DNA of 64,000 nt, taken from IMG/VR virus record IMGVR_UViG_3300044844_000854, positions 40,575-104,574 of that record; one strand, given 5' to 3'. Below the pieces are notes generated by a model that saw only the letters and a list, made by a program, of their open reading frames with translations, had not been told where the DNA came from and did no database searches. The DNA is from a virus. Below are positions 1-64,000 of this stretch, piece after piece; position 1 is the stretch's first letter; each line of letters opens with the position of its first letter. The translations under genes were made by a program, and so were the position numbers.

Positions 1-6
1 GGAAAT

Positions 7-261
7 ATGGAATTACCTAAAGAATTGAATATATCACCTGATCAATTATCATCAAAATCCTTAGAAGTGCCAAGTGGTGCAGATATGATTGATTTTAAAG
101 GATTGCCACAATTACAGTCATCTTCACCTGTCACTGTAAATATTACACTTAAAGAAGCTATTATAGAGCCTACAAGTGATGTATTCTTAAAGAAAGTAGC
201 TAATACACTTGTACCACATATTCAAGATGCACTTAATAGAAACAATACATCTATTGGATAA
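7..261 (+). CDS. C-terminal fragment of a gene running in from the left edge, probably the tape measure protein
   Basis: ORF begins at the window edge and directly precedes the baseplate-hub genes, the usual tape-measure position; inference from synteny only. Confidence 0.4.
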   Translation: MELPKELNISPDQLSSKSLEVPSGADMIDFKGLPQLQSSSPVTVNITLKEAIIEPTSDVFLKKVANTLVPHIQDALNRNNTSIG

Positions 262-351
262 TGTATAAAAAACGGAATGTATAAAAAAAGGAATATAAAA
301 TCTCTTTAGTATGATATATTATGAAAACAAAAATACTAAGGAGAATAAACA

Positions 352-966
352 ATGGCAGACAATTTAGGTAGTAAGAATAGTTGGTTTAAAACTACACTCG
401 AAAAAGGTAGTATAGAAGTATATGATCCTTCACAAAGACAGATTAGAGATGAGATTGGGTTTCAATTTATCCCTAGAGATGTTGTGGTAAAATACAATCC
501 AAACTATGAATTTTTATCTGCACCACAAGGTTTAAGGAATTTTGCTCAATTTGGTAGCACTAAACCAAGAGTAATTTCATTTGAACTTATGTATATTGGA
601 TCTACTCAAGATAATGATCTTAAAGAGATAGATACTATACAAAAAAAATTAAAATCTTTAGTTACACCTACAAGCATAGATAATACTAAATTAAAAACAG
701 ATATTGTTACTTTCCAAAACATAAGATTAGCACCACCACTTGTTAGATTAAAAATGGGTAATCTTGTTCAGGACACTACAGATAAATTGCCTATTGGTGT
801 AATCTCTTCTCTTACAATTAAGGGATTAAGTGTATCACCTAATGGACTTAAACTAAATCGCTTTAGTGCTGATATAGAATTTACAGAAAGCACAACAGAT
901 TATGGTTTAAACTTTGAAAATCAAGTCATATACCAAGAAATGAAGGCTAAAGGAATAATAAAATGA
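352..966 (+). CDS. Contractile tail tube-initiator / CIS tube-like baseplate protein
   Basis: FQFIP...QFGSTKPRVISFEL...APPLVRLKMG...GVISSLTIK...ADIEFTE pattern typical of CIS-tube/gpU-like proteins; AAGGAG RBS; synteny. Confidence 0.65.
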   Translation: MADNLGSKNSWFKTTLEKGSIEVYDPSQRQIRDEIGFQFIPRDVVVKYNPNYEFLSAPQGLRNFAQFGSTKPRVISFELMYIGSTQDNDLKEIDTIQKKLKSLVTPTSIDNTKLKTDIVTFQNIRLAPPLVRLKMGNLVQDTTDKLPIGVISSLTIKGLSVSPNGLKLNRFSADIEFTESTTDYGLNFENQVIYQEMKAKGIIK

Positions 967-1268
967 GATATGATACTTCTAGAATTAACTATACGAATTA
1001 TGATCTTGATGATAGTAGTAAGAACACTATTGATGTAGTAATACCTACTAGATATACTAATCCCTTTTTTAACTATTCCGTTTTTTCTATGGGATTATAC
1101 ACTACTCAATTTAGCGATACTTACCAATCTATTGCACAGAAACTTTACAATAATCAATTGTCTTGGCATACCATTGCAGATTTAAATCCTGAGTATGATG
1201 CACTTGAATATTGTGATGGATTACCTGATAACATTACAATTAAGGTGATCATTACAGAAAGCAAATAA
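963..1268 (+). CDS. LysM / tail-X-like baseplate protein
   Basis: DTYQSIAQKLYNNQLSWHTIADLNP is a LysM/gpX-like motif; overlaps the upstream stop (ATGA). Confidence 0.75.
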   Translation: MRYDTSRINYTNYDLDDSSKNTIDVVIPTRYTNPFFNYSVFSMGLYTTQFSDTYQSIAQKLYNNQLSWHTIADLNPEYDALEYCDGLPDNITIKVIITESK

Positions 1269-1293
1269 CATAGAAAAAAACGGACATTAAAAA

Positions 1294-2922
1294 ATGGGAA
1301 CAATAAAAAAAACACAAAAACTACCTAACCTACCAATAGATGCTAAATCAATCTACTCTATCGACTTAATGACAGAGTATATTCCATATTTCTTAGTATA
1401 TGTAAAACATACAGAAGATACAGAATATAGACCTATTGGTGATAAATTAATGGCAAGACTCACTGATTTAGAAATACAACTTACAGATAGGAAATCACCT
1501 CTTATAGAGATCACAATTGCACTTGAGAGTATGTTTATTTCTAGCAATGTCTTTGCTTATGACTCACAAGCACTTATAGGAACTTATTATAACTTAGACA
1601 ATGCACCCAAATCAAATAAAGCTTTACCTATTACAGATGATTTACTAAGAGATGAATTTGTTAGCTCTATTGATGGTATCACTAAATTCTTTGATTTAGG
1701 TAAAAAGGTAAAACTTGATTATGGATACAATGGATTTTACTCTACAATAGAGAACTATGATATTACTGACTTTAAACTACAGTTAAAGAATGGTGGTGTT
1801 GTTGCTACAATCATTGCTCAAAAATTGGGAAGAAGAAAAGACATCATATATCCTGCAATCGTATATACTAAAGGCACTGTTATAGATATTCTTAGAGATT
1901 TGGTATATCGCACAGGTATTGAACTTGATCCAAATATTATAGAAGATACACAAAAAGAACTTAAAGCATTAGAAAGTCAAATCTATGACGAAGAATTATC
2001 TTTAGATTTTCTTATCCAACAAGAAAGTGAACTTTACACTCAATACATAAATGAACTAGCTAAATCACCTATTAGTAGTAGCGATATTGAGGCTCAAATA
2101 CCTACATCAAATGTAGATGATATAAATGGTAGAGATATAGTTAAGGTAGATGCAACTGTATTTATCTTACTTTCCGATAAATTCTTAGAGATTATCCAAT
2201 TAAGAAAAGATATTCTCACACAAAGAGAAACAATTGCAGAGATTAAAGCTACTGCTAAAAACACATCTGCATTCTCAGATACATTTAAACTTTATGAATA
2301 TACAAGTGATGAACCATTTGTTGTAGAAAGTGCAACAATAAGAAAAACACTTTTGGATTTACTTAAAACACTAAACATTACACTAGAAGGCTCTCAGGAT
2401 AAACTATCACTAACAAGAGAGAATGACTATAAACTATCTTATGGTAAGCCTAATAGTGAAATTAAATCCATCACATTTAAAACAGAAGATTTACAAGAAA
2501 AAGCTAGATATTCAGGCAAACCTATAATTACTAGAAATACTGTAAATCAAGGTACTGAAAAGATAAATTTAAATACATCTACAAGCCCAGCAGGTACTCA
2601 AAAGATAGATTTAAATCCATTGCCTACTATCTCACAAAGAGGTGCTACTGCAAAAACAAGAAGTTCATATGAACAAGCTAAGATCAATCGTAATGCAAGA
2701 AATGTTTTGACTGCAAGTGTTGAAATGCTTACAGGTTATCCTGCATTTTACCCTTTAGATAAAATTGAACTTGATTTAGGTAATTCATTTTACTCAGGTG
2801 TTTATGTTATAGATCATGTGATACATGAATTTTCTGATAGTGGATTTAAGACAAAAATGGAATTAAACAAAGAAGCATCTAAAAAACTTAAACCTAAAGC
2901 TAAAGAAGGCACTCTTAGATAA
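1294..2922 (+). CDS. Baseplate hub protein (P2 gpD / T4 gp27-like)
   Basis: C-terminal GYPAFYPLDKIELDLGNSFYSGVYVIDHVIHEFSDSGFKTKMEL is characteristic of gpD-like hubs; lies between LysM and spike genes. Confidence 0.75.
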   Translation: MGTIKKTQKLPNLPIDAKSIYSIDLMTEYIPYFLVYVKHTEDTEYRPIGDKLMARLTDLEIQLTDRKSPLIEITIALESMFISSNVFAYDSQALIGTYYNLDNAPKSNKALPITDDLLRDEFVSSIDGITKFFDLGKKVKLDYGYNGFYSTIENYDITDFKLQLKNGGVVATIIAQKLGRRKDIIYPAIVYTKGTVIDILRDLVYRTGIELDPNIIEDTQKELKALESQIYDEELSLDFLIQQESELYTQYINELAKSPISSSDIEAQIPTSNVDDINGRDIVKVDATVFILLSDKFLEIIQLRKDILTQRETIAEIKATAKNTSAFSDTFKLYEYTSDEPFVVESATIRKTLLDLLKTLNITLEGSQDKLSLTRENDYKLSYGKPNSEIKSITFKTEDLQEKARYSGKPIITRNTVNQGTEKINLNTSTSPAGTQKIDLNPLPTISQRGATAKTRSSYEQAKINRNARNVLTASVEMLTGYPAFYPLDKIELDLGNSFYSGVYVIDHVIHEFSDSGFKTKMELNKEASKKLKPKAKEGTLR

Positions 2923-2931
2923 GGAATAGTC

Positions 2932-4347
2932 ATGGCAAGATTTACTAAAGGTTTAATGACCTACAAACAAGAAGAATATGAAACAAAACAATATGGTATA
3001 TTTGCAGGTGTTGTTAAAGATACAAATGATCCCCTTAAATTTGGTAGAGTAAAGGTATTTTGCCCATCTATCTATGCAGATCAACTTTCGCCCTGGTGTA
3101 CACCATGCTTTCCAGGTGGTATGGGTATGGAAAGTGGATTTGTAATTATACCAAGATTAGAAACTTATGTATGGGTAACATTTGAGGCAGGTGATGTATC
3201 TGCACCAATTTACTTAGGTGGATTTGCAGTAGAAACCCCTATAGGTAGAAATAGTGATAATTCAATTGTAGAGAATGATATTAAACACCAAGCAAATTCA
3301 TCACCATTACCTACACATTCACAAGCAATCCCACAGGGTAGTGATGTATCTAGTATTCATACAACAGGTGCTACATTGCCACCTTCATTCAATTCTAGCT
3401 ATGGTAGTAATATTGTATTTAAAACACCTAGTGGCAACATGATTGAATTAGATGATACAGATGGTTATGAACGAATATCACTAAAGCATAATACAGATAG
3501 CTTAATGGAAATTAGAAATGATGGCACAATCAATACTGTATCTACAGGTAACCAATACCAATATGTCGCAGGTGTGCTTAATCAAAAGATAGAAAAAGAT
3601 AAAATTGTAGACACCAATATGTCTTTATTTGAAACTGTTAATGGTAATGTTGTTAAGAATTACTTATCTAATTATTCACTAAATATAGGTGAAGATTTTT
3701 CACTTTCCGTTTTTTCAGGTGATGAGAATAAGGTTTGTAACTCACTTACTCATACTGTAAATGGTAGCTCTATCACATCTACATTAGGTGATCTTGAATT
3801 TTCTTCAGGCGGTAGCTTTAATCTTGCAGGTGCAAATAGCTTAAATCTATTCTCTATTGCAAATACTACAATCTTCTCTAGCAATTCACTAGATATTACA
3901 GGTTTAACTAAATCCATATCCATAAAGGGTAGCAATGGTGTTGCTGAATTAAATGCAAGTGATAGAACTAATCTTATATCCTATGGTGTAGAATGTATTG
4001 CTAATCCACAAACACTTACACAACAGGTATTTTTAGGTAATACTACTTTACCAAGTGCATCTCGTGTAGGTCCTACTACAATCCCTTTACTTAAAGAAGG
4101 TGTTGTTATGGGGACACAATTACAGATTATGCTTACTGCTGTTATTCAAGCTATCTCTACCTATGCTAAACTACTATCTGCAGGTGGGAATGCACCAGGT
4201 CTTGGATTACCTGATCCCACACTAGCAGCAGCAAATATTGCACTTACTGTAGCACTAGATACAATTACTGCATTATACTTGACACCTATACCACCAAGTG
4301 GTAATCCTTTATTTGCTAGTGATAGTGTATTTGTATCTAAGAAATAA
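2932..4347 (+). CDS. Baseplate central spike (gp5/VgrG/gpV OB-fold plus beta-helix)
   Basis: GVVKDTNDPLKFGRVKV, VWVTFEAGDVSAPIYLG and TPSGNMIELDDTDGYERI are Gp5-OB/spike signatures. Confidence 0.9.
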   Translation: MARFTKGLMTYKQEEYETKQYGIFAGVVKDTNDPLKFGRVKVFCPSIYADQLSPWCTPCFPGGMGMESGFVIIPRLETYVWVTFEAGDVSAPIYLGGFAVETPIGRNSDNSIVENDIKHQANSSPLPTHSQAIPQGSDVSSIHTTGATLPPSFNSSYGSNIVFKTPSGNMIELDDTDGYERISLKHNTDSLMEIRNDGTINTVSTGNQYQYVAGVLNQKIEKDKIVDTNMSLFETVNGNVVKNYLSNYSLNIGEDFSLSVFSGDENKVCNSLTHTVNGSSITSTLGDLEFSSGGSFNLAGANSLNLFSIANTTIFSSNSLDITGLTKSISIKGSNGVAELNASDRTNLISYGVECIANPQTLTQQVFLGNTTLPSASRVGPTTIPLLKEGVVMGTQLQIMLTAVIQAISTYAKLLSAGGNAPGLGLPDPTLAAANIALTVALDTITALYLTPIPPSGNPLFASDSVFVSKK

Positions 4348-4386
4348 CAATAACAATAACAATGATAAAAAACGGAATAGTAAAAA

Positions 4387-4581
4387 ATGACTAAACAAGA
4401 ACTAATCGACTTACTAAACCAAGCAGATAAAGATGCAATTGGATTTGATGTAGGTGCAGAAGGCGATAAGAAGATCAATGATAAAAACACTGCTTTAGCT
4501 GAAAACCTAATCAAATTTATGACAGAAAGCCTTGTGATAGATGTAGGTGGTATTACTTATCCTATAAAGGTGATACAATAA
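4387..4581 (+). CDS. Hypothetical protein (baseplate region)
   Basis: 64-aa ORF preceded by the CGG motif at start-associated spacing; coupled to the next gene. Confidence 0.55.
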   Translation: MTKQELIDLLNQADKDAIGFDVGAEGDKKINDKNTALAENLIKFMTESLVIDVGGITYPIKVIQ

Positions 4582-5045
4582 TGAATGAGAAATTCCCCTT
4601 TACTGAATATATGGATAACCCTTTAGAATATATAAACAATTTACCTAGAAACCAATCAAATGCACTACAAGATCAAATCAAAACACTTGTAGATGAAATT
4701 GAAACTAAAAACAAACCATTTTGGGAAGAACAAGGCATTACAGAAGAGCAAGCATTACAACCAATTCTTGAAAGAACACTTGCAATGACTGAAATGATTA
4801 AAGGCACTGATAAAGGTAAGGAACTGCTAAAAAACGGAGATGTAAAAAAACAATTAAATCAAACACTCTTAGATATGAAAAATATGATAAATCTAGTAGG
4901 ATATATTCAAAAGTCTAATGAAATATCAAACCTAAAGCAAACTATGACAGGTCTTGCTAATGAGGTTGAAAGGAGTAAACATGAAATCCTACAAAGATTA
5001 CCAATCCAACCAAACACCAATAGAAAAATCGGAACTACAAAATAG
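4581..5045 (+). CDS. Hypothetical helical protein
   Basis: 154-aa ORF with TAATG stop-start coupling. Confidence 0.55.
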   Translation: MNEKFPFTEYMDNPLEYINNLPRNQSNALQDQIKTLVDEIETKNKPFWEEQGITEEQALQPILERTLAMTEMIKGTDKGKELLKNGDVKKQLNQTLLDMKNMINLVGYIQKSNEISNLKQTMTGLANEVERSKHEILQRLPIQPNTNRKIGTTK

Positions 5046-6471
5046 TGTAAAAACGGAACAGATCAAAAAAGCCTTAGAAAACTCTTCTATTATTACAGGC
5101 ACACCATCTGTAAACTACACAAAGGAACAACCTTTAGGACAACAGGTATCTAATACATTATCCGACTATGCTAAAAACCAAATAGGGAAACAAATAGCAG
5201 ATGGATTTACTAGTGATGTATATAAAGATAGTGCATTTAATCAAAGCTATAATGGTGTAGAAGATTTTGCCAACAATTTTGGTAATAAACTAGGAATGTC
5301 TTGGCAAAAAACCTCACCATTTGACTTCTTAGGACTTACGGATAATTTACAAGATGCAATCGACCCTGTTAAAGGTGGTATTGACACTATTAAGGGTATT
5401 ATTGATCTTGTTGTAGCCGTTATTGATTTTGTAGCTAATCTCTTAATACTTACTGCAAATCTAGTGCAAGCTATTTTGACTGCATTCATTAAACTACTAG
5501 AAGCAGTTAGAGATTTACTTGTGAATACTAATATGTTTGTCTTAAATGCAAGTGAAAAAGCACTTACAGATAGAAGTGTTTATAATCAACTAATGGAAAA
5601 GGCTGTTCCTAGCTTAAAAACAAATCAAGATATTATACCTGATTTACTTACAAGCAGATACTTTACACCTAGCGAAACCATAAGAAGAATTTCCCTTAGC
5701 TATGATGATGAATTTGATAAAAATAGACCTATAGGTGTTACAGGTGGTGATATTCATTTGGTTGTTATGCCATATCTTTTAGCACCAAATATAGGTAACA
5801 TTATCCAACTCTATACACAATTCTTAGCATTACTAGATAAAAAAGCATTTAAAGATATACTTGATAGAATAAATAATATGGCAAATCCCGATTATGTAAA
5901 TAAATTAAAGGATAGACAATATCCCTACTACCTTTATAAAGATGGTCAAGGTCAATCACCTAATTGGACTAAAAAAGGATTAAGTGACATTACAGGTGTA
6001 GATGCTATTGTTAATTCACTAAACAAATTGATTGCTACACTAAAGGTTGCAAATAGTGCCGTAGAATTATTTAAACAAGCAGTACGACTATTCCAACAAA
6101 GAGTAAAACAAATTCAAGCAATTATAGATCGTATTCTTACTGCTATACAAGATTTAATTCAATTGACTACAATCCCTATAGGTGCTCTTACTATGTTTGG
6201 TACAGGTAGCATAGATACTGTTCAACAAGCATTCTTAGACTCACTAAATCACCCTACATCACCACTACAAGAAAAAGATGATGAAGGAAATTTACTAATA
6301 CAATCTCAAGCAAATGTATCTATGTTAGCTTATGTGATACACTTACAATTGGGTACAGGTAGTGCAATTGAATTTCTTAAAGCTCTATTCTCTGTTAGAG
6401 ATGCAGCAGTTAATGTATATTCAGGTGCTACAAATACTTCAAACATTCAAGTTAGCTACGATAATATATAA
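4981..6471 (+). CDS. Hypothetical virion/baseplate-region protein with amphipathic or hydrophobic helices
   Basis: Long ORF; start moved to ATG 4981, which follows AAGGAG; hydrophobic helix IIDLVVAVIDFVANLLILTANLVQAILTAF. Confidence 0.6.
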   Translation: MKSYKDYQSNQTPIEKSELQNSVKTEQIKKALENSSIITGTPSVNYTKEQPLGQQVSNTLSDYAKNQIGKQIADGFTSDVYKDSAFNQSYNGVEDFANNFGNKLGMSWQKTSPFDFLGLTDNLQDAIDPVKGGIDTIKGIIDLVVAVIDFVANLLILTANLVQAILTAFIKLLEAVRDLLVNTNMFVLNASEKALTDRSVYNQLMEKAVPSLKTNQDIIPDLLTSRYFTPSETIRRISLSYDDEFDKNRPIGVTGGDIHLVVMPYLLAPNIGNIIQLYTQFLALLDKKAFKDILDRINNMANPDYVNKLKDRQYPYYLYKDGQGQSPNWTKKGLSDITGVDAIVNSLNKLIATLKVANSAVELFKQAVRLFQQRVKQIQAIIDRILTAIQDLIQLTTIPIGALTMFGTGSIDTVQQAFLDSLNHPTSPLQEKDDEGNLLIQSQANVSMLAYVIHLQLGTGSAIEFLKALFSVRDAAVNVYSGATNTSNIQVSYDNI

Positions 6472-6482
6472 GGATAAACAAA

Positions 6483-6863
6483 ATGAACATTACACAGATT
6501 AAGGGATTATCATTTCCCTTTAGATTTAATGCAAATGGTAGTACGGATACACAAACATCACTAGATAAGATTGGTGCAAATCTCAAAATGATTGCAATCA
6601 CTACATTAGGTGAACGAATTTATAGACCTACATTTGGTAATGAAATCACTAAATACCAATTTAGAAACATTGATTTACTAGATATTCCTGCAATCAAACA
6701 AGATTTAAAACTTGCATTTAATCGTTTTGAGCCTAGAGCAATCATTACAAACATTGAAATTACCAAACAAGGTAATCAAGGCACTGTATATGTAGATGTA
6801 TCTTATGGTGTTACTCAAAATGGCTTACAATTACAAGTAAGTAATATTACTTTTTCCCTTTAG
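6483..6863 (+). CDS. Baseplate wedge protein gp25 / gpW-like
   Basis: GLSFPFRF...TTLGERIYRPTFG...FEPRA is the GPW_gp25 signature. Confidence 0.92.
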   Translation: MNITQIKGLSFPFRFNANGSTDTQTSLDKIGANLKMIAITTLGERIYRPTFGNEITKYQFRNIDLLDIPAIKQDLKLAFNRFEPRAIITNIEITKQGNQGTVYVDVSYGVTQNGLQLQVSNITFSL

Positions 6864-6912
6864 TAAATATATGATGTATAGTGAAAAAACGGAAAATAAC
6901 AAAGGATAAAAC

Positions 6913-8811
6913 ATGAGAACACTAAAGACAAAATCACTAGGTAACTTACCAATACAACTAGAGCCTACATCTAAAGAATTTCTATCCATTAGACAATCTA
7001 TGCTAGATACGATTGATCAAATTGCACCTGAATGGACGGATAGATATGCAGGTGATTTAGGTATTGTGCTTGTAGAACTTATGGCATATATGGGGGATAT
7101 TCTTTCATATAACATAGATAAAGCACAAAATGAAAGCTACCTTGCTACTGCTCAAGAACGAAAAAATATCATCAAACTTTTAGAACTAATTGGCTATAAT
7201 TTAAAATCAGGTAGTCCTGCACAAGTACCTATGGCAATCATTACTACTCAAGACCTTGTTACTATCCCTAAAGGTACTATTGTAGAGAGTAATGTAGGTG
7301 GTTATAGGTTTGAGTCACTTGAAAACATTGTGCTACAGGAGGCTGGTGTATATTGCCAAGCTGAATATGCAAGCCAATTATCACTTGCTTTAGGTGTAGA
7401 AGTAAATGCAATTAACAATGCTATTTTCTCTAGTGGTATTACTAAAACTGCATTACTTGGTAAATCAAATGGAAAAGCTAATCAAACTTTTATCCTTAGC
7501 GATATTGGTATTGTTATTGGTAGTAATAGCGACTTATCATTACAAATCAATGGTGCTACATGGACTGCACAAGAGTCATTTCTTGACACCGAGTCGGATA
7601 GTTTGGTTTATACTTATCGACTAAATGATGATGATACGGTTACAATTACATTTGGTAATGATTTAAATGGGGCAATTCCTGCAATTAACCAAAATATCAA
7701 CATTACTTATCGTGCAGGTGTTGGGCAAAAATACAATGCAATTGGTATAGGTGCAATTAGCAATCTAAAGAGTTCAATTCAAGGCATTGCTACAATTTAC
7801 AATGTTGCACAACCAAGTGGTGGTAGTGATAGTGAGTCAAATGATAGTGCTAAAAGAAATGGACCATTATCACTTAAAGCACTTGATAGGGCAATCACAC
7901 TACAAGACTTTGAAACATTAGCAATTAAAACACCAAATGCAGGTATCAAATCTGCTAGAGCTGTTGCAGGTGAAGGTGCTTATGATGTAGAAGTATATGT
8001 TGCTTGTGAAGGACAAAATCCAATCCCTAGTGGTAGGTGGTATCGTGATTTCAACACAGGCACAGGTATAGTAGGTATGGTAGGTAGGTATCTTTTTGAT
8101 CGTAAGCCTATCCCTACACGATTACTTGTAGCACCTTGTAGAGCGGTACAAATTAAACTAAATGCTAAGATTGGTGCATTATCTAACTACTTAAATGCAG
8201 AAGTAAAACTAAATGTGCTAAACTCTATTAGAACTGAATTGCTTAGATTATCTGATAGCTTTGGTAGATCATTGCCATTATCAAGGGTAATTCAAATCAT
8301 TGAAAATAGTAGAGGTGTGGATTATTGTGATATTATTACACTACATAGGAAACCTGTGCTTGTATTTAAGAATGGTAGCAATCAAAATGCAATTGATTTA
8401 GCTACACTTGATTTTGACTATGCATCTATCAGTGAAACTACTGTAGAAGATACTTATTATATAGAGTGGCAATCTACATTATCCTTTTTTATCAAGTCCG
8501 AAAAAAACGGGTATATCAAAAATGATAATACTAAGCTATTTGTAATGAATACACAGAGTAAAACATTCACAATATACACTTTACCTATAGTAGATACAGA
8601 AGATACACCTGAGAGATATAAGCAATTTACATTTACTCTTACTTTAGGTAATTCACTACCTACACAAGATGATATTTGGGAATTAAAGGTATCTCGAAAG
8701 ATTGATACAATTACACTATCACCTAATGAGATCATTGTGCCTAGATTACTTGGTAACAATCTCTTACTTGATGAGAATGATATTAAAATCAATGTTGTTG
8801 GAGGTAAATGA
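6913..8811 (+). CDS. Baseplate J-like wedge protein (eCIS Afp11-like architecture)
   Basis: APEWTD..GDLGIVLVELMAYMGDILSY..D...NESYLATA; GKSNGKANQTF; ITFGNDLNGAIP; GGSDSES; RAITLQDFE. Confidence 0.92.
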   Translation: MRTLKTKSLGNLPIQLEPTSKEFLSIRQSMLDTIDQIAPEWTDRYAGDLGIVLVELMAYMGDILSYNIDKAQNESYLATAQERKNIIKLLELIGYNLKSGSPAQVPMAIITTQDLVTIPKGTIVESNVGGYRFESLENIVLQEAGVYCQAEYASQLSLALGVEVNAINNAIFSSGITKTALLGKSNGKANQTFILSDIGIVIGSNSDLSLQINGATWTAQESFLDTESDSLVYTYRLNDDDTVTITFGNDLNGAIPAINQNINITYRAGVGQKYNAIGIGAISNLKSSIQGIATIYNVAQPSGGSDSESNDSAKRNGPLSLKALDRAITLQDFETLAIKTPNAGIKSARAVAGEGAYDVEVYVACEGQNPIPSGRWYRDFNTGTGIVGMVGRYLFDRKPIPTRLLVAPCRAVQIKLNAKIGALSNYLNAEVKLNVLNSIRTELLRLSDSFGRSLPLSRVIQIIENSRGVDYCDIITLHRKPVLVFKNGSNQNAIDLATLDFDYASISETTVEDTYYIEWQSTLSFFIKSEKNGYIKNDNTKLFVMNTQSKTFTIYTLPIVDTEDTPERYKQFTFTLTLGNSLPTQDDIWELKVSRKIDTITLSPNEIIVPRLLGNNLLLDENDIKINVVGGK

Positions 8812-10343
8812 TGAGAAAAATCTTACAAGGTTGGCAATTCTCTAAGGTAAGAACTACTGAAATTGCAGATATTGTAGAAATAGGCAATCAAATCCCCCTA
8901 CTAATCGAAGAAACTAATCTTCCTTTAGGTACAACTATTCATAGGGTAGTAGTAAGACAATCAATCATAAATGTAGGTGGTCAAATATCTTATGTACTTT
9001 CTAAAGCAATTGAAGATAGTCCACAAATCACTACTGATTGTTTAATTGTTAAGGTTGGTATCCCTTTAGATACAGCTCAATTCACATTTACAGGTGATAT
9101 TGCTATCCTATCTTCTGAAATTGAATACCCTAGAGCATATGATTTAAATAGATATAAGCTAGAATTTGAAGGATATGTAAATTCATACTCTACATATCGA
9201 GATGAATATATCACACAAATCATTTTACCTAGCACAAGTGGTATTGTTAAATATATAACACTACTTTATAAGGTAAATTTGGTAGGTGTACAAAGTGATC
9301 CATTCTATATCTACTCTCAAGTAAATTGCCTTAATAGTGGTGTTGCAAATAAACTCTACAATCCTTTAGAAAGTAAATTAGGTTTAAAGCTATTCAATCG
9401 CTTACCTGCATACCTTAAAAAAGAAGATGAAAAAAACGGAAATGCAACAAAAAAACTACTTAATATATTAGGTAGAACACTTGATGATGTAGAAACTAAA
9501 GTAAATCAAATCAAAAATACATATGATGTAGATAATGTAAATGCAGATAAAATACCATACATAGATAATCTTTTAGGTTGGGAAACAAATTTTGAACTAA
9601 ATGAACAGATTAGAAGATTTGAAACAAAAACTGCTATAGATGTATATAAGACTAAATCAACAACTAGAAGTATTGAACTTATCCTACAAGAGATACTTGG
9701 TTGGAATGTAGAAATTCAAGAGGGCTACCCTTATGTCTTTAGCTTAAATCAAAAACCTTATGAATTACTAGCTAAGCCTGATGATTGGAATGATACTACA
9801 GATGGTGATTGGGATCAATTGTTAGCAAACTCACCTTTATCTGTTACATATAATACAGATATGGGTATTGTTGATATAGGCTCTACATTCTCACCTATTG
9901 CAATCTTACCATCATTTTCAGATAAAAAAGATAACACAAGCAACAATTTTCAAAATCTAAATGGTGTACTTATTAAGCTATACCCACTACCTAATCGTAG
10001 GGTAAAATTAGGAAGAGATTTACTAGATAAGCTAAATGTATTACTACCACAACTATTGGTACATTATGCAGACTATTTTATCTCTGTTCAAGATGTATTT
10101 GATGAAACTATTAGACTTGGTATTGCTGATGACTATGATGATTTCTTAGGTTATGTCAATGGTGAAACACTTGGGCTCAAATCTAAGAGTGGTACAAAAA
10201 CACCATCACTTGTATTGTTTGAAACTTGGGGTGAAGATCGTGATTATGATAGCTTACTAAATGATGATTTTTATAGGCTATTCCATAATGCTATGGGTAT
10301 TGCAGGTAGCAATGTGGACGGTGGTTATACACCAAACGAATAA
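8808..10343 (+). CDS. Baseplate/tail protein containing a P2 gpI-like domain
   Basis: LFNRLPAYL...D, IPYIDNLLGWE, AIDVYKTKST match Tail_P2_I-type proteins; follows baseplate J. Confidence 0.75.
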   Translation: MMRKILQGWQFSKVRTTEIADIVEIGNQIPLLIEETNLPLGTTIHRVVVRQSIINVGGQISYVLSKAIEDSPQITTDCLIVKVGIPLDTAQFTFTGDIAILSSEIEYPRAYDLNRYKLEFEGYVNSYSTYRDEYITQIILPSTSGIVKYITLLYKVNLVGVQSDPFYIYSQVNCLNSGVANKLYNPLESKLGLKLFNRLPAYLKKEDEKNGNATKKLLNILGRTLDDVETKVNQIKNTYDVDNVNADKIPYIDNLLGWETNFELNEQIRRFETKTAIDVYKTKSTTRSIELILQEILGWNVEIQEGYPYVFSLNQKPYELLAKPDDWNDTTDGDWDQLLANSPLSVTYNTDMGIVDIGSTFSPIAILPSFSDKKDNTSNNFQNLNGVLIKLYPLPNRRVKLGRDLLDKLNVLLPQLLVHYADYFISVQDVFDETIRLGIADDYDDFLGYVNGETLGLKSKSGTKTPSLVLFETWGEDRDYDSLLNDDFYRLFHNAMGIAGSNVDGGYTPNE

Positions 10344-10455
10344 CATTAAAATAGAATGATGAAAAAAAACGGAACATAAAAAAAAGATTATGCTATACAC
10401 TACACCTTAGATATTATATAAAGAGATACAAAGACATACACTAAAGGAATACAAT

Positions 10456-11010
10456 ATGAACAAAATTGCCTTAACAATTGTGGGTAAATACCAAGACACC
10501 TTGATTGATAAAAACGGAAATGTAAAAAAACATGAGATCAAAAACAATCAAGTACAACTAACTGCTCTAAAGCTAATATCTTCACTATTTAAAAACCAAG
10601 CAAATACAATTGGTATTCAATACATTGCTTTAGGTAGTGGAGATGCTACTTGGGATTTACTAACAAATAACAAACCTAGCCCAATGCTTAATAGCAACAC
10701 TACACTTACAACAGAGATATTTAGAAAAGCTATCCCTATTACAGATATTGTATTTGTAGACCCTACGGCTGCTTTTGGTCAAGGTGCAATTTCTCAAACT
10801 GCCACTACAAGATTAAGAATTACTACTCAAATTGAAGCTAGTGAAGCTAATGATTCTCTTAGAGAATTTGCTCTTTTTGGTGGTACTGCAACAGGTATGC
10901 AAAATAGTGGATTTATGATCAATTGGGTAGCACACCCCTTGATTGAAAAGACAGAAGATGTTGTTCTTAATCGTATGATTGAACTAGACTTTGTTCTAGT
11001 AAATAACTAA
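10456..11010 (+). CDS. Tail fibre attachment / collar protein
   Basis: IQYIALGSGD...TLTTEIFRK...EANDSLREFALFGG pattern of tail-collar/fibre N-terminal domains. Confidence 0.7.
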   Translation: MNKIALTIVGKYQDTLIDKNGNVKKHEIKNNQVQLTALKLISSLFKNQANTIGIQYIALGSGDATWDLLTNNKPSPMLNSNTTLTTEIFRKAIPITDIVFVDPTAAFGQGAISQTATTRLRITTQIEASEANDSLREFALFGGTATGMQNSGFMINWVAHPLIEKTEDVVLNRMIELDFVLVNN

Positions 11011-11060
11011 ACTAAACACACACTCTTAGAAAAAAACGGAAATTACAAAAAGGAAATAAT

Positions 11061-14000
11061 ATGACAGCTACACACAATACTAGCAAACAAAACAGTCATA
11101 AGCCTTATAAGAACTATACACAAGTAGCTTTCCAACAAGGCAAACCTGTATTAGATTATGAACTTAATGATGCACAATCAGTAGTTTTACAACAAATTAC
11201 AAGTCACCTACAAACACTTGAACAATTTTGTGGTATAGAAACATCACCTAGTGAATTTGCTATTGTTCCATTATCCTTTGCAGATCGTGGTAAGAATGAT
11301 AGAAATATTTCAAACTTTGGTATCACTCTTGGTAGATTACCTACTAAATTTGGTGTGATTGATACTACTCACCTAAAGGAAGTTGGTAAAGGTAATACTA
11401 TTGCTTTTGACTACCATAGGTTAGAATTAAATAACATTCATACAACAGAAGATCATGTTTATGAAAACTACCTACTTAAAGGTAAAATTACAGGATATGA
11501 TAGTGCAACAAGAGTAATTACAGATGAACATAAGGACTTTTCTAAGACTCACCTTGATTTAGTTCAAACTACTAAGCAATACACTTTATCACATTCAGAT
11601 ACAGATAGTGTTACACTAAATGTAATCTCTAATGGTGCAGATATTGTATTTACTAGTTGTGCAAATTCAGGTTTAAATGGAACTAGAAGATCAATCTTAT
11701 CTATCCCTACAAGTAATTCTATCTATATTGGACTTCCAATTGGTCTTACAGTAGGCGATGAATATGTAATTATCCCCAAGAACAACTTTAGTGCAATTAA
11801 AAAATCATTTGATGATGAAACAACATTTACAAACACAATTTCAGGTCAAGAGGCTAATCCCATTGTAATCACTTATGTTCAATCATTCATTGAAGATATT
11901 GCAAGTGAAGAAGATGAAGAAATTAAATTAAGTGCAATTGGTATGGAAACTACTCACCGTAAACAACTTAGATGGTGTGTTAGAACTTCTAGAGCATTTT
12001 TAAGCTCAACTGATTTAGCAAAACTTGTATTACAAGAAAACAATGTAAATGTAGGTGTATATTCTAAATATTCAAGAGAATTACTTGGTGCATATACACC
12101 ATTTGAACAACCTGTAGACACATTCTTAGACACATTCTTAAACACACAATCTGAACTACAAGAAAACGGGGATTTAAAAACACCTTTAGCAACACAGGTA
12201 ATGCCTATATCATTAAAACTAGGCAATTTAGAAGCACCTGAATTATCTCAAAGCTATAACAATGTATACCAAAGCAAAGGTATCTCTAGTCAATCCTTCT
12301 TTGTTAAGAATAGAGCAAGTGTATTATCTATCAAAACACTAAAGGCAGTTCTATTACAGGTATTACAAGGCAACACATCACTTAATACAGAAGATGCTTT
12401 AGGTAGTGAATTTGACATCTCTATTCTACAGGTACATACTGCATCATCTAAAAGAGAAGGAAATAGCATAGTACGAAATGATACTCTTTCACCTTATTTG
12501 TATGCAGGTTTTGTGTATGAAACACCTACTGTAGCTAATACACCTATGGCTATCCCAATGTTTAACCCATTTAAACAAGGTGTACCTGAAGGTTTTCCTG
12601 TAATTGTAGATGGTTACTTCTACCAACCACCTAGAATTTTTCAATCACAATCAGAAATCTCTACAGAATTATTGCAAGCTAAATCAATGACTTATTCTTT
12701 AGGTTATATGCCTGAAAGTGATGATTTGATTACTTCACTTATGCCATTTAGTGAAAACACAGTATTCCAACCATTCACATTTAGATCAATTGTTCAAAGA
12801 CAAAATAGTGATCTACAAATTACACCTATTGCATTTGAAACACTTGGTCAAAAATTAGCATTTAATGATATTTCTGCCATTGCTATGCTAGGTATTGGTA
12901 GTGCTTTCTCTATCAGTAATAACACCATATTTGACGGATTTACTACTATACCAACTATTTCTGCAACAGGCTTTGATGGAATTGATGTAGGTTTTTCTGG
13001 TCAATTATCCACAACACAAAATACTATCTTAGGGCTAAACGAATATAGTAAGAATGTATTTGGTGGTATTGTTTTCTCAAATCCAATTCTTGCAGGTGAT
13101 ATTCCTAGCATTGCAACTCAAATCAATCACAAAGATAGCACTGATCAAACTTTGGTAGGTTATTATCTTCCTAAGGCAGTTGAAGATCAAGATGGTAATC
13201 AAACTCACTTTGTTAGCTATAATGATAAAAAACTAGGTTATTCTCTCTATAAAGATGAACAAACTTTAAGAATGAGAGAATTTGAAAATGGTATTTTACA
13301 AGCATCTGTTTTTGCAAATACATTCAATTTAAGAAAATTAGCAATCAAAACACAAGCATCACTAGAAGCAGATTTATTTACTCTTGATGTTCCACATGCT
13401 TTAGATATTTTTAGATCAGGATCAATTCAATCTGCTATTTCTCAAGCACAGTATGACAATGCAAATACTCTTTTAGACACTAATCCTGAATATAGTTCTA
13501 TTGTATATAATGCTATTCAGTTATCTGCATTCTCTGAAATTGCATTATCTTATGGATCTTCAATATCTGCTTATTTTGGTGTATCTCAATTCCCTGCAAT
13601 TAGATCATTTCTATCTAATTCAAAGATTATGGGTAACTTTTCATCAAGTGCTAATCCACTTAGTAATCTATTTAGTAGCAATATCAATGCATTACCTAGT
13701 TTACCATTCACTTTTTGGGGTAATACTAACACACTAATCTCATCAAGTAATATTGGCAATTTATCTACTACTACTGTTGATTTAGGTACTGGTACATTTG
13801 ATGTTGAATCTGTAAATTATCAATCAGGCAGTGTTTCTTTACAGTCTACTTATCGTGCATTTGATAGATCATACATTCAAAGTAATGATGACTTAGATCA
13901 ATTACATGATACTCTTTTAGATCATGAATTAGGTGCTTGGGCAGTAAAGCGAATTTCATTTGATCAATTCCATACAAACACTTCTTTAGATGCATTACAA

Positions 14001-17000
14001 TCTACATCTACATTTAGCAATAGAAATACATCTGCATCGCTAAGATACCATGTAGGCGATTTCTATCCAGGTGAAGTAGATGCAAGGGGTATTCCTAGAA
14101 ATCTTTTGGTAGATACTCTTAATCTCTATGTTAAATTAGAGCCACTACCTTTAGTGCATTGGTATACTATGCCTAAACACCAACATTCTGTTCTTGAGGG
14201 TAGCTTAGATGTAAGTGAGGCTATTGCAACATTGCTTGATATTTCTCATTCAAGAGGTATTCCTGATCACTTATTTAATTTGGGTAAGCAATTTACAACT
14301 AAACATATTGATAGTCAAAACACAATTGTAGATAAAGCAGCACTTAATGTTGACTATTTCTTAAATAAAGCAAACACAGATAATCTAAACCTTGCATCAG
14401 GTTTTGATCAAGCTAATGATAAGACAAGTGGATTTATCTCTTTTGAATTTTCAGGAACTAATAATTCTCAGAATGGATATAGTGTTGTTAAAAACATTAT
14501 CCCATCTTGGTTAGGTAGTAATTTTGCAAGCACACTACCTGGATTTGGATTATCTGCAAGAACAACACTTAATGAATCAGAAAAACAAGACCTTAGAAAT
14601 AGTACTGCATCTAATAGTTTACTTAGCTATGCAAACACTAATTTAAATGTAGGTGATATTGATCCTATGGGTATCTCATTACCTAATCAAGCACAACCAT
14701 TTATTCATTGGTATCACCCAAATATGGATAATATTAAATCTAAGAGTGCTACGATCTATACAAGTCCTTCATTTACTATTCCTGAAATGCAGATGTATGC
14801 AAAATGGGGTAGAAGATCATTGGTTATTCCTGCATTAGTGCCTATGTCAACTAGTAATGATATTGCACAAGCATCTTTTCAAGGTTTATTTCAATCTGTA
14901 GGTGGTGGATATTCTACAAATATTCCTGCTGATGGTGATAATGATGGTATTCTTATCAATAATGCAGGTATACCTACTACTGATGTATTCGATTTTACTT
15001 CTAGCATTGGTGGATTAAATGTAATTACCAAGTTCGACGGTGTTGAGCTTAGAACTATTGACGATCCACAATTATTAGCAGATGGTTACAATGCATCTAT
15101 ATATGCTGATACTTATACACATCATTCTAGTGGTTTAAATGGTAAATTTATTTTATCAGATAGACAACCTGATGGCACAAATACAGATATTGCACAAAAT
15201 CAGGACTACTACAATAAATTCCCAATGACACTAAACACCACTAGATTAAAGGTACAACAATCATTAGATTATACACCAAGTCAGGTTAGTGGTTTCATTA
15301 AACAAATTACACAAAGATCAGGTAATCCAAGACCTGTATATTTACCTGCAAGTGCATATTTTTATAATAATGCTGTTACAAATACGGATAATGCAGGCAC
15401 ACTAACTGTAGATGAAACAATTACTAATGGATCTGCAATATCTTCTCGCGTAGATGCAATGCAAACAGGCATGGGATTTCACCCTGCAATCAATTGGATT
15501 GGTAAATCATTTGCTGATATTAGACAAACAATCGCTACATCAGTAGGATTTGATGCATATAACAAAAAAGAATTTGATTTTAGATCATTCCCAACAGATG
15601 AAGATCAATTAATTTTTGAGCCTGCAATTAGAAATGCAAATCAAACAATTCATACTGGTATTGCATCATTCAAAGGTATGCTTGGCACAGAAGAAGCATG
15701 GTCTACACCTGCAATGAGAGCTTGCTTATCTACTGAAACTGTAGCTTACTTGAACTTTATGACTAAGACATACACATTTATTCCAGGTCATGATAGTATT
15801 CACCCTTATGATGATGTTAGCTATTTTGCTGACTCTAAGGCAACACCTGTATGGCTTACAACATTAAAATCAGGTCTTGATAAAGTACCAGGTAAAGGTG
15901 TTGCTAAGGATACTGATACTGCTTATGCAGGTAGTATGGGTACAAATATGCATACAACAGGTGCATCATTATTTATTGATGATTTGGTCTTTGGTGTAAA
16001 TCGTGGCACATATCGTGATGCAAATGGTAATCCTGCTAGTGATTTATTTGAACTTGCATCTAAGAAAATTATTGAAGGACTTGCAAGTGGCATACAATCT
16101 TTTCAAGCTAAAGCTATTAAATATACACCAATTATCAATGCATTCTCTAAGGGTAGTATGCAGACCAAATTGCTATATAATTGTTCTTTAAGAGTATTAC
16201 ACTCTAGACCAAATAGCTCTAAGGTAGGACAATCTACTGCACCTAGATCACTTACAGAGATGTTTTTATGTGTTGATGGTGAAAATAATAGATTGATTGC
16301 ATTACCTAGATCAACTATGGATAAAGCAGAATACAAGCCATATATTCATGTTCAAGGTATCTCTAAGGCTCTCAATCATGATTATGTAGCAACTAGTGAA
16401 GATCACCCAAATCACAAGTATATGCAACATTTAGATAGCATGATTAGTGATACACTTGGTATTGGTCAATCATTTGATAATGCTACACCATTTATCTCTG
16501 AGCAACCATTGGCATATAAGAATGCAATTCCTTTAGCTAGTTTTGTTGAAACTGATCCTTGTAGTTGTGAAGGTGAACCATTAAGACAGGTAACATCACA
16601 AGATTATACTACTGCTAGAAATGGTGATACATTCAATGCAGATCCATTTGATTTTGCATATGATAGATCAACTAAAGTAACACTAGATGAGACAAATTTA
16701 AGTGGCATCAATCCAATGATTTCTGCAAGTTCAAGCAATAGTGGTGTTGAATATGAATTGCTATCATCTCTTAGTGCTTTACACCAACAAGCTAGTGATA
16801 TTGGATTGACTGCAAATATTGGTAAGAGTACTCATGCAAACTCATACACACTACAGGATTTAATTCCTACTGCAAATGAGATGACATTGCCAGGTGATCA
16901 TGAGATTACATTTGTTCTCTACACAGGTAAGCATGGTCAAATGTATGTAGAAGATATGTTAGAGTCATTTAATCCCAATGTTGCAGGATGTCATATTAAG

Positions 17001-17159
17001 GCAACTATTGAGATCAACAGACCAACACAATACATTTCATCTACTGCACAAGAGAATGTACACTATGGTAAGACACTTGATGGACAACCAATTGAAACAT
17101 ACAAGATTGCAGGTGGTACACCACAAATTCTTACAGATATGACTGTAGTTACTCTTTGA
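11061..17159 (+). CDS. Giant (2032 aa) tail fibre / receptor-binding protein with DUF6519-like N-terminus
   Basis: N-terminal KNYTQVAFQQGKPVLDYELND and later EDEEIKLSAIGMETTHRKQLRWCVR resemble the DUF6519 fibre-anchor domain; position after the baseplate. Confidence 0.65.
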   Translation: MTATHNTSKQNSHKPYKNYTQVAFQQGKPVLDYELNDAQSVVLQQITSHLQTLEQFCGIETSPSEFAIVPLSFADRGKNDRNISNFGITLGRLPTKFGVIDTTHLKEVGKGNTIAFDYHRLELNNIHTTEDHVYENYLLKGKITGYDSATRVITDEHKDFSKTHLDLVQTTKQYTLSHSDTDSVTLNVISNGADIVFTSCANSGLNGTRRSILSIPTSNSIYIGLPIGLTVGDEYVIIPKNNFSAIKKSFDDETTFTNTISGQEANPIVITYVQSFIEDIASEEDEEIKLSAIGMETTHRKQLRWCVRTSRAFLSSTDLAKLVLQENNVNVGVYSKYSRELLGAYTPFEQPVDTFLDTFLNTQSELQENGDLKTPLATQVMPISLKLGNLEAPELSQSYNNVYQSKGISSQSFFVKNRASVLSIKTLKAVLLQVLQGNTSLNTEDALGSEFDISILQVHTASSKREGNSIVRNDTLSPYLYAGFVYETPTVANTPMAIPMFNPFKQGVPEGFPVIVDGYFYQPPRIFQSQSEISTELLQAKSMTYSLGYMPESDDLITSLMPFSENTVFQPFTFRSIVQRQNSDLQITPIAFETLGQKLAFNDISAIAMLGIGSAFSISNNTIFDGFTTIPTISATGFDGIDVGFSGQLSTTQNTILGLNEYSKNVFGGIVFSNPILAGDIPSIATQINHKDSTDQTLVGYYLPKAVEDQDGNQTHFVSYNDKKLGYSLYKDEQTLRMREFENGILQASVFANTFNLRKLAIKTQASLEADLFTLDVPHALDIFRSGSIQSAISQAQYDNANTLLDTNPEYSSIVYNAIQLSAFSEIALSYGSSISAYFGVSQFPAIRSFLSNSKIMGNFSSSANPLSNLFSSNINALPSLPFTFWGNTNTLISSSNIGNLSTTTVDLGTGTFDVESVNYQSGSVSLQSTYRAFDRSYIQSNDDLDQLHDTLLDHELGAWAVKRISFDQFHTNTSLDALQSTSTFSNRNTSASLRYHVGDFYPGEVDARGIPRNLLVDTLNLYVKLEPLPLVHWYTMPKHQHSVLEGSLDVSEAIATLLDISHSRGIPDHLFNLGKQFTTKHIDSQNTIVDKAALNVDYFLNKANTDNLNLASGFDQANDKTSGFISFEFSGTNNSQNGYSVVKNIIPSWLGSNFASTLPGFGLSARTTLNESEKQDLRNSTASNSLLSYANTNLNVGDIDPMGISLPNQAQPFIHWYHPNMDNIKSKSATIYTSPSFTIPEMQMYAKWGRRSLVIPALVPMSTSNDIAQASFQGLFQSVGGGYSTNIPADGDNDGILINNAGIPTTDVFDFTSSIGGLNVITKFDGVELRTIDDPQLLADGYNASIYADTYTHHSSGLNGKFILSDRQPDGTNTDIAQNQDYYNKFPMTLNTTRLKVQQSLDYTPSQVSGFIKQITQRSGNPRPVYLPASAYFYNNAVTNTDNAGTLTVDETITNGSAISSRVDAMQTGMGFHPAINWIGKSFADIRQTIATSVGFDAYNKKEFDFRSFPTDEDQLIFEPAIRNANQTIHTGIASFKGMLGTEEAWSTPAMRACLSTETVAYLNFMTKTYTFIPGHDSIHPYDDVSYFADSKATPVWLTTLKSGLDKVPGKGVAKDTDTAYAGSMGTNMHTTGASLFIDDLVFGVNRGTYRDANGNPASDLFELASKKIIEGLASGIQSFQAKAIKYTPIINAFSKGSMQTKLLYNCSLRVLHSRPNSSKVGQSTAPRSLTEMFLCVDGENNRLIALPRSTMDKAEYKPYIHVQGISKALNHDYVATSEDHPNHKYMQHLDSMISDTLGIGQSFDNATPFISEQPLAYKNAIPLASFVETDPCSCEGEPLRQVTSQDYTTARNGDTFNADPFDFAYDRSTKVTLDETNLSGINPMISASSSNSGVEYELLSSLSALHQQASDIGLTANIGKSTHANSYTLQDLIPTANEMTLPGDHEITFVLYTGKHGQMYVEDMLESFNPNVAGCHIKATIEINRPTQYISSTAQENVHYGKTLDGQPIETYKIAGGTPQILTDMTVVTL

Positions 17160-17248
17160 TAAATAAGCTAAAATAAGAATATTGATTGAATTTCTTTTAG
17201 ATAAGGTATAATATCTCTGTATCACATTAAAAAACGGAGATAGAAAAA

Positions 17249-17623
17249 ATGGCAGCAATTCCTTACGATAGTCCATATAAGGCTACAACTAAAGAAATTA
17301 CATGGGATACAACAAATCCATTAAACTTAACAACAGATGCAAAATTAGATGGCACAAGAGCATTTAGATTAGCCGTATCATCTTTGCCTGCAGGAGCAAC
17401 AATCTCTTTACAAGGTGCATTGATTGAAACACCATCTTTAGATGCACATTGGTCAACCATTTCTAGCTTGACTTCAAGTGGATTTATTACTGATTTTGAT
17501 AATCACTATAAGATTATGCCACATAAGGTTAGATTAAAACAAACTGCAGGTGCTACTACATCAAATGCTACTAAAGTGCTTGTTGTATCTAAGCATATTC
17601 CACCTGAATTAACTAAGCCTTAA
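17249..17623 (+). CDS. Hypothetical virion protein (beta-rich)
   Basis: 124-aa ORF with motif-associated start. Confidence 0.55.
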   Translation: MAAIPYDSPYKATTKEITWDTTNPLNLTTDAKLDGTRAFRLAVSSLPAGATISLQGALIETPSLDAHWSTISSLTSSGFITDFDNHYKIMPHKVRLKQTAGATTSNATKVLVVSKHIPPELTKP

Positions 17624-17653
17624 TAGATAGCATAAAAAAACGGAGATTACAAA

Positions 17654-18250
17654 ATGGAAAAGATTTTAGAATTCTTAGCTAAACAATACTTAAAGACTAA
17701 TAACATTGCACCTACTACAAGTGATTTGATTTCATTGTTAGAAATCTGTCAACAAGAAAGCACATACTCTCAAGCAGTGCAAGCAAAGATTTTGGATATT
17801 CAAAAACCTGTATCTGTTATTCAGCAAGTAGGTAGTAATGCGATTGCTAAATTTAAAACAATCATTGTAAATGGCAAGAAAGTACAAGTACCTGTTCAAG
17901 GTGGCACAACTACTACTGCTACTACTAAGGTTGTTGATAAGAGTAGCCCAAATGGTGCTATTGCATTGATTGATATTATTAAAGGTGCTACAGGTGATAC
18001 ACTAATCAATAGTGATGTATCTAAATGGCTTGTGGATAGTCCAAAAACTATGGAACTTCCCTTTAGTGATTTTGTTCTTACTAGTGATATTGTTGTATTT
18101 ACTCAAGGTAATACTACTTGTTTTGGTATTACTACTAAGCCTATTACAAGTGAATTACTAGAAGTATTTGTATGGATTTCTAAGCCACAAGTTTTATCCA
18201 TTCCGTTTTCTTCTGTATCTAAAGTATATCGTTTATTACAAGAACCATAA
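17654..18250 (+). CDS. Hypothetical protein
   Basis: 198-aa ORF with motif-associated start. Confidence 0.55.
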   Translation: MEKILEFLAKQYLKTNNIAPTTSDLISLLEICQQESTYSQAVQAKILDIQKPVSVIQQVGSNAIAKFKTIIVNGKKVQVPVQGGTTTTATTKVVDKSSPNGAIALIDIIKGATGDTLINSDVSKWLVDSPKTMELPFSDFVLTSDIVVFTQGNTTCFGITTKPITSELLEVFVWISKPQVLSIPFSSVSKVYRLLQEP

Positions 18251-18274
18251 GCATAAAAAACGGAGAATAACAAA

Positions 18275-18643
18275 ATGACTATGACTACAATATTAGAACA
18301 ATTACTACCTATTATGGGTACTGTTGTAAGTGCAATTGTTTCTTATGTACTCACTCTTCTAGCTAAGAGATACCAACTACAATTAAGCAATGAACAAGAA
18401 ACTCAATTAAGACTTACTGTTCGTTCTGCTATTGCAGGTGCTGAAGAATGGGGTGCAAGAAAAATGAATGTTGAAAAACTTGATTATGTTAGTGGTAAGG
18501 AAAAGGCAGATTATGCTTTAGCTATCATTAAGAGTTTATACCCAAAAGCAGAACAAGAAGATATGTTAAAGCTGATTGACTGTGAAATTGCTACTATGCA
18601 AGACTTGGGTGCAACTAAAAGAAAAATCGACATTGAAATCTAA
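18275..18643 (+). CDS. Putative holin (LL-H-like)
   Basis: One N-terminal TM helix followed by VRSAIAGAEE...SGKEKADYA...LIDCEIA, similar to the LL-H holin superfamily. Confidence 0.65.
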   Translation: MTMTTILEQLLPIMGTVVSAIVSYVLTLLAKRYQLQLSNEQETQLRLTVRSAIAGAEEWGARKMNVEKLDYVSGKEKADYALAIIKSLYPKAEQEDMLKLIDCEIATMQDLGATKRKIDIEI

Positions 18644-18653
18644 GGTATAATAA

Positions 18654-18785
18654 ATGATAACAAGCATTGTCACTATCTTAGCTACTGCACTTACACCTGT
18701 TATTGTTAAGGCTATTGAAAAAGCACTTGATTTAGATAAGCCTACTACCAAAAAACCTACTAAAAAGAAAAAAACGGAAGGTTAA
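18654..18785 (+). CDS. Small 43-aa membrane-anchored, Lys-rich protein (not in the ORF track)
   Basis: Read by hand: MITSIVTILATALTPVIVKAIEKALDLDKPTTKKPTKKKKTEG*; TAAGG upstream; fills the gap between the holin and 18788. Confidence 0.6.
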   Translation: MITSIVTILATALTPVIVKAIEKALDLDKPTTKKPTKKKKTEG

Positions 18786-18787
18786 AA

Positions 18788-19132
18788 ATGGCAGGATTAC
18801 ATAACATAGAAATCATACAAGGATCAACATTTACACTAGAGATACAATGGAAAGATGCAGATGATACACCTATCTCTTTAGATGGATTTCAAATTCATAT
18901 GCAAATTAGAAAATCTTTTGAAGATAACTCTACACCACTTGTTGATTTATCTCTAGGTAATGGTATAACTCTTACAGGTGAAATTGGTGGACTTAAAATC
19001 ACAATTCCACATACTGTTACTAGAAATATTACACAATCCACAGCAAAGTATGATATAGAAATTACTACACCTGATGAAGTAATCAATCTTCTTCGTGGCA
19101 ATGTAAATATCATAGGAGAAATTACAAGATGA
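18788..19132 (+). CDS. Tail-fibre adaptor (BppU/LtfC-like Ig-fold)
   Basis: NIEIIQGSTF...WKDADDTPISLDG...MQIRK...AKYDIEIT...LLRGNVNI is a common phage adaptor pattern. Confidence 0.65.
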   Translation: MAGLHNIEIIQGSTFTLEIQWKDADDTPISLDGFQIHMQIRKSFEDNSTPLVDLSLGNGITLTGEIGGLKITIPHTVTRNITQSTAKYDIEITTPDEVINLLRGNVNIIGEITR

Positions 19133-19467
19133 GTATCGTAACAAATCCATCTAAAGGTATTGTTGTTATTAAAGAACGAGGATTAAGAGGTGCTACAGGT
19201 CCATCTTCTGTATCTTCCGAACGGATTGAGATTACGGTTTCAAATCCTATTCCACAACCATACACTTATGTTTTTCCTAAGAATATTAGTACAGATGCTA
19301 ATATGTCACCCCTTGTTCAGGTAGAATTGAATGGATTATCTGCTGTTCTTACAGATGATTTTACAGTCGATTTAAATACTAGAACATTTACTTGGACTTC
19401 ACCTATTACACTTATCGCAAATGATAAGCTAGTTATTAGGTATGTTCCATCATCTATCCCTGTTTAA
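19129..19467 (+). CDS. Hypothetical virion/fibre-associated protein
   Basis: Short collagen-like GLRGATGP and C-terminal LIANDKLVIRY. Confidence 0.5.
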   Translation: MSIVTNPSKGIVVIKERGLRGATGPSSVSSERIEITVSNPIPQPYTYVFPKNISTDANMSPLVQVELNGLSAVLTDDFTVDLNTRTFTWTSPITLIANDKLVIRYVPSSIPV

Positions 19468-19500
19468 AAGACAAACCCTTAAAAAAACGGAGCTTATAAA

Positions 19501-20862
19501 ATGGCACAAATTAGACCAGAGCAAATTAAATTAACAGAGAATACACTCTTAGTTGGTGTACTTGAAAACGGTGCAGAAGTAGCTAAAGCATTACCATTAA
19601 ATACAGACGGTAATGTATCTTTCTCTATTGTAGATGGTGCTTTAAAATTATCTGTAGATGCAGGTGGTATTACTGCTACTGAAATTGCAGATGGTACAAT
19701 CACATCAGAGAAATTCGCACAAGGTGCAATTACTACAGATGCTATTGATGATTATAGCATTTTACCTGTAAAGCTAACTGCTGATCCTGATGAAACATTT
19801 GTATTTCAAACATCAAATCAAGATTGGAATGATAAAGCAGTTCTTCAAGTTTATGGTATTCCTGTTTCTGATGAAGATGTTGTTAATAAAGCATATGTAG
19901 ATAGTGTTGCAACAGGTCTTGATTTTAAAGAAAGTGTTATCCTTGCTTTAGATTATGATGTAGATGCATTAAATGGTCTTTTTGCAAATCCTGATCAATC
20001 CTTAATTACAAGTGCAGGTGCTGAATATCGTTTATTGCTTTTAGGTCAAAATAATCCTATTGAAAACGGTATCTATCAAGTACAAACATGGACTAACGGT
20101 GGTAATGATATTGCTATTATCAGAGCCCAAGATGCAGATTCATCTTCTGAATTAAATACAGGTGCATTTGTATATGTTGAAGCAGGAGAATATCAAGGTG
20201 CAGGCTATGTCTTACAAGCTAATCAAGACGGTACTTCACCACAAGTAGGTGTAGATGCAATTAACTTTGTTCAATTTAACGGTGCTACATCTCTTACTGC
20301 AGGTGAAGGTATCACTAAGCCAGCTGCAAATACAATTGCAGTAAAGATTGATGCAAATTCAAGTGCATTACAATTCTTAAATGATAACTCTTTAGCTTTA
20401 AGCATCAATTCAAATGCATTAAGTATTGATCAAAATGGATTATCTATTATTTGTACTACAGGATCAGGTATTCAAGTAGGTGGTAATGGATTAGAACTTA
20501 TCATTGATGAAAATTCTGTTATTGTAAATCAAGCTAATGAATTACAAGCAGCTATTATGCATTCATCTACACTTTCAGGTGCATTCCAATCAGGCACAGG
20601 TGTAACAGGTTATTCTGTATCTCGTGATCCTATTAGCGATGGTAAATTCTTATTGCTTGTAAATGGTATTGCACAAAGACTTGGTGATGGCACTTCTGTT
20701 GGTTGTGATGCATTCTTCTGTGTAGGTGTAGGCAACCAATCACCACTCAATCTATCTCAAGTTCTTGCAGGTCATGCTCTTTATTGGAATACAAGTGTTG
20801 CAGGTTTTGCTCTTGAAGGTACTGATTATATTGACTTAATCTATCAAACAAATGACTACTAA
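19501..20862 (+). CDS. Tail fibre / virion fibre protein
   Basis: ITATEIADGTITSEKFA repeats, NKAYVDSVATGLDFKESV and QNNPIENGIY motifs are common in phage fibre proteins. Confidence 0.7.
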   Translation: MAQIRPEQIKLTENTLLVGVLENGAEVAKALPLNTDGNVSFSIVDGALKLSVDAGGITATEIADGTITSEKFAQGAITTDAIDDYSILPVKLTADPDETFVFQTSNQDWNDKAVLQVYGIPVSDEDVVNKAYVDSVATGLDFKESVILALDYDVDALNGLFANPDQSLITSAGAEYRLLLLGQNNPIENGIYQVQTWTNGGNDIAIIRAQDADSSSELNTGAFVYVEAGEYQGAGYVLQANQDGTSPQVGVDAINFVQFNGATSLTAGEGITKPAANTIAVKIDANSSALQFLNDNSLALSINSNALSIDQNGLSIICTTGSGIQVGGNGLELIIDENSVIVNQANELQAAIMHSSTLSGAFQSGTGVTGYSVSRDPISDGKFLLLVNGIAQRLGDGTSVGCDAFFCVGVGNQSPLNLSQVLAGHALYWNTSVAGFALEGTDYIDLIYQTNDY

Positions 20863-20968
20863 TATTTAAGATAGATAGATTTAATAGCATAAAAACACAA
20901 TATCATTTATAATCCCTTAGAAATAATGCTATATATAAGACATTCTAAAAACAAACTAAGGAGATTAT

Positions 20969-21478
20969 ATGGCTATCGTCCCTGCAAAACAGATTGCACC
21001 ATTTACAATGAAAACGGCATCATTTACTACTAATCTATTGGATTTAAATAATTACTCACAGAGATCACATACACAAGTTCTTACACTTACTAATGTTCCT
21101 AGAGCATTTATTAGAACAATTAGATTAAGTAGAACACCTGCATCATTTAATACAGGAACTTATGGTGATTATACAGGTCAAAGTGGTTATAATATTGCAG
21201 TAAAACTATATGATTTCGTTACCATTTCTACTAATTACTCAGATATTTACTACACTAAAGATAGCTCTACATTAAGTTCAAATACAGGGTATGACGCATC
21301 TACATCAGGTATTGTATTAGATTTTAATATGGATACATGGTATTCTAATCAAGCTATTGGAACAAATAATATCTACTTACCTATTGTCATTCAAGATAAT
21401 ACTGCTATTAGTGGTGGTCATGGCACAAGTGTTAAGTATGATGTTGTTGTTTATTATGATAGTGTTAATGCTGTTTAA
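20969..21478 (+). CDS. Hypothetical virion protein
   Basis: 169-aa T/S/Y-rich ORF with AAGGAG RBS. Confidence 0.55.
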   Translation: MAIVPAKQIAPFTMKTASFTTNLLDLNNYSQRSHTQVLTLTNVPRAFIRTIRLSRTPASFNTGTYGDYTGQSGYNIAVKLYDFVTISTNYSDIYYTKDSSTLSSNTGYDASTSGIVLDFNMDTWYSNQAIGTNNIYLPIVIQDNTAISGGHGTSVKYDVVVYYDSVNAV

Positions 21479-21493
21479 ACTAAGGAGATTATT

Positions 21494-21754
21494 ATGTTTG
21501 GCATTTTTTATAAGCCCGAAAAAATCAATAATGTGGAAACACTTATAGGCTACCCTGCTTGTATGATTTCTACAGAAAAAAAAGGAAATGAAAATAACTT
21601 GGGAACAAACTATTGTAAAGTTCTCACAGGTATTGCAACTGATGATATTAAACCTATCTCTAGGGTAATTACTAATCCTACAGATAAATGTAGTCATGCT
21701 TTCCTTTGGTTACCATTAACAATTACACCACAAGATTTAGGCATTCAAATCTAA
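21494..21754 (+). CDS. Hypothetical protein
   Basis: AAGGAG RBS, 86 aa. Confidence 0.55.
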   Translation: MFGIFYKPEKINNVETLIGYPACMISTEKKGNENNLGTNYCKVLTGIATDDIKPISRVITNPTDKCSHAFLWLPLTITPQDLGIQI

Positions 21755-21765
21755 AGGATTAAACA

Positions 21766-22161
21766 ATGAAACAGAAAATGACACCATTTACTACTCATAG
21801 CAAACAAGGATTTACATCTAGGGATTTACCATATATTACAGGTAATAAAATCCTTGTAAGTGAATACTTTGTCAAACGACTTGGTGGTAAAGGATTTGTA
21901 TATACAGGTGGCGAAACACTTGATTTCTCTCAAGGATTAAAAGAACCTACCACTGATACACCTAGCTATCTTGATTTGGATATGGTGCTAAAAACACTAT
22001 TTGATGAGGTAGAACAACTTAAATTACAAAATGCTTTACTTGCTGAATGTTTAGCTATTCGTGGGATTGAAATCGTAGCAAATAAAGCAATCTATCACCC
22101 TATTGGGAAAACAGAAAATACATTACCTGCATTCTCTAGGTATGTTAAATCTGAAAAATAA
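21766..22161 (+). CDS. Hypothetical protein
   Basis: AAGGA RBS, 131 aa. Confidence 0.55.
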   Translation: MKQKMTPFTTHSKQGFTSRDLPYITGNKILVSEYFVKRLGGKGFVYTGGETLDFSQGLKEPTTDTPSYLDLDMVLKTLFDEVEQLKLQNALLAECLAIRGIEIVANKAIYHPIGKTENTLPAFSRYVKSEK

Positions 22162-22241
22162 TTAAGCTATATACATTGACAAATACAGACAATATTACTA
22201 CATTGATCTAAAAGCTAAAGACACTCTCAGGACATGATAAG

Positions 22242-22535
22242 ATGTTTGAAACAATATACACAGTACAGATTAAGACATTATTATTTGAAATTAGTATTGT
22301 ATGTTCACAATTACTAGATAATGATGAGCCTATTGCATTTGATTTATCCACAGAATTAAACCAATGGTGGATTGATGATAAAGATTATAAAACAACACCA
22401 AATGCAATCACTTTAGGTGTATGGCTTAAAACTATGGAATTACTTAAACAAGATAAATTATATTCAAGTAGAAATCTTACTTGTAAATCTGTGTTATTTG
22501 AGAGCCCATCTAAGATTGTTAGATTTACACCATAA
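22242..22535 (+). CDS. Hypothetical protein, possibly a degenerate QueD/PTPS T-fold homologue
   Basis: TTPNAITLGVW...CKSVLFESPSKIVRF loosely resembles the QueD C-terminus (PTAE.LA.W...V.V.ET); no catalytic His/Cys motif; first gene after a TTGACA promoter leading to folE. Confidence 0.3.
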   Translation: MFETIYTVQIKTLLFEISIVCSQLLDNDEPIAFDLSTELNQWWIDDKDYKTTPNAITLGVWLKTMELLKQDKLYSSRNLTCKSVLFESPSKIVRFTP

Positions 22536-22586
22536 AAAACGGAATATTAAAAAACCAAACTACAAAAACACCATAGGAGATATACT

Positions 22587-23006
22587 ATGTCACAAGAAAC
22601 ACAAGAACAACAAGTAGAACAAGAACAACCACAATCTACTACACAAGAAACACAAGAACAAGCTCAACAACAATCTCAAAATCCAAATGATGCTTTAGGT
22701 TTAACACCTGATGATGAGATTGAAACTGCGGTATTACTTGTTATGACTAAGAAGGATAAGGCTATTTTGCCTGTTGTAAATATTGGTAGCTTAAAAACTG
22801 ATAGAATTGCATCACCTAGAGAAGTATATCGTATGTGCCTTGATGTTGCAGATCAAATCTCTTCTGTATCTCTTTTAGGTGAACTTACCAATGTACAGGT
22901 AGCATTACTTAAAGAAAGCAATCAACAGGTATCAAACCTTACTGCTCAAAAGATTGCAATGGCATTAAATCGTGCAGTAGATGGTAGCAATAAACAAAAT
23001 GGCTAA
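22587..23006 (+). CDS. Hypothetical protein with Q/E-rich N-terminus
   Basis: AGGAG RBS, 139 aa. Confidence 0.55.
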
Positions 23007-23565
23007 AATCAATGAAGATAATTTAGAAGTCATTCGTGATTTAATCTCTATCATTGGAGATAATCCATTTAGAGAAGGCTTGATTGATACACCTAAAAGA
23101 GTGCTTAAATCTTATGATGAAATCTTTGCAGGATATTCACAGAATGCTAGAGAAATCCTATCTACTACATTTGAAGAAGATATAAGCTATAACCAAATCA
23201 TTCTTTCTAGGGATATTCCATTCTCATCATTTTGTGAGCATCATATGTTACCATTTACAGGTAAGGCTCATGTTGCCTATTTACCTAATAAAAAGGTTGT
23301 AGGATTATCCAAACTTGCAAGAGTAGTGGATATGTTTGCAAAGAGATTACAAATTCAAGAGAAAATGACTGATCAAATTGCAGATGCTATCTTTGATGTA
23401 TTACAACCTAAAGGTGTAGGTGTTATGATTACTGCACACCATACATGTATGAGTATGAGAGGTGTAAATAAGCAAGACTCTCAAATGCTTACTACTGCTC
23501 TTAGGGGTACATTTCTTACAGAAGAACATAAGCAAGAATTTTATAATATGATCAATACTAGATAG
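22999..23565 (+). CDS. folE: GTP cyclohydrolase I
   Basis: [38 protein letters not shown] and HTCMSMRGV are all canonical FolE motifs. Confidence 0.97.
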
Positions 23566-23611
23566 ATATTATTTCCTTTTTTAAACCACCGAAAAAAACG
23601 GGATATATAAA

Positions 23612-24007
23612 ATGAGTAGAAAAGTAATAGCAATAGACTTTGATGGAACTCTTACTCATCTACAAGATAACTATCATAATATGGAAATACATGAATTAAG
23701 ACCTAATGAAACAATTATCAATTATGTAAGAGCATTGCATAGTGAGTATCATTTCATTGTGATCTTTACTGCTAGATTATCTCACTATAGGGAAGAGATC
23801 GCAGCATACTTGAATTTCCATAAGATACCTTTTGATCTTATTCATACAGAGAAATTAAGGTTTGATGTGTTAATTGATGATAGAACTCTACACCCTAGCT
23901 TGATTGAGGCATTTGCAAACGATACTCATCATCAACTTGTGGATAAGATTAGACTAGAAACATTATCTCTAAACCTTAATCTAAGTGATGTAAATAAAAA
24001 TGAATGA
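23612..24007 (+). CDS. HAD-superfamily phosphatase (cap-less)
   Basis: IAIDFDGTL (motif I), IFTAR (motif II), K..FDVLIDDR (motifs III/IV). Confidence 0.88.
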   Translation: MSRKVIAIDFDGTLTHLQDNYHNMEIHELRPNETIINYVRALHSEYHFIVIFTARLSHYREEIAAYLNFHKIPFDLIHTEKLRFDVLIDDRTLHPSLIEAFANDTHHQLVDKIRLETLSLNLNLSDVNKNE

Positions 24008-24398
24008 GAAGAAAAAGACAGATGAAGTTCAATTTGAATATGATATTAAAGAACTTGAATTCTATTGGGATTTACTTATGGAAACATATCTTTCTATCCA
24101 TTCTAGATTGAATTACCAAAGGGAAAAAACACCTTATGATTTAAATAGCCTTATGATGACTATCAACTCAGCTACAAACTATTTACTTGGTGAAATCTCT
24201 TATAAAGATAAAGAAGATGAAATCTATGTATGTAAGCATTGTAGAAAGCTATATGTAGATCAATTCCCTTGCTATGAACGAAGAAAGAATAATCCATCAC
24301 TTCTACTTAAATGTGAGAAAGCCGATCAACCTATAGATAAAGATACTGACTTTAGCGACTATCTTGATTATGCAAAAAACGGAAAGTTTAAAAAATAA
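24000..24398 (+). CDS. Hypothetical protein with Cys cluster
   Basis: CKHC...C...C; translationally coupled within the operon. Confidence 0.55.
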   Translation: MNEKKKTDEVQFEYDIKELEFYWDLLMETYLSIHSRLNYQREKTPYDLNSLMMTINSATNYLLGEISYKDKEDEIYVCKHCRKLYVDQFPCYERRKNNPSLLLKCEKADQPIDKDTDFSDYLDYAKNGKFKK

Positions 24399-25510
24399 TG
24401 TTAAAAATATGCTATATCCAAAGACCTGATTACCAAATAGAACTATCTGGTCCATATATTAAAAGACAAGCATACCATAAAATGCTAGATAGCTTATCTC
24501 TACTTACAATCATTAAACTAGAAGAAACAGATTATAAAGTACCTAATTGTGTTAAGCCTGATTTTCTTGATCTTACATATTACCAACAGGTGTTAGATTT
24601 ACGACTTGAACAATATGACTTAGTATTTAATGAGAGATACACATTACTACCTATACTTGATCAAATTGGTGTAAGACATGTATTTTTACCACATATGACT
24701 TGGGAATGTAATGATGGATTTGCCCATGACTTAGAGAAATATGCACCTTTTAGTGATATTGTTATTTGTGAAACTTCTCTTATTAAGGGTATGTTTATTA
24801 GATTTACTAAGAATTGCTTTGTATTACCAAATCCCAACACTATTAAAGAGTTTAGATATAATCATACTTTAAGTGATGTAAATAATAATGTCATTATGGT
24901 AGGTAGAGATGATGATGTTAAACAAATGTATTTAGGTATAGATGCATTCAACAATGCTAGATTACCTTGTAAATTGGATATTTATTCATCTATCCCTTTA
25001 AGTAAAAAAACGGAAAGTAAAATAAATCCTAAAACAACAAGAGTACATATCGGCAAACCAACAAACTATGATAGATCAAGTATATTACTACATACATCTA
25101 TCCATGAAACAGCTTGTATTACTATTCAAGAAGCAATCTCTAATGGACTTACATTGGTTATCCCTAGAGAATTTGGGTATGATCACTATGTAGAGAATGA
25201 ATATACATTTAAATTTAATAGATCAAATATCTACTCTAAACAGGTTAAACTGATTATTGATACTCTTAACTATGCACATATGATGCAGACTACAGATAAA
25301 TCTTCACAGTTAGATTTCCACAATAAACATACTATGAGTGTAATTTGTAGACTACTTAAAGGCATACTTGATCAAATCAAAATACTTTTAGATGAACAGG
25401 CTAGAGATAAACACCTTGATTGTGATACTAGCTTAAAACTAACACAATTGATCTATAGGGAACTAAAAGAAGATAACAAGATAAAACTTGATAAAAAAAC
25501 GGAACAGTAA
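24398..25510 (+). CDS. GT-B fold glycosyltransferase (GT4-like)
   Basis: DIVICET, VLPNP, VIMVGRDDDVKQ, ILLHTSIHETACITIQEAISNGL (E-x7-E). Confidence 0.8.
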   Translation: MLKICYIQRPDYQIELSGPYIKRQAYHKMLDSLSLLTIIKLEETDYKVPNCVKPDFLDLTYYQQVLDLRLEQYDLVFNERYTLLPILDQIGVRHVFLPHMTWECNDGFAHDLEKYAPFSDIVICETSLIKGMFIRFTKNCFVLPNPNTIKEFRYNHTLSDVNNNVIMVGRDDDVKQMYLGIDAFNNARLPCKLDIYSSIPLSKKTESKINPKTTRVHIGKPTNYDRSSILLHTSIHETACITIQEAISNGLTLVIPREFGYDHYVENEYTFKFNRSNIYSKQVKLIIDTLNYAHMMQTTDKSSQLDFHNKHTMSVICRLLKGILDQIKILLDEQARDKHLDCDTSLKLTQLIYRELKEDNKIKLDKKTEQ

Positions 25511-25512
25511 AA

Positions 25513-26139
25513 ATGTTTTTAGACAAATACAAATCAAATATAGATACAAATATCCATAGATCACTATACAACAAAGATGATAATGGTAGATCAATGGAAA
25601 ATGAAGATCATATTAGATTAGCAGTAAATCACTTTATCCGTAAATGTAGACCAGGTGTTAGAGCTAGATTTTTTGATATTGGTGCTGATTATGGATTTGC
25701 TATGCATATTGCTAAGACAAGATTTATAGATGTTTATGGTATTGAGCCATACCCGCATATTGATCCCATAGACCCTATGATTAAGATTGATCAAGATACA
25801 ATAGAAACACTTGATTTTGCCCAATATCCTAGCGGTGAGTATCATGTATTTTTAAACCATGTCTTAGAACATTTGGAAAATCCCATAGGTGCATTGAATA
25901 AGCTAAGTGCATTTACAGATTGCCAATATCTCTTTATCTCTACACCTAATGGATTATGTCAAGATATGGATTGGGTATTCCCAAGAGGGCATTTACATTC
26001 ATTTATTCCTGAATTTTTTTCTATTGTAGTGCCTAGAGAAACACGATTTAAACTTATGGAACAACAAATTGTGTGCTTTAGAAACGGTTGGGAAGAAATT
26101 TGGAATGTATACCAAAGAAAATCAACAACGGAAGAATAA
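25513..26139 (+). CDS. Class I SAM-dependent methyltransferase
   Basis: FFDIGADYG (motif I), VYGIEP, NHVLEHLENP, LFISTPN, HLHSF. Confidence 0.88.
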   Translation: MFLDKYKSNIDTNIHRSLYNKDDNGRSMENEDHIRLAVNHFIRKCRPGVRARFFDIGADYGFAMHIAKTRFIDVYGIEPYPHIDPIDPMIKIDQDTIETLDFAQYPSGEYHVFLNHVLEHLENPIGALNKLSAFTDCQYLFISTPNGLCQDMDWVFPRGHLHSFIPEFFSIVVPRETRFKLMEQQIVCFRNGWEEIWNVYQRKSTTEE

Positions 26140-26140
26140 G

Positions 26141-26449
26141 ATGAAAAACACTTTTGATAACATTGCTAGTGATCTTGCTAGATTACTTACTGCTAAGAAT
26201 GATGCTTATGGTAATGCATTTGATAAGACTACTCAAATCTTAACATTACTATATCCTAAAGGCATTCCCTTATCTAGCTATAAAGATGTACATGTCATTA
26301 TTAGAATGCTTGATAAACTTTCAAGGATTGCACAAAACAATGATCCATTTGGTGAGTCACCATACCAAGACATTGCAGGCTATTCATTACTTGCTTTAAA
26401 ATCACACCTAGACACTCAAGAAAAAACGGAAGTTAAAAAAGATGAATAA
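26141..26449 (+). CDS. Nucleotide-modification-associated domain 1 (Nmad1/DUF1599-like, all-alpha pyrophosphatase-like)
   Basis: KNDAYGNAF...IRMLDKLSRI...ESPYQDIAGYSLL; start taken at ATG 26141. Confidence 0.8.
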   Translation: MKNTFDNIASDLARLLTAKNDAYGNAFDKTTQILTLLYPKGIPLSSYKDVHVIIRMLDKLSRIAQNNDPFGESPYQDIAGYSLLALKSHLDTQEKTEVKKDE

Positions 26450-27218
26450 ATACCAATTAGCAATCATGATGAGTGGTGGATTAGATAGCTTTGTTGCCTA
26501 TCACTATGCACAGAAAGAACTAAACATTCCTAAAGATCAAATTGTATGTGTATGGGTAAATTTGGGACAACCATATAACCATAAAGAAAAACAAGCAATA
26601 GATCACCTACAACAATCTCACTCTTTAGATAATGTTAGAATAATCACTTGTGATATATTAAGAGCTGAATGGGATAATCTACCACAGGTTAAAGAGCCTA
26701 AACAAATCATACCTGCACGAAATCTACTACTTTCTAGCATAGGTGCAATGTATGGTAATACTGTATGGATTTGTGCCTTAGAAAGTGAAATGCATGATAA
26801 AAATCCACTACAATTAGATAAGAGTCATAAATTCTACCAACTAGCTACAGATACTCTTACTGCTACACATGGCATTCCTATTAAGGTTGAAACACCATTC
26901 TCTAAGATGTCTAAAACTGATTTGATTGCATGGTCAATAAAAAACGGAATATCAAAAGAAGAACTTTTAAGTACATCTACCTGCTATGATGAAAATATTA
27001 GAAATTGTGGAAGATGTGGAACTTGCTTTAAGAGAAAGATTGGATTTATTCTAAATAATATAGAAGAACATTATGAAAATGATCCATTTACAAGTGATTT
27101 TGCAGAGCCATATCTTAGAAAACTACTTGATGCACAAGCTAAACAAGATTATTCTCACTATACACAAAAACGAGTAGAAGAAACTATATTAGCTATGTCT
27201 AAAAACAAAAAGGAATAA
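26442..27218 (+). CDS. queC: 7-cyano-7-deazaguanine synthase
   Basis: PP-loop MSGGLDS, GQ, IPARNLLL, STCY and CGRCGTCFKR Zn site. Confidence 0.93.
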   Translation: MNKYQLAIMMSGGLDSFVAYHYAQKELNIPKDQIVCVWVNLGQPYNHKEKQAIDHLQQSHSLDNVRIITCDILRAEWDNLPQVKEPKQIIPARNLLLSSIGAMYGNTVWICALESEMHDKNPLQLDKSHKFYQLATDTLTATHGIPIKVETPFSKMSKTDLIAWSIKNGISKEELLSTSTCYDENIRNCGRCGTCFKRKIGFILNNIEEHYENDPFTSDFAEPYLRKLLDAQAKQDYSHYTQKRVEETILAMSKNKKE

Positions 27219-27221
27219 CAA

Positions 27222-28841
27222 ATGAAAGTCGTTCTTGCAGGTGCACAATCTAAAAATGCTATGGAAGATTTACTATGGGCAGGCACACCCAATGTACTTG
27301 TTTCATATGAATATCTTAAAGATCAAAAAAATAAGGGTATAGAAGTCCTTAAAACATTCAAATCAGCAGAACGATGGATACTTGTTGACTCTGGTGCATT
27401 TACATTTAAGGTAAAATATAAATTTTTAAACTCAGCTTATTTTGATACAGATACATTTCCACCTAAACCTAAGGCATCTTTTGAACAACAATCTGTAGAT
27501 CAAATTGTAGAATACTTTAAAGAACAACAAATACCATTTGATCCTAGAACACAATGGGAACAAGCTAAAGAATATGCAATTAAAGATGTAACAAACTACT
27601 TTTTAGAACATTTAGATTGGATTAGACAAGCAGCACCTTATGCTAATGCATTTGCAGAACTAGATGTTGAATGGCTTATAGGTGATACTATTTGGCAATG
27701 GCGAGATCAATATAAAAAGGTGCTAGATGAAAACAATCCTGATGCAGAACTCATTTGTACACCACACATTTATAATTCAGATGAAGATTTAAAAAACATT
27801 GCTACCAAAATCACTAGATATATTGGATCTGACTTTTTAAATGCTAGAAAAGATAGTAGGCTATGGACTACACAAATGCCTATCTTAAAGGAACATCGTA
27901 TTAGGGTACATGGTTGGGCTCTCACAGGTCATATCTCTATGAGAGAGCTACCGTTCTATAGCATTGACTCTACAACATGGCTTGGTGGCGCTAAATATGG
28001 GACAACATATCACTATAGGGGTAATTGGGATATTGTTACTTATGATCACACAAGAAAGGTAGAGAATAGACAACAATTCAAGGGATTTTGTAAGGAACAT
28101 GAAATCGACTTTGATCAATTTATAGCTGATCATATCCCTACTGTAAATCGTTTTAATGCTAAGATGTGGACACTATGTGCGATAGACTTGGAACGAGATA
28201 TATCTAGAGCATATTGGTTATCTGAAGAAGAATTACAAAATGCAATCTCTACACAAAGATCAGAATTTGGACTTGATAAACCTTTAGAAGTTAGACATAG
28301 ACTTGATTTGATTTCACCTGAAGAGGCAAGATTACAATCTATCAATTATACAAGAATGTGTAATGCTTGCTTTCTAAACACAAAGTGCCCTGTATTTAAA
28401 AAAGATGCAACCTGCTCTATTGATACAGGTATCTCTATAGATAATAAAGATGCTATGATGCAATTACTAAATAAAGTGATTGAATTACAAGGTCAACGAG
28501 TAATGTTCGGTGTATTTGCAGAAAGAATACAAGGTGGTGTGATCGACCCTATGGTTGGTAAAGAAATGTCTTTATTATTCAAATTAGGTGAGCAAGCTAA
28601 AGCAATTGAACAAGAAAACACTACTGCTACAATCTCTTTCTCTAGTGGTGAAAAGAAACCTGCAGGTGGTATCCTATCTCAACTGTTTGGTGGGTATGGT
28701 AGAAATGGTGGTGGTGGATCTAAACCATCTCAATCTGAGAAAGTGATTGATGTTCAACCTATAGAACAATTAGAATTCCAAGAATTAAAACAAATTGAAA
28801 ATCAAGTAGTTATAAGATCAAAACCTGACAGTGAAAAATAA
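27222..28841 (+). CDS. dpdA: DpdA/TGT-like DNA guanine transglycosylase with Cys-rich C-terminal extension
   Basis: ILVDSGAFTF, FAELD, RVHGWA and PFYSIDSTTW match phage TGT/DpdA2-like enzymes; directly follows queC. Confidence 0.75.
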   Translation: MKVVLAGAQSKNAMEDLLWAGTPNVLVSYEYLKDQKNKGIEVLKTFKSAERWILVDSGAFTFKVKYKFLNSAYFDTDTFPPKPKASFEQQSVDQIVEYFKEQQIPFDPRTQWEQAKEYAIKDVTNYFLEHLDWIRQAAPYANAFAELDVEWLIGDTIWQWRDQYKKVLDENNPDAELICTPHIYNSDEDLKNIATKITRYIGSDFLNARKDSRLWTTQMPILKEHRIRVHGWALTGHISMRELPFYSIDSTTWLGGAKYGTTYHYRGNWDIVTYDHTRKVENRQQFKGFCKEHEIDFDQFIADHIPTVNRFNAKMWTLCAIDLERDISRAYWLSEEELQNAISTQRSEFGLDKPLEVRHRLDLISPEEARLQSINYTRMCNACFLNTKCPVFKKDATCSIDTGISIDNKDAMMQLLNKVIELQGQRVMFGVFAERIQGGVIDPMVGKEMSLLFKLGEQAKAIEQENTTATISFSSGEKKPAGGILSQLFGGYGRNGGGGSKPSQSEKVIDVQPIEQLEFQELKQIENQVVIRSKPDSEK

Positions 28842-28949
28842 ATAATTGACCTTTAGGTGTTATTCATCTAGCTTATTGCAAATTTTCCTATTGCTAGGTA
28901 TCTATCAAAAAACGGGATATTAAAAAACCAAACAACAAGAGAAGGTAAA

Positions 28950-30917
28950 ATGAAACAATCATTTACACTAGATACATCATTTGTAGAAACATATAAATCT
29001 AAAAAAGTAAGATGGGGTGGACTTGGGTATGTTGTATTTAAGAGAACATATGCTAGATCACTTGAAAATGGAAATACAGAAGAATGGTATCAAACAATTG
29101 AAAGAGTAGTTAATGGCACATACTCTCTACAGAAAAATCACTGTAAATCTCTCAATCTCTATTGGAATGAAGAAAAATCTCAAGCATCTGCTAAAGAAAT
29201 GTATGATCGTATCTTTAATTTCAAATTCCTACCACCTGGTCGTGGATTATGGGCTATGGGTACAGATATGATCTACAAGCAAGGATCAGCATCACTCAAT
29301 AATTGTGCATTTGTATCTACAGAAGATTTAGAAAGTGATCCTGTTGAGCCATTTATGTTCCTTATGGATATGGAAATGCTTGGTGTAGGTGTAGGGGCTG
29401 ATACACTAGGTAAAGGTAAAATCAATGTCAACAAAAAAACGGTGGTAGAAGAAACCCATATCGTACCTGATACAAGAGAAGGTTGGGTAGAATTACTTGG
29501 TATTATTCTAAAGGCATACTTTGTTAAAGGTGCAACATATCCTAGCACAATTGACTATTCACTCATTAGACCTGCAGGATTACCAATTAAAGGCTTTGGT
29601 GGTGTAAGTAGTGGTAAAGACCCACTTGAATTACTTGTTAAAGAAATCACTACACTACTTGATACATTCTTAGGTGACCTAGATAGCAAGCCAATCTCAT
29701 CTACAATCATTGTGGATATTTGTAATTATATTGGTAAATGTGTAGTAGCAGGTAATGTAAGAAGAACTGCTGAGATTATGTTTGGTACACCTGATGATGA
29801 AGAATTTCTTGATCTAAAAACGGACATGGAAAAACTATCTTCACACAGATGGGCATCAAACAATTCTGTATTAGCACATGTAGGTATGGATTATACTCAA
29901 ATTGCAAAACGAATTGAAATCAATGGTGAGCCAGGACTCATTTGGCTAGATAATGCTAGAACATTTGGAAGATCAAAAGATAAAAATACAGATGATTTTC
30001 GTGTTAAGGGAACAAATCCATGTGGTGAACAATTCTTAGAGAGTTATGAATTATGTAATCTTGTAGAAACATTTCCTGCACATCATGATAGCTTAGAAGA
30101 TTTTATGCTTACACTCAAGTATGCATATCTCTATGCAAAGTCAGTAACACTTACACCTACACACAATGCTAGAACAAATCAAGTAATGATGAGAAATCGT
30201 AGAATTGGTTGTTCTATGTCAGGCATTGTTCAAGCAATCAATAAATTTGGATTAGATACATTTAGAACATTCTGTGATCAAGGCTATAAAAAGGTAAAGG
30301 AATATGATCGCCAATATTCTGAATGGTTATGTATTCCTAGATCAGTAAGAATGACAACTGTAAAACCAAGTGGCACTGTATCACTACTTTGTGGAGCAAC
30401 ACCAGGTGTACACCAAGAGCATTCAGAGTATTATATTAGAAGAGTAAGATTAAGCAAAAACTCACCATTGCTAGAAGTCCTTACTAAAGCAGGCTACCAT
30501 ACAGAGCCATGTAAATACCAACCAGGAAGTATTGTTGTATCCTTTCCAATGAAGGTAGAGAATTTTAAGAAAGCTAAAGCAGATGTAACACTATGGGAAC
30601 AGGTTGCACTATGTTCATTTATGCAACAACATTGGAGTGATAATAGTGTTAGCAATACAATTACATTTACAAAGCAAGAAGCTAAAGACATTCCTATCTT
30701 GTTATCATTCTATGAAGATAAATTGAAGAGTGTATCTATGCTACCACTAAATGATCATAGCTATGAGCAAGCCCCTTATGAGTCAATTACACAAGAACAG
30801 TATTTAGAAATGATTAAGCCAATTGTAGATATTGATGATGTGCTTGTTAAAGATACACATGAAGAAACAGAAAAATTCTGTGATGGTGATAAGTGTACAA
30901 TCAAGTTAAACCAATAA
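28950..30917 (+). CDS. nrdJ: Class II (adenosylcobalamin) ribonucleotide reductase, monomeric RTPR type
   Basis: FKRTYAR, FLPPGRGLW, LNNC, GNVRRTAE, GTNPCGEQ, TVKPSGTVS and C-terminal FCDGDKC. Confidence 0.95.
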   Translation: MKQSFTLDTSFVETYKSKKVRWGGLGYVVFKRTYARSLENGNTEEWYQTIERVVNGTYSLQKNHCKSLNLYWNEEKSQASAKEMYDRIFNFKFLPPGRGLWAMGTDMIYKQGSASLNNCAFVSTEDLESDPVEPFMFLMDMEMLGVGVGADTLGKGKINVNKKTVVEETHIVPDTREGWVELLGIILKAYFVKGATYPSTIDYSLIRPAGLPIKGFGGVSSGKDPLELLVKEITTLLDTFLGDLDSKPISSTIIVDICNYIGKCVVAGNVRRTAEIMFGTPDDEEFLDLKTDMEKLSSHRWASNNSVLAHVGMDYTQIAKRIEINGEPGLIWLDNARTFGRSKDKNTDDFRVKGTNPCGEQFLESYELCNLVETFPAHHDSLEDFMLTLKYAYLYAKSVTLTPTHNARTNQVMMRNRRIGCSMSGIVQAINKFGLDTFRTFCDQGYKKVKEYDRQYSEWLCIPRSVRMTTVKPSGTVSLLCGATPGVHQEHSEYYIRRVRLSKNSPLLEVLTKAGYHTEPCKYQPGSIVVSFPMKVENFKKAKADVTLWEQVALCSFMQQHWSDNSVSNTITFTKQEAKDIPILLSFYEDKLKSVSMLPLNDHSYEQAPYESITQEQYLEMIKPIVDIDDVLVKDTHEETEKFCDGDKCTIKLNQ

Positions 30918-31048
30918 TTTAAACCAATATCGTATAGTAAAAAAACGGGATTTTTAAAAAAGATATACTTAGAACATATACAAAGAAATGACAATATACC
31001 TTATTATATATATATATGCAAATTTTCACTTTTTAAACCGTCCTGTAA

Positions 31049-31300
31049 TCACAAAGACTTTTCTCTTAGTTCATGTAATTCATGATTAAGCCTTGAAATC
31101 AAATGATCAATATGACTAAGGTATTCTTCTCTTATAGGCTTGTTCTTTAGCATTGTGGTAGCAATATCCTTGATCAATTTAAGACTTTCAATATCAAGAT
31201 TAATCTCATCTAGTAAAGGTACATCTCTAAAGATTGTGCCATCATTCTTACAATTACAGGTATATAAACCATCGTGGGTATGGGTATTTAGATTTAACAT
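31049..31300 (-). CDS. Hypothetical protein (the only convincing minus-strand gene)
   Basis: Lies in an otherwise empty gap; AAGAAAGGA precedes ATG at 31300. Confidence 0.5.
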   Translation of the reverse strand: MLNLNTHTHDGLYTCNCKNDGTIFRDVPLLDEINLDIESLKLIKDIATTMLKNKPIREEYLSHIDHLISRLNHELHELREKSL

Positions 31301-31427
31301 AGCATGATTTCCTTTCTTTATGCTCATTACATTATAACAGATTACTTTAAACTTTTCATTAACATTGACAATTTAAACTTAGATTTACATATATACATTT
31401 TAATAAAAATACACAAATTGCTAGATA

Positions 31428-31456
31428 TTTACACTATTCACTAAGATTGCTATTCT
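31428..31456 (+). promoter_or_regulatory. sigma70-type promoter with CACTAAGA spacer box
   Basis: TTTACA-17 nt (ctattCACTAAGAttgc)-TATTCT with extended TG. Confidence 0.7.
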
Positions 31457-31525
31457 TATATTATCATTTTGATATTGCATTTTTTCGCAAATCAATTTTT
31501 TCTTCAACAACAAAAGGTATAGATT

Positions 31526-32002
31526 ATGTTAGATTTTGACATTATTCTAAATGCTAAAGCTAGATTACCTAAAGATGCTCAAATTCGACTTGAAAATAGA
31601 GCTAAATCTTTACTCGATCAGATTACAACTTTGCAAATCCCATTGCTATGGTTAAAAGATAACCTTTATGCAAGCATCTCTGAGCAAATTCATAATACTT
31701 ATCGTTATGGTAATGAATTTAATGGTGATCCTGAAGGTTATGAAACTGTTAGAGAATTTTACACAAACAATCAAACTGTTGTGGAATTACTTTCAAGTGC
31801 AGAAATTCGTACATGTTGGATTAACAACGGACACAATGGTTATGTAATTGCTTGTCCTTCATCACAAAAAGATGGTTTACTCTTTTATTTAGAAGCAGGG
31901 ATTATTCTTTGTGATCATCGTGATGCACTCAATGATGCAGAAACAGAAATCTACACCTATTTACACACTCTAGAAAAAAGTGGTGAACATAATGAGCCTT
32001 AA
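31526..32002 (+). CDS. Hypothetical protein
   Basis: 158 aa, downstream of the boxed promoter. Confidence 0.6.
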   Translation: MLDFDIILNAKARLPKDAQIRLENRAKSLLDQITTLQIPLLWLKDNLYASISEQIHNTYRYGNEFNGDPEGYETVREFYTNNQTVVELLSSAEIRTCWINNGHNGYVIACPSSQKDGLLFYLEAGIILCDHRDALNDAETEIYTYLHTLEKSGEHNEP

Positions 32003-32609
32003 CAGTCAAGAAAAGAAATCATTGCTACTCTACCAACTTGATAGCGATAAATTAAAGAGTCGCTTTGAACAAGAGTATGCAACTAGAGATATTGATACTG
32101 TAAATCAAGAATTAGAAACAATCATTGATATTGCAAGCAGTCATTTCAAAAGATGTATTGAATTTCCAATCAATCTAAGATGCATTGAAGAAATTCATAC
32201 TATGGAACTTGATCGTGATTTCTATCGCACAAGTCAAAGTAAAACACACACTGATAACTTTTCTGAAGGTTATGATCTGTTTCTCTTTAGTATTGATCAA
32301 GTGCATTCATTCTCAGATGCTCATGGATTAAATCAATCAAGCTCATGGACTTCACCAATGTTAGAAACATTAAAGCTATATCGTTATGCAGTATCAACAC
32401 CTGAATGGCTAAATAGTTCATACCATTGTATTCTAGCTTTGGAAGTAAATGTTGGACTAAGAGAATTGACACAAATCATTATTGCTCACATTCATGGTTA
32501 TTCTACATGGTCATATATTACTGAAGATGAATTTAGTGATTTTGATTGTGTTGATGATATTCACAAAGAAGAACTACACCTTAGTGATGATATTGTGTTT
32601 GTCATTTAA
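31992..32609 (+). CDS. Hypothetical protein
   Basis: About 205 aa, overlapping the previous stop. Confidence 0.55.
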   Translation: MSLNSQEKKSLLLYQLDSDKLKSRFEQEYATRDIDTVNQELETIIDIASSHFKRCIEFPINLRCIEEIHTMELDRDFYRTSQSKTHTDNFSEGYDLFLFSIDQVHSFSDAHGLNQSSSWTSPMLETLKLYRYAVSTPEWLNSSYHCILALEVNVGLRELTQIIIAHIHGYSTWSYITEDEFSDFDCVDDIHKEELHLSDDIVFVI

Positions 32610-32979
32610 AGACTAAAAAAACGGAACATTAAAAACACTGTTAAAAACAAAGACACTAAACACCTTAGATTATATTTAAGGCAATAAACATCAATGATAA
32701 TTTATGATATAGGTTATCACAAAAACATACTTGGTATATGGTCAAGGTATCTTTTCCATTCGGTTTAAATACTTGTATATTAAATGGTTTGTAGATTATA
32801 AACTATTGAAATATATGATGATTTATAGATACAAAATATTTTGTAAAAGATATATACATATTACATATAGTATGCTATTCTATGACTACTGATTAAATGA
32901 ATGTGATTAAACACTAAATCGACATGATACATCACACTAGAAAATCAGTTTCTTTTCTCTCACTCTTAGGAGTAAAAAA

Positions 32980-33699
32980 ATGAGTTGGTATAATAACTCT
33001 GAACAAACTCAAGCAACCGATAAGGTAGGTCGCTTTCTCTTGATGCAAAACAATGGTGCTGAAATCACTTTCTTAGATGAAGCTACCGTAACCATTGATG
33101 GCAACACAGTCGCAACACCAATCAAATATGGTGAATACAGAATTCAAATTCCTTATGGTTTTATCACAAAATTACCAGATTCAAAGAGAATGTCTGCTGA
33201 AAACACCTTAGCTGCACTTGGTTTCAAAGAAGGTTGGAATAACTATGCTACATCAACACCTAGTTGCCCATTAAGCTCAATTGCCAAGCCATCAGCCGTT
33301 GCCGTATTTTCCGTAATCGACCACTCTTCTTGGACTAGCCCAAAAGGCAAAGTGTACAAAGACCTTGTTAAGTTGTTTGTCGTAAAGCGATCATCACCTA
33401 CTTGGGGTATCCTTCAAAAGCAACAGGAAAAACGTGGTGGCTCACTTCGTGGCTGTCGCTATTCTGTTGAACGAGTTGGTGACAAATCCCCAAGTGTCGG
33501 TAATGTCTTTGAATTTTTGGAAAAAGTAGATGCTACAAATCTTCCCAAAGCAGTCGATTATGGCAAGGTGCTTACACCAAAGAATGAATTTGAATTATCT
33601 AAATTGATCACTCTCTTAGGTGGTCAAGGTGCTGAAGATAATGAAGATGCTCACAATACCTTTGCAACAGATGATGATGATGGTGATGTGCCTTTTTAA
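32980..33699 (+). CDS. Single-stranded DNA-binding protein
   Basis: AVFSVIDH, KLFVVK and YSVERVGDK pattern of phage SSBs; acidic tail DDDDGDVPF; AGGAG RBS. Confidence 0.75.
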   Translation: MSWYNNSEQTQATDKVGRFLLMQNNGAEITFLDEATVTIDGNTVATPIKYGEYRIQIPYGFITKLPDSKRMSAENTLAALGFKEGWNNYATSTPSCPLSSIAKPSAVAVFSVIDHSSWTSPKGKVYKDLVKLFVVKRSSPTWGILQKQQEKRGGSLRGCRYSVERVGDKSPSVGNVFEFLEKVDATNLPKAVDYGKVLTPKNEFELSKLITLLGGQGAEDNEDAHNTFATDDDDGDVPF

Positions 33700-33743
33700 G
33701 TCATAATCCAATCAGCTCTCTCTCACGATTAACCCATAGAAAT

Positions 33744-33781
33744 AGGTGACTTGTCAATAAAATGATAGGTTGCCTTTTTTT
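33744..33781 (+). terminator. Rho-independent terminator after SSB
   Basis: AGGTGACTTGTCA-ataaaa-TGATAGGTTGCCT stem (with G-U pairs) followed by a T run. Confidence 0.7.
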
Positions 33782-33820
33782 ATATCTAGAAACTACCTTA
33801 AAAAAACGGAATAGTAAAAA

Positions 33821-34231
33821 ATGCCATATCCTAGATTACAGGTAAATGAAACAATATCTAAAAATAAAGAAAACCAAATACAAATCACTAAATGGGGATT
33901 TATTACAGATAACATTATCTATGGAACATTTAGCACAAAACACAAATACATGGATATTAGTCATTATTATTCACATGGTAATGGAATGTATCAAATTGTA
34001 ATGATAGCAGCTAAAGATAATCATAGTGAGAGTGTAGAATTACAAGTGCCAAATGAATACACAATTGAGAGTGTAAATTTTGTAGCACTAAAATGGGAAT
34101 ACCAAATCTATGTAATTGTATCTAGCAAGAACAATGAATTGAACTACAATTTAGCAGATAGCTTAGATATTGCATCATACTGTGATGATACCTTTAGTGA
34201 TGAAGAAATTGAAAAGATGAATAATAGGTAA
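33821..34231 (+). CDS. Hypothetical protein
   Basis: 136 aa, motif-associated start. Confidence 0.55.
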   Translation: MPYPRLQVNETISKNKENQIQITKWGFITDNIIYGTFSTKHKYMDISHYYSHGNGMYQIVMIAAKDNHSESVELQVPNEYTIESVNFVALKWEYQIYVIVSSKNNELNYNLADSLDIASYCDDTFSDEEIEKMNNR

Positions 34232-34361
34232 TTTACTGTTTTTCCATATAGCTAAGAAATACACCTTGACAAATAATTTTAAAAAGATATATATATAATA
34301 GCTTTTGCAAAAAAGCAACTGCGAATGCAGGATAACATTTAATTCTAGCTATGGAAAACAG

Positions 34362-35285
34362 ATGAAAAAAATTGATTTATTTAATGGTGGATATGTAGAA
34401 TTATTGCACCAATATGGAACTGAACTTGATGTAATCAATGTAGCTAAGGTGTCATTTGATAATTCAGCAAATGAATGGCAATCACCATCTATGGATAAGC
34501 TATTTAATTATTTATGGCAACATGGTCATACATCACCATTTAGACATGTATTTTTATCATTTAGAGTACATGCACCTATATCCATTGTAAGACAGTGGGA
34601 AAAATATCGTGTAGGATCACCAATAGATACACCAAGCAATGAAGTAAGTGGTCGCTATGTTGAACTAAAAGAAGAATTCTTTATCCCTAGCGAATGGCGA
34701 ATACAATCTAAGAGTAATAAGCAAGGCTCATTTGGATCACTACCTGAAGAATTACAGCAGCAGATAGATGAAAAAACCAATGATCACTATAAGAATTGCC
34801 ATGATTATTATGAAGAATTACTACAATCAGGTGTAGCTAAAGAACAAGCAAGATTTGTATTACCTAATGGATTATACACTACATTTATTTGGACACCATC
34901 TTTACAAGCATTGATGCATTTCCTTGAGCAAAGATTATCTCATGATGCCCAAAAGGAATTACAGGAATATGCCAAAGCAGTATATGAAATTGCTAAAACA
35001 ATCTATCCTAGATCAATGAATGTATTGTTAGATAAGATTGTGCCTAAGCACCACCATGTGATGACAATTCAAGAACAAAGTGTAGAAGAATTAAACCTTA
35101 TCCCAATTCTACATGAAGGCTACCAACTCTATGTAGAAAAAACGGAACTTGAAAAAATGGGTAAGAAAGAAACAAATAAGATAAGCCATATTATATATAA
35201 GATAGCTAAAGAAGATATAACTGCATATTGCTTAGGTAAAGACTTAAATCGCTTTAAAGAACATGGTTGGAAGGTTGTTGAATGA
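34362..35285 (+). CDS. thyX: FAD-dependent thymidylate synthase with C-terminal extension
   Basis: HGHTSPFRH, APISIVRQW, NEVSGRY, GVAKEQARFVLP, HFLEQRL..AQKE. Confidence 0.93.
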   Translation: MKKIDLFNGGYVELLHQYGTELDVINVAKVSFDNSANEWQSPSMDKLFNYLWQHGHTSPFRHVFLSFRVHAPISIVRQWEKYRVGSPIDTPSNEVSGRYVELKEEFFIPSEWRIQSKSNKQGSFGSLPEELQQQIDEKTNDHYKNCHDYYEELLQSGVAKEQARFVLPNGLYTTFIWTPSLQALMHFLEQRLSHDAQKELQEYAKAVYEIAKTIYPRSMNVLLDKIVPKHHHVMTIQEQSVEELNLIPILHEGYQLYVEKTELEKMGKKETNKISHIIYKIAKEDITAYCLGKDLNRFKEHGWKVVE

Positions 35286-35330
35286 TTGCTTAACTGATTA
35301 AAAATTGATTTTTCTTTTATTTTCTAGCTA

Positions 35331-35359
35331 TTTACACAATTCACTAAGATTACTATACT
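35331..35359 (+). promoter_or_regulatory. sigma70-type promoter with CACTAAGA spacer box
   Basis: TTTACA-17-TATACT, spacer contains CACTAAGA. Confidence 0.7.
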
Positions 35360-35417
35360 GATATTATCATTTGAAAATTGATGATTTCTTTAACCTATCA
35401 CTGCACAGGAAAATCAA

Positions 35418-35771
35418 ATGGTTGCACACGATAATGATCAAGAAGTTCTTTTACTTCAACCTAGCTATAATGCTCTTGAAAGTGTTTGCAAAACAACTGA
35501 TGGTGTTGCTTACATTGATCAAAGCTCTTTTATCCTTTACACAGCTTATAATGGCTCTGTCTCTCAAATGTCTTGGTGGTATTATGTTGTATCATACAGC
35601 ATCAATACAAAATCTTTAGGTCAATATGATCTCGAAATGGTTATTGATGCAGGTGCATTTGATGCTTATGTGGTTTACCAAAATGTTTCTCTAGCATTTG
35701 TTGCTGATTTTGTAAAAAATGAAGCCTCAAATCCATACAATAAAGAGGTATATCAACGAACTTTAGTATAA
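35418..35771 (+). CDS. Hypothetical protein
   Basis: AGGA RBS; has its own promoter and terminator. Confidence 0.6.
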   Translation: MVAHDNDQEVLLLQPSYNALESVCKTTDGVAYIDQSSFILYTAYNGSVSQMSWWYYVVSYSINTKSLGQYDLEMVIDAGAFDAYVVYQNVSLAFVADFVKNEASNPYNKEVYQRTLV

Positions 35772-35857
35772 AAAATGTATTCAGCTTATTAAATAATACT
35801 TGGCTATACTGATTAGCTTATATTTACCAAATAAGTAATTTTTAAATAAAAAATCTC

Positions 35858-35886
35858 AACCACTGACTTTTGTTGGTGGTTTTTTT
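35858..35886 (+). terminator. Rho-independent terminator
   Basis: AACCACTGAC-tttt-GTTGGTGGTT followed by T run. Confidence 0.75.
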
Positions 35887-35932
35887 ATACCTTATTTAGT
35901 AATACCTAGTAAAAATTATACTTATATAGAAC

Positions 35933-35961
35933 TATACCTATATCACTAAGATCACTATACT
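35933..35961 (+). promoter_or_regulatory. Promoter with CACTAAGA spacer box
   Basis: TATACC-17-TATACT; downstream (tgattttatcattttg) nearly identical to the 31428 and 35331 promoters. Confidence 0.6.
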
Positions 35962-36029
35962 GATTTTATCATTTTGATTGATCTATGAATGATCAATTTT
36001 TATCAACAACTTTTCAAAAGAGAACACAA

Positions 36030-36371
36030 ATGTACACTCTAGAAAAAACCTGTGGCATTTTGACCACCAAAAAAGAATTCTTAGCAGTAAAAAATGCTGA
36101 AACTATGGCATTCATCAAGCACAATTTTGAAACATTTGAAAGTGTATACCAAGAAGTCGCTTATGCTCAAAAGAACACAGATGGCACTTATCATGTAGAA
36201 ATCATTGCTTGTTGGGTATCTCATGGACCTACAAATAGCCTTGTTGCAGTAGAACCTGTAAGCAAATTACAAAATCCTGATTGTGAAAGAACTGTTGCAA
36301 ATGTAAAAGCTAAGTCACCTAAAGAAGCTATTCTATCTGTTGTTAAGCCCATTGTGTACAATCGTGGATAA
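36030..36371 (+). CDS. Hypothetical protein
   Basis: About 113 aa, monocistronic unit. Confidence 0.55.
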   Translation: MYTLEKTCGILTTKKEFLAVKNAETMAFIKHNFETFESVYQEVAYAQKNTDGTYHVEIIACWVSHGPTNSLVAVEPVSKLQNPDCERTVANVKAKSPKEAILSVVKPIVYNRG

Positions 36372-36440
36372 ATAGTAATTCACTTAGCATTGCTAATCTA
36401 TTGTGATGCTTACCATTATCTAGCAACCAAATATTAGACG

Positions 36441-36468
36441 ACCCCCTGATTATATTGGGGGTTTTTTT
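36441..36468 (+). terminator. Rho-independent terminator
   Basis: ACCCCCTGA-ttata-TTGGGGGT followed by T run. Confidence 0.75.
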
Positions 36469-36577
36469 ATACCTAGAATTTAAATAAAAATGACAGTGTT
36501 TTACATTTATCATATAGAATGATATACTTATTATATCAAAAACCAACCACCACCGAAAAAACGGAGGATTACAAAAG

Positions 36578-38488
36578 GTGATCAACAAACTAAAGAAAAC
36601 AATCATCTCTAGTGATACTGATTTACAATTACTAGAAGATGAACTATCAAGCTATGATACATATTGCTTTGATACAGAAACAACAAATGATAATGGTGAT
36701 GGTCTTGCATTTAATCGTTATATGTTTGGTTGCTCTATTGCAGTTAAACACAATGATAGGTGGAAAGGCTATTACATTTCTGTAAGACACAAAACTAACA
36801 ATCAAGTTAGCTTATTTGATAACAATCATTGTGAGAATTGCACACCTGAGAAAGTATCTAAAACAATACAAAATCTACTAAGCAATAAGCGAGTGATTAT
36901 TCACAATAGCCAATTTGAACGAGGTGTATTCAAAAACGAAAACATTGACTATAGCACCTTTAACATCATTGACACACTACCTTTAGCATGGTTACTTGAT
37001 CCTGAGAGGGAAGGTGGCAATGGTCTTAAAAATCTTGTTAAGCAACAACTCAAATATAAAATGACAGAGTTTTCTGCATTCAAAGAGTTTAAAGATGCAA
37101 GCCTAGCACCACAATCTACTATGTCTTTATATGCCGTAGACGATGTTGTTCAATTAGGTAAGCTATATGACAAACTATATCCTATGCTACTTAAAGATAG
37201 CCGTATGGCTAAAATATATCACGAGATATACCTAGAGTTAGTTAGCATCGCTTTTGAGATGCACTATGAAGGCATTGAAGTAGATACAGAAAAACTATCT
37301 TCACTTGCAAATGTTTGGGATATTGAATGTAGACAAATTGAACAAACAATCAAAGATAGTGTTAGACCAATGCTAAGCGACTCAGACATATCTGTGGATA
37401 AATTAAATATGGGTAGCTCTAAGCAACTATCCGAATTATTTATAGATACCTTGTGCCTATGGCAACCACTAGAGAATGATCGTGGTGGTAATGGTAGCTG
37501 GTCAACTGCTACAGATAATCTTAAAACATGGACAAAATCAAAATCTACACCTTTAGGTAAAGAGATTGCTACACATATTTTAAGACATCGTGAAATATCC
37601 AAACTATGCTCTACCTATGCAGAGCCACTTGCACAACTTGGTAATAGTGATGTAAGAAAGCGAATACATTGCTCACTTAATCCAATAGGCACAGCGACAG
37701 GTAGATTTTCCTGTACCAACCCCAACCTACAAACCATTCCTAGTAAATCCAAAGATGGTAAAATTATTAGAGAATGTTTTGTTGCTCAAAAAGGGTATAA
37801 GCTAATAGGTTGTGACTATTCACAAATTGAGCTTAGATTACTTGCACATTTCACTAAATCTAAACCACTTGTAGATGCATATCATGATGGTAAAGATGTA
37901 CATTCTGCCACTGCAAGTTCCATATTTCAAATACCTATTGATCAAGTAGATGAACAGAAGAGAAGAATTGGTAAAGGTATTAACTTTGCACTTATCTATG
38001 GTCAAGGTCCACGAGCCCTTGCAGAAAGTGTAGGTGTATCTGAGAGTGATGCAAAATTGTTTATCCAAAGATACTTTGACAATGTTAAAGGTGTTAAGGA
38101 ATGGAAATCATCTTATATAGAAGAATGTAGATCAAACCTAAACACTAAAACAATCTTAGGTAGAACACGATTATTGCCTGAATTTACAACTAAAGATCGT
38201 GAATTGGTAGCAAGAGCAGAAAGAGTATCTGTAAATACTCGTATTCAAGGTAGTGCAGCAGATTTGTGTAATTTAGCTATTCGTAATTTTTATCGTAAGC
38301 TACAAGAGTTAAAGATTGATGCAAAACTTCTCTTACAGGTACATGATGAAATCGTTGTAGAGTGTCGTGAAGATATTGTAGAGTATGTTAAGGATTTACT
38401 TGTAGACACAATGCAGAGTGTTGTTAAACTAGAAGTGCCACTTATAGCTGATCCTGCTATTGGTAATAATCTAAGAGAAACAAAATAA
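36578..38488 (+). CDS. polA: Family A DNA polymerase (3'-5' exonuclease plus polymerase, no 5'-3' exonuclease)
   Basis: FDTETT exo I, TATGRFSCTNPNLQ, DYSQIELRLLAH, KGINFALIYG, IQGSAAD, LQVHDE. Confidence 0.96.
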   Translation: MINKLKKTIISSDTDLQLLEDELSSYDTYCFDTETTNDNGDGLAFNRYMFGCSIAVKHNDRWKGYYISVRHKTNNQVSLFDNNHCENCTPEKVSKTIQNLLSNKRVIIHNSQFERGVFKNENIDYSTFNIIDTLPLAWLLDPEREGGNGLKNLVKQQLKYKMTEFSAFKEFKDASLAPQSTMSLYAVDDVVQLGKLYDKLYPMLLKDSRMAKIYHEIYLELVSIAFEMHYEGIEVDTEKLSSLANVWDIECRQIEQTIKDSVRPMLSDSDISVDKLNMGSSKQLSELFIDTLCLWQPLENDRGGNGSWSTATDNLKTWTKSKSTPLGKEIATHILRHREISKLCSTYAEPLAQLGNSDVRKRIHCSLNPIGTATGRFSCTNPNLQTIPSKSKDGKIIRECFVAQKGYKLIGCDYSQIELRLLAHFTKSKPLVDAYHDGKDVHSATASSIFQIPIDQVDEQKRRIGKGINFALIYGQGPRALAESVGVSESDAKLFIQRYFDNVKGVKEWKSSYIEECRSNLNTKTILGRTRLLPEFTTKDRELVARAERVSVNTRIQGSAADLCNLAIRNFYRKLQELKIDAKLLLQVHDEIVVECREDIVEYVKDLLVDTMQSVVKLEVPLIADPAIGNNLRETK

Positions 38489-38570
38489 TATAATCTAAGA
38501 TAAGTGTTTAATAAATAAGGAAAAACTGATATAATAGGTATTGCAAAAAAGATACCTTTAAGGAGCTTAA

Positions 38571-39881
38571 ATGAATACAACAGGCATGATATGTATGGCA
38601 AAAAACGGAATGTTAAAAAAAGATTTAGATAAGATCAAAAAAGACTTAACATTCATAGACTATACAGATGAACAATTTCCACAATATAAGCTATATATAG
38701 ATACAAGTGATTTTATTTATATACCTAGAGGATATGATGATTTTAAATACTACCAAGTAGAAAGCATAGACATACCAAACACTATGCAAGAAAAAACGGA
38801 ATTTAAAATCACCCTTAGAGAATATCAAAATAAAGCAGTAGATACACTATATGAAAATGTAATAGCTAAAGGTGGTGCAACTCTTATAGGTGGTTGTGGT
38901 ACAGGTAAAACAATTATGGGAATTGCAACTGCTATGAGAATAAAACATAAAACTTGTATCTTAGTGCATAAAGAGTTTTTGATTGAACAATGGATTGAAC
39001 GAATAGAGATGTCATGCTCAAATTGTAAGATAGGAATATGGCAACAAGATAAAATACCTGATGATGATTGTGATTTTGTAATAGCAATGGTGCAATCTCT
39101 ATATGCTAGAACATATCCAAGTGAAGTATATGATAGATTTGATTTGGTAATTACAGATGAAGTCCATAGGTTTTCTGCACCTACATGGCAAAACATTATT
39201 AGTAATTTTAAAGCTAGGTATAGAATAGGACTTACTGCCACACCCAATAGAAGAGATGGATTACAAGAAATATTTTACAATCATATAGGGAAATCTGTAT
39301 ATGAAATTCAAGGCACACTATTACAACCAACAATCTTTAGGTATGAAACTAAGATAGGGATAGCAATCAATAAATACACTGATTTTAAAGGTGGATTAAA
39401 CAATGCTAAACTACTTACAATCCTAGCAGAAAATAAAGATAGAAATACACAAATAGCAACACTACTTACCAATGCAAAAAAACGGAATAGGAAAATACTA
39501 TTATTATCAGATAGAATAACAATGCTAGATAACTTACTAGATATACTTACAGGTGGTATAGGTGAAACAGAAGATGTAAGGAAATATGTAGGTGGATTAT
39601 CTAGTAATGAGCGAGAACAAGCAAGTAAAGCTAAAATCATACTTGCCACTTATGGTATGGCACAGGAAGGACTTGATATTCCTGATATTGATACACTATT
39701 TCTAGCTACACCTAAAGCAGATGTTGTGCAAGCAGTAGGTAGAATATTAAGACCACACCCTGATAAACTTGAGCCTATTGTTATGGATTTTGTAGATCAT
39801 ACACCACTAACCTATGCTTTATACAAGAAGAGGAAAACAATGTATGAAACTAGCAACTATCTTATAAGAGATTATAAATGA
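38571..39881 (+). CDS. Superfamily 2 DExH helicase (UvsW-like)
   Basis: LREYQ, GCGTGKT, ITDEVH, GLTATP, EGLDIP, QAVGRILR. Confidence 0.93.
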   Translation: MNTTGMICMAKNGMLKKDLDKIKKDLTFIDYTDEQFPQYKLYIDTSDFIYIPRGYDDFKYYQVESIDIPNTMQEKTEFKITLREYQNKAVDTLYENVIAKGGATLIGGCGTGKTIMGIATAMRIKHKTCILVHKEFLIEQWIERIEMSCSNCKIGIWQQDKIPDDDCDFVIAMVQSLYARTYPSEVYDRFDLVITDEVHRFSAPTWQNIISNFKARYRIGLTATPNRRDGLQEIFYNHIGKSVYEIQGTLLQPTIFRYETKIGIAINKYTDFKGGLNNAKLLTILAENKDRNTQIATLLTNAKKRNRKILLLSDRITMLDNLLDILTGGIGETEDVRKYVGGLSSNEREQASKAKIILATYGMAQEGLDIPDIDTLFLATPKADVVQAVGRILRPHPDKLEPIVMDFVDHTPLTYALYKKRKTMYETSNYLIRDYK

Positions 39882-39922
39882 CTATGCTTAAATAAAAACA
39901 TATATAAATAAAATCATAGCAC

Positions 39923-39951
39923 TTGAAAACTGATACTAAGTATGCTATTCT
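39923..39951 (+). promoter_or_regulatory. sigma70-type promoter with ACTAAG spacer box
   Basis: TTGAAA-17-TATTCT, extended TG. Confidence 0.55.
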
Positions 39952-40042
39952 TTTACTATATGAATTTGATTAACTGATTAACTTTTCTTATGTGATCACT
40001 TTCATAGAAAACAACAACAACAAAAACATTAGGAGTAGCCAA

Positions 40043-40501
40043 ATGGCAGAACTAATTCTTGCAAATGACTTGCCACAACCAAGCAGTATCGTGGCTAAAT
40101 TGCTCAAAATCAAGGTACTCAAGGATCAACTCGATCAACTCGAAGAAGAACTTAGAGCAGAATACAAATCAACAAATCCACCTAAGAAACAACAAACATC
40201 TTCAGGTGAAATCAGTGTTACAGAAACCCAAAGGCTCACATTCAACAATGATTTAGTATTAGCAGTTGCAACTGCAAAAGGCATTGATCCATGTGTTCTT
40301 GGTGAATTTGCTTTTAAGGCTGATGAAAAGAAAATCCAAGCAAGTATTTCTGCAGGCTTAATTACAAACGAAGAATTGAGTGGTGCCGTAAAAATTAGCA
40401 CCTTCGATAGATTCACCATCAAGCCAACTGAAAATGTTGTAAGTAGTCTTTCTGTACAAGCTAAATCTGTTTTATTACAGTTAGCATCTGAAAAGATTTA
40501 A
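40043..40501 (+). CDS. Hypothetical phage protein
   Basis: AGGAG RBS before ATG 40043; coiled coil then beta/alpha region. Confidence 0.6.
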   Translation: MAELILANDLPQPSSIVAKLLKIKVLKDQLDQLEEELRAEYKSTNPPKKQQTSSGEISVTETQRLTFNNDLVLAVATAKGIDPCVLGEFAFKADEKKIQASISAGLITNEELSGAVKISTFDRFTIKPTENVVSSLSVQAKSVLLQLASEKI

Positions 40502-40566
40502 GTGTTCTGCATAGGTTTTTCTTCTACCAAGCACTACAATCACTTAAAAAAACGGAGTATTACAAA

Positions 40567-41265
40567 ATGGTAGTAGAAAAACCAATCCAACCAATCCAGC
40601 CACAAACAGTTAAAAATCCTGTGTTCTTTGAAGATGATGCACCTATTACTTCTATAGAAAAAGATAGCATTAAGAAGAAACAAAATTCTGCTTATTTTAG
40701 ATCCTACTATTTGAAGAATAAAGAGAAAATCCTACAAAGAAGAAAACACAGGTACTTAAACGACCCTGATTATAGAGAAATCATTCAAAGGTCTAAAGAG
40801 TTTGCTAAACTAAGAAACCTTGAAGTATCAAATAATCTAGAGTCTACTACTATTTCCCCTGTTGCTACAGGTAATCCACTTGCAAATAGAGCTAAGAAAC
40901 TCAAAATCAAATCACCTACTTTAGGTGAGGCTGTTGTCAAATTCTTAACGATTGGGCAACTTGCAGAGGCTATTGGCATTGCTGTGGCTACTTGTAGAAA
41001 ATGGGAACGAATGAATATTTTACCCCCTAGCAATTATCGAAATGAAGGTGGTCATAGATTATACTCTATTGATCAAGCACAACTTGCTACTGATATTTAT
41101 CATAAGCACCTAAATAAATTTGCAGATAAATGTGAAAAATGGCGATTGACAGAAGATTTTCAAAAAGAACTCTTTGACTCTTGGCAATCTTTACATATGG
41201 GGGTAAATCCAAATCGCTTTAAGCACACTGATCTATCTAAGCTAAACGATGCTTTAGATGAATAA
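40567..41265 (+). CDS. MerR-type HTH DNA-binding protein
   Basis: TIGQLAEAIGIAVATCRKWERMNILP...RNEGGHRLYS. Confidence 0.85.
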   Translation: MVVEKPIQPIQPQTVKNPVFFEDDAPITSIEKDSIKKKQNSAYFRSYYLKNKEKILQRRKHRYLNDPDYREIIQRSKEFAKLRNLEVSNNLESTTISPVATGNPLANRAKKLKIKSPTLGEAVVKFLTIGQLAEAIGIAVATCRKWERMNILPPSNYRNEGGHRLYSIDQAQLATDIYHKHLNKFADKCEKWRLTEDFQKELFDSWQSLHMGVNPNRFKHTDLSKLNDALDE

Positions 41266-41290
41266 ACAACACACTAAACAAGGATATACC

Positions 41291-41563
41291 ATGACAACAG
41301 GTAAATCTTGGGTACAAGTAGGCGATAAAGCCGAACAAAAGACAATCCCAAACGAACAAATCAGCACACCAGCTACAATCACTGTATCTTCAGGTATCAC
41401 ACTCAATCTTGGCAACTATGAGTCACTTAGAGTAGATGTTGGTATCTCTTTACCATGCAAACCTACTAAGAAAGATGTAGAAGAAACTTATACTAAAGCA
41501 TTGCAATTTGTAGAAGAAAAACTTGCTGAACAGGTAGCTGAAATCAAATCAAATAAGAAGTAA
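41291..41563 (+). CDS. Conserved phage hypothetical protein
   Basis: TLNLGNYESLRVDV motif; AAGGA RBS. Confidence 0.6.
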   Translation: MTTGKSWVQVGDKAEQKTIPNEQISTPATITVSSGITLNLGNYESLRVDVGISLPCKPTKKDVEETYTKALQFVEEKLAEQVAEIKSNKK

Positions 41564-41571
41564 TATAATTA

Positions 41572-41600
41572 TTGACAAGTAAGTACATATCAAGTATGAT
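41572..41600 (+). promoter_or_regulatory. sigma70-type promoter upstream of recA
   Basis: TTGACA-17-TATGAT. Confidence 0.7.
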
Positions 41601-41639
41601 AAATAGCCAACTATGAAATAGACAAACAAAGGCTATTAA

Positions 41640-42839
41640 ATGATGTTTAAAAAACCAAATAAAACGGATGTAGAAAAAACAACAGAAACTACACCTAAAC
41701 CAATCGAAACAAAGACAAGTGATACTTTTAATTCTTTATTGAAAGACATCAACAAGAGATATGGTGGAATGACTATTGTAAATGCTAAAACAAGTGCAGT
41801 ACTCAATAGAAGAAATCGTATCAAAACAGGGATATTTGCATTTGATCTTGCTTTAGGTGGTGGAATACCAACAGGCACAATCACTACAATCAAAGGTGAA
41901 TATTCAAGTGGTAAATCTGCAATTTCACATAAGATTGCATCTGCATTTCAAAGAGTGTGTAGAAATTGTGGTAATCCATTAGAAGAATGGAATGAAAGTA
42001 AAATGCAAGCTAAACTCATTCACTGTTGTGATCAACCTGAAAGAATGAGAGTTGTATGGTTTGATGCAGAAGGCTCATTTGATAATAATTGGGCATCTCG
42101 TCTTGGTATGCATTTAGATAGCACATTTGTTATTCGTACTGAATTTGCAGAACAAGGGATTGATGTTGCTGACACTGTTCTTAGATCAGGTGATTGTGAT
42201 TTACTTGTATTAGATAGTGTTGCACAACTTACACCATCTACAGAAATTGAAAATTCTGCTGAGAAATGGCAACAAGGATTACTTGCAAGACTAATGAATA
42301 AGGCTATGCGAAAATGGGTATCTGCTCAAAATGCAGGCTCACTTAATCGAGCATACTCACCTACAATTTTACTAATCAATCAAGTAAGATTAAACATTGG
42401 TGTAATGTATGGAAATCCTGAAACATCACCAGGTGGTAAGGGTATTGAATTTGCATCATCTGTTATTCTTAGGTGTAAGAGAAAAGGCTACAAGATGAAT
42501 AATGTTGATATGCCTATCGGACATGAGATGGAAATTGCAATTCAAAAAAATAAGACTGCACCACCTAACAGATCATGTGAGCTTACAATCCATATTCAAA
42601 ATGCAGACAATTACAGAGCAGGCTCTACTGATGAAATTGCTCAAGTGATTGCTCATGCTGAAAAATGGGGTGTGATTGAACGAAAAGGTGCTTGGTATCA
42701 ACTGTCTAAAGATCATAAAGCACAAGGGATTGAACAATCATCTATTCTTTTAGCTGAAACACCTGCATTACTACAAGCAATCAAAGATGCAACATGGCAA
42801 GCAGAAATGAAATACTTAGGTAATATTGACGATGAGTGA
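41640..42839 (+). CDS. recA: RecA/UvsX recombinase with Cys-rich insertion
   Basis: FDLALGGGIP, GEYSSGKS, FDAEG, VLDSVAQL, ARLMNKAMRK, INQVR, ETSPGG, KNKTAPP, KGAWY. Confidence 0.95.
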   Translation: MMFKKPNKTDVEKTTETTPKPIETKTSDTFNSLLKDINKRYGGMTIVNAKTSAVLNRRNRIKTGIFAFDLALGGGIPTGTITTIKGEYSSGKSAISHKIASAFQRVCRNCGNPLEEWNESKMQAKLIHCCDQPERMRVVWFDAEGSFDNNWASRLGMHLDSTFVIRTEFAEQGIDVADTVLRSGDCDLLVLDSVAQLTPSTEIENSAEKWQQGLLARLMNKAMRKWVSAQNAGSLNRAYSPTILLINQVRLNIGVMYGNPETSPGGKGIEFASSVILRCKRKGYKMNNVDMPIGHEMEIAIQKNKTAPPNRSCELTIHIQNADNYRAGSTDEIAQVIAHAEKWGVIERKGAWYQLSKDHKAQGIEQSSILLAETPALLQAIKDATWQAEMKYLGNIDDE

Positions 42840-43221
42840 ATTATCAAAAAAATTGGGGATTAAAAAACCTAAGCCTAATCTATTTGAAACTGAACAAAAG
42901 ACAAATAGACAAAGAGGTGATAAACACGAACAAGATACTGCAAATGAAATCAATGGTAATACACAACCAAATTCAGGTGCAACTGCATGGCAACGATATA
43001 AAGGAGATGTATCTAGTGATAACTTTTTATATCAATGCAAACTAACAGATAAGAATAGATTTACGATCAATGAAACGATCTTAGCTGAAATCACAAGACA
43101 AGCTAGAGTAAATCATAAAGACCCTGTTGTTGTGATCAAAATGGAAAGCATACAGAAACCAACACCTAATGAATGGTGTATGATACCTATGGAAGTGTAT
43201 AAATATTTAATAGGTGAATGA
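42832..43221 (+). CDS. PD-(D/E)XK nuclease, probable Holliday junction resolvase
   Basis: HEQ..A, PNSGA, KGDV, YQCKLT. Confidence 0.75.
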   Translation: MSELSKKLGIKKPKPNLFETEQKTNRQRGDKHEQDTANEINGNTQPNSGATAWQRYKGDVSSDNFLYQCKLTDKNRFTINETILAEITRQARVNHKDPVVVIKMESIQKPTPNEWCMIPMEVYKYLIGE

Positions 43222-43227
43222 AACTTT

Positions 43228-43256
43228 TTGACAAGTAAAATCAAACTAGATATGAT
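43228..43256 (+). promoter_or_regulatory. sigma70-type promoter upstream of the ParB-like gene
   Basis: TTGACA-17-TATGAT. Confidence 0.7.
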
Positions 43257-43317
43257 CTGATTGTTCATGTCTAAATACATGATATAAAAAAACGGAATAG
43301 CTAAAAAAGGATTTAAA

Positions 43318-44280
43318 ATGATTGAATACTCAAGAAGAAATGTAGATATATCTTTAGATAAAATCACTACTACATTTATCAGCAATCCAAGACAATCTTA
43401 TGATGAAGATTATATCACATCACTTATGCAGAGTATTGCAAGTATTGGTCAACAACAAGCAGTATGTGTATATGAAATTACTAAAGGTAAATATGGACTT
43501 GTATGGGGATTTTGTAGATTTAAAGCGATAGAAGAACTATCCAAGCATGGTGAAGGTGATAATACCATTCGTGCAGATATTTTAGATCCCAAGACTAATA
43601 TGGGGGATTTACTATTACTTAACCTACAAGAGAATGTTGTAAGAAAACAATTGACACCTTTAGAAGAGGCTAAGGCAATTGAATACCTACAAGATCATAA
43701 AACACAAGATGAAATTTGTGATGCTTTAGGTTGGTCAAAATCCCTATTTACACAAAGATCAAAAATCCTTAGCTATTCTGAAATCCTACAACAAGCTATT
43801 CAAGATGGATTACCTACTAGAGCAGCATCTCTTATCTCTGAATTACCAGAAGAATTACATGAGAAGTATATTGATATTGCAATGACTACATCTGTAGTTA
43901 AATTAAGAGAATTGATTGATGCTTATCTTAACTCTAATCAAGATGAAAGAGAGCCTGTTGATGTATCTAGCATTACACTTGATACAAATGATGAAGAAGA
44001 AGAACAAGAAGATAATGATACTGATTATATTGAGTCACCTACATTATCTAGAGCAGGTGATTTAAGGGATTTACTATTATCCTTACTATCTCAAGTTACA
44101 GATAGTGATGATCAAATTATGGCAGTTCAATCCATTGATTTTACAAGACTACTATCCGTTGATCAAGATCGCTTATTATCCGTCCTACAATTCTTAGCTA
44201 GTGATGATGATGATATTGAATATGAAGAAGTAGATGATGATGATGATGATGACTTTGATGATGATGATGATGATGAGTAA
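43318..44280 (+). CDS. ParB/Spo0J-like protein with HTH and highly acidic tail
   Basis: NPRQSYD, LMQSIASIGQQQAV, LVWGFCRFKA, QENVVRKQLTPLEEAKA, TQDEICDALGWSKS; poly-D C-terminus. Confidence 0.85.
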   Translation: MIEYSRRNVDISLDKITTTFISNPRQSYDEDYITSLMQSIASIGQQQAVCVYEITKGKYGLVWGFCRFKAIEELSKHGEGDNTIRADILDPKTNMGDLLLLNLQENVVRKQLTPLEEAKAIEYLQDHKTQDEICDALGWSKSLFTQRSKILSYSEILQQAIQDGLPTRAASLISELPEELHEKYIDIAMTTSVVKLRELIDAYLNSNQDEREPVDVSSITLDTNDEEEEQEDNDTDYIESPTLSRAGDLRDLLLSLLSQVTDSDDQIMAVQSIDFTRLLSVDQDRLLSVLQFLASDDDDIEYEEVDDDDDDDFDDDDDDE

Positions 44281-44283
44281 TAA

Positions 44284-44988
44284 ATGATTACGGTAGCTAT
44301 TCCTGTATTTAATACTAAGCCTGCATATTTACTTGAGGCTATTCAATCAATCATATCACAAACATATACAGAATTTGAGTTAATGATACTTAATGATGGC
44401 TCTACATATCGAGATACACTTGCATTTTTAACTATTGTTGAAACACTTGATCCTAGAATTAGGTATATCAACTTTAAACAAAATCAAGGTATTGCAAAAA
44501 TAGGTAATGCAATCTTCTCTTTAGCTAAATATGATTTAATTGCAAGATTAGATAGTGATGATATTGCACTACCTACAAGACTTGAAAAACAAGTTAAATA
44601 CATGAATGAAAATCCAAATGTAGATATACTTGGAACAGGATTACACTTTTACCAATATGATGAAAAAAACGGTTGGTATAAAGGACAATCCCAAATATTC
44701 TACCCACAAATAGACAAACAGATTGCAACTAATTCTATGTGGTTTATCCACCAACCTTGTTGTATGTTTAGAAAAAGTAAAGACTTATACTATGATGAAA
44801 CTATAGAATACTTTGCAGAAGATTTTGATCTATTTATTCGTGCAATTAAACAAGGTAAGATACTACACAATTTAGATGATTACTTAAACCTATATCGCAT
44901 ACATAGTAATAGTTTATCTGCTCATCACTTTTCAAATCCTAAGCATTATGATAGAATGTTATTACTTAGAAAAACACTGTTAGGATAA
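44284..44988 (+). CDS. GT2 (GT-A) glycosyltransferase
   Basis: ITVAIPVFN, ILNDGST, NQGI, ARLDSDD, AEDFDL. Confidence 0.93.
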   Translation: MITVAIPVFNTKPAYLLEAIQSIISQTYTEFELMILNDGSTYRDTLAFLTIVETLDPRIRYINFKQNQGIAKIGNAIFSLAKYDLIARLDSDDIALPTRLEKQVKYMNENPNVDILGTGLHFYQYDEKNGWYKGQSQIFYPQIDKQIATNSMWFIHQPCCMFRKSKDLYYDETIEYFAEDFDLFIRAIKQGKILHNLDDYLNLYRIHSNSLSAHHFSNPKHYDRMLLLRKTLLG

Positions 44989-44992
44989 TAAA

Positions 44993-46000
44993 ATGCTAGA
45001 CCAATCACTACTTGATAGGGTAATGCCAAGAATATCTAAATATGATAAATTTGAGCAGAAAATAAGATTATCTCATCTTAGGTATACAGATGATGGGTAT
45101 ATGGTTACACAAAAACCAATCAATGATAGGAAATACTTTAATCTTACTGATTATGCTAAAGACAATCTATTAGGTAAATTAGGAATACCTAAGAATTACT
45201 TTGCAAAAATTTCGGAAAGAAACAAAAAACTATCTGTAGAAATGATCAATGATGGATTATTAAGTGATAAAGAACACTACACAATTAAATTCATGGACGA
45301 TCATATTCGTGGTGTTCTTAATAGTGATGTAAAAACACTTGATGATATGACTATGCTAGCAGCAGTACAACAAGGTTTAAATGATACTGATTATGAATTA
45401 AGATCACTACATGTAGACCATAATGGATTATTCTTAAAACTATTATTTAAAGATACATACAATGACACATCTGTATATGCTAGATCATCTTCTCTTAGAG
45501 GTGGAATTACAATTACAAATTCAGATAACCTATATGCTGAAACAAGTGTAAAACCATTTTTATTTAGACAGGTATGTACAAATGATGCAACAATGAATAG
45601 TGAGAAATCATTTATTCTTAAAAACAATGTAGGGTATTCTAAAGAAGATTTATCATATAGAATTGCATCACTTGTAGCTTATTCTGTACTTAATGGTGGT
45701 GAATATGCAAGAGTTGCACTTGGATTAAATACCCTATCCATACCTAAGGATAAAATTAAAGGTATTATTGAGCAACTATGTAATCAAAATGATCTTAGTG
45801 TAAATGAAATTAAGCAGATTATTGTATCATTCAATAAAGAGCCACTCTACACACCTTTTGGGATATGTAATGCATTTACAGATTGTGCTAAGAATTTTGA
45901 AACTACTGATCTATTTAAGAAACAAAAACTTGAAGATATAGGTGGACAATATTTCAACTTACCAAAAGATAATTGGAAAGAATTACTAAAAATAGCATAG
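44993..46000 (+). CDS. DUF932/DUF945-like phage protein
   Basis: GGITITNSD...VKPFLFRQVCTN and FGICNAFT motifs. Confidence 0.6.
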   Translation: MLDQSLLDRVMPRISKYDKFEQKIRLSHLRYTDDGYMVTQKPINDRKYFNLTDYAKDNLLGKLGIPKNYFAKISERNKKLSVEMINDGLLSDKEHYTIKFMDDHIRGVLNSDVKTLDDMTMLAAVQQGLNDTDYELRSLHVDHNGLFLKLLFKDTYNDTSVYARSSSLRGGITITNSDNLYAETSVKPFLFRQVCTNDATMNSEKSFILKNNVGYSKEDLSYRIASLVAYSVLNGGEYARVALGLNTLSIPKDKIKGIIEQLCNQNDLSVNEIKQIIVSFNKEPLYTPFGICNAFTDCAKNFETTDLFKKQKLEDIGGQYFNLPKDNWKELLKIA

Positions 46001-46051
46001 CTAATGTGTTTATATGCAAACAGCATTGACACAGAAAAGACAGACAAAGAT

Positions 46052-47107
46052 ATGAAAAACATACTTAAAGAACTTTACAATCCTGAGAACTATACAAAAT
46101 CAGCAGTAGCTAAAGAAGATGCACAACAAAAAACGGAAGTTAAAAAAGAAGAAGAACAACCAAAATACAAAAAAGGAACATTCTTCTCTAACATTGACCT
46201 AAGTAATAAAGAAGTAAAACAATCTAAAGCATACACTGAATATCCTGTAAAATCTTTAGGGATTATATCTGTAATAGATAAGCATATTGAACAGAAAAAG
46301 AATGAGCCACGATTTGGATTTCACCCATCTTCAATTTCTTTAGAAGATCCATTTTGTGCAAGGTATCATGCATTCCGTCATACAAGAGATGCACTATTCC
46401 AAACAGGTATCTTTGAAACCATTGAAGAAGCAAATCAAGCATTATCCATTCGTGGTAGATCAATAGATGTAGCATTACAAAGAGTATTTGATACAGGTCA
46501 TGCACTACACTCTATGTATCAAAATGATTATCTTTCTAGCATTCTTTGGGGTAAATGGGAAAGATATAATAAGGAAACAAAACTTGCAGAAGAACACATT
46601 GGTCATAAACCCGAAGGCAGGGGATGGGAATATATTGAGCCTACAATCAAAAATTCTGAATATGAAATTACAGGTCATACAGATGGTATTCTTAGAATAA
46701 ATGATGAATGGTATCTACTAGAGATTAAAAGTGCAAATGATGCAAGTTGGTCATTTATGCATTCACCTAGAGATGCACACCAAAAACAAGCACAGTTATA
46801 TTTACACTCTACATTGATTGGGTTTGAAGAGATAGAGCCAAAAGGTGTTGTATTTTTGTATGTAAATAAGAATACATCTAAGGAAAAGGAATTTCTTGTA
46901 TTAAAAGATAGCACAATGATACAACCAATCTTTGACGGCTTAAAGCTATTCTATGATTGCCTAGATAAACAAGAACTACCATCTAAGGTATGTTTAAGAA
47001 AGAAATGCCCTAGAGCAAATGATTGTCCTGCTCAAGAACTATGCTTTATGCTAGATGCAGGTATTGTAGGTGCAAAACAATTACAAAACATGATTTCCAA
47101 CAGGTAA
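46052..47107 (+). CDS. Cas4-like PD-(D/E)XK exonuclease with Fe-S Cys cluster
   Basis: FHPSSI...C, FDTGHALH, GHTDG, LLEIKS, QAQLY, C-terminal C..C...C.....C. Confidence 0.85.
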   Translation: MKNILKELYNPENYTKSAVAKEDAQQKTEVKKEEEQPKYKKGTFFSNIDLSNKEVKQSKAYTEYPVKSLGIISVIDKHIEQKKNEPRFGFHPSSISLEDPFCARYHAFRHTRDALFQTGIFETIEEANQALSIRGRSIDVALQRVFDTGHALHSMYQNDYLSSILWGKWERYNKETKLAEEHIGHKPEGRGWEYIEPTIKNSEYEITGHTDGILRINDEWYLLEIKSANDASWSFMHSPRDAHQKQAQLYLHSTLIGFEEIEPKGVVFLYVNKNTSKEKEFLVLKDSTMIQPIFDGLKLFYDCLDKQELPSKVCLRKKCPRANDCPAQELCFMLDAGIVGAKQLQNMISNR

Positions 47108-47158
47108 AAAACGGAACATTAAAAAACCAAACAGATAAGACACTACAAAGGAAACACT

Positions 47159-47662
47159 ATGTCATTCTATGAAAACAAACCAATTACAAAGAAACAACAA
47201 AATACAAGTGAATACACTACAACATCTCTAGACACACAGATGGTATTTAAAGTACCACAAATGCCTACAATGACAGATGAAGAATTACAATCACTTGAAT
47301 TACCTTTAGATTTATCACAATGCCCAACAGACCAGCTTGTAGCATTATTCACCTACTATACACACCTTGTAGCAACTACAGGGTATCAACTCTCACTGAT
47401 TGCAGGTAATGAATTACAATTACAGGTAGAGGTAGAGAGTGAAACTGCAATTCAATACTCTCAAGCAAGCTCAACTAAAGTAGGTGATAGAAAGCAGCAA
47501 GCAAGTGCATCTTTATCCGTTGTTAGCCTTAAACAAGAACTAATTCAAGCAACTAAAGATAAAATCATTGTAAATGCATTGCTAGAGGGTTATAAGACTA
47601 AATACTATTCTATTAAGAATGAACTTGATAGACGAGTACATATTAGGTACGAACATTCCTAA
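47159..47662 (+). CDS. Helical hypothetical protein, possibly a UvsY-like recombination mediator
   Basis: All-helical, ends in ELDRR; lies in the recombination module (inference). Confidence 0.4.
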   Translation: MSFYENKPITKKQQNTSEYTTTSLDTQMVFKVPQMPTMTDEELQSLELPLDLSQCPTDQLVALFTYYTHLVATTGYQLSLIAGNELQLQVEVESETAIQYSQASSTKVGDRKQQASASLSVVSLKQELIQATKDKIIVNALLEGYKTKYYSIKNELDRRVHIRYEHS

Positions 47663-47698
47663 ACCAACCATAACACAAGAAAAACGGAACAAACAAAA

Positions 47699-47986
47699 AT
47701 GGAAGAAAAACAAATTATCAACTTAAAGGTTAGTGGTAAATCTGATCCATCTAAAGTAGCAGGTGCTATTGTAAAATATATGCATGAAGGTAATGAAGTA
47801 GAAATCACTACTATTGGTGCAAGTGCAATCAATCAAGCAGTAAAAGCTCTAGCAATTGCAAGGGGAATGGTAGGAACAAGTGGCTATGATTTATCATTTA
47901 TTGTAGGTTTTGCAGAAGAAACAATTGATGATGAATTAAGAACAGCAATTAAATTCTTCCCTATCAAGACTAAATTTGGTAAATAA
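47699..47986 (+). CDS. spoVS: Stage V sporulation protein S family (Alba-like fold)
   Basis: LKVSGKSDPSKVAGAI...IGASAINQAVKALAIARG...GF....IDDELRTAIKF, a near-consensus SpoVS. Confidence 0.93.
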   Translation: MEEKQIINLKVSGKSDPSKVAGAIVKYMHEGNEVEITTIGASAINQAVKALAIARGMVGTSGYDLSFIVGFAEETIDDELRTAIKFFPIKTKFGK

Positions 47987-48029
47987 TAACTACTCACTAC
48001 TCACTCACTAAAAAAACGGACATTTAAAA

Positions 48030-48089
48030 ATGGCTAAAACACAAATGCCTACTAAAGATAAAGGCACAACCAAACCAAAGAAATGCTAA
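48030..48089 (+). CDS. Possible 19-aa basic micro-protein
   Basis: MAKTQMPTKDKGTTKPKKC*; ATG is 13 nt from the CGG of a motif copy, the same spacing as for real genes. Confidence 0.35.
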   Translation: MAKTQMPTKDKGTTKPKKC

Positions 48090-48143
48090 ACACTAATCTA
48101 TACACTCTTTAGATATAGATAAGAAAAAACGGAAGATACAAAA

Positions 48144-48848
48144 ATGACAAAAGAAAAAACATATAAAATTGTAGAGATGTATGAAACAATACAAGGTGAA
48201 GGCTTTTGGTCAGGTCACTCTATATTCATCATTAGATTTAAAGGTTGTAATGTATGGACAGGTAAAGAAAGTGATCGACATAAAGCTAAAGCAATGTGTG
48301 GATTATGGTGTGATACAAACTTTGTAGATACCAAAAAGGAAAAGAAAGGTGGTACATATACCCTAGATGAATTAGAAGAATATGTACTAACCAATGTATC
48401 ACCTGAAAGAACACCTATCATTCTACTTACAGGTGGTGAACCAATGTTACAGGTAGATGCTGAATTGATTACTTCATTTATTGATATGGATTTTAGAGTA
48501 CATATTGAAACCAATGGAAGTCAGTCAGTAGAAGAAGTTCTAAAGGTAATCAATGAAAATCCACCATTTATGATTAGTACGGTATGGGTAACAGTATCAC
48601 CTAAGCCACCATTACCATTACATAAGAGTTTATTTGATTTACCACCATTTGCATTAGAGTTAAAGTGTGTGTTTGATAAACAGATGGATTTACATGCTTA
48701 TGATGATTTAGAATGTTATGCTAGATATATCCAACCTGTTGAAATTGATGGTAAGACTAATCTACAACAGTGTATTGATTTTGTTATGAATAATGGCAAT
48801 AGATTTGCACTTACAACACAAGCCCATAAAGTTTGGAAAATTGAATAA
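48144..48848 (+). CDS. queE: 7-carboxy-7-deazaguanine synthase (radical SAM)
   Basis: ETIQGEG, IRFKGCNVW-x-CGLWCDT (expanded Cx14Cx3C), LLTGGEPMLQ, HIETNG, VTVSPK, QAHK. Confidence 0.93.
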   Translation: MTKEKTYKIVEMYETIQGEGFWSGHSIFIIRFKGCNVWTGKESDRHKAKAMCGLWCDTNFVDTKKEKKGGTYTLDELEEYVLTNVSPERTPIILLTGGEPMLQVDAELITSFIDMDFRVHIETNGSQSVEEVLKVINENPPFMISTVWVTVSPKPPLPLHKSLFDLPPFALELKCVFDKQMDLHAYDDLECYARYIQPVEIDGKTNLQQCIDFVMNNGNRFALTTQAHKVWKIE

Positions 48849-48918
48849 AATTAAGCAATAATCACAATAAACTTGATACATAGAGTGTTTAATGTTAAGG
48901 TTTTATGGTTGTTGTTGA

Positions 48919-48970
48919 AGTAGCTCATTTGATCTCTTATCCTTGGGGGATTGAATGGGCTATTTTATTT
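48919..48970 (+). terminator. Long stem-loop / probable terminator after queE
   Basis: AGTAGCTCATTTGATCTC...GGGGATTGAATGGGCTATT followed by a T-rich tract. Confidence 0.6.
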
Positions 48971-49282
48971 TAATCTCTTTATATGCTTTAAAATGCTTTA
49001 ATTTGATCATTCTATACTTGTTTAATACTTACCTATCTAAAACATATAATCTATTCTTAAAATGCTTTAAATCATGCTTAAAATGAATTTTTATCTTTAA
49101 TCTATATCAATCATTCATACTTGTTTTTTTACCTATATCAATTTTTAATATACCTGATCAAATTCTAATGATACCAATTTTATAGTAAAAATAAATAAAT
49201 ATCAGCACTTTACAATTTACACTTTCTCAATACTCATTTATAAAATCACTATATATTTCAATACCTTAGACAATATAGAAAT

Positions 49283-49311
49283 TTGATTTTTTCACTAAGA
49301 AATGATATAAT
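49283..49311 (+). promoter_or_regulatory. Promoter with CACTAAGA spacer box
   Basis: TTGATT-17-TATAAT, extended TG. Confidence 0.65.
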
Positions 49312-49372
49312 GACTTTGCTTTAAATGATCACTTGATCAAAACCACCTACATGATGACGGAGAAAAGTCAAA

Positions 49373-49900
49373 ATGAGAACAAAAAGAACAACCGTTTCAG
49401 GTGTCTATTGGGACATCTTGGTAAAAAATCACCACAACGGCACAAATACCATTCCTAAGAAACCATTCAATTCAAATTGGAATGACAGTCATACACCTGT
49501 TGTAGATCACTCTTGGAACAAATACTCAAAAACAATTAGAGTTATGTTTGATGTTATTAGCAATGGTGAAGATTATCCTGATCGACAATATCAGATCAAT
49601 GTCGTCAATGTTTGGACATCATGCCCTGATAGTAGTAAATTCAATGACTACACAGATACACAACTTGCTTGGCTACATAAACTTATGACAGTATGTGTGA
49701 TCTTAAACGAACTTGTAGTTAGCGATAGTAGTTTAAATCGTGATATTGTTAAGATCAACTCTATCTTAGACACTTTATATGCTAAGCAAGATGATGTATC
49801 TAAGATCAAATTAAATGATGCACAAAGAGAAAATGCATTGATGCTTTTAGATCAATATAAGGCTCACCCCAAAATGTTAAGGCTATCCACAATCAAATAA
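49373..49900 (+). CDS. Hypothetical protein
   Basis: GGAG RBS, 175 aa. Confidence 0.6.
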   Translation: MRTKRTTVSGVYWDILVKNHHNGTNTIPKKPFNSNWNDSHTPVVDHSWNKYSKTIRVMFDVISNGEDYPDRQYQINVVNVWTSCPDSSKFNDYTDTQLAWLHKLMTVCVILNELVVSDSSLNRDIVKINSILDTLYAKQDDVSKIKLNDAQRENALMLLDQYKAHPKMLRLSTIK

Positions 49901-49984
49901 TGGATATTTACGATATACACTAAGTAATCTATACTTGTATCATAAATTCTTTCATAAACCACACTTGCAACAAACGAGATTAAA

Positions 49985-51019
49985 ATGCGAGAACTCACTT
50001 TTGAAGAAGAAACAGCAATCACTTTACTAGAAACTGCTGTAAGACTAAAACCCAAAGCAACTGCACTCAAAAACGGAGCAGAAAAACTTTTGTCATTTTT
50101 AAACTCTAACAGATCAGAACGACCAAAACTGACTGAAAAGAATATTGAAGAACTTGACAATGTGTTAGCTAAACATGGTATCAACTTGGCAGTATTGTTA
50201 AAGACACAACCTACTACACAAGCTAAACAGACACCTATCGTAAATCCTGCAATGGAAGCATATAAACAAGCATTTGCGATTGCAACACCTATTGTTAGTG
50301 ATAGTAGTGTTGAACAACCAAAGGCAACTGTTACTGTGCTAAATAGCCAAATCGAAACAATTAAGAGTAAATTGTTAAAGTTAAGACTACAATTCAAACT
50401 TGATGATAAAGCAAACAAAAACAAGAATGAATGGCTTGATACCTTTTCTAGTGATTGTTTAGATCGTATTGCAAAATATGGTGATCGCACAAAATTTACA
50501 GATAAGCAGATTGATGTGATCAACAAATATGTACAAGATGATGATAACAATCTTAGCTACACACCACAGACAAACTACACACTTGCAGATGTTAGTGGTA
50601 ATAAGCTAAGAGAACTTATCCTACATACTCGTGATGTAATGGGCAAATATGCTATTGTAGGTGATACAATTCAGCACAACTACTCTATGTTATGGAATAC
50701 ACAAAGTGCTACAATCAACAAGCTACTTACACTTGAACTTACAGATGCACAAATTGTTTGGATTGTAGACTTTATGATCAAACTACAAGAAAATAGTCGT
50801 ATTGTTGCTAAGGATCACAAAGAAGATGATCGTAGAAAAAACTATTTCAAATGTGTAGAACTACTTAAAAAACTTGTAGATGGTTTAGCTACCAAACAAG
50901 ACTTACTTACTAAAGAAGATCGTGTGTTTTTACAAAGCTATGTTAAAAATACTTGGTCAAATGAGCCAATCCAAGAAGTAATCAACAGAACTGTTGAAAC
51001 ACAAAGAGAAAGACAATAA
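49985..51019 (+). CDS. Hypothetical helical protein with repeated (L/F)T(D/E)xQ motifs
   Basis: 344-aa ORF. Confidence 0.6.
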   Translation: MRELTFEEETAITLLETAVRLKPKATALKNGAEKLLSFLNSNRSERPKLTEKNIEELDNVLAKHGINLAVLLKTQPTTQAKQTPIVNPAMEAYKQAFAIATPIVSDSSVEQPKATVTVLNSQIETIKSKLLKLRLQFKLDDKANKNKNEWLDTFSSDCLDRIAKYGDRTKFTDKQIDVINKYVQDDDNNLSYTPQTNYTLADVSGNKLRELILHTRDVMGKYAIVGDTIQHNYSMLWNTQSATINKLLTLELTDAQIVWIVDFMIKLQENSRIVAKDHKEDDRRKNYFKCVELLKKLVDGLATKQDLLTKEDRVFLQSYVKNTWSNEPIQEVINRTVETQRERQ

Positions 51020-51025
51020 CAACAA

Positions 51026-51439
51026 ATGTCAGACACAAAATACAAAACAAGGTTAAGATTAAGAGTATTCAACATTGAAAAAGAAAAGCTCTATTTCTTA
51101 AATGTGGATTATAGCTACAATTCTATGACTATTGCTAAACAACATCAGCAATCAACATATGAAGAATGTGAAGAAATTTGTGCTACCTTAGCACTGATTG
51201 CAAAATCAAATGGACTTGACAATGATGAGCTACAGGCAATTGTAATTCCTTTAGTGGATTATATGTATATGAACCATGCAAGCTATGATCGTAAGGAATT
51301 TAAAGATGATGTGCCTAGAACTACTGCACTATGTAGAATGATTGAAATCACAAATATCTACAAGTATTTAGGTGATATTAAGACAAACACAATCTTTAGT
51401 GATTATCTCAAATCCAAAGATATGTTATGGGGTATTTAA
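51026..51439 (+). CDS. Hypothetical protein
   Basis: 137 aa, coupled to the previous gene. Confidence 0.55.
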   Translation: MSDTKYKTRLRLRVFNIEKEKLYFLNVDYSYNSMTIAKQHQQSTYEECEEICATLALIAKSNGLDNDELQAIVIPLVDYMYMNHASYDRKEFKDDVPRTTALCRMIEITNIYKYLGDIKTNTIFSDYLKSKDMLWGI

Positions 51440-51527
51440 GATCATACTAAACTAGACTAAAAAAAACGGAATTTAAAAAAAAGGCAATAGGTAAAAAAAT
51501 ACGAACATATTTATATATGTTTAGATA

Positions 51528-51556
51528 TTTATAACACTCACTAAGAACATTATAAT
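51528..51556 (+). promoter_or_regulatory. Promoter with CACTAAGA spacer box
   Basis: TTTATA-17-TATAAT preceded by TAGATA. Confidence 0.65.
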
Positions 51557-51604
51557 TGATTATATCTTTTATGATATTCTTTTTTTCAACAACAAGGAGA
51601 TATT

Positions 51605-52516
51605 GTGCAAGCACTTATCAAATTCTTAGCTACATACCATTCAGTTATAGGTGAGATCGTACCCCAACACTCTCTTATGCTATGTGTATGCTTGGCAGAT
51701 AAAATCATTGGTATCAACACTACTGTAGATAACCTTACTACTAGATGTTGTGTCAATAAATATGCAGTAGACTTACTTGCATCTCGTACAGGTTATGTTG
51801 TCGTTCAAGGTAATAACATTTACTTACAAGATACATTCTTTAAGGATTTCAACATTGTTCAACAAGAACTAGCTATGGAAGTCGTATACATTGATAAATA
51901 TGTAGCACCTGAACAACCAATCGTTAGAACAGAGCAATCACCACCTGCAATCATGCTTACAACAGATAGTGGTGAACAACGATACATTGAACTTGTGCCT
52001 GCTGGTAGCACAGAAAAACCTATCCAACTGATCAATAATACAGATGCTTTAGGTACACTTACTAAAACACTCATGGCTACTGCTGATAAAAAGGCAAGCA
52101 CACGAAAGGCAGCACCAAAACAAAAAGCTACACAAGAAGGTAGCACTAATGCTGTTATTGTTGCTTTAGAGTTGTTTGATGAGTTATATCGCACTAAGTT
52201 TGCTGATTTGCCACCACCTAAGCATTCAATGAAAGATCGCACATCACTTAAAGAACTTGCTGATCACTTTGGTGGCAAGGTTTTGTCAGATACAATTCAA
52301 TGGTTTTTCACCAATTACGAAGAACTAAAGAAGAAATATAATTGGTCTTATCCTAGTGTTGGACTATTCTACGGTTTCAGAAATTCAATCTTCCCATTAG
52401 CTATCAAGAACGAAAAGGTTGATAACAATGTAAAATGGGGATCACACCACAAGGAAGATAATGAGAGAGATGATGGTGATGAAGTTGGATTTGGTATCAA
52501 GTTAGATGATGAATAA
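51605..52516 (+). CDS. Hypothetical protein, candidate replication initiator
   Basis: AAGGAG RBS with GTG start; two domains joined by a basic linker; upstream of loader, helicase and primase (inference). Confidence 0.45.
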   Translation: MQALIKFLATYHSVIGEIVPQHSLMLCVCLADKIIGINTTVDNLTTRCCVNKYAVDLLASRTGYVVVQGNNIYLQDTFFKDFNIVQQELAMEVVYIDKYVAPEQPIVRTEQSPPAIMLTTDSGEQRYIELVPAGSTEKPIQLINNTDALGTLTKTLMATADKKASTRKAAPKQKATQEGSTNAVIVALELFDELYRTKFADLPPPKHSMKDRTSLKELADHFGGKVLSDTIQWFFTNYEELKKKYNWSYPSVGLFYGFRNSIFPLAIKNEKVDNNVKWGSHHKEDNERDDGDEVGFGIKLDDE

Positions 52517-52582
52517 TTGACAGATTATATTTGTTTATATATAGTATGACTACTTGCATAATACAACATAGGAGTAGTCATA

Positions 52583-52885
52583 ATGCAAATCACTACATTA
52601 AATTTAAAAGGTTGCTTGATTGATCAATTATTGGTAGATGAAGAAAAACCAAGACACAAGCTAATGAAAACATACTCATATAAAAATAAATGGTTTGTGG
52701 AAATCTATGAGGCATTTAATTCACGAACTAATTCAAGAACAAGAGTATTTGCAAATCTTTTAGCACCTGATGATGCTTTTAGAACAATCCCTACACTTGC
52801 AACTAAGCATAGAATTTTTACATCTATGTATGAACATAAGAATATAGATGAATTGGAATACCAAGATTTAGTTAAAGGTATGTAA
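52583..52885 (+). CDS. Hypothetical protein
   Basis: AGGAG RBS; TTGACA-17-TATAGT promoter at 52517-52545. Confidence 0.6.
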   Translation: MQITTLNLKGCLIDQLLVDEEKPRHKLMKTYSYKNKWFVEIYEAFNSRTNSRTRVFANLLAPDDAFRTIPTLATKHRIFTSMYEHKNIDELEYQDLVKGM

Positions 52886-53038
52886 GATAATCTATCAAAC
52901 TTAAACATAACAACAACAAAAAAACGGGAATTTAAAAAATACCTTAGATATATACTAACAACACTTAGATCGTTATACTCTATACCATATCAATCATTGA
53001 TATATTTTTTCTATTCCGTTTTTCTCAAGGAAACACAG

Positions 53039-53680
53039 ATGACACAACAACAATACTCAAGACCTAGAGTTGAACTTACACCAAAGGTACTTGATAGATT
53101 AAACATCGGTAAACGATATTGGCAATCGTCCTTAGATACCTTGCCTAAAGAAAGCAAACACTATTCAATCACTAAAGAATATGTTAAGGAATTTGCACTT
53201 AAATATGAGCCTAAAGGTATTGGCTTGTTTCTATGGGGTAACAATTCCACAGGTAAAACATGGACTGCTACTGCTATCCTTAAAGAACTTGCTCATATTG
53301 GCTACACTGCATACACTATCTTAGGTGATGAACTTCGAGCAATTTATATAAACAATCAGATGTTCGATCCTGATAACTCTATCATTAGATGGGTAGAGAA
53401 TGTCGAAATCCTTTTGATTGAAGATATTGGTAAAGAGTATAATGCTAGTGGCAGTGGTTGGGCAGAACTATGCTTTGAAAACCTGCTTAGAAAGCGATCA
53501 CGAAATCTAAAGGTAACTATCATTACTACAAATTTGTCACCAGATGAATTTAAAGATAGGTACAAAAACTCTGCTATGGCTATCTTACTAGAGTCAATGA
53601 TAGCTATACAAGTGAAATCAACTGACAATCGTGCTAAAATCCAAGCAGAGATACAAAAAACAATCGTTAATCCTAGCTAA
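53039..53680 (+). CDS. DnaC/IstB-like AAA+ helicase loader
   Basis: GLFLWGNNSTGKT, LLIEDIGKE, TIITTNL. Confidence 0.88.
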   Translation: MTQQQYSRPRVELTPKVLDRLNIGKRYWQSSLDTLPKESKHYSITKEYVKEFALKYEPKGIGLFLWGNNSTGKTWTATAILKELAHIGYTAYTILGDELRAIYINNQMFDPDNSIIRWVENVEILLIEDIGKEYNASGSGWAELCFENLLRKRSRNLKVTIITTNLSPDEFKDRYKNSAMAILLESMIAIQVKSTDNRAKIQAEIQKTIVNPS

Positions 53681-53709
53681 AAAAACGGAACATATAAAAA
53701 GGCATAGTA

Positions 53710-54099
53710 ATGTTAAAAGGTAATTTAGATTTTAAATCACTAAATGATAGCTTAGTATTATGGTTTGAGATAAATACATTATTTACTCTAGATCATACTA
53801 AGAATTGCTATGTCATCAACAAAGAACGAATATTATTTATACATAGTGTACTTATTAAGCACTCGATCACTATCGTTAAGTATGATAATATAAATGTATG
53901 CTTTGATGATCTAAACATTAAACTAGATATTCTTGTTTTTAATAATCGTTTAGATTGTCAAGCTACTCTTTTAAGAACACCAATCCCATTCCACTTGGTA
54001 ACATTAGATGAGGAAAATCCAAGTAAAGAAACAACAACATTCACAGATAGCCTTTTATCAACATATAAGGTTTCTCGTTCTCACCTACGACAAGGATAA
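53710..54099 (+). CDS. Hypothetical protein
   Basis: 129 aa between loader and helicase. Confidence 0.5.
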   Translation: MLKGNLDFKSLNDSLVLWFEINTLFTLDHTKNCYVINKERILFIHSVLIKHSITIVKYDNINVCFDDLNIKLDILVFNNRLDCQATLLRTPIPFHLVTLDEENPSKETTTFTDSLLSTYKVSRSHLRQG

Positions 54100-54105
54100 C
54101 ACTAA

Positions 54106-55557
54106 ATGGACATTTCAGGTCACATTTTTTCAAGGATCATTTTAGATGATCAAACTACAATTCAAAAGGTTATTGATAGCTTATCACCTGAAGTATTTGT
54201 AGATAAGGATAGGGATATTTATACCTTTATCCAAGATTATTATCGTAACTACGGTAGCCAACCATCAGCAGATGTATTGTGTTCAGAATTCCCCACCTTT
54301 ACCGATAGGTATGTAGAGTGTGATGAGCCTATTGAATTTTACATTGCTAAAGCTAAAAAACAATTCCTTAGTAATCTACTACTCACATTATCCAAAGACA
54401 TTGCAATCAATCTCAAAGGTAACAAAGACCCTTTTGTAATTCTTGATGATAAATTAAGATCAGCAATTGCTAAAGCAGACATTCTTGCTACTGAAACACG
54501 AGATGATAATTGGAGCTCAAGTGGTTTAGATCGCTTTGATGAATACAAACAAATTCAATCAAAACATGGTATTGAAGGTATCATCACACCTTTCCCTAGC
54601 CTTAATGGTTATATGCAACTTGTAGATGGCACACTTAATTACATTGTTGCTAGACAAGGTGTGGGTAAAACCTGGTTACTTTGTAGACTAGCAATTCATG
54701 CTCATGAGTGTTCAAATAAGATCGTTATGTTTGACACTAGGGAAATGCCAATCAATCAAATCGGTAGAAGATTAGATGCACTCAAATTCAATCTATCCTA
54801 TGAAGAACTTCGTAAAGGTGATCTAAACTCTTCTGAAGAACAGAGATGGCAGATTGAATTACAAAAACAATCTCAGCTTAATTACCAACCTTTTCACCTA
54901 CTTGAAGAGAGTGGTGGTGTTATGGCACTTGCATCTAAGATTGACAAATACAAAGGTGGTATTCTATTTATAGATGGTGCATATATGATACCTGATGATA
55001 GATCAAAAAATCAAAATGCACCTGAGTGGCAAAGAATTACCAATGTCATGAGAGATTTAAAGCGACTTGCTAAACAGAAAAACATTCCCATTGTTGTATC
55101 ATTACAATTCTCTAAAGAAGCATCCAACACAAATGGTAATGCATCAAATATTGCTTTAGGTGATGTTGCAAAAGAAGCTGATTGTATCTTAGGTTTATTC
55201 CGTTCAGAAGATCAAAAAAATTCCGAACGAGCTACAATCAAAATTCTTAAAAATCGTGAAGGCACAGAGATGGGGCAAATTGAACTTGATTGGCTATTAT
55301 CCAAAGGTGTAATCAAAGAAGTTGATCATGATGTTGACTATTCTGTTGTAGAGCCTAAAGCACAACAACCTATCACTTGGGATCACAAACCTATCATTGA
55401 GCCTGTTAAACCTATACAGACCAATACACAAATGCATTCTTCTAGTGATTGGGACAGTAATAACACTATTGTTAAACAATGGACTACACAACAACCTACA
55501 CAGAATACAAATGCAAGTGGTTGGTATATGAATGATGATGGTGATATTGATTTTTAA
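54106..55557 (+). CDS. dnaB: DnaB-like replicative helicase
   Basis: VARQGVGKT, REM, LFIDGAY, LKRLAK...IPIVVSLQ, ILKNREG. Confidence 0.92.
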   Translation: MDISGHIFSRIILDDQTTIQKVIDSLSPEVFVDKDRDIYTFIQDYYRNYGSQPSADVLCSEFPTFTDRYVECDEPIEFYIAKAKKQFLSNLLLTLSKDIAINLKGNKDPFVILDDKLRSAIAKADILATETRDDNWSSSGLDRFDEYKQIQSKHGIEGIITPFPSLNGYMQLVDGTLNYIVARQGVGKTWLLCRLAIHAHECSNKIVMFDTREMPINQIGRRLDALKFNLSYEELRKGDLNSSEEQRWQIELQKQSQLNYQPFHLLEESGGVMALASKIDKYKGGILFIDGAYMIPDDRSKNQNAPEWQRITNVMRDLKRLAKQKNIPIVVSLQFSKEASNTNGNASNIALGDVAKEADCILGLFRSEDQKNSERATIKILKNREGTEMGQIELDWLLSKGVIKEVDHDVDYSVVEPKAQQPITWDHKPIIEPVKPIQTNTQMHSSSDWDSNNTIVKQWTTQQPTQNTNASGWYMNDDGDIDF

Positions 55558-55650
55558 TCTAAGCTATTGATTGATTTTACTTAGATACTTATACTATATA
55601 TAATTTCTTTTCTATCACTTATTCTTACTGAAAAAACGGAACAGTAAAAG

Positions 55651-56664
55651 ATGAAACAACAACAAATCATTAACCTATTAAAATCCATAGGTATATACTC
55701 AAGACAAGGTGCAAGTGATAATCTTATTGTTTGTTGCCCTTTAGCTGAATATAGAGAACTACACCAATTTAATAAGGATAATAAACCAAGTATGGGTATC
55801 CTTGTTAAAGATGCAGAGCCTTGTATCATTCACTGTTTTACATGTGGGTATAAAAATATCTCTTTAGCTAAAATGCTACTTGAATTACAACAGTATAGAC
55901 CTGATGATCAAGCACTTGATGTTGCTATTGATCAAGCTACATTGATTGAATTACCTAGTGAAGATGAAGTGTTATCACTAATCAATGACATCACTAATAA
56001 TCAAGCTAGAAATAATGGTAATTACCTATTGCCTAAATATGAAGAAGATACACCTTTAGATACTTCTCTATGGGATACTTACAAGAAGAAATACCATAAA
56101 TACTTTGAAGATCGTGGTATCACACTTGATACTTGTAAGGATTTTGAAAGTGGCTATGATCGTGAGAAAAAACGAGTAATGCTACCTGTATATGATAAAA
56201 ACAACATTCTTAGAGGTGCTGTGGGTAGATCAATCATACCTAACATTGATCCCAAGTATTTAAACTATTGGGAATTTAATAAAGGTAAATACCTTATGGG
56301 CGAACACCTTATACATAAGAACAACATCTTGATTATTACAGAAGGTATGTTTGATCTACTTAAAGGCTACCAATACCTAAAGCAGCATGATCTCTTAGGT
56401 ACTTATAGCATTGTTGCTCTTATGGGGGCTAGACTTACAGATATTCAAGCAATCACTATTGTTAAACTTGCAGGTGAAGTTGTATTATTTCTAGACAATG
56501 ATGATGTAGGTAGAGAAAACTCTAAGCATATTGCTACATTACTTGCTAAATCCATTATGGTGACAGGTGTAAATTGGTCAGTCCTTAAAACAAATAAAAA
56601 GGACTTAGGCGAATTAAGCTATGATGAATTTGATACTATGCTTAACTTAACAGAGATTATGTAA
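55651..56664 (+). CDS. dnaG: DnaG-like primase (Zn finger plus TOPRIM)
   Basis: CCP...H...KPS...HCFTCG, GAVGR, PKYLN, ITEGMFD, FLDNDDVG, KDLGE. Confidence 0.92.
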   Translation: MKQQQIINLLKSIGIYSRQGASDNLIVCCPLAEYRELHQFNKDNKPSMGILVKDAEPCIIHCFTCGYKNISLAKMLLELQQYRPDDQALDVAIDQATLIELPSEDEVLSLINDITNNQARNNGNYLLPKYEEDTPLDTSLWDTYKKKYHKYFEDRGITLDTCKDFESGYDREKKRVMLPVYDKNNILRGAVGRSIIPNIDPKYLNYWEFNKGKYLMGEHLIHKNNILIITEGMFDLLKGYQYLKQHDLLGTYSIVALMGARLTDIQAITIVKLAGEVVLFLDNDDVGRENSKHIATLLAKSIMVTGVNWSVLKTNKKDLGELSYDEFDTMLNLTEIM

Positions 56665-56817
56665 ATTTATTGCATGATCATTGATAAAAAAACGGAATTT
56701 TAAAAAAATCCTTAGCACTATACACTCTACACTAAGAATGTTATTATATATCTATCATAAATTGATACACTTTCTTTTTATGATACCAACAACCAAAGAC
56801 ACACAAGGACATATAAG

Positions 56818-57063
56818 ATGATGAAAGAATTACATCTTGAATTACCTGTTGTAGATAAAGAAAATACCCCACCTGTACTTCCTAGCAGGTATATCACAGT
56901 CGTTGAATTAGTAGATCCAAATGATGAACGATTAAAGGGTATTCCACACAATCCAACAGATGAAGAATTAGAAACAATCATTCGCAAATATGAACAAGAA
57001 AATGAATGGACTAATAGAGTATGGGAGTCATATATTGATGAATACAGAAACCCTACAGAATAA
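56818..57063 (+). CDS. Hypothetical protein
   Basis: AAGGA RBS; boxed promoter at 56719-56747. Confidence 0.55.
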   Translation: MMKELHLELPVVDKENTPPVLPSRYITVVELVDPNDERLKGIPHNPTDEELETIIRKYEQENEWTNRVWESYIDEYRNPTE

Positions 57064-57319
57064 CTCTATTGATTTCCTACAGTACCTTGATACTTACAAT
57101 CTAGTACAAGAGATCAATTTCAAAAGATCATGTATTGAACATAATGGTGAGCCCTTTTATGTAAAGTATCAAATCGCTAATATTGTACAGATTTTGCCAA
57201 CAGATAATGGCACATACCGTTGCTACCACTCAACAAATAGTTCTATCAAAGACATTAGAGAATGTAATTTTGATGAATTTACAATTGATTTTAGTGATGG
57301 CTCTGTTGAGATGTGCTAA
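57038..57319 (+). CDS. Hypothetical protein
   Basis: GGGAG upstream of ATG 57038. Confidence 0.5.
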   Translation: MNTETLQNNSIDFLQYLDTYNLVQEINFKRSCIEHNGEPFYVKYQIANIVQILPTDNGTYRCYHSTNSSIKDIRECNFDEFTIDFSDGSVEMC

Positions 57320-57481
57320 GACTATAAACCTATGGATATTTAGATTTATAATACTGATCACTGATTAAAACCTTTTTATGAGAACTAGACTTGTTAGACC
57401 GTACGAATATGGCTTATACAAGCACGACCACCTGCATCATGATATGGTGCTAAACACAACCACAACCACAAGGATAACTCT

Positions 57482-57907
57482 ATGAGAGATGCCTACAATT
57501 ACAAACAATATTTAGATGATGATCATATCTTGGATATGGAATATTATTCAGGTGAATCAGATGATGAATATGAAAATGAAGCACAACTTGAATTTTGCAC
57601 AGAAACCATTGGTGAATTGCTTAAAACAATGGTCAAGCTAAGAAATACAGACTCAAACACTGTTCACCTTGATGCTTACAATATTGGCTGGCAAGCACAT
57701 TCGGCAAGTAAGCTATACACTGTCGATACAAACGATAGCGATCACACTGCAGGACTTGACTTTATCCACAAGACATTCATGCATAGATACGATGGTATTA
57801 AAATCTATGTTAAGGAAATTGACAAGCTATACACCACTGTCCATAATAATGGATTTGTTGTGATTTGCCATAGTCATGATTGTAATATGGTGATTAGCAT
57901 ATCTTAG
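57482..57907 (+). CDS. Hypothetical protein
   Basis: AAGGA RBS. Confidence 0.55.
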   Translation: MRDAYNYKQYLDDDHILDMEYYSGESDDEYENEAQLEFCTETIGELLKTMVKLRNTDSNTVHLDAYNIGWQAHSASKLYTVDTNDSDHTAGLDFIHKTFMHRYDGIKIYVKEIDKLYTTVHNNGFVVICHSHDCNMVISIS

Positions 57908-57990
57908 CTCTTCATGTTGATATTATAGTGTCTGTATGCTATTAAACTATAAGATACAAAACGGAATATATAAAAACAATAGAGAACACA

Positions 57991-58482
57991 ATGTTAAAAC
58001 GACTAAAGAAACGATTTACTATTGATTTTAGCAAATCAGAGATTATGTTGTTTGAAAATCAGACAATACTAATCAAAAGACCTAATACTAAATATCATGG
58101 TAATATGTGTACTGTTAGATATATGGGCGATCGTGAGAAATCTGCAAAAATCTTATTTACAAGAGCAGAATATGAACGAGAAGAAATCATCTTAGGTAAC
58201 ACAGGCATTTCTGAGGTAGTGATTATTGTTAATTCTAAGAAAAACCTAGAGTATAAATCATACTTTATCTTTACAAACTATTTGGATAAAGAGAATAAGC
58301 TATACCGTTCTAGGCACACATACTATGTTTATGATAGGTATAATCCAACTGTAAAATATTTAAAAAATAGACTTACAGATGAAACAATTCTTATAGGTGA
58401 TACTAAAAAACCTACACAAGAAGAACAAATTGTGCCACAAGTACATAAAAAGAAATCTATTTTTAAGCGATTAAATAAATAG
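57991..58482 (+). CDS. Hypothetical basic protein
   Basis: 163 aa. Confidence 0.5.
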   Translation: MLKRLKKRFTIDFSKSEIMLFENQTILIKRPNTKYHGNMCTVRYMGDREKSAKILFTRAEYEREEIILGNTGISEVVIIVNSKKNLEYKSYFIFTNYLDKENKLYRSRHTYYVYDRYNPTVKYLKNRLTDETILIGDTKKPTQEEQIVPQVHKKKSIFKRLNK

Positions 58483-58552
58483 AAAAATCTTTACATATCA
58501 AGTATGGTATGATAAAGTGTAAATCCCCCAACCACACAAGGAAAAAAACGGA

Positions 58553-59014
58553 ATGTATAAAACCCTTGAAGAACAGAAACAAGCAATCACTAAATTACTA
58601 TTAAATCCTGATAGTAATCTATATGATGCAATTGCTTTAGATATTAAACTAGCACTAGAGCCAATGCACATTTCTTTAGTATATCATACACTATCACTAT
58701 TACCTGATGATCAAGCATTTGATGAGTTAAAGATTATGCTTAGAGCGATTTGTTTAAACCATATTGCCCTTTTAACTAGAGATCAAATTTTGGTAAATGT
58801 TATGCCTAAAGCAGCATATGTAGTTATCAAGTATGCATACTCTTTCTTAGATCAAAAATCTCAAGAAGTATACAACAACATTCTTACACAACTTACAGAT
58901 CCAAGCTATGATGAATTTAAGGCATATTTCTTAGAACAAAAACCTATGCCCCCACACATTGCTTTAGATACACTTAAACAAGCACTACCAACCTTTTCTG
59001 AAGGAGAAGAATAA
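58553..59014 (+). CDS. Hypothetical protein
   Basis: AAGGA RBS. Confidence 0.55.
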   Translation: MYKTLEEQKQAITKLLLNPDSNLYDAIALDIKLALEPMHISLVYHTLSLLPDDQAFDELKIMLRAICLNHIALLTRDQILVNVMPKAAYVVIKYAYSFLDQKSQEVYNNILTQLTDPSYDEFKAYFLEQKPMPPHIALDTLKQALPTFSEGEE

Positions 59015-59286
59015 TGCAAAACTACACAATCACACCAATCTCAGCAGATACATGGAACACCAACGATCAAGAACTTGCAAATGAAATTGCCACATCAGTA
59101 ATTGATAGTGGATTTTTGACACATGATTTAAGTCAAGCACATTCAATGATTACATTCAATGAAAATGCACCTACCTTTAGATCATTTAAACTAGAATATG
59201 GTGATCGTGAATTTGTGCTAGAGATCAATGTATCACTTACAAAGAACAATGGCAGATCAAAACAACTTGTGATCACAGCAAGTTAA
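59014..59286 (+). CDS. Hypothetical protein
   Basis: AAGGAG RBS, TAATG coupling. Confidence 0.55.
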   Translation: MQNYTITPISADTWNTNDQELANEIATSVIDSGFLTHDLSQAHSMITFNENAPTFRSFKLEYGDREFVLEINVSLTKNNGRSKQLVITAS

Positions 59287-59436
59287 TAGCTGGCAAAATT
59301 AACACTACACTACCAAAATTGCCAAGTGTGGTAATAACTATTTGAAATATATAAAGAAAATACACCACTAAAAAAACGGAATTGACAAAAACCTTATCTT
59401 AGATACCATATAAAAAACCAATGATAAGGAAACAAA

Positions 59437-60024
59437 TTGATTAAGAAATACAAAAACACAAAAGATACAGATAAAGATCACCGTATTGAAATTGCAGATC
59501 ACCATATCTATTTTTATAGCGATATTACAGATGATACTGTTGTAGAGTTAATCCAACTAATCAATGAACTAGAAAGAGATATGCTTGATGTACACTTTAG
59601 AACACAGATACCTTTACAATATTTACCTATTCATTTGCACATATCTAGTGAGGGCGGAGATGTTTATGCAGGTTTTAATGCTTATCATTACATTGTGAAT
59701 TGTAAAGTACCCGTACACACCTATGTAGAAGGATTTGTAGCATCTGCAGGGACATTCCTATCTGTTGCAGGTAAAAAACGGTATATGCAAAAATATGCTA
59801 CAATGATGGTACACCAAGTATCCTTTAGCACATCTCAATCAATGACATATGAGAAAGTAAAAGATGAAAAAGTAGCTTTAGATATGATTATGAACTCTAT
59901 CCAAGAAATCTATACTAAACATACAAAGATTAAGAAGAAACCCCTGACTGAATTACTAAAGAGAGATGCATTTATGGATGCAAATATGGCACTTACTAAT
60001 AACTTTGTGGATATAGTGCTTTAA
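59437..60024 (+). CDS. clpP: ClpP-like serine protease
   Basis: LHISSEGGDV, EGFVASAGT (catalytic Ser), MMVHQ (His), RDAFMDA (Asp). Confidence 0.88.
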   Translation: MIKKYKNTKDTDKDHRIEIADHHIYFYSDITDDTVVELIQLINELERDMLDVHFRTQIPLQYLPIHLHISSEGGDVYAGFNAYHYIVNCKVPVHTYVEGFVASAGTFLSVAGKKRYMQKYATMMVHQVSFSTSQSMTYEKVKDEKVALDMIMNSIQEIYTKHTKIKKKPLTELLKRDAFMDANMALTNNFVDIVL

Positions 60025-60075
60025 TCTTTTCTATATTCAATGCAATATTTCTAATTTCTCATAAATTTCTAGCTA

Positions 60076-60104
60076 TTTACAATCACTACTTAGATTGATA
60101 TACT
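60076..60104 (+). promoter_or_regulatory. Promoter with ACTTAGA spacer box
   Basis: TTTACA-17-TATACT preceded by CTAGCTA. Confidence 0.65.
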
Positions 60105-60114
60105 GATTGAATAC

Positions 60115-60678
60115 ATGAAAATGTATGTATTTTCTTTACCATTCACAAGTGAGAGCCAAATGATAGACTTTCTTTGCGAAATGATAGCTGAACACTACAT
60201 TGATATGACAGTAAACTCTGTTAGAAATATCACACCTAGCTATCAAGAACAATTATATAAACAATATGGAACACAATCAAAGTTCCAAATAAATTGTCGA
60301 AAACTACTTACAGATGTTGTCGCATACAATGATAGAGTAGACCTAACCTATATCACCTGCATTGCATTTAATGAAAGTAGATTTACATACAATGTTGTTG
60401 CCCTTGACGGTGCTAGAGGTATCATGCAGGTAATGCCATCTAATCTTAAAAAATTCCCTAAGAAGAAAGATTGGCAGATTGCAGTAGATTACTTAGAACA
60501 AATTATTGAACGATCACCAAGTGAATGTCATGTCTTTAGTGAATATGCAAGTGGTAGTAACTTTTGCTCTAAAAACAAAACCAACAAAACAAGGCAATAT
60601 GCTAAAAAAATGATGGAATGTAGGCAATTCCTAAATGATAGTATAAATTGTAGGTATTTTGATAGGTGTGGTTGCTAA
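60115..60678 (+). CDS. SLT-family lytic transglycosylase
   Basis: CIAFNESRF and GARGIMQVMP motifs. Confidence 0.8.
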   Translation: MKMYVFSLPFTSESQMIDFLCEMIAEHYIDMTVNSVRNITPSYQEQLYKQYGTQSKFQINCRKLLTDVVAYNDRVDLTYITCIAFNESRFTYNVVALDGARGIMQVMPSNLKKFPKKKDWQIAVDYLEQIIERSPSECHVFSEYASGSNFCSKNKTNKTRQYAKKMMECRQFLNDSINCRYFDRCGC

Positions 60679-60755
60679 ACACCAAAAAAACGGGATTGTA
60701 AAAAAGAAAAAATGATATATACTCTCTAGATACAATTAACAAAGAGAGAGAAATA

Positions 60756-61241
60756 ATGACTATTAAAAAGATTAATCCACCACTAATCATTACACCTAGA
60801 GTAGTGCCTAAATTTGATAATATTGAACTAGATGAAACAGAGATAGAAACTGCTGAAGATTTTAGAACAGAACACTTTACATTATCTGAATTAGAACGAG
60901 CATGTAAAATCCCTGACAATCTTAGACCTAATGCACTTAAACTACTAGAGAATTTACAAATCATTAGAACTAATATTGGAAAGCCTATTTCTATTTTATC
61001 AGGTTATCGTGATGAAGCACTTAATATTAAAGTGAAAGGGGCTCAAAATTCATACCATACAAAAGCTATGGCAGCAGATATTAGAGCAACTGACATTGCA
61101 CCTAAAGATTTGTTTGCAATCATTGACAAATTGATTAGGGAAAAAAAGCTATCTGAAGGTGGACTTGGATTATACACACGACCAAATGGTTGGGTACACT
61201 ATGATACAAGGGGATTTAAGGCAAGGTGGACTGATTACTAA
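60756..61241 (+). CDS. Peptidase M15 (D-Ala-D-Ala peptidase-like), candidate endolysin
   Basis: HFTLSE, ISILSGYR, NSYHTKAMAADI, GGLGLY, WVHYDTRG. Confidence 0.9.
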   Translation: MTIKKINPPLIITPRVVPKFDNIELDETEIETAEDFRTEHFTLSELERACKIPDNLRPNALKLLENLQIIRTNIGKPISILSGYRDEALNIKVKGAQNSYHTKAMAADIRATDIAPKDLFAIIDKLIREKKLSEGGLGLYTRPNGWVHYDTRGFKARWTDY

Positions 61242-61298
61242 ACATTATACTTTATACCTTATATTATTTACACTGAATATTTAATAATTCCCTAGACA

Positions 61299-61327
61299 TA
61301 TACAATTCGCACTTAGAATGTTATAAT
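61299..61327 (+). promoter_or_regulatory. Promoter with CACTTAGA spacer box
   Basis: TATACA-17-TATAAT, extended TG, preceded by CTAGACA. Confidence 0.6.
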
Positions 61328-61405
61328 ATACTTGCTTTCAATTTATTTTTCTTTTTTTCTCATAAAAAATTGAATAGCAAAAACCACACAACAAAGAGGT
61401 TTACC

Positions 61406-61780
61406 ATGCTACATAGCATTATCCCCCAATTAAAAGTGTTGCCATTAGTAGAAAATGTGCAACAACAAAGTGAAAATGTTTTGATCATTCCTAAGAAGTA
61501 CCCTAAAGGCTACAAAGAAGAGAAGTGCCAAGAACCATGTACTGCTACATTTCTTTTAACATGCTCAGGTGAATATGGCGAAACACGATTGACCATTGTA
61601 GGCTCTACTGAAGATTATAATTCAAGACTTCTTGGCTACAAAAATCCACAAACTTTCACTCGTTTTCGAGATGGAAAAGTGTTTACAATTGGCGACAAAA
61701 TCGAAATTGGATCAGATGAGTTTATTTCCCTTGTTGCTAATGCTATTAAATATCTATATGGTATGTCTTTCATGAAATAA
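61406..61780 (+). CDS. Hypothetical protein
   Basis: GAGG RBS before ATG 61406. Confidence 0.55.
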   Translation: MLHSIIPQLKVLPLVENVQQQSENVLIIPKKYPKGYKEEKCQEPCTATFLLTCSGEYGETRLTIVGSTEDYNSRLLGYKNPQTFTRFRDGKVFTIGDKIEIGSDEFISLVANAIKYLYGMSFMK

Positions 61781-62058
61781 CAAGCACATATTGTGCCTTG
61801 ACTAAACACTATGTAATACACAACTGATAAACAAAAGATCGGTGCCATATCTAGCGAAATTATCCATACAGGTAAGAAAGGTGTAAAAACCCCATACGGA
61901 ATAGATATGGCAGATTAGGTTTAGCCTAAGTGGTAAAAAATAAGTAGAAGATCGTTTTACACTACAAGGAGCAAGAGTTCTTTGTTGGACTTAAACTAAA
62001 CAAGATATATTTAGCATAAATTAAAACAATATCAAATTTAATATTCAATTTGTAGATA

Positions 62059-62087
62059 TTTACCATACTCACTAAGATTGCTATTCT
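62059..62087 (+). promoter_or_regulatory. Promoter with CACTAAGA spacer box
   Basis: TTTACC-17-TATTCT; spacer end and -10 (tcactaagattgctattct) identical to the 31428 promoter. Confidence 0.7.
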
Positions 62088-62152
62088 GTAAATGTCTTAA
62101 ATGACAATGACAAAAACCAACAACAACCACAGAAAAAACGGAGCTTTAAAAA

Positions 62153-62491
62153 ATGTCTTTAGACCTTAGCTTTGAATTTGATGCAACTCTACAAGAACTA
62201 GAGAATGCAGGTGTACCACATAACATTCGCTTATATAGAACTTATGCTGGTGCAAAACGATTACACACTATCGTACAAGAACTCTCAAACGGTACAATCT
62301 CTCTCTATCAGGATTTGGATAATCGCCATATTGATCAATTGGTATTCTGCTATAGATTAGCTAGAAATGTATTTGACAATGGTCACTTGGTGGATATGAT
62401 CGAAAACGATACACAATATCGAGATTTTTTTGATACATTGGTTGTAGTCAAAGAAAAAGAAATTAAAACTACCATTCGCCCCTTCTTTTAA
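62153..62491 (+). CDS. Hypothetical protein
   Basis: Motif-associated start. Confidence 0.55.
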   Translation: MSLDLSFEFDATLQELENAGVPHNIRLYRTYAGAKRLHTIVQELSNGTISLYQDLDNRHIDQLVFCYRLARNVFDNGHLVDMIENDTQYRDFFDTLVVVKEKEIKTTIRPFF

Positions 62492-62502
62492 AGGAAAAAC
62501 AA

Positions 62503-63018
62503 ATGACAGACTTCTCAATTACAAGAGATCAAGATGAAATTTGGTTTGGTGTCTTACAACAAAAATTTGGACACATCTCAGAAAATCTCATCAATGACAT
62601 CAAAATGGCACTACAAGCAAAGCAGAAATTCGGTGCGATTGCAAAATCACAAAAGCAAGCATTGTTCATTCAATTGTCTTTAGAAAAATTAAGGGCAGAT
62701 TATATGCAATGTGTAAATGCTAGAAAAGAAGGTGACAATGATGATAAAGAGTTATCTACAAGCATGTTCACTACTACAACATTTATGATGGCACAGGTAT
62801 GTGATATGTATGTAGGCACAAACATTCTACCACGAGCAGAATTACCATTTGATTATGTAGGCATCGCTGATATGTTCATTGATAACCTATGCGAAGATTA
62901 TGATCGTTTGGTTGTGGAATTAAACAATCACACTATGAGTGAATTTGGTGCACCTTTAGATGAAATCAAACAAACAATCAATATGGTTAAAGAAATCCTA
63001 AAGCAAAAACCACAATGA
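62503..63018 (+). CDS. Hypothetical protein
   Basis: AAGGA RBS. Confidence 0.55.
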   Translation: MTDFSITRDQDEIWFGVLQQKFGHISENLINDIKMALQAKQKFGAIAKSQKQALFIQLSLEKLRADYMQCVNARKEGDNDDKELSTSMFTTTTFMMAQVCDMYVGTNILPRAELPFDYVGIADMFIDNLCEDYDRLVVELNNHTMSEFGAPLDEIKQTINMVKEILKQKPQ

Positions 63019-63157
63019 TCACTTTATAAAATTCAAATTTAAGTTACAGGTTGCAAACAAAGACCTTGCATATTGATATATAATATAGCTAAATATATTG
63101 ACAAATTTAGTCAAACTTGATACGATAATAGAGCAACCAACAACAAGCAAGGTATAA

Positions 63158-63424
63158 ATGAAATACTTTTTAAACAAAAAAACAACCGTACAGGTGTATG
63201 AATTAAATGGCTCTTGGGATGCTAAGACATTTGATGCAAACTATGAATTTAATCCTGAGAGATATATGCTTATCAAATCACCTGAGCAACATATTGAATT
63301 ATACTTTGGTGTAATCAACAATTGGCTAACAGTAGACGACAATTCTTATGGATTTGCTGAATATGAAACAGGCTTACATATCTTAGTAAATTACCATGAT
63401 ATAGATGCATTCATTGTTCAATAA
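63158..63424 (+). CDS. Hypothetical protein
   Basis: TTGACA-17-TACGAT promoter at 63098-63126; AAGG RBS. Confidence 0.55.
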   Translation: MKYFLNKKTTVQVYELNGSWDAKTFDANYEFNPERYMLIKSPEQHIELYFGVINNWLTVDDNSYGFAEYETGLHILVNYHDIDAFIVQ

Positions 63425-63441
63425 AAAACGGGGATTAAAAA

Positions 63442-63810
63442 ATGCTACTTGGAAAACAACTACTAGAAGATTACACCAATTATAAAGAGAGAACTAAACC
63501 TAAAGACTTAGAGTCATATAAATTAGGTTGTTTTGAAACTTCCGTTTTTTTGACACTTGGTCATAGAATACCACAAGTACCTTTAGCAATTAAAAACACT
63601 TTAGATGTGCTTGATTACTCTATGGTAGAAAGCCAATACTTTACTTGTTTAAGACAAGCAGTTAAAGCAGCACTCTTTGACATCATCATTAGGAAAGATT
63701 TCAAATCACTTACTGAGCAACAACTCATTGAGCTACTACAAAAAACGGGTATGGATAAACTTGATTATGTACCTGTTATTGATATGTTAAAAAAGCACCA
63801 ATCACAATAA
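63442..63810 (+). CDS. Hypothetical protein
   Basis: Motif-associated start. Confidence 0.55.
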   Translation: MLLGKQLLEDYTNYKERTKPKDLESYKLGCFETSVFLTLGHRIPQVPLAIKNTLDVLDYSMVESQYFTCLRQAVKAALFDIIIRKDFKSLTEQQLIELLQKTGMDKLDYVPVIDMLKKHQSQ

Positions 63811-63967
63811 AATCAAGAATATATTAAGAAACATACCAAGAATTGATGCTTATTCATTCCCTTTATATACCTATTTAAACTTAATGACTATTCTTTAAAA
63901 TGCTTATAACCTGTCTTAAATTTAATGTTTATACTTTAATTTTAACTTATATAATAAATAATCCATA

Positions 63968-64000
63968 ATCTAAAATTGATCTAAAATTGATCTAAACTTG
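63968..64000. repeat. 11-bp tandem repeat (ATCTAAAATTG x2, ATCTAAACTTG) running off the window edge
   Basis: Read directly from the sequence. Confidence 0.8.

Follow-up and report, generated by a model that had tools for sequence, protein, structure and literature searches.

A high-copy, transcription-oriented motif in a freshwater phage as a possible transcript element related to start-associated sequences

The genome of an uncultured freshwater (lake) phage (104,574 bp) carries in many copies a motif that punctuates gene boundaries and is co-oriented with transcription. Our best reading, to which we would give a probability of roughly 40%, is that of a transcript element resembling start-associated sequences and read by a putative sequence-specific factor. 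In the window, i.e. the whole stretch of 64,000 nt analysed here, whose positions are used in Table 1 (positions given as genome positions refer to the whole phage record), AAAAACGGR occurs in 56 exact copies (51 on the + strand and 5 on the - strand), against 0.40 ± 0.64 (maximum 3) in 100 dinucleotide shuffles of the window. A looser core, A4CGG[AG], has 60 copies (55 +, 5 -) spanning 267-63749, and over the whole genome A4CGGR is found 82 times on the + strand and 6 times on the - strand (about 88 in total, <1 being expected). The initial annotation had described an oriented motif of about 63 copies, some 58 + and 5 -, and since the window holds 51-55 + and 5 - copies, both the observation and its figures are right. 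A codon-preserving null, named beforehand as a refuting test, does not refute the motif: shuffling synonymous codons in all ORFs gives 3.7-3.9 ± 2 intragenic copies (maximum 9-10), compared with 30 observed, and antisense intragenic copies number 4 against 0.57 under this null. The enrichment also outlasts the removal of the 25-28 start-linked copies, which leaves 54-57.

The consensus, A6-7 CGG R A N W T N A4-7, is a word of about 22 nt in which CGG is invariant, the R position is A in 87% of copies, and the T position is T in 70% and G in 22%. The second A run follows CGG after 5-8 nt (mode 6), a flexibility that suits single-strand recognition, and the predicted probability of being unpaired as RNA is 0.69 for the motif versus 0.47 for random sites. 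The scarcity of CGG and CCG, which had been judged by eye, is real: the + strand has 107 CGG, of which 63 lie within AAACGG, and 48 CCG, the CG dinucleotide is depleted (472 vs about 1660 expected), and CGG is the rarest arginine codon (AGA 735, CGT 146, CGA 135, AGG 111, CGC 36, CGG 8).

The motif is concentrated between genes, with 54 of the 82 + copies in the intergenic 13% of the genome (80 gaps of at least 15 nt), and the earlier statement that most gaps carry one is roughly right. The polarity follows the genes, and of the six inverted copies one sits 20 nt upstream of a minus-strand gene, of which few exist. A third of the copies (25-28) are the ribosome-binding site of the next gene, whose ATG comes 9-10 nt after GGA(G), with the A run as spacer. 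In such copies the distance from CGG to ATG is 10 nt (n = 9) or 11 nt (n = 16), and CGGAG is found in 15 of 28, compared with 1 of 54 other copies (Fisher p = 5e-8), mirroring the genome-wide bias of GGAG (35% near starts vs 3.9% elsewhere). Motif and canonical SD are also exchanged naturally at the same gene: strain L237 has AAAAAACGGAG where this genome has TAGGAG, and at another gene the relative L113 has GAGGA in place of the motif found here. Five consecutive genes (17249-19501) have one copy apiece. No start codon goes with the remaining two thirds, which closely follow stop codons, precede sigma-70 promoters or fall within ORFs; their position weights equal those of start-linked copies through position 18. 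At least nine copies are located 30-70 nt downstream of strong sigma-70-like sites and therefore in 5' UTRs. Intragenic copies are written with rare codons, and a third of all ACG codons stand in the context AAA-ACG-GA. The copy in the RNR gene arose by substitution and not by insertion; its K-T-D-M-E-K can be matched to K-Q-D-Q-E-K in PDB 1l1l with no indel.

Table 1. Motif copies and candidate binding proteins in the window
Feature	Position	Strand	Remark
Intergenic copy	267..289	+	11 nt past upstream stop, 76 nt ahead of next start
Inverted copy in + strand ORF	1065..1086	-	
Start-linked copy	1274..1294	+	ATG 1294 (542 codons)
Inverted copy in + strand ORF	3696..3715	-	
Start-linked copy	4367..4387	+	ATG 4387
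Copy in poorly called stretch 4582-4959	4829..4850	+	CGGAG, no start at 10-11 nt
Intragenic copy, ORF 4960-6471	5049..5070	+	Read K-T-E
Copy 20 nt before ATG 6913	6884..6896	+	Then separate AAGGA SD
Intragenic copy, ORF 6913-8811	8501..8522	+	Read K-N-G
Intragenic copy, ORF 8808-10343	9430..9455	+	Read K-N-G
After-stop copy (26 nt)	10362..10385	+	Then promoter-like TTAGAT..TATAAA and own SD
Intragenic copy, ORF 10456-11010	10510..10530	+	Read K-N-G
Copy 21 nt before ATG 11061	11030..11051	+	Then separate AAGGA SD
Weak copy (A4) in 2032-codon ORF	12163..12180	+	
Start-linked copy (CGGAG)	17229..17249	+	ATG 17249; opens run of five motif-bearing genes
Start-linked copy (CGGAG)	17634..17654	+	ATG 17654
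Weak inverted copy (A4)	18192..18209	-	
Start-linked copy (CGGAG)	18255..18275	+	ATG 18275
Start-linked copy	18768..18788	+	ATG 18788
Start-linked copy (CGGAG)	19481..19501	+	ATG 19501, 453-codon virion protein
After-stop copy overlapping TAA	22534..22554	+	...AAAAAACCAAAC subfamily; own TAGGAG SD 44 nt on
Start-linked copy (CGGG)	23592..23612	+	ATG 23612
Copy at 3' end codons of ORF 24000-24398	24374..24395	+	15 nt before ATG 24398
Intragenic copy, glycosyltransferase ORF 24398-25510	25004..25022	+	Read K-T-E
Start-linked copy	25493..25513	+	ATG 25513; overlaps upstream ORF end
Start-linked copy	26421..26440	+	ATG 26442 (QueC)
Intragenic copy, QueC ORF	26939..26957	+	Read K-N-G
Copy 34 nt before RNR start	28907..28927	+	...AAAAAACCAAAC subfamily; separate SD
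Intragenic copy, RNR ORF	29816..29834	+	Read K-T-D-M-E-K
After-stop copy (28 nt)	30939..30961	+	Next + start far off
After-stop copy (12 nt)	32615..32635	+	Next start far off
Start-linked copy	33800..33821	+	ATG 33821; strain L237 without the C (AAAAAAAGGAAT)
Intragenic copy, ThyX ORF	35137..35157	+	In-frame ATG 35157 11 nt on (42 codons)
Copy (CGGAGG) 13 nt before GTG 36578, DNA polymerase	36556..36576	+	34 nt downstream of strong sigma-70-like site
Intragenic copy, helicase ORF	38600..38621	+	Read K-N-G
Intragenic copy, helicase ORF	38791..38808	+	Read K-T-E
Intragenic copy, helicase ORF	39476..39495	+	Sole copy read with CGG codon
Start-linked copy (CGGAG)	40546..40567	+	ATG 40567, MerR-HTH protein
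Candidate binder, MerR type	40567..41265	+	232 aa, two HTH-like segments (39-83, 127-172)
Weak copy (A4) near RecA ORF 5' end	41661..41679	+	
Copy 22 nt before ATG 43318 (ParB-like)	43286..43308	+	37 nt after TTGACA-17-TATGAT site; separate AAGGA SD
Candidate binder, less likely	43318..44280	+	ParB-like N domain + HTH
Intragenic copy, exonuclease ORF	46128..46147	+	Read K-T-E
After-stop copy overlapping TAA	47106..47126	+	...AAAAAACCAAAC subfamily
Start-linked copy	47680..47699	+	ATG 47699 (SpoVS)
Candidate binder	47699..47986	+	SpoVS family protein
Copy with 19-codon mini-ORF 10 nt on	48010..48030	+	ATG 48030
Start-linked copy	48124..48144	+	ATG 48144 (radical SAM, QueE-like)
Copy (CGGAG) inside or at start of ORF 49985-51019	50069..50086	+	TTG 13 nt on
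After-stop copy (27 nt)	51459..51482	+	61 nt upstream of sigma-70-like site
After-stop copy (39 nt)	52918..52939	+	Then CCTTAGAT..TATACT promoter-like box
Inverted copy, same gap as 52918..52939	53005..53023	-	On + strand, T run after AT-rich hairpin
Copy 5 nt past stop, 21 nt before ATG 53710	53679..53700	+	
Start-linked copy	55631..55649	+	ATG 55651 (primase); 33 nt after sigma-70-like site
After-stop copy (28 nt)	56686..56708	+	26 nt upstream of sigma-70-like site
Weak copy (A4), 26 nt before ATG 57991	57958..57976	+	
Copy with called ATG 58553 within CGGAATG	58542..58562	+	31 nt after sigma-70-like site
Intergenic copy, 90 nt past stop	59370..59391	+	
After-stop copy (12 nt)	60684..60705	+	
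Start-linked copy (CGGAG)	62133..62153	+	ATG 62153, end of 372-nt gap
Start-linked copy (CGGGG)	63423..63442	+	ATG 63442
Inverted copy in ORF 63442-63810	63531..63551	-	
Core-only copy in ORF 63442-63810	63740..63749	+	Second A run missing

Because the invariant A6C pairs worse than the phage's canonical TAAGGAG sites, we infer that anti-SD pairing is not the whole story; it leaves unexplained the invariance of A6C as well as the copies after stops, upstream of sigma-70 promoters and inside ORFs. Since two thirds of the copies are start-less with the same 22-nt architecture, and SD pairing is insufficient, the motif is presumably the recognition site of one dedicated factor. This putative factor would bind the motif on the single-stranded transcript and control translation or mRNA fate across the genome, and where intergenic space is tight the element may be set such that its own GGA doubles as the SD. 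The non-start copies, whether after stops or in genes via rare codons, point to a putative gene-expression regulator. In the first interpretation, the part describing a genuine high-copy, strand-polarised site stands. Packaging or ejection, segregation, Chi/KOPS polarity and self-marking, on the other hand, are not supported: polarity tracks the genes, one copy in three is used as a ribosome-binding site, GGAG being specific to starts, and strains swap motif and SD, so that the motif belongs to gene expression and not to packaging, segregation or Chi-type marking. Several observations nevertheless sit uneasily with a transcript element. The intragenic and after-stop copies are without obvious translational role, a purely sense-RNA function leaves the excess of antisense intragenic copies unexplained, single copies are dispensable between strains (three gains or losses in about 18 sites at 2-5% divergence), and the geometry also fits a -10-like element from which transcription would begin at the ATG.

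That geometry is the basis of a second, unlikely explanation, a phage-specific promoter at which host RNA polymerase together with a putative phage factor would start transcription where the second A run ends. A minimal -10 would be formed by positions 6-11 (G A R N W T), and A6CG would be an upstream recognition element replacing the -35; start-linked genes would be leaderless or near-leaderless, and other copies would produce leaders with their own SD or be internal promoters. With the ATG 11 nt after CGG, A (87%) is placed at -11, T (70%) at -7 and the A of the ATG at +1, which is the canonical open-complex geometry of sigma-70 promoters. Start-less copies share this end point of the A run (mode 12 nt after CGG), and CC often comes next. 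In its high information content and single orientation, in its preference for intergenic DNA alongside some internal and a few antisense copies, and in being confined to a lineage, the motif behaves as phage promoters typically do, and its copies are frequent in the tail module (genome 31.4-62.7 kb), which has no strong sigma-70-like intergenic site. However, T is found at -7 in only 70% of copies, with G in 22%, conservation does not extend upstream of the A run, and the geometry is broken by ATGs at 10 nt and by a copy of strain L237 with its ATG at 8 nt. The start-specific G making GGAG has no promoter rationale, copies at five adjacent genes are RBS-like and would be rare for promoters, and the at least nine copies mentioned above already have good sigma-70-like sites upstream. 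A phage RNA polymerase, a sigma factor and S21 were looked for in the phage and not found, nor were sigma-70 region 2 or 4, a T7-like polymerase or a DFDxD motif.

Somewhat less likely again is a double-stranded DNA site where a phage protein, monomeric or head-to-tail, would halt, pause or re-equip RNA polymerase depending on orientation, be it as a stoperator-like roadblock or as an elongation-factor loading site, the RBS overlap being a matter of space economy. L5-type stoperators are likewise asymmetric, situated in short gaps at stops and starts, and co-oriented with transcription (PMC9283540). After-stop copies come before the next promoter, the excess of both intragenic and antisense copies over the null means that selection acts on the DNA word, and head-to-tail pairs with 15-16 nt spacing exist (genome 7693/7708, and TGG variants at 12079/12095/12110). 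The MerR-type protein, with its two HTH-like segments, could satisfy the requirement for a monomer on an asymmetric site. It is one of three candidate binders, whose MerR-HTH (40567), ParB-like (43318) and SpoVS (47699) annotations were borne out by Pfam/PHROGs; the non-palindromic site and the failure to find ParA speak against ParB-type binding. Integrase and resolvase were not found in the phage either, which leaves no evident role in lysogenic silencing. Moreover, the variable gap of 5-8 nt between core and A run is awkward for a rigid site, a period of 15-16 bp would place neighbours on opposite helix faces, and the sharp 10-11 nt coupling to the ATG, along with the start-specific GGAG, shows that the transcript is under selection.

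At the RNA level, an mRNA processing or stability signal seems improbable. Here a host or phage ribonuclease, or the ribosome, would cut or protect the A-rich site in its single-stranded form, and the site would keep cistrons apart or, as a decoy for ribosomes, shield transcripts, much like the STAB-SD sequence in cry3A mRNA of Bacillus thuringiensis. The motif being unpaired as RNA, its sense polarity, its location between cistrons and past stops, and the weak SD present even where no start follows would all be consistent with such a signal. Yet cutting at the intragenic copies, built as they are with rare codons and amino-acid changes, would be costly, ribosome binding does not need the invariant A6C, and the proteins scanned included no recognisable ribonuclease.

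Functions at the DNA level outside gene expression, such as polar marking of the Chi/KOPS kind, signalling for packaging or ejection, site-specific nicking or 7-deazaguanine (DpdA-type) modification at the motif, are in our view very improbable. A density of about 1 per 1.27 kb in a single orientation does resemble polar chromosomal words, CGG is kept though the genome is CG-depleted, and the word is under selection in coding DNA. The phage also encodes a FolE-QueC-QueD-QueE-DpdA-like set together with glycosyl- and methyltransferases; the DpdA-type assignment made earlier holds, the ORF at 27222 matching a queuine tRNA-ribosyltransferase (DpdA-type) PHROG. However, spacing is irregular (CV 0.77, with up to 5 kb between neighbours), copies gather in intergenic gaps and stand at a constant distance from ATGs, orientation is unchanged on both sides of putative origin repeats at genome 10.5 kb, and a minus-strand gene is accompanied by an inverted copy. 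Known phage deazaguanine contexts are short and dense, unlike this 22-nt word, and the sampled bacterial genomes do not have it in multiple copies.

The least probable explanation is that there is no function beyond ribosome binding, the motif being a spread RBS cassette, with A-rich look-alikes homogenised by short-patch recombination and non-start copies as by-products. Subfamilies sharing more than the core (...TTAAAAAACCAAAC three times; GGAGAATAACAAATGGCAA at two genes), the RecA-like recombinase gene of the phage itself (41640) and the turnover of copies between strains would fit. Against mere spreading, the 54-57 non-start copies keep full position weights, 22 nt offer little length for homologous conversion, and the RNR copy needed an amino-acid replacement in a conserved segment. 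In one relative of 80-87% identity the motif is kept at orthologous places, non-start copies included, despite diverged flanks.

The motif, a lineage-specific cis-element of the phage, is absent from more distant relatives. The earlier remark that it matches no recognised motif holds for catalogued motifs, as Rfam gave no match, a literature string search returned nothing relevant, and none of the bacterial genomes sampled has it in several copies. The closest analogues are, as had been proposed, start-associated sequences and stoperators, and in our best reading, that of a transcript element read by a dedicated factor, the phage motif would be akin to the start-associated sequences that Cluster K mycobacteriophages carry, though in a much expanded form.

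A short oriented word is far more frequent in this DNA than expected. AAAAACGGR occurs 56 times in the window (51 copies on the + strand and five on the − strand) against 0.4 expected, and in the whole genome the core A4CGG[AG] is found 82 times on the + strand and six times on the − strand, which bears out the high-copy, strand-polarised motif claimed in the initial annotation. The aligned copies read A6-7 C G G R A N W T N A4-7, where R is A in 87% and the T is present in 70%, and there is no conservation beyond either end of this consensus. The first A run is six or seven nucleotides long in 66 of the 82 copies, and the second lies 5-8 nt from CGG (mode 6), across spacers whose sequences are almost all distinct. 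The motif accounts for 63 of the 107 CGG on the + strand of the window. The enrichment was upheld against a codon-preserving null, a synonymous shuffle within every ORF giving 3.7-3.9 ± 2 intragenic copies (maximum 9-10 in 200-300 trials) as compared with 30 observed, and it persists without start-proximal copies: 54-57 of the 82 + strand copies are left once every start-linked one, i.e. one with an ATG 10-11 nt after CGG, is removed. Some copies form arrays, namely a head-to-tail pair of full copies 15 nt apart, where a single A run closes the first copy and opens the second, and three TGG variants (A4-7TGGR) spaced by 15-16 nt in a non-coding region upstream of queD; these arrays suggest a repeat unit of about 15 nt. 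'Joints' with 20-nt sides in DNA contigs were considered as rearrangements and rejected, as they are actually alignments between motif copies.

The source record, a 104,574-bp IMG/VR virus rated complete by CheckV, of which the window covers bases 40575-104574, represents a contractile-tailed phage with a GC content of 32%. It encodes a large terminase, a portal, a MuF-type gene of 2826 codons, sheath and baseplate proteins, as well as a family A DNA polymerase, helicases, a DnaB-like helicase, a primase, a RecA-like protein, ribonucleotide reductase (RNR) and ThyX; no tRNA genes were found in it. About 110 of the 119 ORFs called are on the + strand, the calls being simple ATG-ORF calls with two starts adjusted by hand. 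CG dinucleotides are depleted about 3.5-fold in the window (472 versus about 1660 expected), a depletion common to the relative described below (observed/expected 0.39-0.42) and not to more distant relatives by terminase (TerL; 0.6-1.2), and CTCC is nearly missing from the + strand of the whole genome, with two copies versus 60 of GGAG. A 7-deazaguanine gene set, comprising FolE, a HAD phosphatase, a GT-B glycosyltransferase, a SAM methyltransferase, QueC, a 539-aa DpdA-type protein (transglycosylase), a QueE-like radical SAM protein and a QueD-type PTPS, suggests hypermodified guanine in virion DNA; a second GT2 glycosyltransferase is also encoded. An ORF-free 2.2-kb stretch upstream of queD, with opposed CTGTYG/ACAGC repeat arrays near 10.4-10.7 kb, is likely a replication origin or regulatory hub.

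A third of the copies could be shown to be ribosome-binding sites. Between 25 and 28 of the 82 + strand copies in the genome, 20 of them in the window, are start-linked; the ATG of a real ORF follows CGG by 10 nt (nine copies) or 11 nt (16 copies), with GGR 9-10 nt ahead of the ATG. Each of five consecutive genes is preceded by its own copy, and overall the motif serves as ribosome-binding site for a quarter of the phage genes. Genes lacking the motif have canonical TAAGGAG-type Shine–Dalgarno (SD) sequences 5-9 nt before ATG, so the host ribosome uses SD pairing; in judging it, the anti-SD was taken to be the canonical CCUCC that these TAAGGAG sites imply. GGA or GGAG of the motif is complementary to CCUCC and is followed, as in a canonical site, by an A-rich spacer and ATG. 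A G after CGGA, giving GGAG, is present in 15 of 28 start-linked versus one of 54 other copies (Fisher p = 5e-8), in agreement with the genome-wide share of GGAG among GGAN, which is 35% near starts and 3.9% elsewhere. Moreover, the motif and TAGGAG or GAGGA replace each other at individual genes when sister genomes are compared. The gene at window position 40043 is preceded by ...AAAAACATTAGGAGTAGCCAA-ATG here and by ...AAAAAACGGAGTGTCAA-ATG in the 96%-identical sister strain L237, and the gene at genome position 15742 by the motif here and by GAGGATTACAAAA-ATG in an 80%-identical relative. In the L237 counterpart of the copy at 33802 the C has been lost and an ordinary AAGGA remains, whereas two extra copies are present in that strain, one after the helicase stop and one replacing TAGGAG as ribosome-binding site of the 40043 gene. 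At least nine copies follow strong sigma-70-like sites at a distance of 30-70 nt and so lie in the 5′ UTR. Two mini-ORFs were also noted: one of 19 codons (MAKTQMPTKDKGTTKPKKC) begins 10 nt past the CGG of a full copy, and another of five codons follows a copy and has kept its length in two relatives (L113 and L107).

Nevertheless, only the start-linked third of the copies can pair with the anti-SD at 5-10 nt from a real start, and the motif departs from canonical SDs in several respects. Its invariant C, at a place taken by A or T in the phage's canonical sites, is mismatched with a U in the anti-SD, its spacing is 9-10 nt rather than 5-9, its 10 invariant bases far exceed what an SD needs, and most copies have no following start. 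The A6 and the second A run are retained also in copies from which no ribosome will start. SD function does not explain the invariant C, the A6, the second A run or the copies within ORFs with their rare codons. Family searches for a phage S21 or S1-domain protein able to retune ribosomes gave no matches.

Where do the other copies sit? In intergenic gaps of at least 80 nt, 11 copies are close to the start, ten are near neither end and 13 come 4-40 nt after the upstream stop, these last with a sigma-70-like promoter and a separate SD further on. In about ten copies the next start is 20-45 nt away and a canonical AAGGA or TAGGAG intervenes. Some 22-30 copies are intragenic, about 22 when those serving an overlapping downstream start are set aside, and copies are spread over all modules, including tail and baseplate, and occur in every reading frame. 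Translation of the intragenic copies yields K-T-E/D 17 times and K-N-G 12 times, and the rare CGG codon is used in one only. Rare codons are used: of 2036 Thr codons 48 are ACG, a third of them within AAA-ACG-GA. Antisense intragenic copies are also above the null (four versus 0.57). The copy in the RNR gene aligns without gaps to K-Q-D-Q-E-K of the Lactobacillus enzyme 1l1l, and must therefore have arisen by substitution, including an amino-acid change, rather than by insertion; for this copy a mobile mini-insertion is ruled out as the origin. A -1 frameshift heptamer, A_AAA_AAC, was likewise rejected, since it fits no intergenic copy and, within ORFs, just the 12 read as K-N-G. The position weights of start-less and start-linked copies agree through position 18, a stretch that takes in the T and the point, about 12 nt past CGG, where the A run ends. 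The motif is one element and not a ribosome-binding site plus look-alikes. Two further features were seen near copies. C-rich boxes, GATACCCC(N)CC or AAAACCCCCC, recur in early non-coding stretches of the phage and its relative, often directly after motif copies, and ATATCAAT-C-ATTGATAT, an AT-rich perfect palindrome whose downstream T run comes from an inverted copy of the motif, may act as a weak terminator or attenuator before the gene for an IstB-like ATPase.

The motif is restricted to a narrow lineage. Just one moderately diverged relative was found, the 104-kb contig JACCEC013214019.1, whose TerL is 85-89% identical; it carries 20 + strand and three − strand copies in the 21.7 kb examined and has kept the motif at orthologous positions amid diverged flanks. 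Relatives by TerL (48-68% identity) and by PolA (at most 35%) have neither the motif nor an analogous word upstream of ORFs. An IMG/VR scan for the motif plus ATG returned multiple copies solely in near-identical strains, its other matches being single chance copies, and in the bacterial genomes sampled for the bipartite word only single scattered chance copies were seen among the matches listed, with no pointer to the host. Conservation at orthologous sites, together with absence from distant relatives and sampled bacteria, points to a lineage-specific signal selected as a nucleotide word. Megablast of 20 kb against GenBank phages gave no match, TerL tblastn found relatives at 26-40% only (e.g. 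Bacillus BCD7 and Streptomyces phages), and the window had no Rfam match at gathering thresholds.

The polarity of the motif follows genes. Its orientation is unchanged on both sides of the putative origin repeats near 10.5 kb of the genome, and one inverted copy is found 20 nt upstream of a minus-strand ORF. From this and the coupling to starts, one can conclude that the element belongs to gene expression; the packaging, segregation, Chi-like and uptake-type roles raised in the initial annotation are accordingly disfavored, as the polarity tracks genes and not the chromosome. Chi, KOPS and DNA uptake sequences are further set apart by the fixed ATG distance of the motif, its intergenic clustering and, in part, its single chance copies among the matches listed for the sampled bacterial genomes. 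We favor, at a probability of about 40%, a site for a factor that acts at the transcript level, akin to the start-associated sequences (SAS) of mycobacteriophages, on single-stranded RNA and in control of translation or mRNA fate. The motif is unpaired as RNA, its internal spacing is flexible and its tie to SD use is strong. An RNA hairpin was rejected on the same ground, the motif being unpaired like other A-rich stretches. A transcript-level site alone, however, leaves the intragenic, after-stop and antisense copies unexplained. Somewhat less probable, and put forward tentatively, is that the motif is the address label of an undescribed phage-encoded global regulator recognizing A6CGG on phage transcripts or on the non-template strand of transcribing complexes. 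Candidates for it would be a SpoVS/Alba-like protein, a MerR-type protein with two HTH-like segments, or one of many uncharacterized proteins. Such a regulator would distinguish phage transcripts from those of the host and govern their translation, stability or read-through across the genome; the label would then have been placed by the phage even within genes, at a price in rare codons and amino-acid changes. The two HTH-like segments of the MerR-type protein are separate (residues 39-83 and 127-172), a CGGAG copy of the motif stands ahead of its gene, and a single-sequence AlphaFold model of it had a pLDDT of 45, unusable for fold search.

Another possibility, which we regard as unlikely, is a factor-dependent promoter giving leaderless mRNAs. 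With ATG 11 nt past CGG, the conserved A would fall at -11, the T at -7 and the A of ATG at +1, and start-less copies end their A run at the same place, often with CC next. Single-element phage promoters, such as the T4 late TATAAATA and the 23-nt promoters of T7 type, are indeed similar in that a highly conserved, oriented and lineage-specific word with A/T-rich melting regions stands before many genes and inside some. On the other hand, the motif abuts ATG, no cognate phage polymerase or sigma factor was found, copies often lie downstream of good sigma-70-like sites or in runs of adjacent copies, GGAG is start-specific, the T at -7 is present in only 70% and the A at -11 in 87%, and no -35-like conservation is seen upstream. 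PF04542, PF04545 and PF00940 had no match in the phage, the search with PF00940 being weak as its control matched nowhere, and no DFDxD polymerase motif was found in it; divergent factors are possible. The RNA evidence consists of low-depth contigs of 150-350 nt from two estuary metatranscriptomes, which cannot show transcript ends. The -11/-7 geometry fits but does not outweigh the evidence for ribosome binding. A role as UP element or fixed sigma-70 partner was rejected because distances to promoter-like sites vary and both sides occur, and an ECF-type GGAAC -35 or a sigma-54 element because the next base is not conserved and there is no conservation 16-17 nt downstream. In many sigma-70-like promoters the spacer holds a conserved CACT(T/A)AGA box at 3-4 nt upstream of the -10 hexamer (e.g. 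TTGAYT-N-CACTTAGAAATGATATAAT), a second recurrent regulatory word and possibly the site for another factor.

Coordinates of features (L009, whole phage record; L237, sister strain; L113, relative)
Feature	Position	Remark
Five consecutive genes with own motif copy	window 17249, 17654, 18275, 18788, 19501	
Minus-strand ORF with inverted copy upstream	16473-16862	
Regions compared for strain turnover	window 39882-40043, 33795-33821	versus L237:13200-13560, L237:7650-7950
Head-to-tail pair of copies	L009:7688-7720	
TGG variants	L009:12079-12125	in the 2.2-kb non-coding region
ORF-free stretch	L009:10284-12454	
7-deazaguanine gene set	window 22981-28841, 48144-48848; L009:12455-12892	
GT2 glycosyltransferase	window 44284	
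MerR-type protein	window 40567-41265	
Mini-ORF, 19 codons	window 48030-48089	
Mini-ORF, five codons	genome 13495	position of the motif copy
AT-rich palindrome	window 53050-53075	
C-rich boxes	L009:5485-5505, 7735-7760, 7790-7835, about 11230-11250; L113:3900-3925, 4480-4500	
Spacer-box promoters	window 49283-49311, 35331-35359, 36500-36528, 60076-60104, 61299-61327	and others

A 22-nt word in about 88 copies, which serves in ribosome binding and has been imposed on coding sequence, is far more pervasive than the unexplained SAS of mycobacteriophages, and it is carried by a phage that is widespread in lakes, the phage or close strains being present in the DNA runs of some dozen studies on freshwater, lakes and estuaries. 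If a dedicated factor does read the motif, this would be a simple, portable means of genome-wide control of phage messages and would offer a handle on how phage mRNAs become distinguishable from host mRNAs. In any case, the motif is a precise marker of true start codons and marks the phage lineage in metagenomes, and the natural swaps between motif and canonical SD are ready-made experiments.

Among known systems, the stoperators of Cluster A mycobacteriophages (L5 gp71, TipsytheTRex repressor) are asymmetric sites, more than 20 in number, that occupy promoters and short gaps between genes and whose orientation is correlated with transcription; their reader is a monomer with two DNA-binding domains, and they serve the immunity repressor of temperate phages (PMC9283540). 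Elongation is halted by stoperator binding in one orientation only. The motif likewise occurs as dozens of asymmetric sites genome-wide, in short gaps and near promoters, in an orientation tied to transcription, and the phage encodes, in its two-HTH MerR-type protein, a candidate reader. A stoperator-like DNA roadblock or loading site is thus conceivable from the rules of distribution, but quite improbable: the bipartite spacing is loose and the phage has no lysogeny genes, searches of the genome for integrase, resolvase (serine recombinase) and ParA families giving no matches. The motif therefore departs from the stoperator definition on repressor and lysogeny, no repressor homologue having been recognized among the proteins scanned. 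There is no sequence likeness either, and stoperators, unlike the motif, are at no fixed distance from ATG and are not SDs. The remaining probability is divided among processing sites, DNA marks (a DpdA target being one option) and a by-product of a spreading cassette.

The closest described system is that of the SAS of Cluster K mycobacteriophages, an oriented ribosome-binding-site repeat with an SD core and additional conserved bases, whose function and binder were still unexplained in 2025 (Pope et al. 2011, PMC3203893; PMC12699233). The SAS consensus is GGGATAGGAGCCC, and there are 11-19 copies per genome, in the non-structural arm only and with very few in ORFs (PMC3203893; PMC12699233). 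Both are short, asymmetric, lineage-specific repeats in ribosome-binding position and in a single orientation with rare inverted copies (82 versus six for the motif), and SAS are linked mostly to ATG starts; here an ATG lies 10-11 nt after CGG in 25-28 of the 82 + strand copies, and 54-57 have none. Both join an SD core to strongly conserved positions unable to pair with 16S rRNA, which in the motif are the invariant A6C upstream of GGA/GGAG and the T and A run downstream, as judged against canonical CCUCC. The differences are nevertheless considerable. The sequences are unrelated (GGGATAGGAGCCC versus A6CGGAA..A5), the motif has 82 + 6 copies over all modules, its GGR is 9-10 nt from the start as compared with 3-7 nt for SAS, and whereas nearly all SAS abut starts, two thirds of the motif copies do not, so that sequence, copy number, module spread, start spacing and start-less copies all place it outside the SAS definition. 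The motif also has no ESAS-like inverted repeat partner, and the phage's host is not an actinobacterium, judging by the low GC content and TTGACA/TATAAT promoters. The motif is therefore best grouped with a general kind of oriented phage gene-boundary motif, as a member of neither the SAS nor the stoperator family.

Follow-up and report, generated by a model that had tools for sequence, protein, structure and literature searches.

An oriented 21-base motif with a probable link to gene expression is repeated within and between the genes of an uncultured phage

The stoperators of cluster A mycobacteriophages, which are repressor sites, are dispersed, asymmetric and oriented with transcription, and lie mostly in short intergenic spaces (PMC9283540). 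In cluster K mycobacteriophages, start-associated sequences consist of a Shine-Dalgarno (SD) core plus conserved bases that are unable to pair with 16S rRNA, and are found in one orientation with rare reversed copies (PMC3203893). For phage AR9, a total of 118 late promoters include 13 internal and seven antisense ones (PMC5312081). The genome of an uncultured phage (104,574 bp) was found to contain a 21-base signal, AAAAAACGGAAnnTnAAAAAA, in about 80 copies that point the same way, with the consensus A6-CGG-A-(A/G)-n-n-T-n-A5-6. This motif appears to be an oriented signal that acts in cis and is linked to gene expression, being recognised as nucleotide sequence irrespective of its location.

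Counts of the motif, taken as AAAACGG, came to 93 on the coding strand and eight on the antisense strand of the whole phage (61 and five in the window, the whole 64-kb stretch analysed), along a genome that is one-stranded in the gene direction, and AAAAACGG is its most frequent 8-mer. A related 54-kb contig gave a sense to antisense ratio of 45:4. Motif orientation goes with gene direction, and the minus-strand ORF 16473-16862 has a flipped copy 29 nt upstream of its ATG. The sites are present across every functional module, with partial copies (the heptamer only) at 29440, 44670 and 63746. Among 79 full copies, about 24-27 adjoin a start codon, about 32 sit between genes without start adjacency, and about 20 lie within genes, in all three reading frames.

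The original prediction had placed in-gene copies in three amino acid contexts, and the motif was present at every coordinate given, in the predicted frame (all + strand). The K-N-G frame, with the C of the motif at 4835, 8508, 9437, 10515, 26945 and 50074, was confirmed for 4829-4849 (ORF 4581-5045), 8502-8522 (baseplate wedge gene, aa 531, with a borderline downstream half), 9431-9451 (baseplate protein gene), 10509-10529 (ATG 10456 lies 59 nt before), 26939-26959 (QueC aa 167, within the Pfam domain of residues 8-203) and 50068-50088 (gene 49985-51019, where it could serve an alternative TTG start at +16). The K-T-E or K-T-D frame, with the C at 5054, 25011, 29821, 35143, 38797 and 46134, was found for 5048-5068 (tail protein gene starting at 4981, 9 nt past the stop codon of ORF 4581-5045, which overlaps this gene), 25005-25025 (glycosyltransferase gene), 29815-29835 (K-T-D, in a variable loop at NrdJ aa 290), 35137-35157 (C-terminal extension beyond the ThyX domain, in-frame ATG at +14), 38791-38811 (SF2 helicase aa 75) and 46128-46148 (Cas4-like exonuclease gene). 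The K-K-R context with a CGG codon was found at 39477-39497 (helicase aa 304, C at 39483) and 59773-59793 (ClpP-like protease, C at 59779). Further copies are a K-N-G copy at 38600-38620 (helicase aa 11-17, the third in this one gene), an E-N-G copy with a short first A-tract in a 2032-aa gene (12161-12181), and a copy with a weak first tract 25 nt past the ATG of a UvsX-like gene (41659-41679).

The rare codons that had been ascribed to these copies were indeed rare: ACG makes up 2.4% of Thr codons and CGG 0.7% of Arg codons, and AAA-ACG-G holds 19 of the 48 ACG codons. Of 17 K-N-G occurrences, 13 were written as AAAAACGG (p=2e-7); ACG was used in 16 of 36 K-T-[ED] (p=4e-19). Synonymous codon shuffling, which preserves the protein, gave 7.0±2.2 interior AAAACGG against 30 observed and 0.9±0.9 full in-gene copies against 18 observed, the latter an excess of about 20-fold. 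The downstream half of 19 of the 30 deep in-gene AAAACGG sites exceeded the 96th percentile of the in-gene background, an excess not seen for the downstream halves of control AAAA[AGT]GG sites. The motif is under nucleotide-level selection within genes, and the claim that in-gene copies are enriched in both the downstream A-tract and rare codons stands.

Comparison with relatives gave the same picture. All five orthologous in-gene copies (the three of the helicase and those of the UvsX-like and Cas4-like genes) are kept in a contig of 83.5% identity, and none of 35 third-codon positions was changed within in-gene copies, compared with 231 of 1167 (19.8%) in the remainder of these genes (p=4e-4). 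The alignment of orthologues, proposed earlier as a check, thus showed conservation at silent sites. In intergenic copies of the relative, A6CGGA and the second A-tract are kept with the degenerate positions altered, and the motif-to-ATG distance for the same gene differs between relatives (25 vs 15 nt). The motif is conserved in relatives and appears to be lineage-specific. A 76% relative reads VNKGRK at the helicase site of copy 39483, which probably arose after the split from that relative. It is very improbable that in-gene and antisense copies are non-functional, either as fossil gene junctions left by fusion or as by-products of Lys-rich protein. This view could draw on the copy at 35143, in an extension and followed by an in-frame ATG, on that at 8508, where the conserved portion of the baseplate protein ends, and on the downstream A-tract, which encodes Lys in K-rich proteins. 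Against it, the homology of NrdJ, QueC, the helicase and the ClpP-like protease, all of which had been correctly named as carriers, runs through the sites in continuous conserved domains; the shuffle excess, the silent-site conservation and the probable late origin of copy 39483 also speak against it.

The antisense strand also carries full copies. The four inverted copies predicted before, at 1066-1086 (in gene 963-1268), 3695-3715 (in the baseplate hub gene 2932-4347), 53004-53024 (intergenic, upstream of the loader gene and convergent with the + copy 52919-52939) and 63530-63550 (in gene 63442-63810; kept in a 97% relative), keep both T-tracts intact, and a fifth was added at 18191-18211 (in gene 17654-18250). 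Within genes, four full antisense copies were observed against 0.12±0.34 expected from synonymous shuffling, about 30-fold. This excess favours DNA as the level of action, since an RNA element would need antisense transcripts at these places while a promoter acts alone. As for the earlier claim of selection on DNA beyond a role in ribosome binding, nucleotide-level selection is confirmed, and a preference for DNA over RNA is suggested by the antisense enrichment.

Start-adjacent copies, all on the + strand, include 1275-1295 (C 13-14 nt before ATG), 4367-4387, 17229-17249, 17635-17655, 18255-18275 and 19482-19502 (these four with GGAG, as is 62133-62153), 18769-18789, 23593-23613, 25494-25514 and 26421-26441 (both overlapping the upstream gene's end, the latter at the queC start), 33801-33821, 40547-40567 (MerR-like HTH gene; core kept in the relative, spacer bases different), 47679-47699, 48011-48031 (adjoining the ATG of a 19-codon ORF), 48124-48144 (queE), 55631-55651 (primase) and 63423-63443; a GGAGG copy at 36556-36576 lies 16 nt ahead of the GTG start of the PolA gene. 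The C of the motif is at -13/-14 from ATG in 23 of 24 start-adjacent copies, and in many cases fusion of the upstream stop with the first A-tract forms a stop-motif-ATG cassette. G at +4 (GGAG) was found in 13 of 24 start-adjacent copies vs eight of 69 other copies (p=6e-5), indicating that SD use is secondary, an overlay upon a CGGAA base motif; SD tuning is limited to start-adjacent copies. The motif must be more than a ribosome-binding site, given the rare codons and silent-site conservation at about 20 in-gene copies. The earlier argument that an SD role cannot explain internal and antisense copies is upheld by these two features, by the shuffle excess and antisense enrichment, and by the two thirds of full copies that are not start-adjacent.

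An element acting in mRNA on translation, processing or stability, either an extended ribosome-binding site or translation enhancer or a site recognised by an RNA-binding protein or endoribonuclease, would account for the sharp ATG spacing, for GGAG enrichment exactly at start-adjacent copies and for the cassette; the strong sense-strand bias suits an element that needs transcription, six or seven in-gene copies are no farther than 130 nt from a start codon, in possible enhancer reach, and the motif resembles the cluster K start-associated sequences (PMC3203893). As candidate targets, GGA with an A-rich tail is like the T4 RegB/S1 sites, and ANGGA is bound by CsrA. This reading is nevertheless doubtful. 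Most full copies lie away from starts, many of them past a unit's last gene and ahead of promoters, the invariant C has no partner in the anti-SD and weakens SD pairing, and the antisense enrichment is hard to fit; no RegB, CsrA, S1 or S21 homologue was found to be encoded by the phage, and a cleavage signal selected within essential enzyme genes is difficult to justify.

Intergenic copies without start adjacency, when near a start, have their own AGGAG or AAGGA between motif and ATG. On the + strand these and neighbouring copies are 267-287 (upstream stop 11 nt before, ATG 79 nt on with its own AAGGAG), 6884-6904 (separate AAGGA SD; C to ATG 23 nt), 10364-10384 (past a stop, ahead of a promoter-like stretch), 11031-11051 (separate AAAGGAA SD; C to ATG 24), 22534-22554 (upstream TAA fused to it; AGGAGA SD 47 nt downstream), 24374-24394 (in the final 19 nt of the gene upstream; C to ATG 18 nt), 28907-28927 (ahead of nrdJ; separate GAAGG SD), 30940-30960 (28 nt past the nrdJ stop, facing a minus-strand gene), 32616-32636 (12 nt past a stop; next start 358 nt on), 43287-43307 (with an AAGGA SD ahead of the ParB-like gene; the same copy adjoins ATG in the relative), 47106-47126 (upstream TAA fused to it; separate AAAGGAAA SD), 51461-51481 (27 nt past a stop, ahead of a sigma70-like promoter), 52919-52939 (past a stop), 53680-53700 (upstream stop fused to it; separate SD, C to ATG 24), 56687-56707 (28 nt past the primase stop, ahead of a promoter-like stretch), 57956-57976 (C to ATG 29 nt), 58543-58563 (containing the called ATG), 59371-59391 (ahead of the ClpP-like gene) and 60685-60705 (12 nt past a stop; next ATG 65 nt on). 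Of 23 cases in gaps above 75 nt, 14 have the motif 4-39 nt past the upstream stop, in the first quartile (p=3e-4), and it is mostly upstream of sigma70-like promoters.

Such a position would suit a block to transcription, and intrinsic terminators were not above chance. Polar, stoperator-like sites, at which a phage DNA-binding protein governs elongation or nearby initiation in an orientation-dependent manner, would further agree with sites that are dispersed (about one per 1.3 kb), asymmetric, transcription-oriented and mostly in short intergenic spaces, as stoperators are (PMC9283540). Candidate binders are a MerR-like double-HTH protein (40567-41265) and a ParB-like HTH protein (43318-44280), the link between protein and DNA being putative. 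However, no integrase was found and no repressor recognised in the phage, so that prophage silencing is unlikely, and positively selected in-gene copies, three of them in the helicase, would be odd as elongation blocks in a lytic phage. On balance, we consider this reading unlikely.

A DNA site unrelated to expression, such as a target of 7-deazaguanine (DpdA) modification, a lagging-strand priming site, or a Chi-like, packaging or recombination signal, would owe its place in spacers solely to the poor tolerance of coding sequence for the motif. This would fit the nucleotide-level selection in genes and antisense, a density of about one per kb like Okazaki-fragment spacing, with intervals slightly more even than random (CV 0.80 vs 0.97, p about 0.03-0.06), the presence of genes for DpdA, QueC, QueE, FolE, primase and DnaB, and a CpG retained in the motif of a CpG-poor genome (472 CG dinucleotides in the window). 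Known recognition sites of DpdA, primase and Chi are 2-8 nt long, not 21, and copy-free gaps reach 5 kb. Since orientation follows the gene, as in the flipped copy ahead of the minus-strand ORF, since 59 of 79 full copies fall outside gene interiors, in sequence that accounts for only about a fifth of the genome, and since GGAG is tuned at a sharp ATG spacing, marking of this kind is quite unlikely.

The explanation that we tentatively prefer, with somewhat less than even confidence, is that the motif is a putative transcription signal specific to the phage, probably a promoter, with a second role as a ribosome-binding site. It would be a promoter or closely related initiation signal used by host RNA polymerase together with a putative phage factor; in-gene copies would act as internal promoters and reversed ones as antisense promoters. 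We infer that the motif initiates transcription, and A(+3) and T(+7) may correspond to bases -11 and -7 in a -10 element. The start site would then be at +13/+14, the A of an adjoining ATG, and the mRNA leaderless or near-leaderless. In read-through transcripts, a copy with its C 13-14 nt before ATG would double as the SD site of the gene, because the GGA(G) of the motif leads into an unstructured spacer rich in A. Several observations stand against a promoter: at start-adjacent copies transcription would have to begin at the ATG or no more than a few bases from it, the copies occur in all functional modules rather than in a single temporal class, long-gap copies hug the upstream stop before sigma70-like promoters, the place expected of a terminator or roadblock, and several in-gene copies 25-130 nt past a start, as well as the three within one helicase gene, are awkward, the former because they would yield truncated mRNAs. 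A search of the phage proteins, many of which are unannotated, revealed neither a phage RNA polymerase or sigma factor nor a DxDGD motif.

With respect to the known systems, stoperators are GC-rich 13-mers, unlike the 21-nt motif with two A-tracts, a difference that counts against a stoperator-like role. The late promoters of AR9, in contrast, provide a precedent for internal and antisense copies of the putative promoter motif described here (PMC5312081).

A single bipartite word was found at all of the positions cited in the original prediction. Alignment of 61 plus-strand AAAACGG sites in the window gave the consensus A6-CGG-A-(A/G)-n-n-T-n-A5-6, a word of about 21 nt that begins 6 nt ahead of the invariant C and ends 14 nt behind it (positions are counted from this C). 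In the whole 104,574-bp genome, AAAACGG is present in 93 copies on the plus strand versus eight on the minus strand, and AAAAACGG is the commonest 8-mer with 83 copies. The C is specific: the variants AAAAAGG (29 copies), AAAAGGG (six), and AAAATGG (50) are all devoid of the downstream A-tract. By use of a position weight matrix on the downstream half, 79 of the 93 AAAACGG sites were identified as full copies. An origin by chance or composition was ruled out by k-mer counts, control heptamers, and codon shuffles. The flanks of the copies are unrelated and the degenerate positions vary, and thus the motif is neither a tandem or protein-coding repeat nor a mobile element. The sole overlapping pair (genome 7693/7708), 15 nt apart with the A-tract in common, belongs to a cluster outside the window (genome 7286-7790), in which six sense copies are packed in about 500 nt, both near an ORF of 93 aa and within a non-coding gap of 575 nt. 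A second over-represented word, CTTTAG[AG]T, was rejected as mere in-frame codon usage with no strand bias.

The IMG/VR record, of which bases 40575-104574 make up the window, is 32% in G+C content, and virtually all genes are on the plus strand. The recognisable genes code for baseplate, tail, terminase, PolA, DnaB, primase, loader, UvsX-like recombinase, NrdJ, and ThyX, together with the 7-deazaguanine set FolE/QueC/QueE/DpdA. The record ends are joined, window end 64000 to genome base 1, in the alignment with a 54-kb contig from a 97% relative (IMGVR_UViG_3300032293_001366), and therefore the genome is complete and circularly permuted (104.5 kb). Outside the window, a 2.2-kb non-coding region (genome 10300-12450), in which ACAGC repeats lie opposite a (CTGTYG)n array and short A-rich repeats are numerous, is likely the origin or packaging region. 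Two proteins of the structural module, of 2032 aa (window 11061-17159) and 1120 aa (genome 37473-40835), gave no PHROG match, and neither tRNAs nor Rfam families were detected in the window.

Based on simple ORF calls made in this analysis, the C of 24 of the 79 full copies is located 13-16 nt before a start codon (27 when uncalled or GTG starts are counted), 32 copies are intergenic but not adjacent to a start, and 20 are inside genes. About half of all genes use instead an ordinary AGGAG/AAGGA site, and where the motif lies 23-47 nt before ATG, a separate canonical Shine-Dalgarno (SD) sequence is inserted in between. G at +4, generating GGAG, was found in 13 of the 24 start-adjacent copies versus eight of 69 copies elsewhere (p=6e-5), and this concentration indicates that SD use is an overlay on a CGGAA base motif. 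The invariant C replaces a pairing A of AAGGAG and thus makes a mismatch to the anti-SD, while conservation extends to A6, T(+7), and the second A-tract, which apparently have no potential for 16S pairing. A sequence serving only as ribosome-binding site (RBS) should be located 5-10 nt upstream of starts and be conserved at the bases pairing with 16S rRNA; only 24-27 of the 79 full copies abut a start, and the conserved bases are not the pairing ones.

The sharp spacing to ATG is accounted for if the motif is an RNA-level cassette, similar to the start-associated sequences (SAS) of cluster K mycobacteriophages (PMC3203893) or to targets of RegB/S1 or CsrA type. This is possible, with a probability that we put at no more than modest, because the antisense enrichment and the copies upstream of promoters are left unexplained, and because no RegB homologue (PF10715) was detected by six-frame search of the genome and no CsrA, S1, or S21 is encoded by the phage.

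Where a gap exceeds about 75 nt, the motif is located close behind the upstream stop codon; 14 of 23 such copies fall within the first quarter (p=3e-4), and the copies are usually upstream of sigma70-like promoters. Near-identical 34-nt promoter-like sequences, AGATATTTACnnTAnTCACTAAGATTGCTATTCT, are present at window 31423-31456 and 62054-62087 (0 expected by chance), with a related third one near window 51520-51556; from their sequence, these may be read as sigma70-type early promoters of the form TTTACA-17-TATTCT/TATAAT with a conserved spacer. No intrinsic terminator was found at the motif sites: the motif itself has no dyad, and terminator-like sites are no commoner there than by chance. 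The only strong terminator-like hairpin in the 46-64 kb segment, a 20-pair stem plus T-run after queE (window 48918-48965), is within a 524-nt gap without a motif copy. The stop-proximal position is accounted for by a putative polar protein-binding site similar to stoperators (PMC9283540), but no repressor, lysogeny module, or integrase was recognised, and this reading is considered rather unlikely. Candidates for a protein reading the motif are a MerR-like protein (window 40567-41265), a ParB-like protein (window 43318-44280), and the unannotated early proteins.

A group of copies inside genes and on the antisense strand had been taken in the original prediction as argument for selection on DNA rather than only a role as RBS. 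The reading frames listed there for the in-gene copies were correct in every case, and the use of rare codons was confirmed: ACG makes up 2.4% of Thr codons, and 19 of the 48 ACG codons fall in AAA-ACG-G. Among K-T-[ED] tripeptides, ACG is used in 16 of 36, versus seven of 227 T-[ED] not preceded by Lys (p=7e-11); likewise, 13 of 17 K-N-G tripeptides are encoded as AAAAACGG, about three being expected (p=2e-7). Upon shuffling of synonymous codons within each gene (300 times), interior AAAACGG decreased from 30 observed to 7.0±2.2, and in-gene full copies from 18 to 0.9±0.9 with a maximum of four. The predicted retention of the downstream A-tract was also observed, 19 of the 30 in-gene sites being above the 96th percentile of the in-gene background, where the AAAA[AGT]GG controls were not.

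Protein homology is continuous through the in-gene sites of QueC, NrdJ, SF2 helicase, and ClpP-like protease. The sites are typically in variable loops, and around the NrdJ site the alignment with a 49% homologue contains indels. In the otherwise variable N-terminal sequence of the helicase, K11-N12-G13, K16-K17, and E74-K79 do not change among proteins down to 76% identity. The product of the ThyX gene (window 34362-35285) continues at its C-terminus for about 90 aa past the Pfam domain (14-216). This extension contains a full motif with an ATG in frame at +14, and it may represent either a small gene nested in ThyX or a former gene junction that has been swallowed.

In two contigs of a 96-98% relative, essentially every full copy is retained, while some heptamer-only sites are altered. 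The diverged comparison, over 12 kb, was made with a 13.3-kb piece of a 104,176-bp metagenome contig (JACCEC013214019.1), which is 83.5% identical to window 36613-49372 and retains all 11 of 11 orthologous copies. For the five in-gene copies, none of 105 motif positions differ, versus 110 of 1400 in the flanks (p=6e-4), and none of 35 third-codon positions are changed, versus 231 of 1167 in the remainder of these genes (p=4e-4). In the intergenic copies, A6CGGA and the second tract are retained and the degenerate positions are changed. Upstream of the ParB-like gene, the motif abuts ATG in this relative, and in the present phage an AAGGA SD is inserted after the motif. Mosaic breakpoints between relatives did not coincide consistently with motif copies. 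The relatives differ also in a 554-nt stretch (window 35372-35926), absent or replaced in the 96% relative, and in the region of a GtrB-like glycosyltransferase gene (window 44252-44990), not alignable in the 83.5% relative.

Among the eight reversed AAAACGG sites, six are full copies, and four antisense full copies are in genes, compared with 0.12±0.34 in the shuffles. One reversed full copy is located 29 nt upstream of the ATG of a minus-strand ORF of 129 aa outside the window (genome 16473-16862), which has its own SD-like stretch and only weak coiled-coil matches in Pfam; since this flipped copy precedes a minus-strand ORF, orientation follows the gene. Another reversed copy (window 53004-53024) faces a sense copy (window 52919-52939) directly upstream of the loader-helicase-primase genes, and this convergent pair, which flanks about 60 nt ahead of the genes for DnaC-like loader (the first of the three), DnaB, and primase, may be associated with an origin. 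A role outside gene expression, for instance as DpdA target, priming signal, or Chi-like site, is improbable because the orientation follows genes, because gaps of 5 kb occur, and because the spacing is less regular than a priming or marking system would require, its regularity being weak.

These observations altogether show that the motif is an oriented, expression-linked element under selection at the nucleotide level; an RBS-only role, chance, and passive fossils are excluded by the data. Selection beyond an RBS role is thus upheld, and the data are in agreement with a reading of the motif either as DNA or as RNA. As to mechanism, a phage-specific promoter or initiation signal is ranked first, albeit tentatively, because only in this case is every copy autonomous, whether intergenic, internal, or antisense, and because AR9 provides direct precedent for internal and antisense promoters (PMC5312081). 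The spacing of A(+3) and T(+7) is like that between bases -11 and -7 in a -10 element, and with this spacing transcription would start on the A of the abutting ATG. Against the promoter stand the adjacency of copies to upstream stop codons ahead of sigma70-like promoters, the presence of copies closely following start codons, the lack of limitation to one gene class, and the lack of a recognisable polymerase or sigma factor: Sigma70_r2 (PF04542), T7-type RNAP (PF00940), and the DxDGD RNAP motif were absent from the phage proteins, many ORFs being without annotation. By eye, no -10 or -35 partner was seen at a fixed distance downstream of the non-adjacent copies.

A gene-junction signal new in kind, read on DNA by an unrecognised phage factor as either an ATG-A promoter or a polar roadblock of a lytic phage, is a speculative possibility to which we give a low probability. 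If an ATG-A promoter, a third of genes would be expressed from leaderless or poly(A)-headed mRNAs; if a roadblock, a lytic phage would use a stoperator-like polar block for timing. In either case, selection would write extra copies into tolerant loops of essential enzymes.

The organisation of gene expression in uncultured phages can be approached in few ways, and one of these is through dispersed oriented short repeats of the type of stoperators, SAS, and phage promoters. The present case is unusually clean: the commonest 8-mer of the genome belongs to one 21-nt word, the SD use of this word is statistically separable from its base function, and the in-gene copies are under codon-level and silent-site selection, which has seldom been demonstrated for such motifs. 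For a lineage of 7-deazaguanine-modifying phages, it provides a defined and testable cis-element, with which the protein that reads it may be sought, and it shows that conserved enzymes can be constrained in their protein sequence by regulatory words.

By pattern scans of IMG/VR and GTDB (one genome per prokaryote species), only single chance matches were found apart from fragments of close relatives, and literature searches with the word gave primer matches only. Distant helicase relatives (up to 45% aa identity) have no analogous dispersed junction motif, their top words being coding tandem repeats or clustered iterons. In two of them, L018 (17560-17680) and L021 (17550-17650), clustered TAAAATCTATCGA iterons, partly in inverted pairs, are likely the replication origin.

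The T4 RegB/S1 targets lie in SD regions and are composed of GGA with an A-rich stretch on its 3' side. The motif is similar with respect to the GGA core followed by an A-rich single-stranded stretch in intergenic SD regions, but RegB sites have no upstream A6-C and are not known to be selected in genes or antisense, and no RegB-family nuclease is present in this genome. T4 late promoters, TATAAATA, are dispersed phage promoters. With these and the 118 late promoters of AR9, of which 13 are internal to ORFs and seven antisense (PMC5312081), the motif has in common a density of about one copy per 1-2 kb and a location mostly upstream of genes and in the same orientation as these, only a minority of copies being internal or antisense. 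The known dispersed promoters, however, have mapped start sites, a known polymerase or sigma factor, and a leader before ATG, whereas this motif abuts ATG in about one-third of copies and has no recognisable polymerase or sigma factor.

The stoperators of cluster A mycobacteriophages (L5 gp71 sites) are likewise asymmetric and numerous, and they are dispersed throughout the genome, chiefly in short intergenic spaces, with orientation correlated with the direction of transcription (PMC9283540), as is the case here. They are 13-mers to which a known immunity repressor binds in temperate phages, and in the prophage they block elongation (PMC9283540); the present motif, as a putative binding site, is longer, and neither repressor nor integrase was found in its genome. 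The SAS of cluster K, 5'-GGGATAGGAGCCC (PMC3203893), share with the motif the nature of an asymmetric lineage-specific repeat with an SD core, extra conserved bases unable to pair with 16S rRNA, a position a few bases before ATG, nearly always in one orientation with rare reversed copies, and absence from other phages or hosts. SAS function, open since 2011, is still untested (PMC12699233). The SAS are GC-rich sequences of 13 bp, present in 10-19 copies per genome, confined to the non-structural half and virtually all adjacent to starts, but the motif described here is A-rich, 21 nt long, and present in about 80 copies genome-wide, two-thirds of them not adjacent to starts and, unlike SAS, about 20 of them in genes under silent-site constraint.
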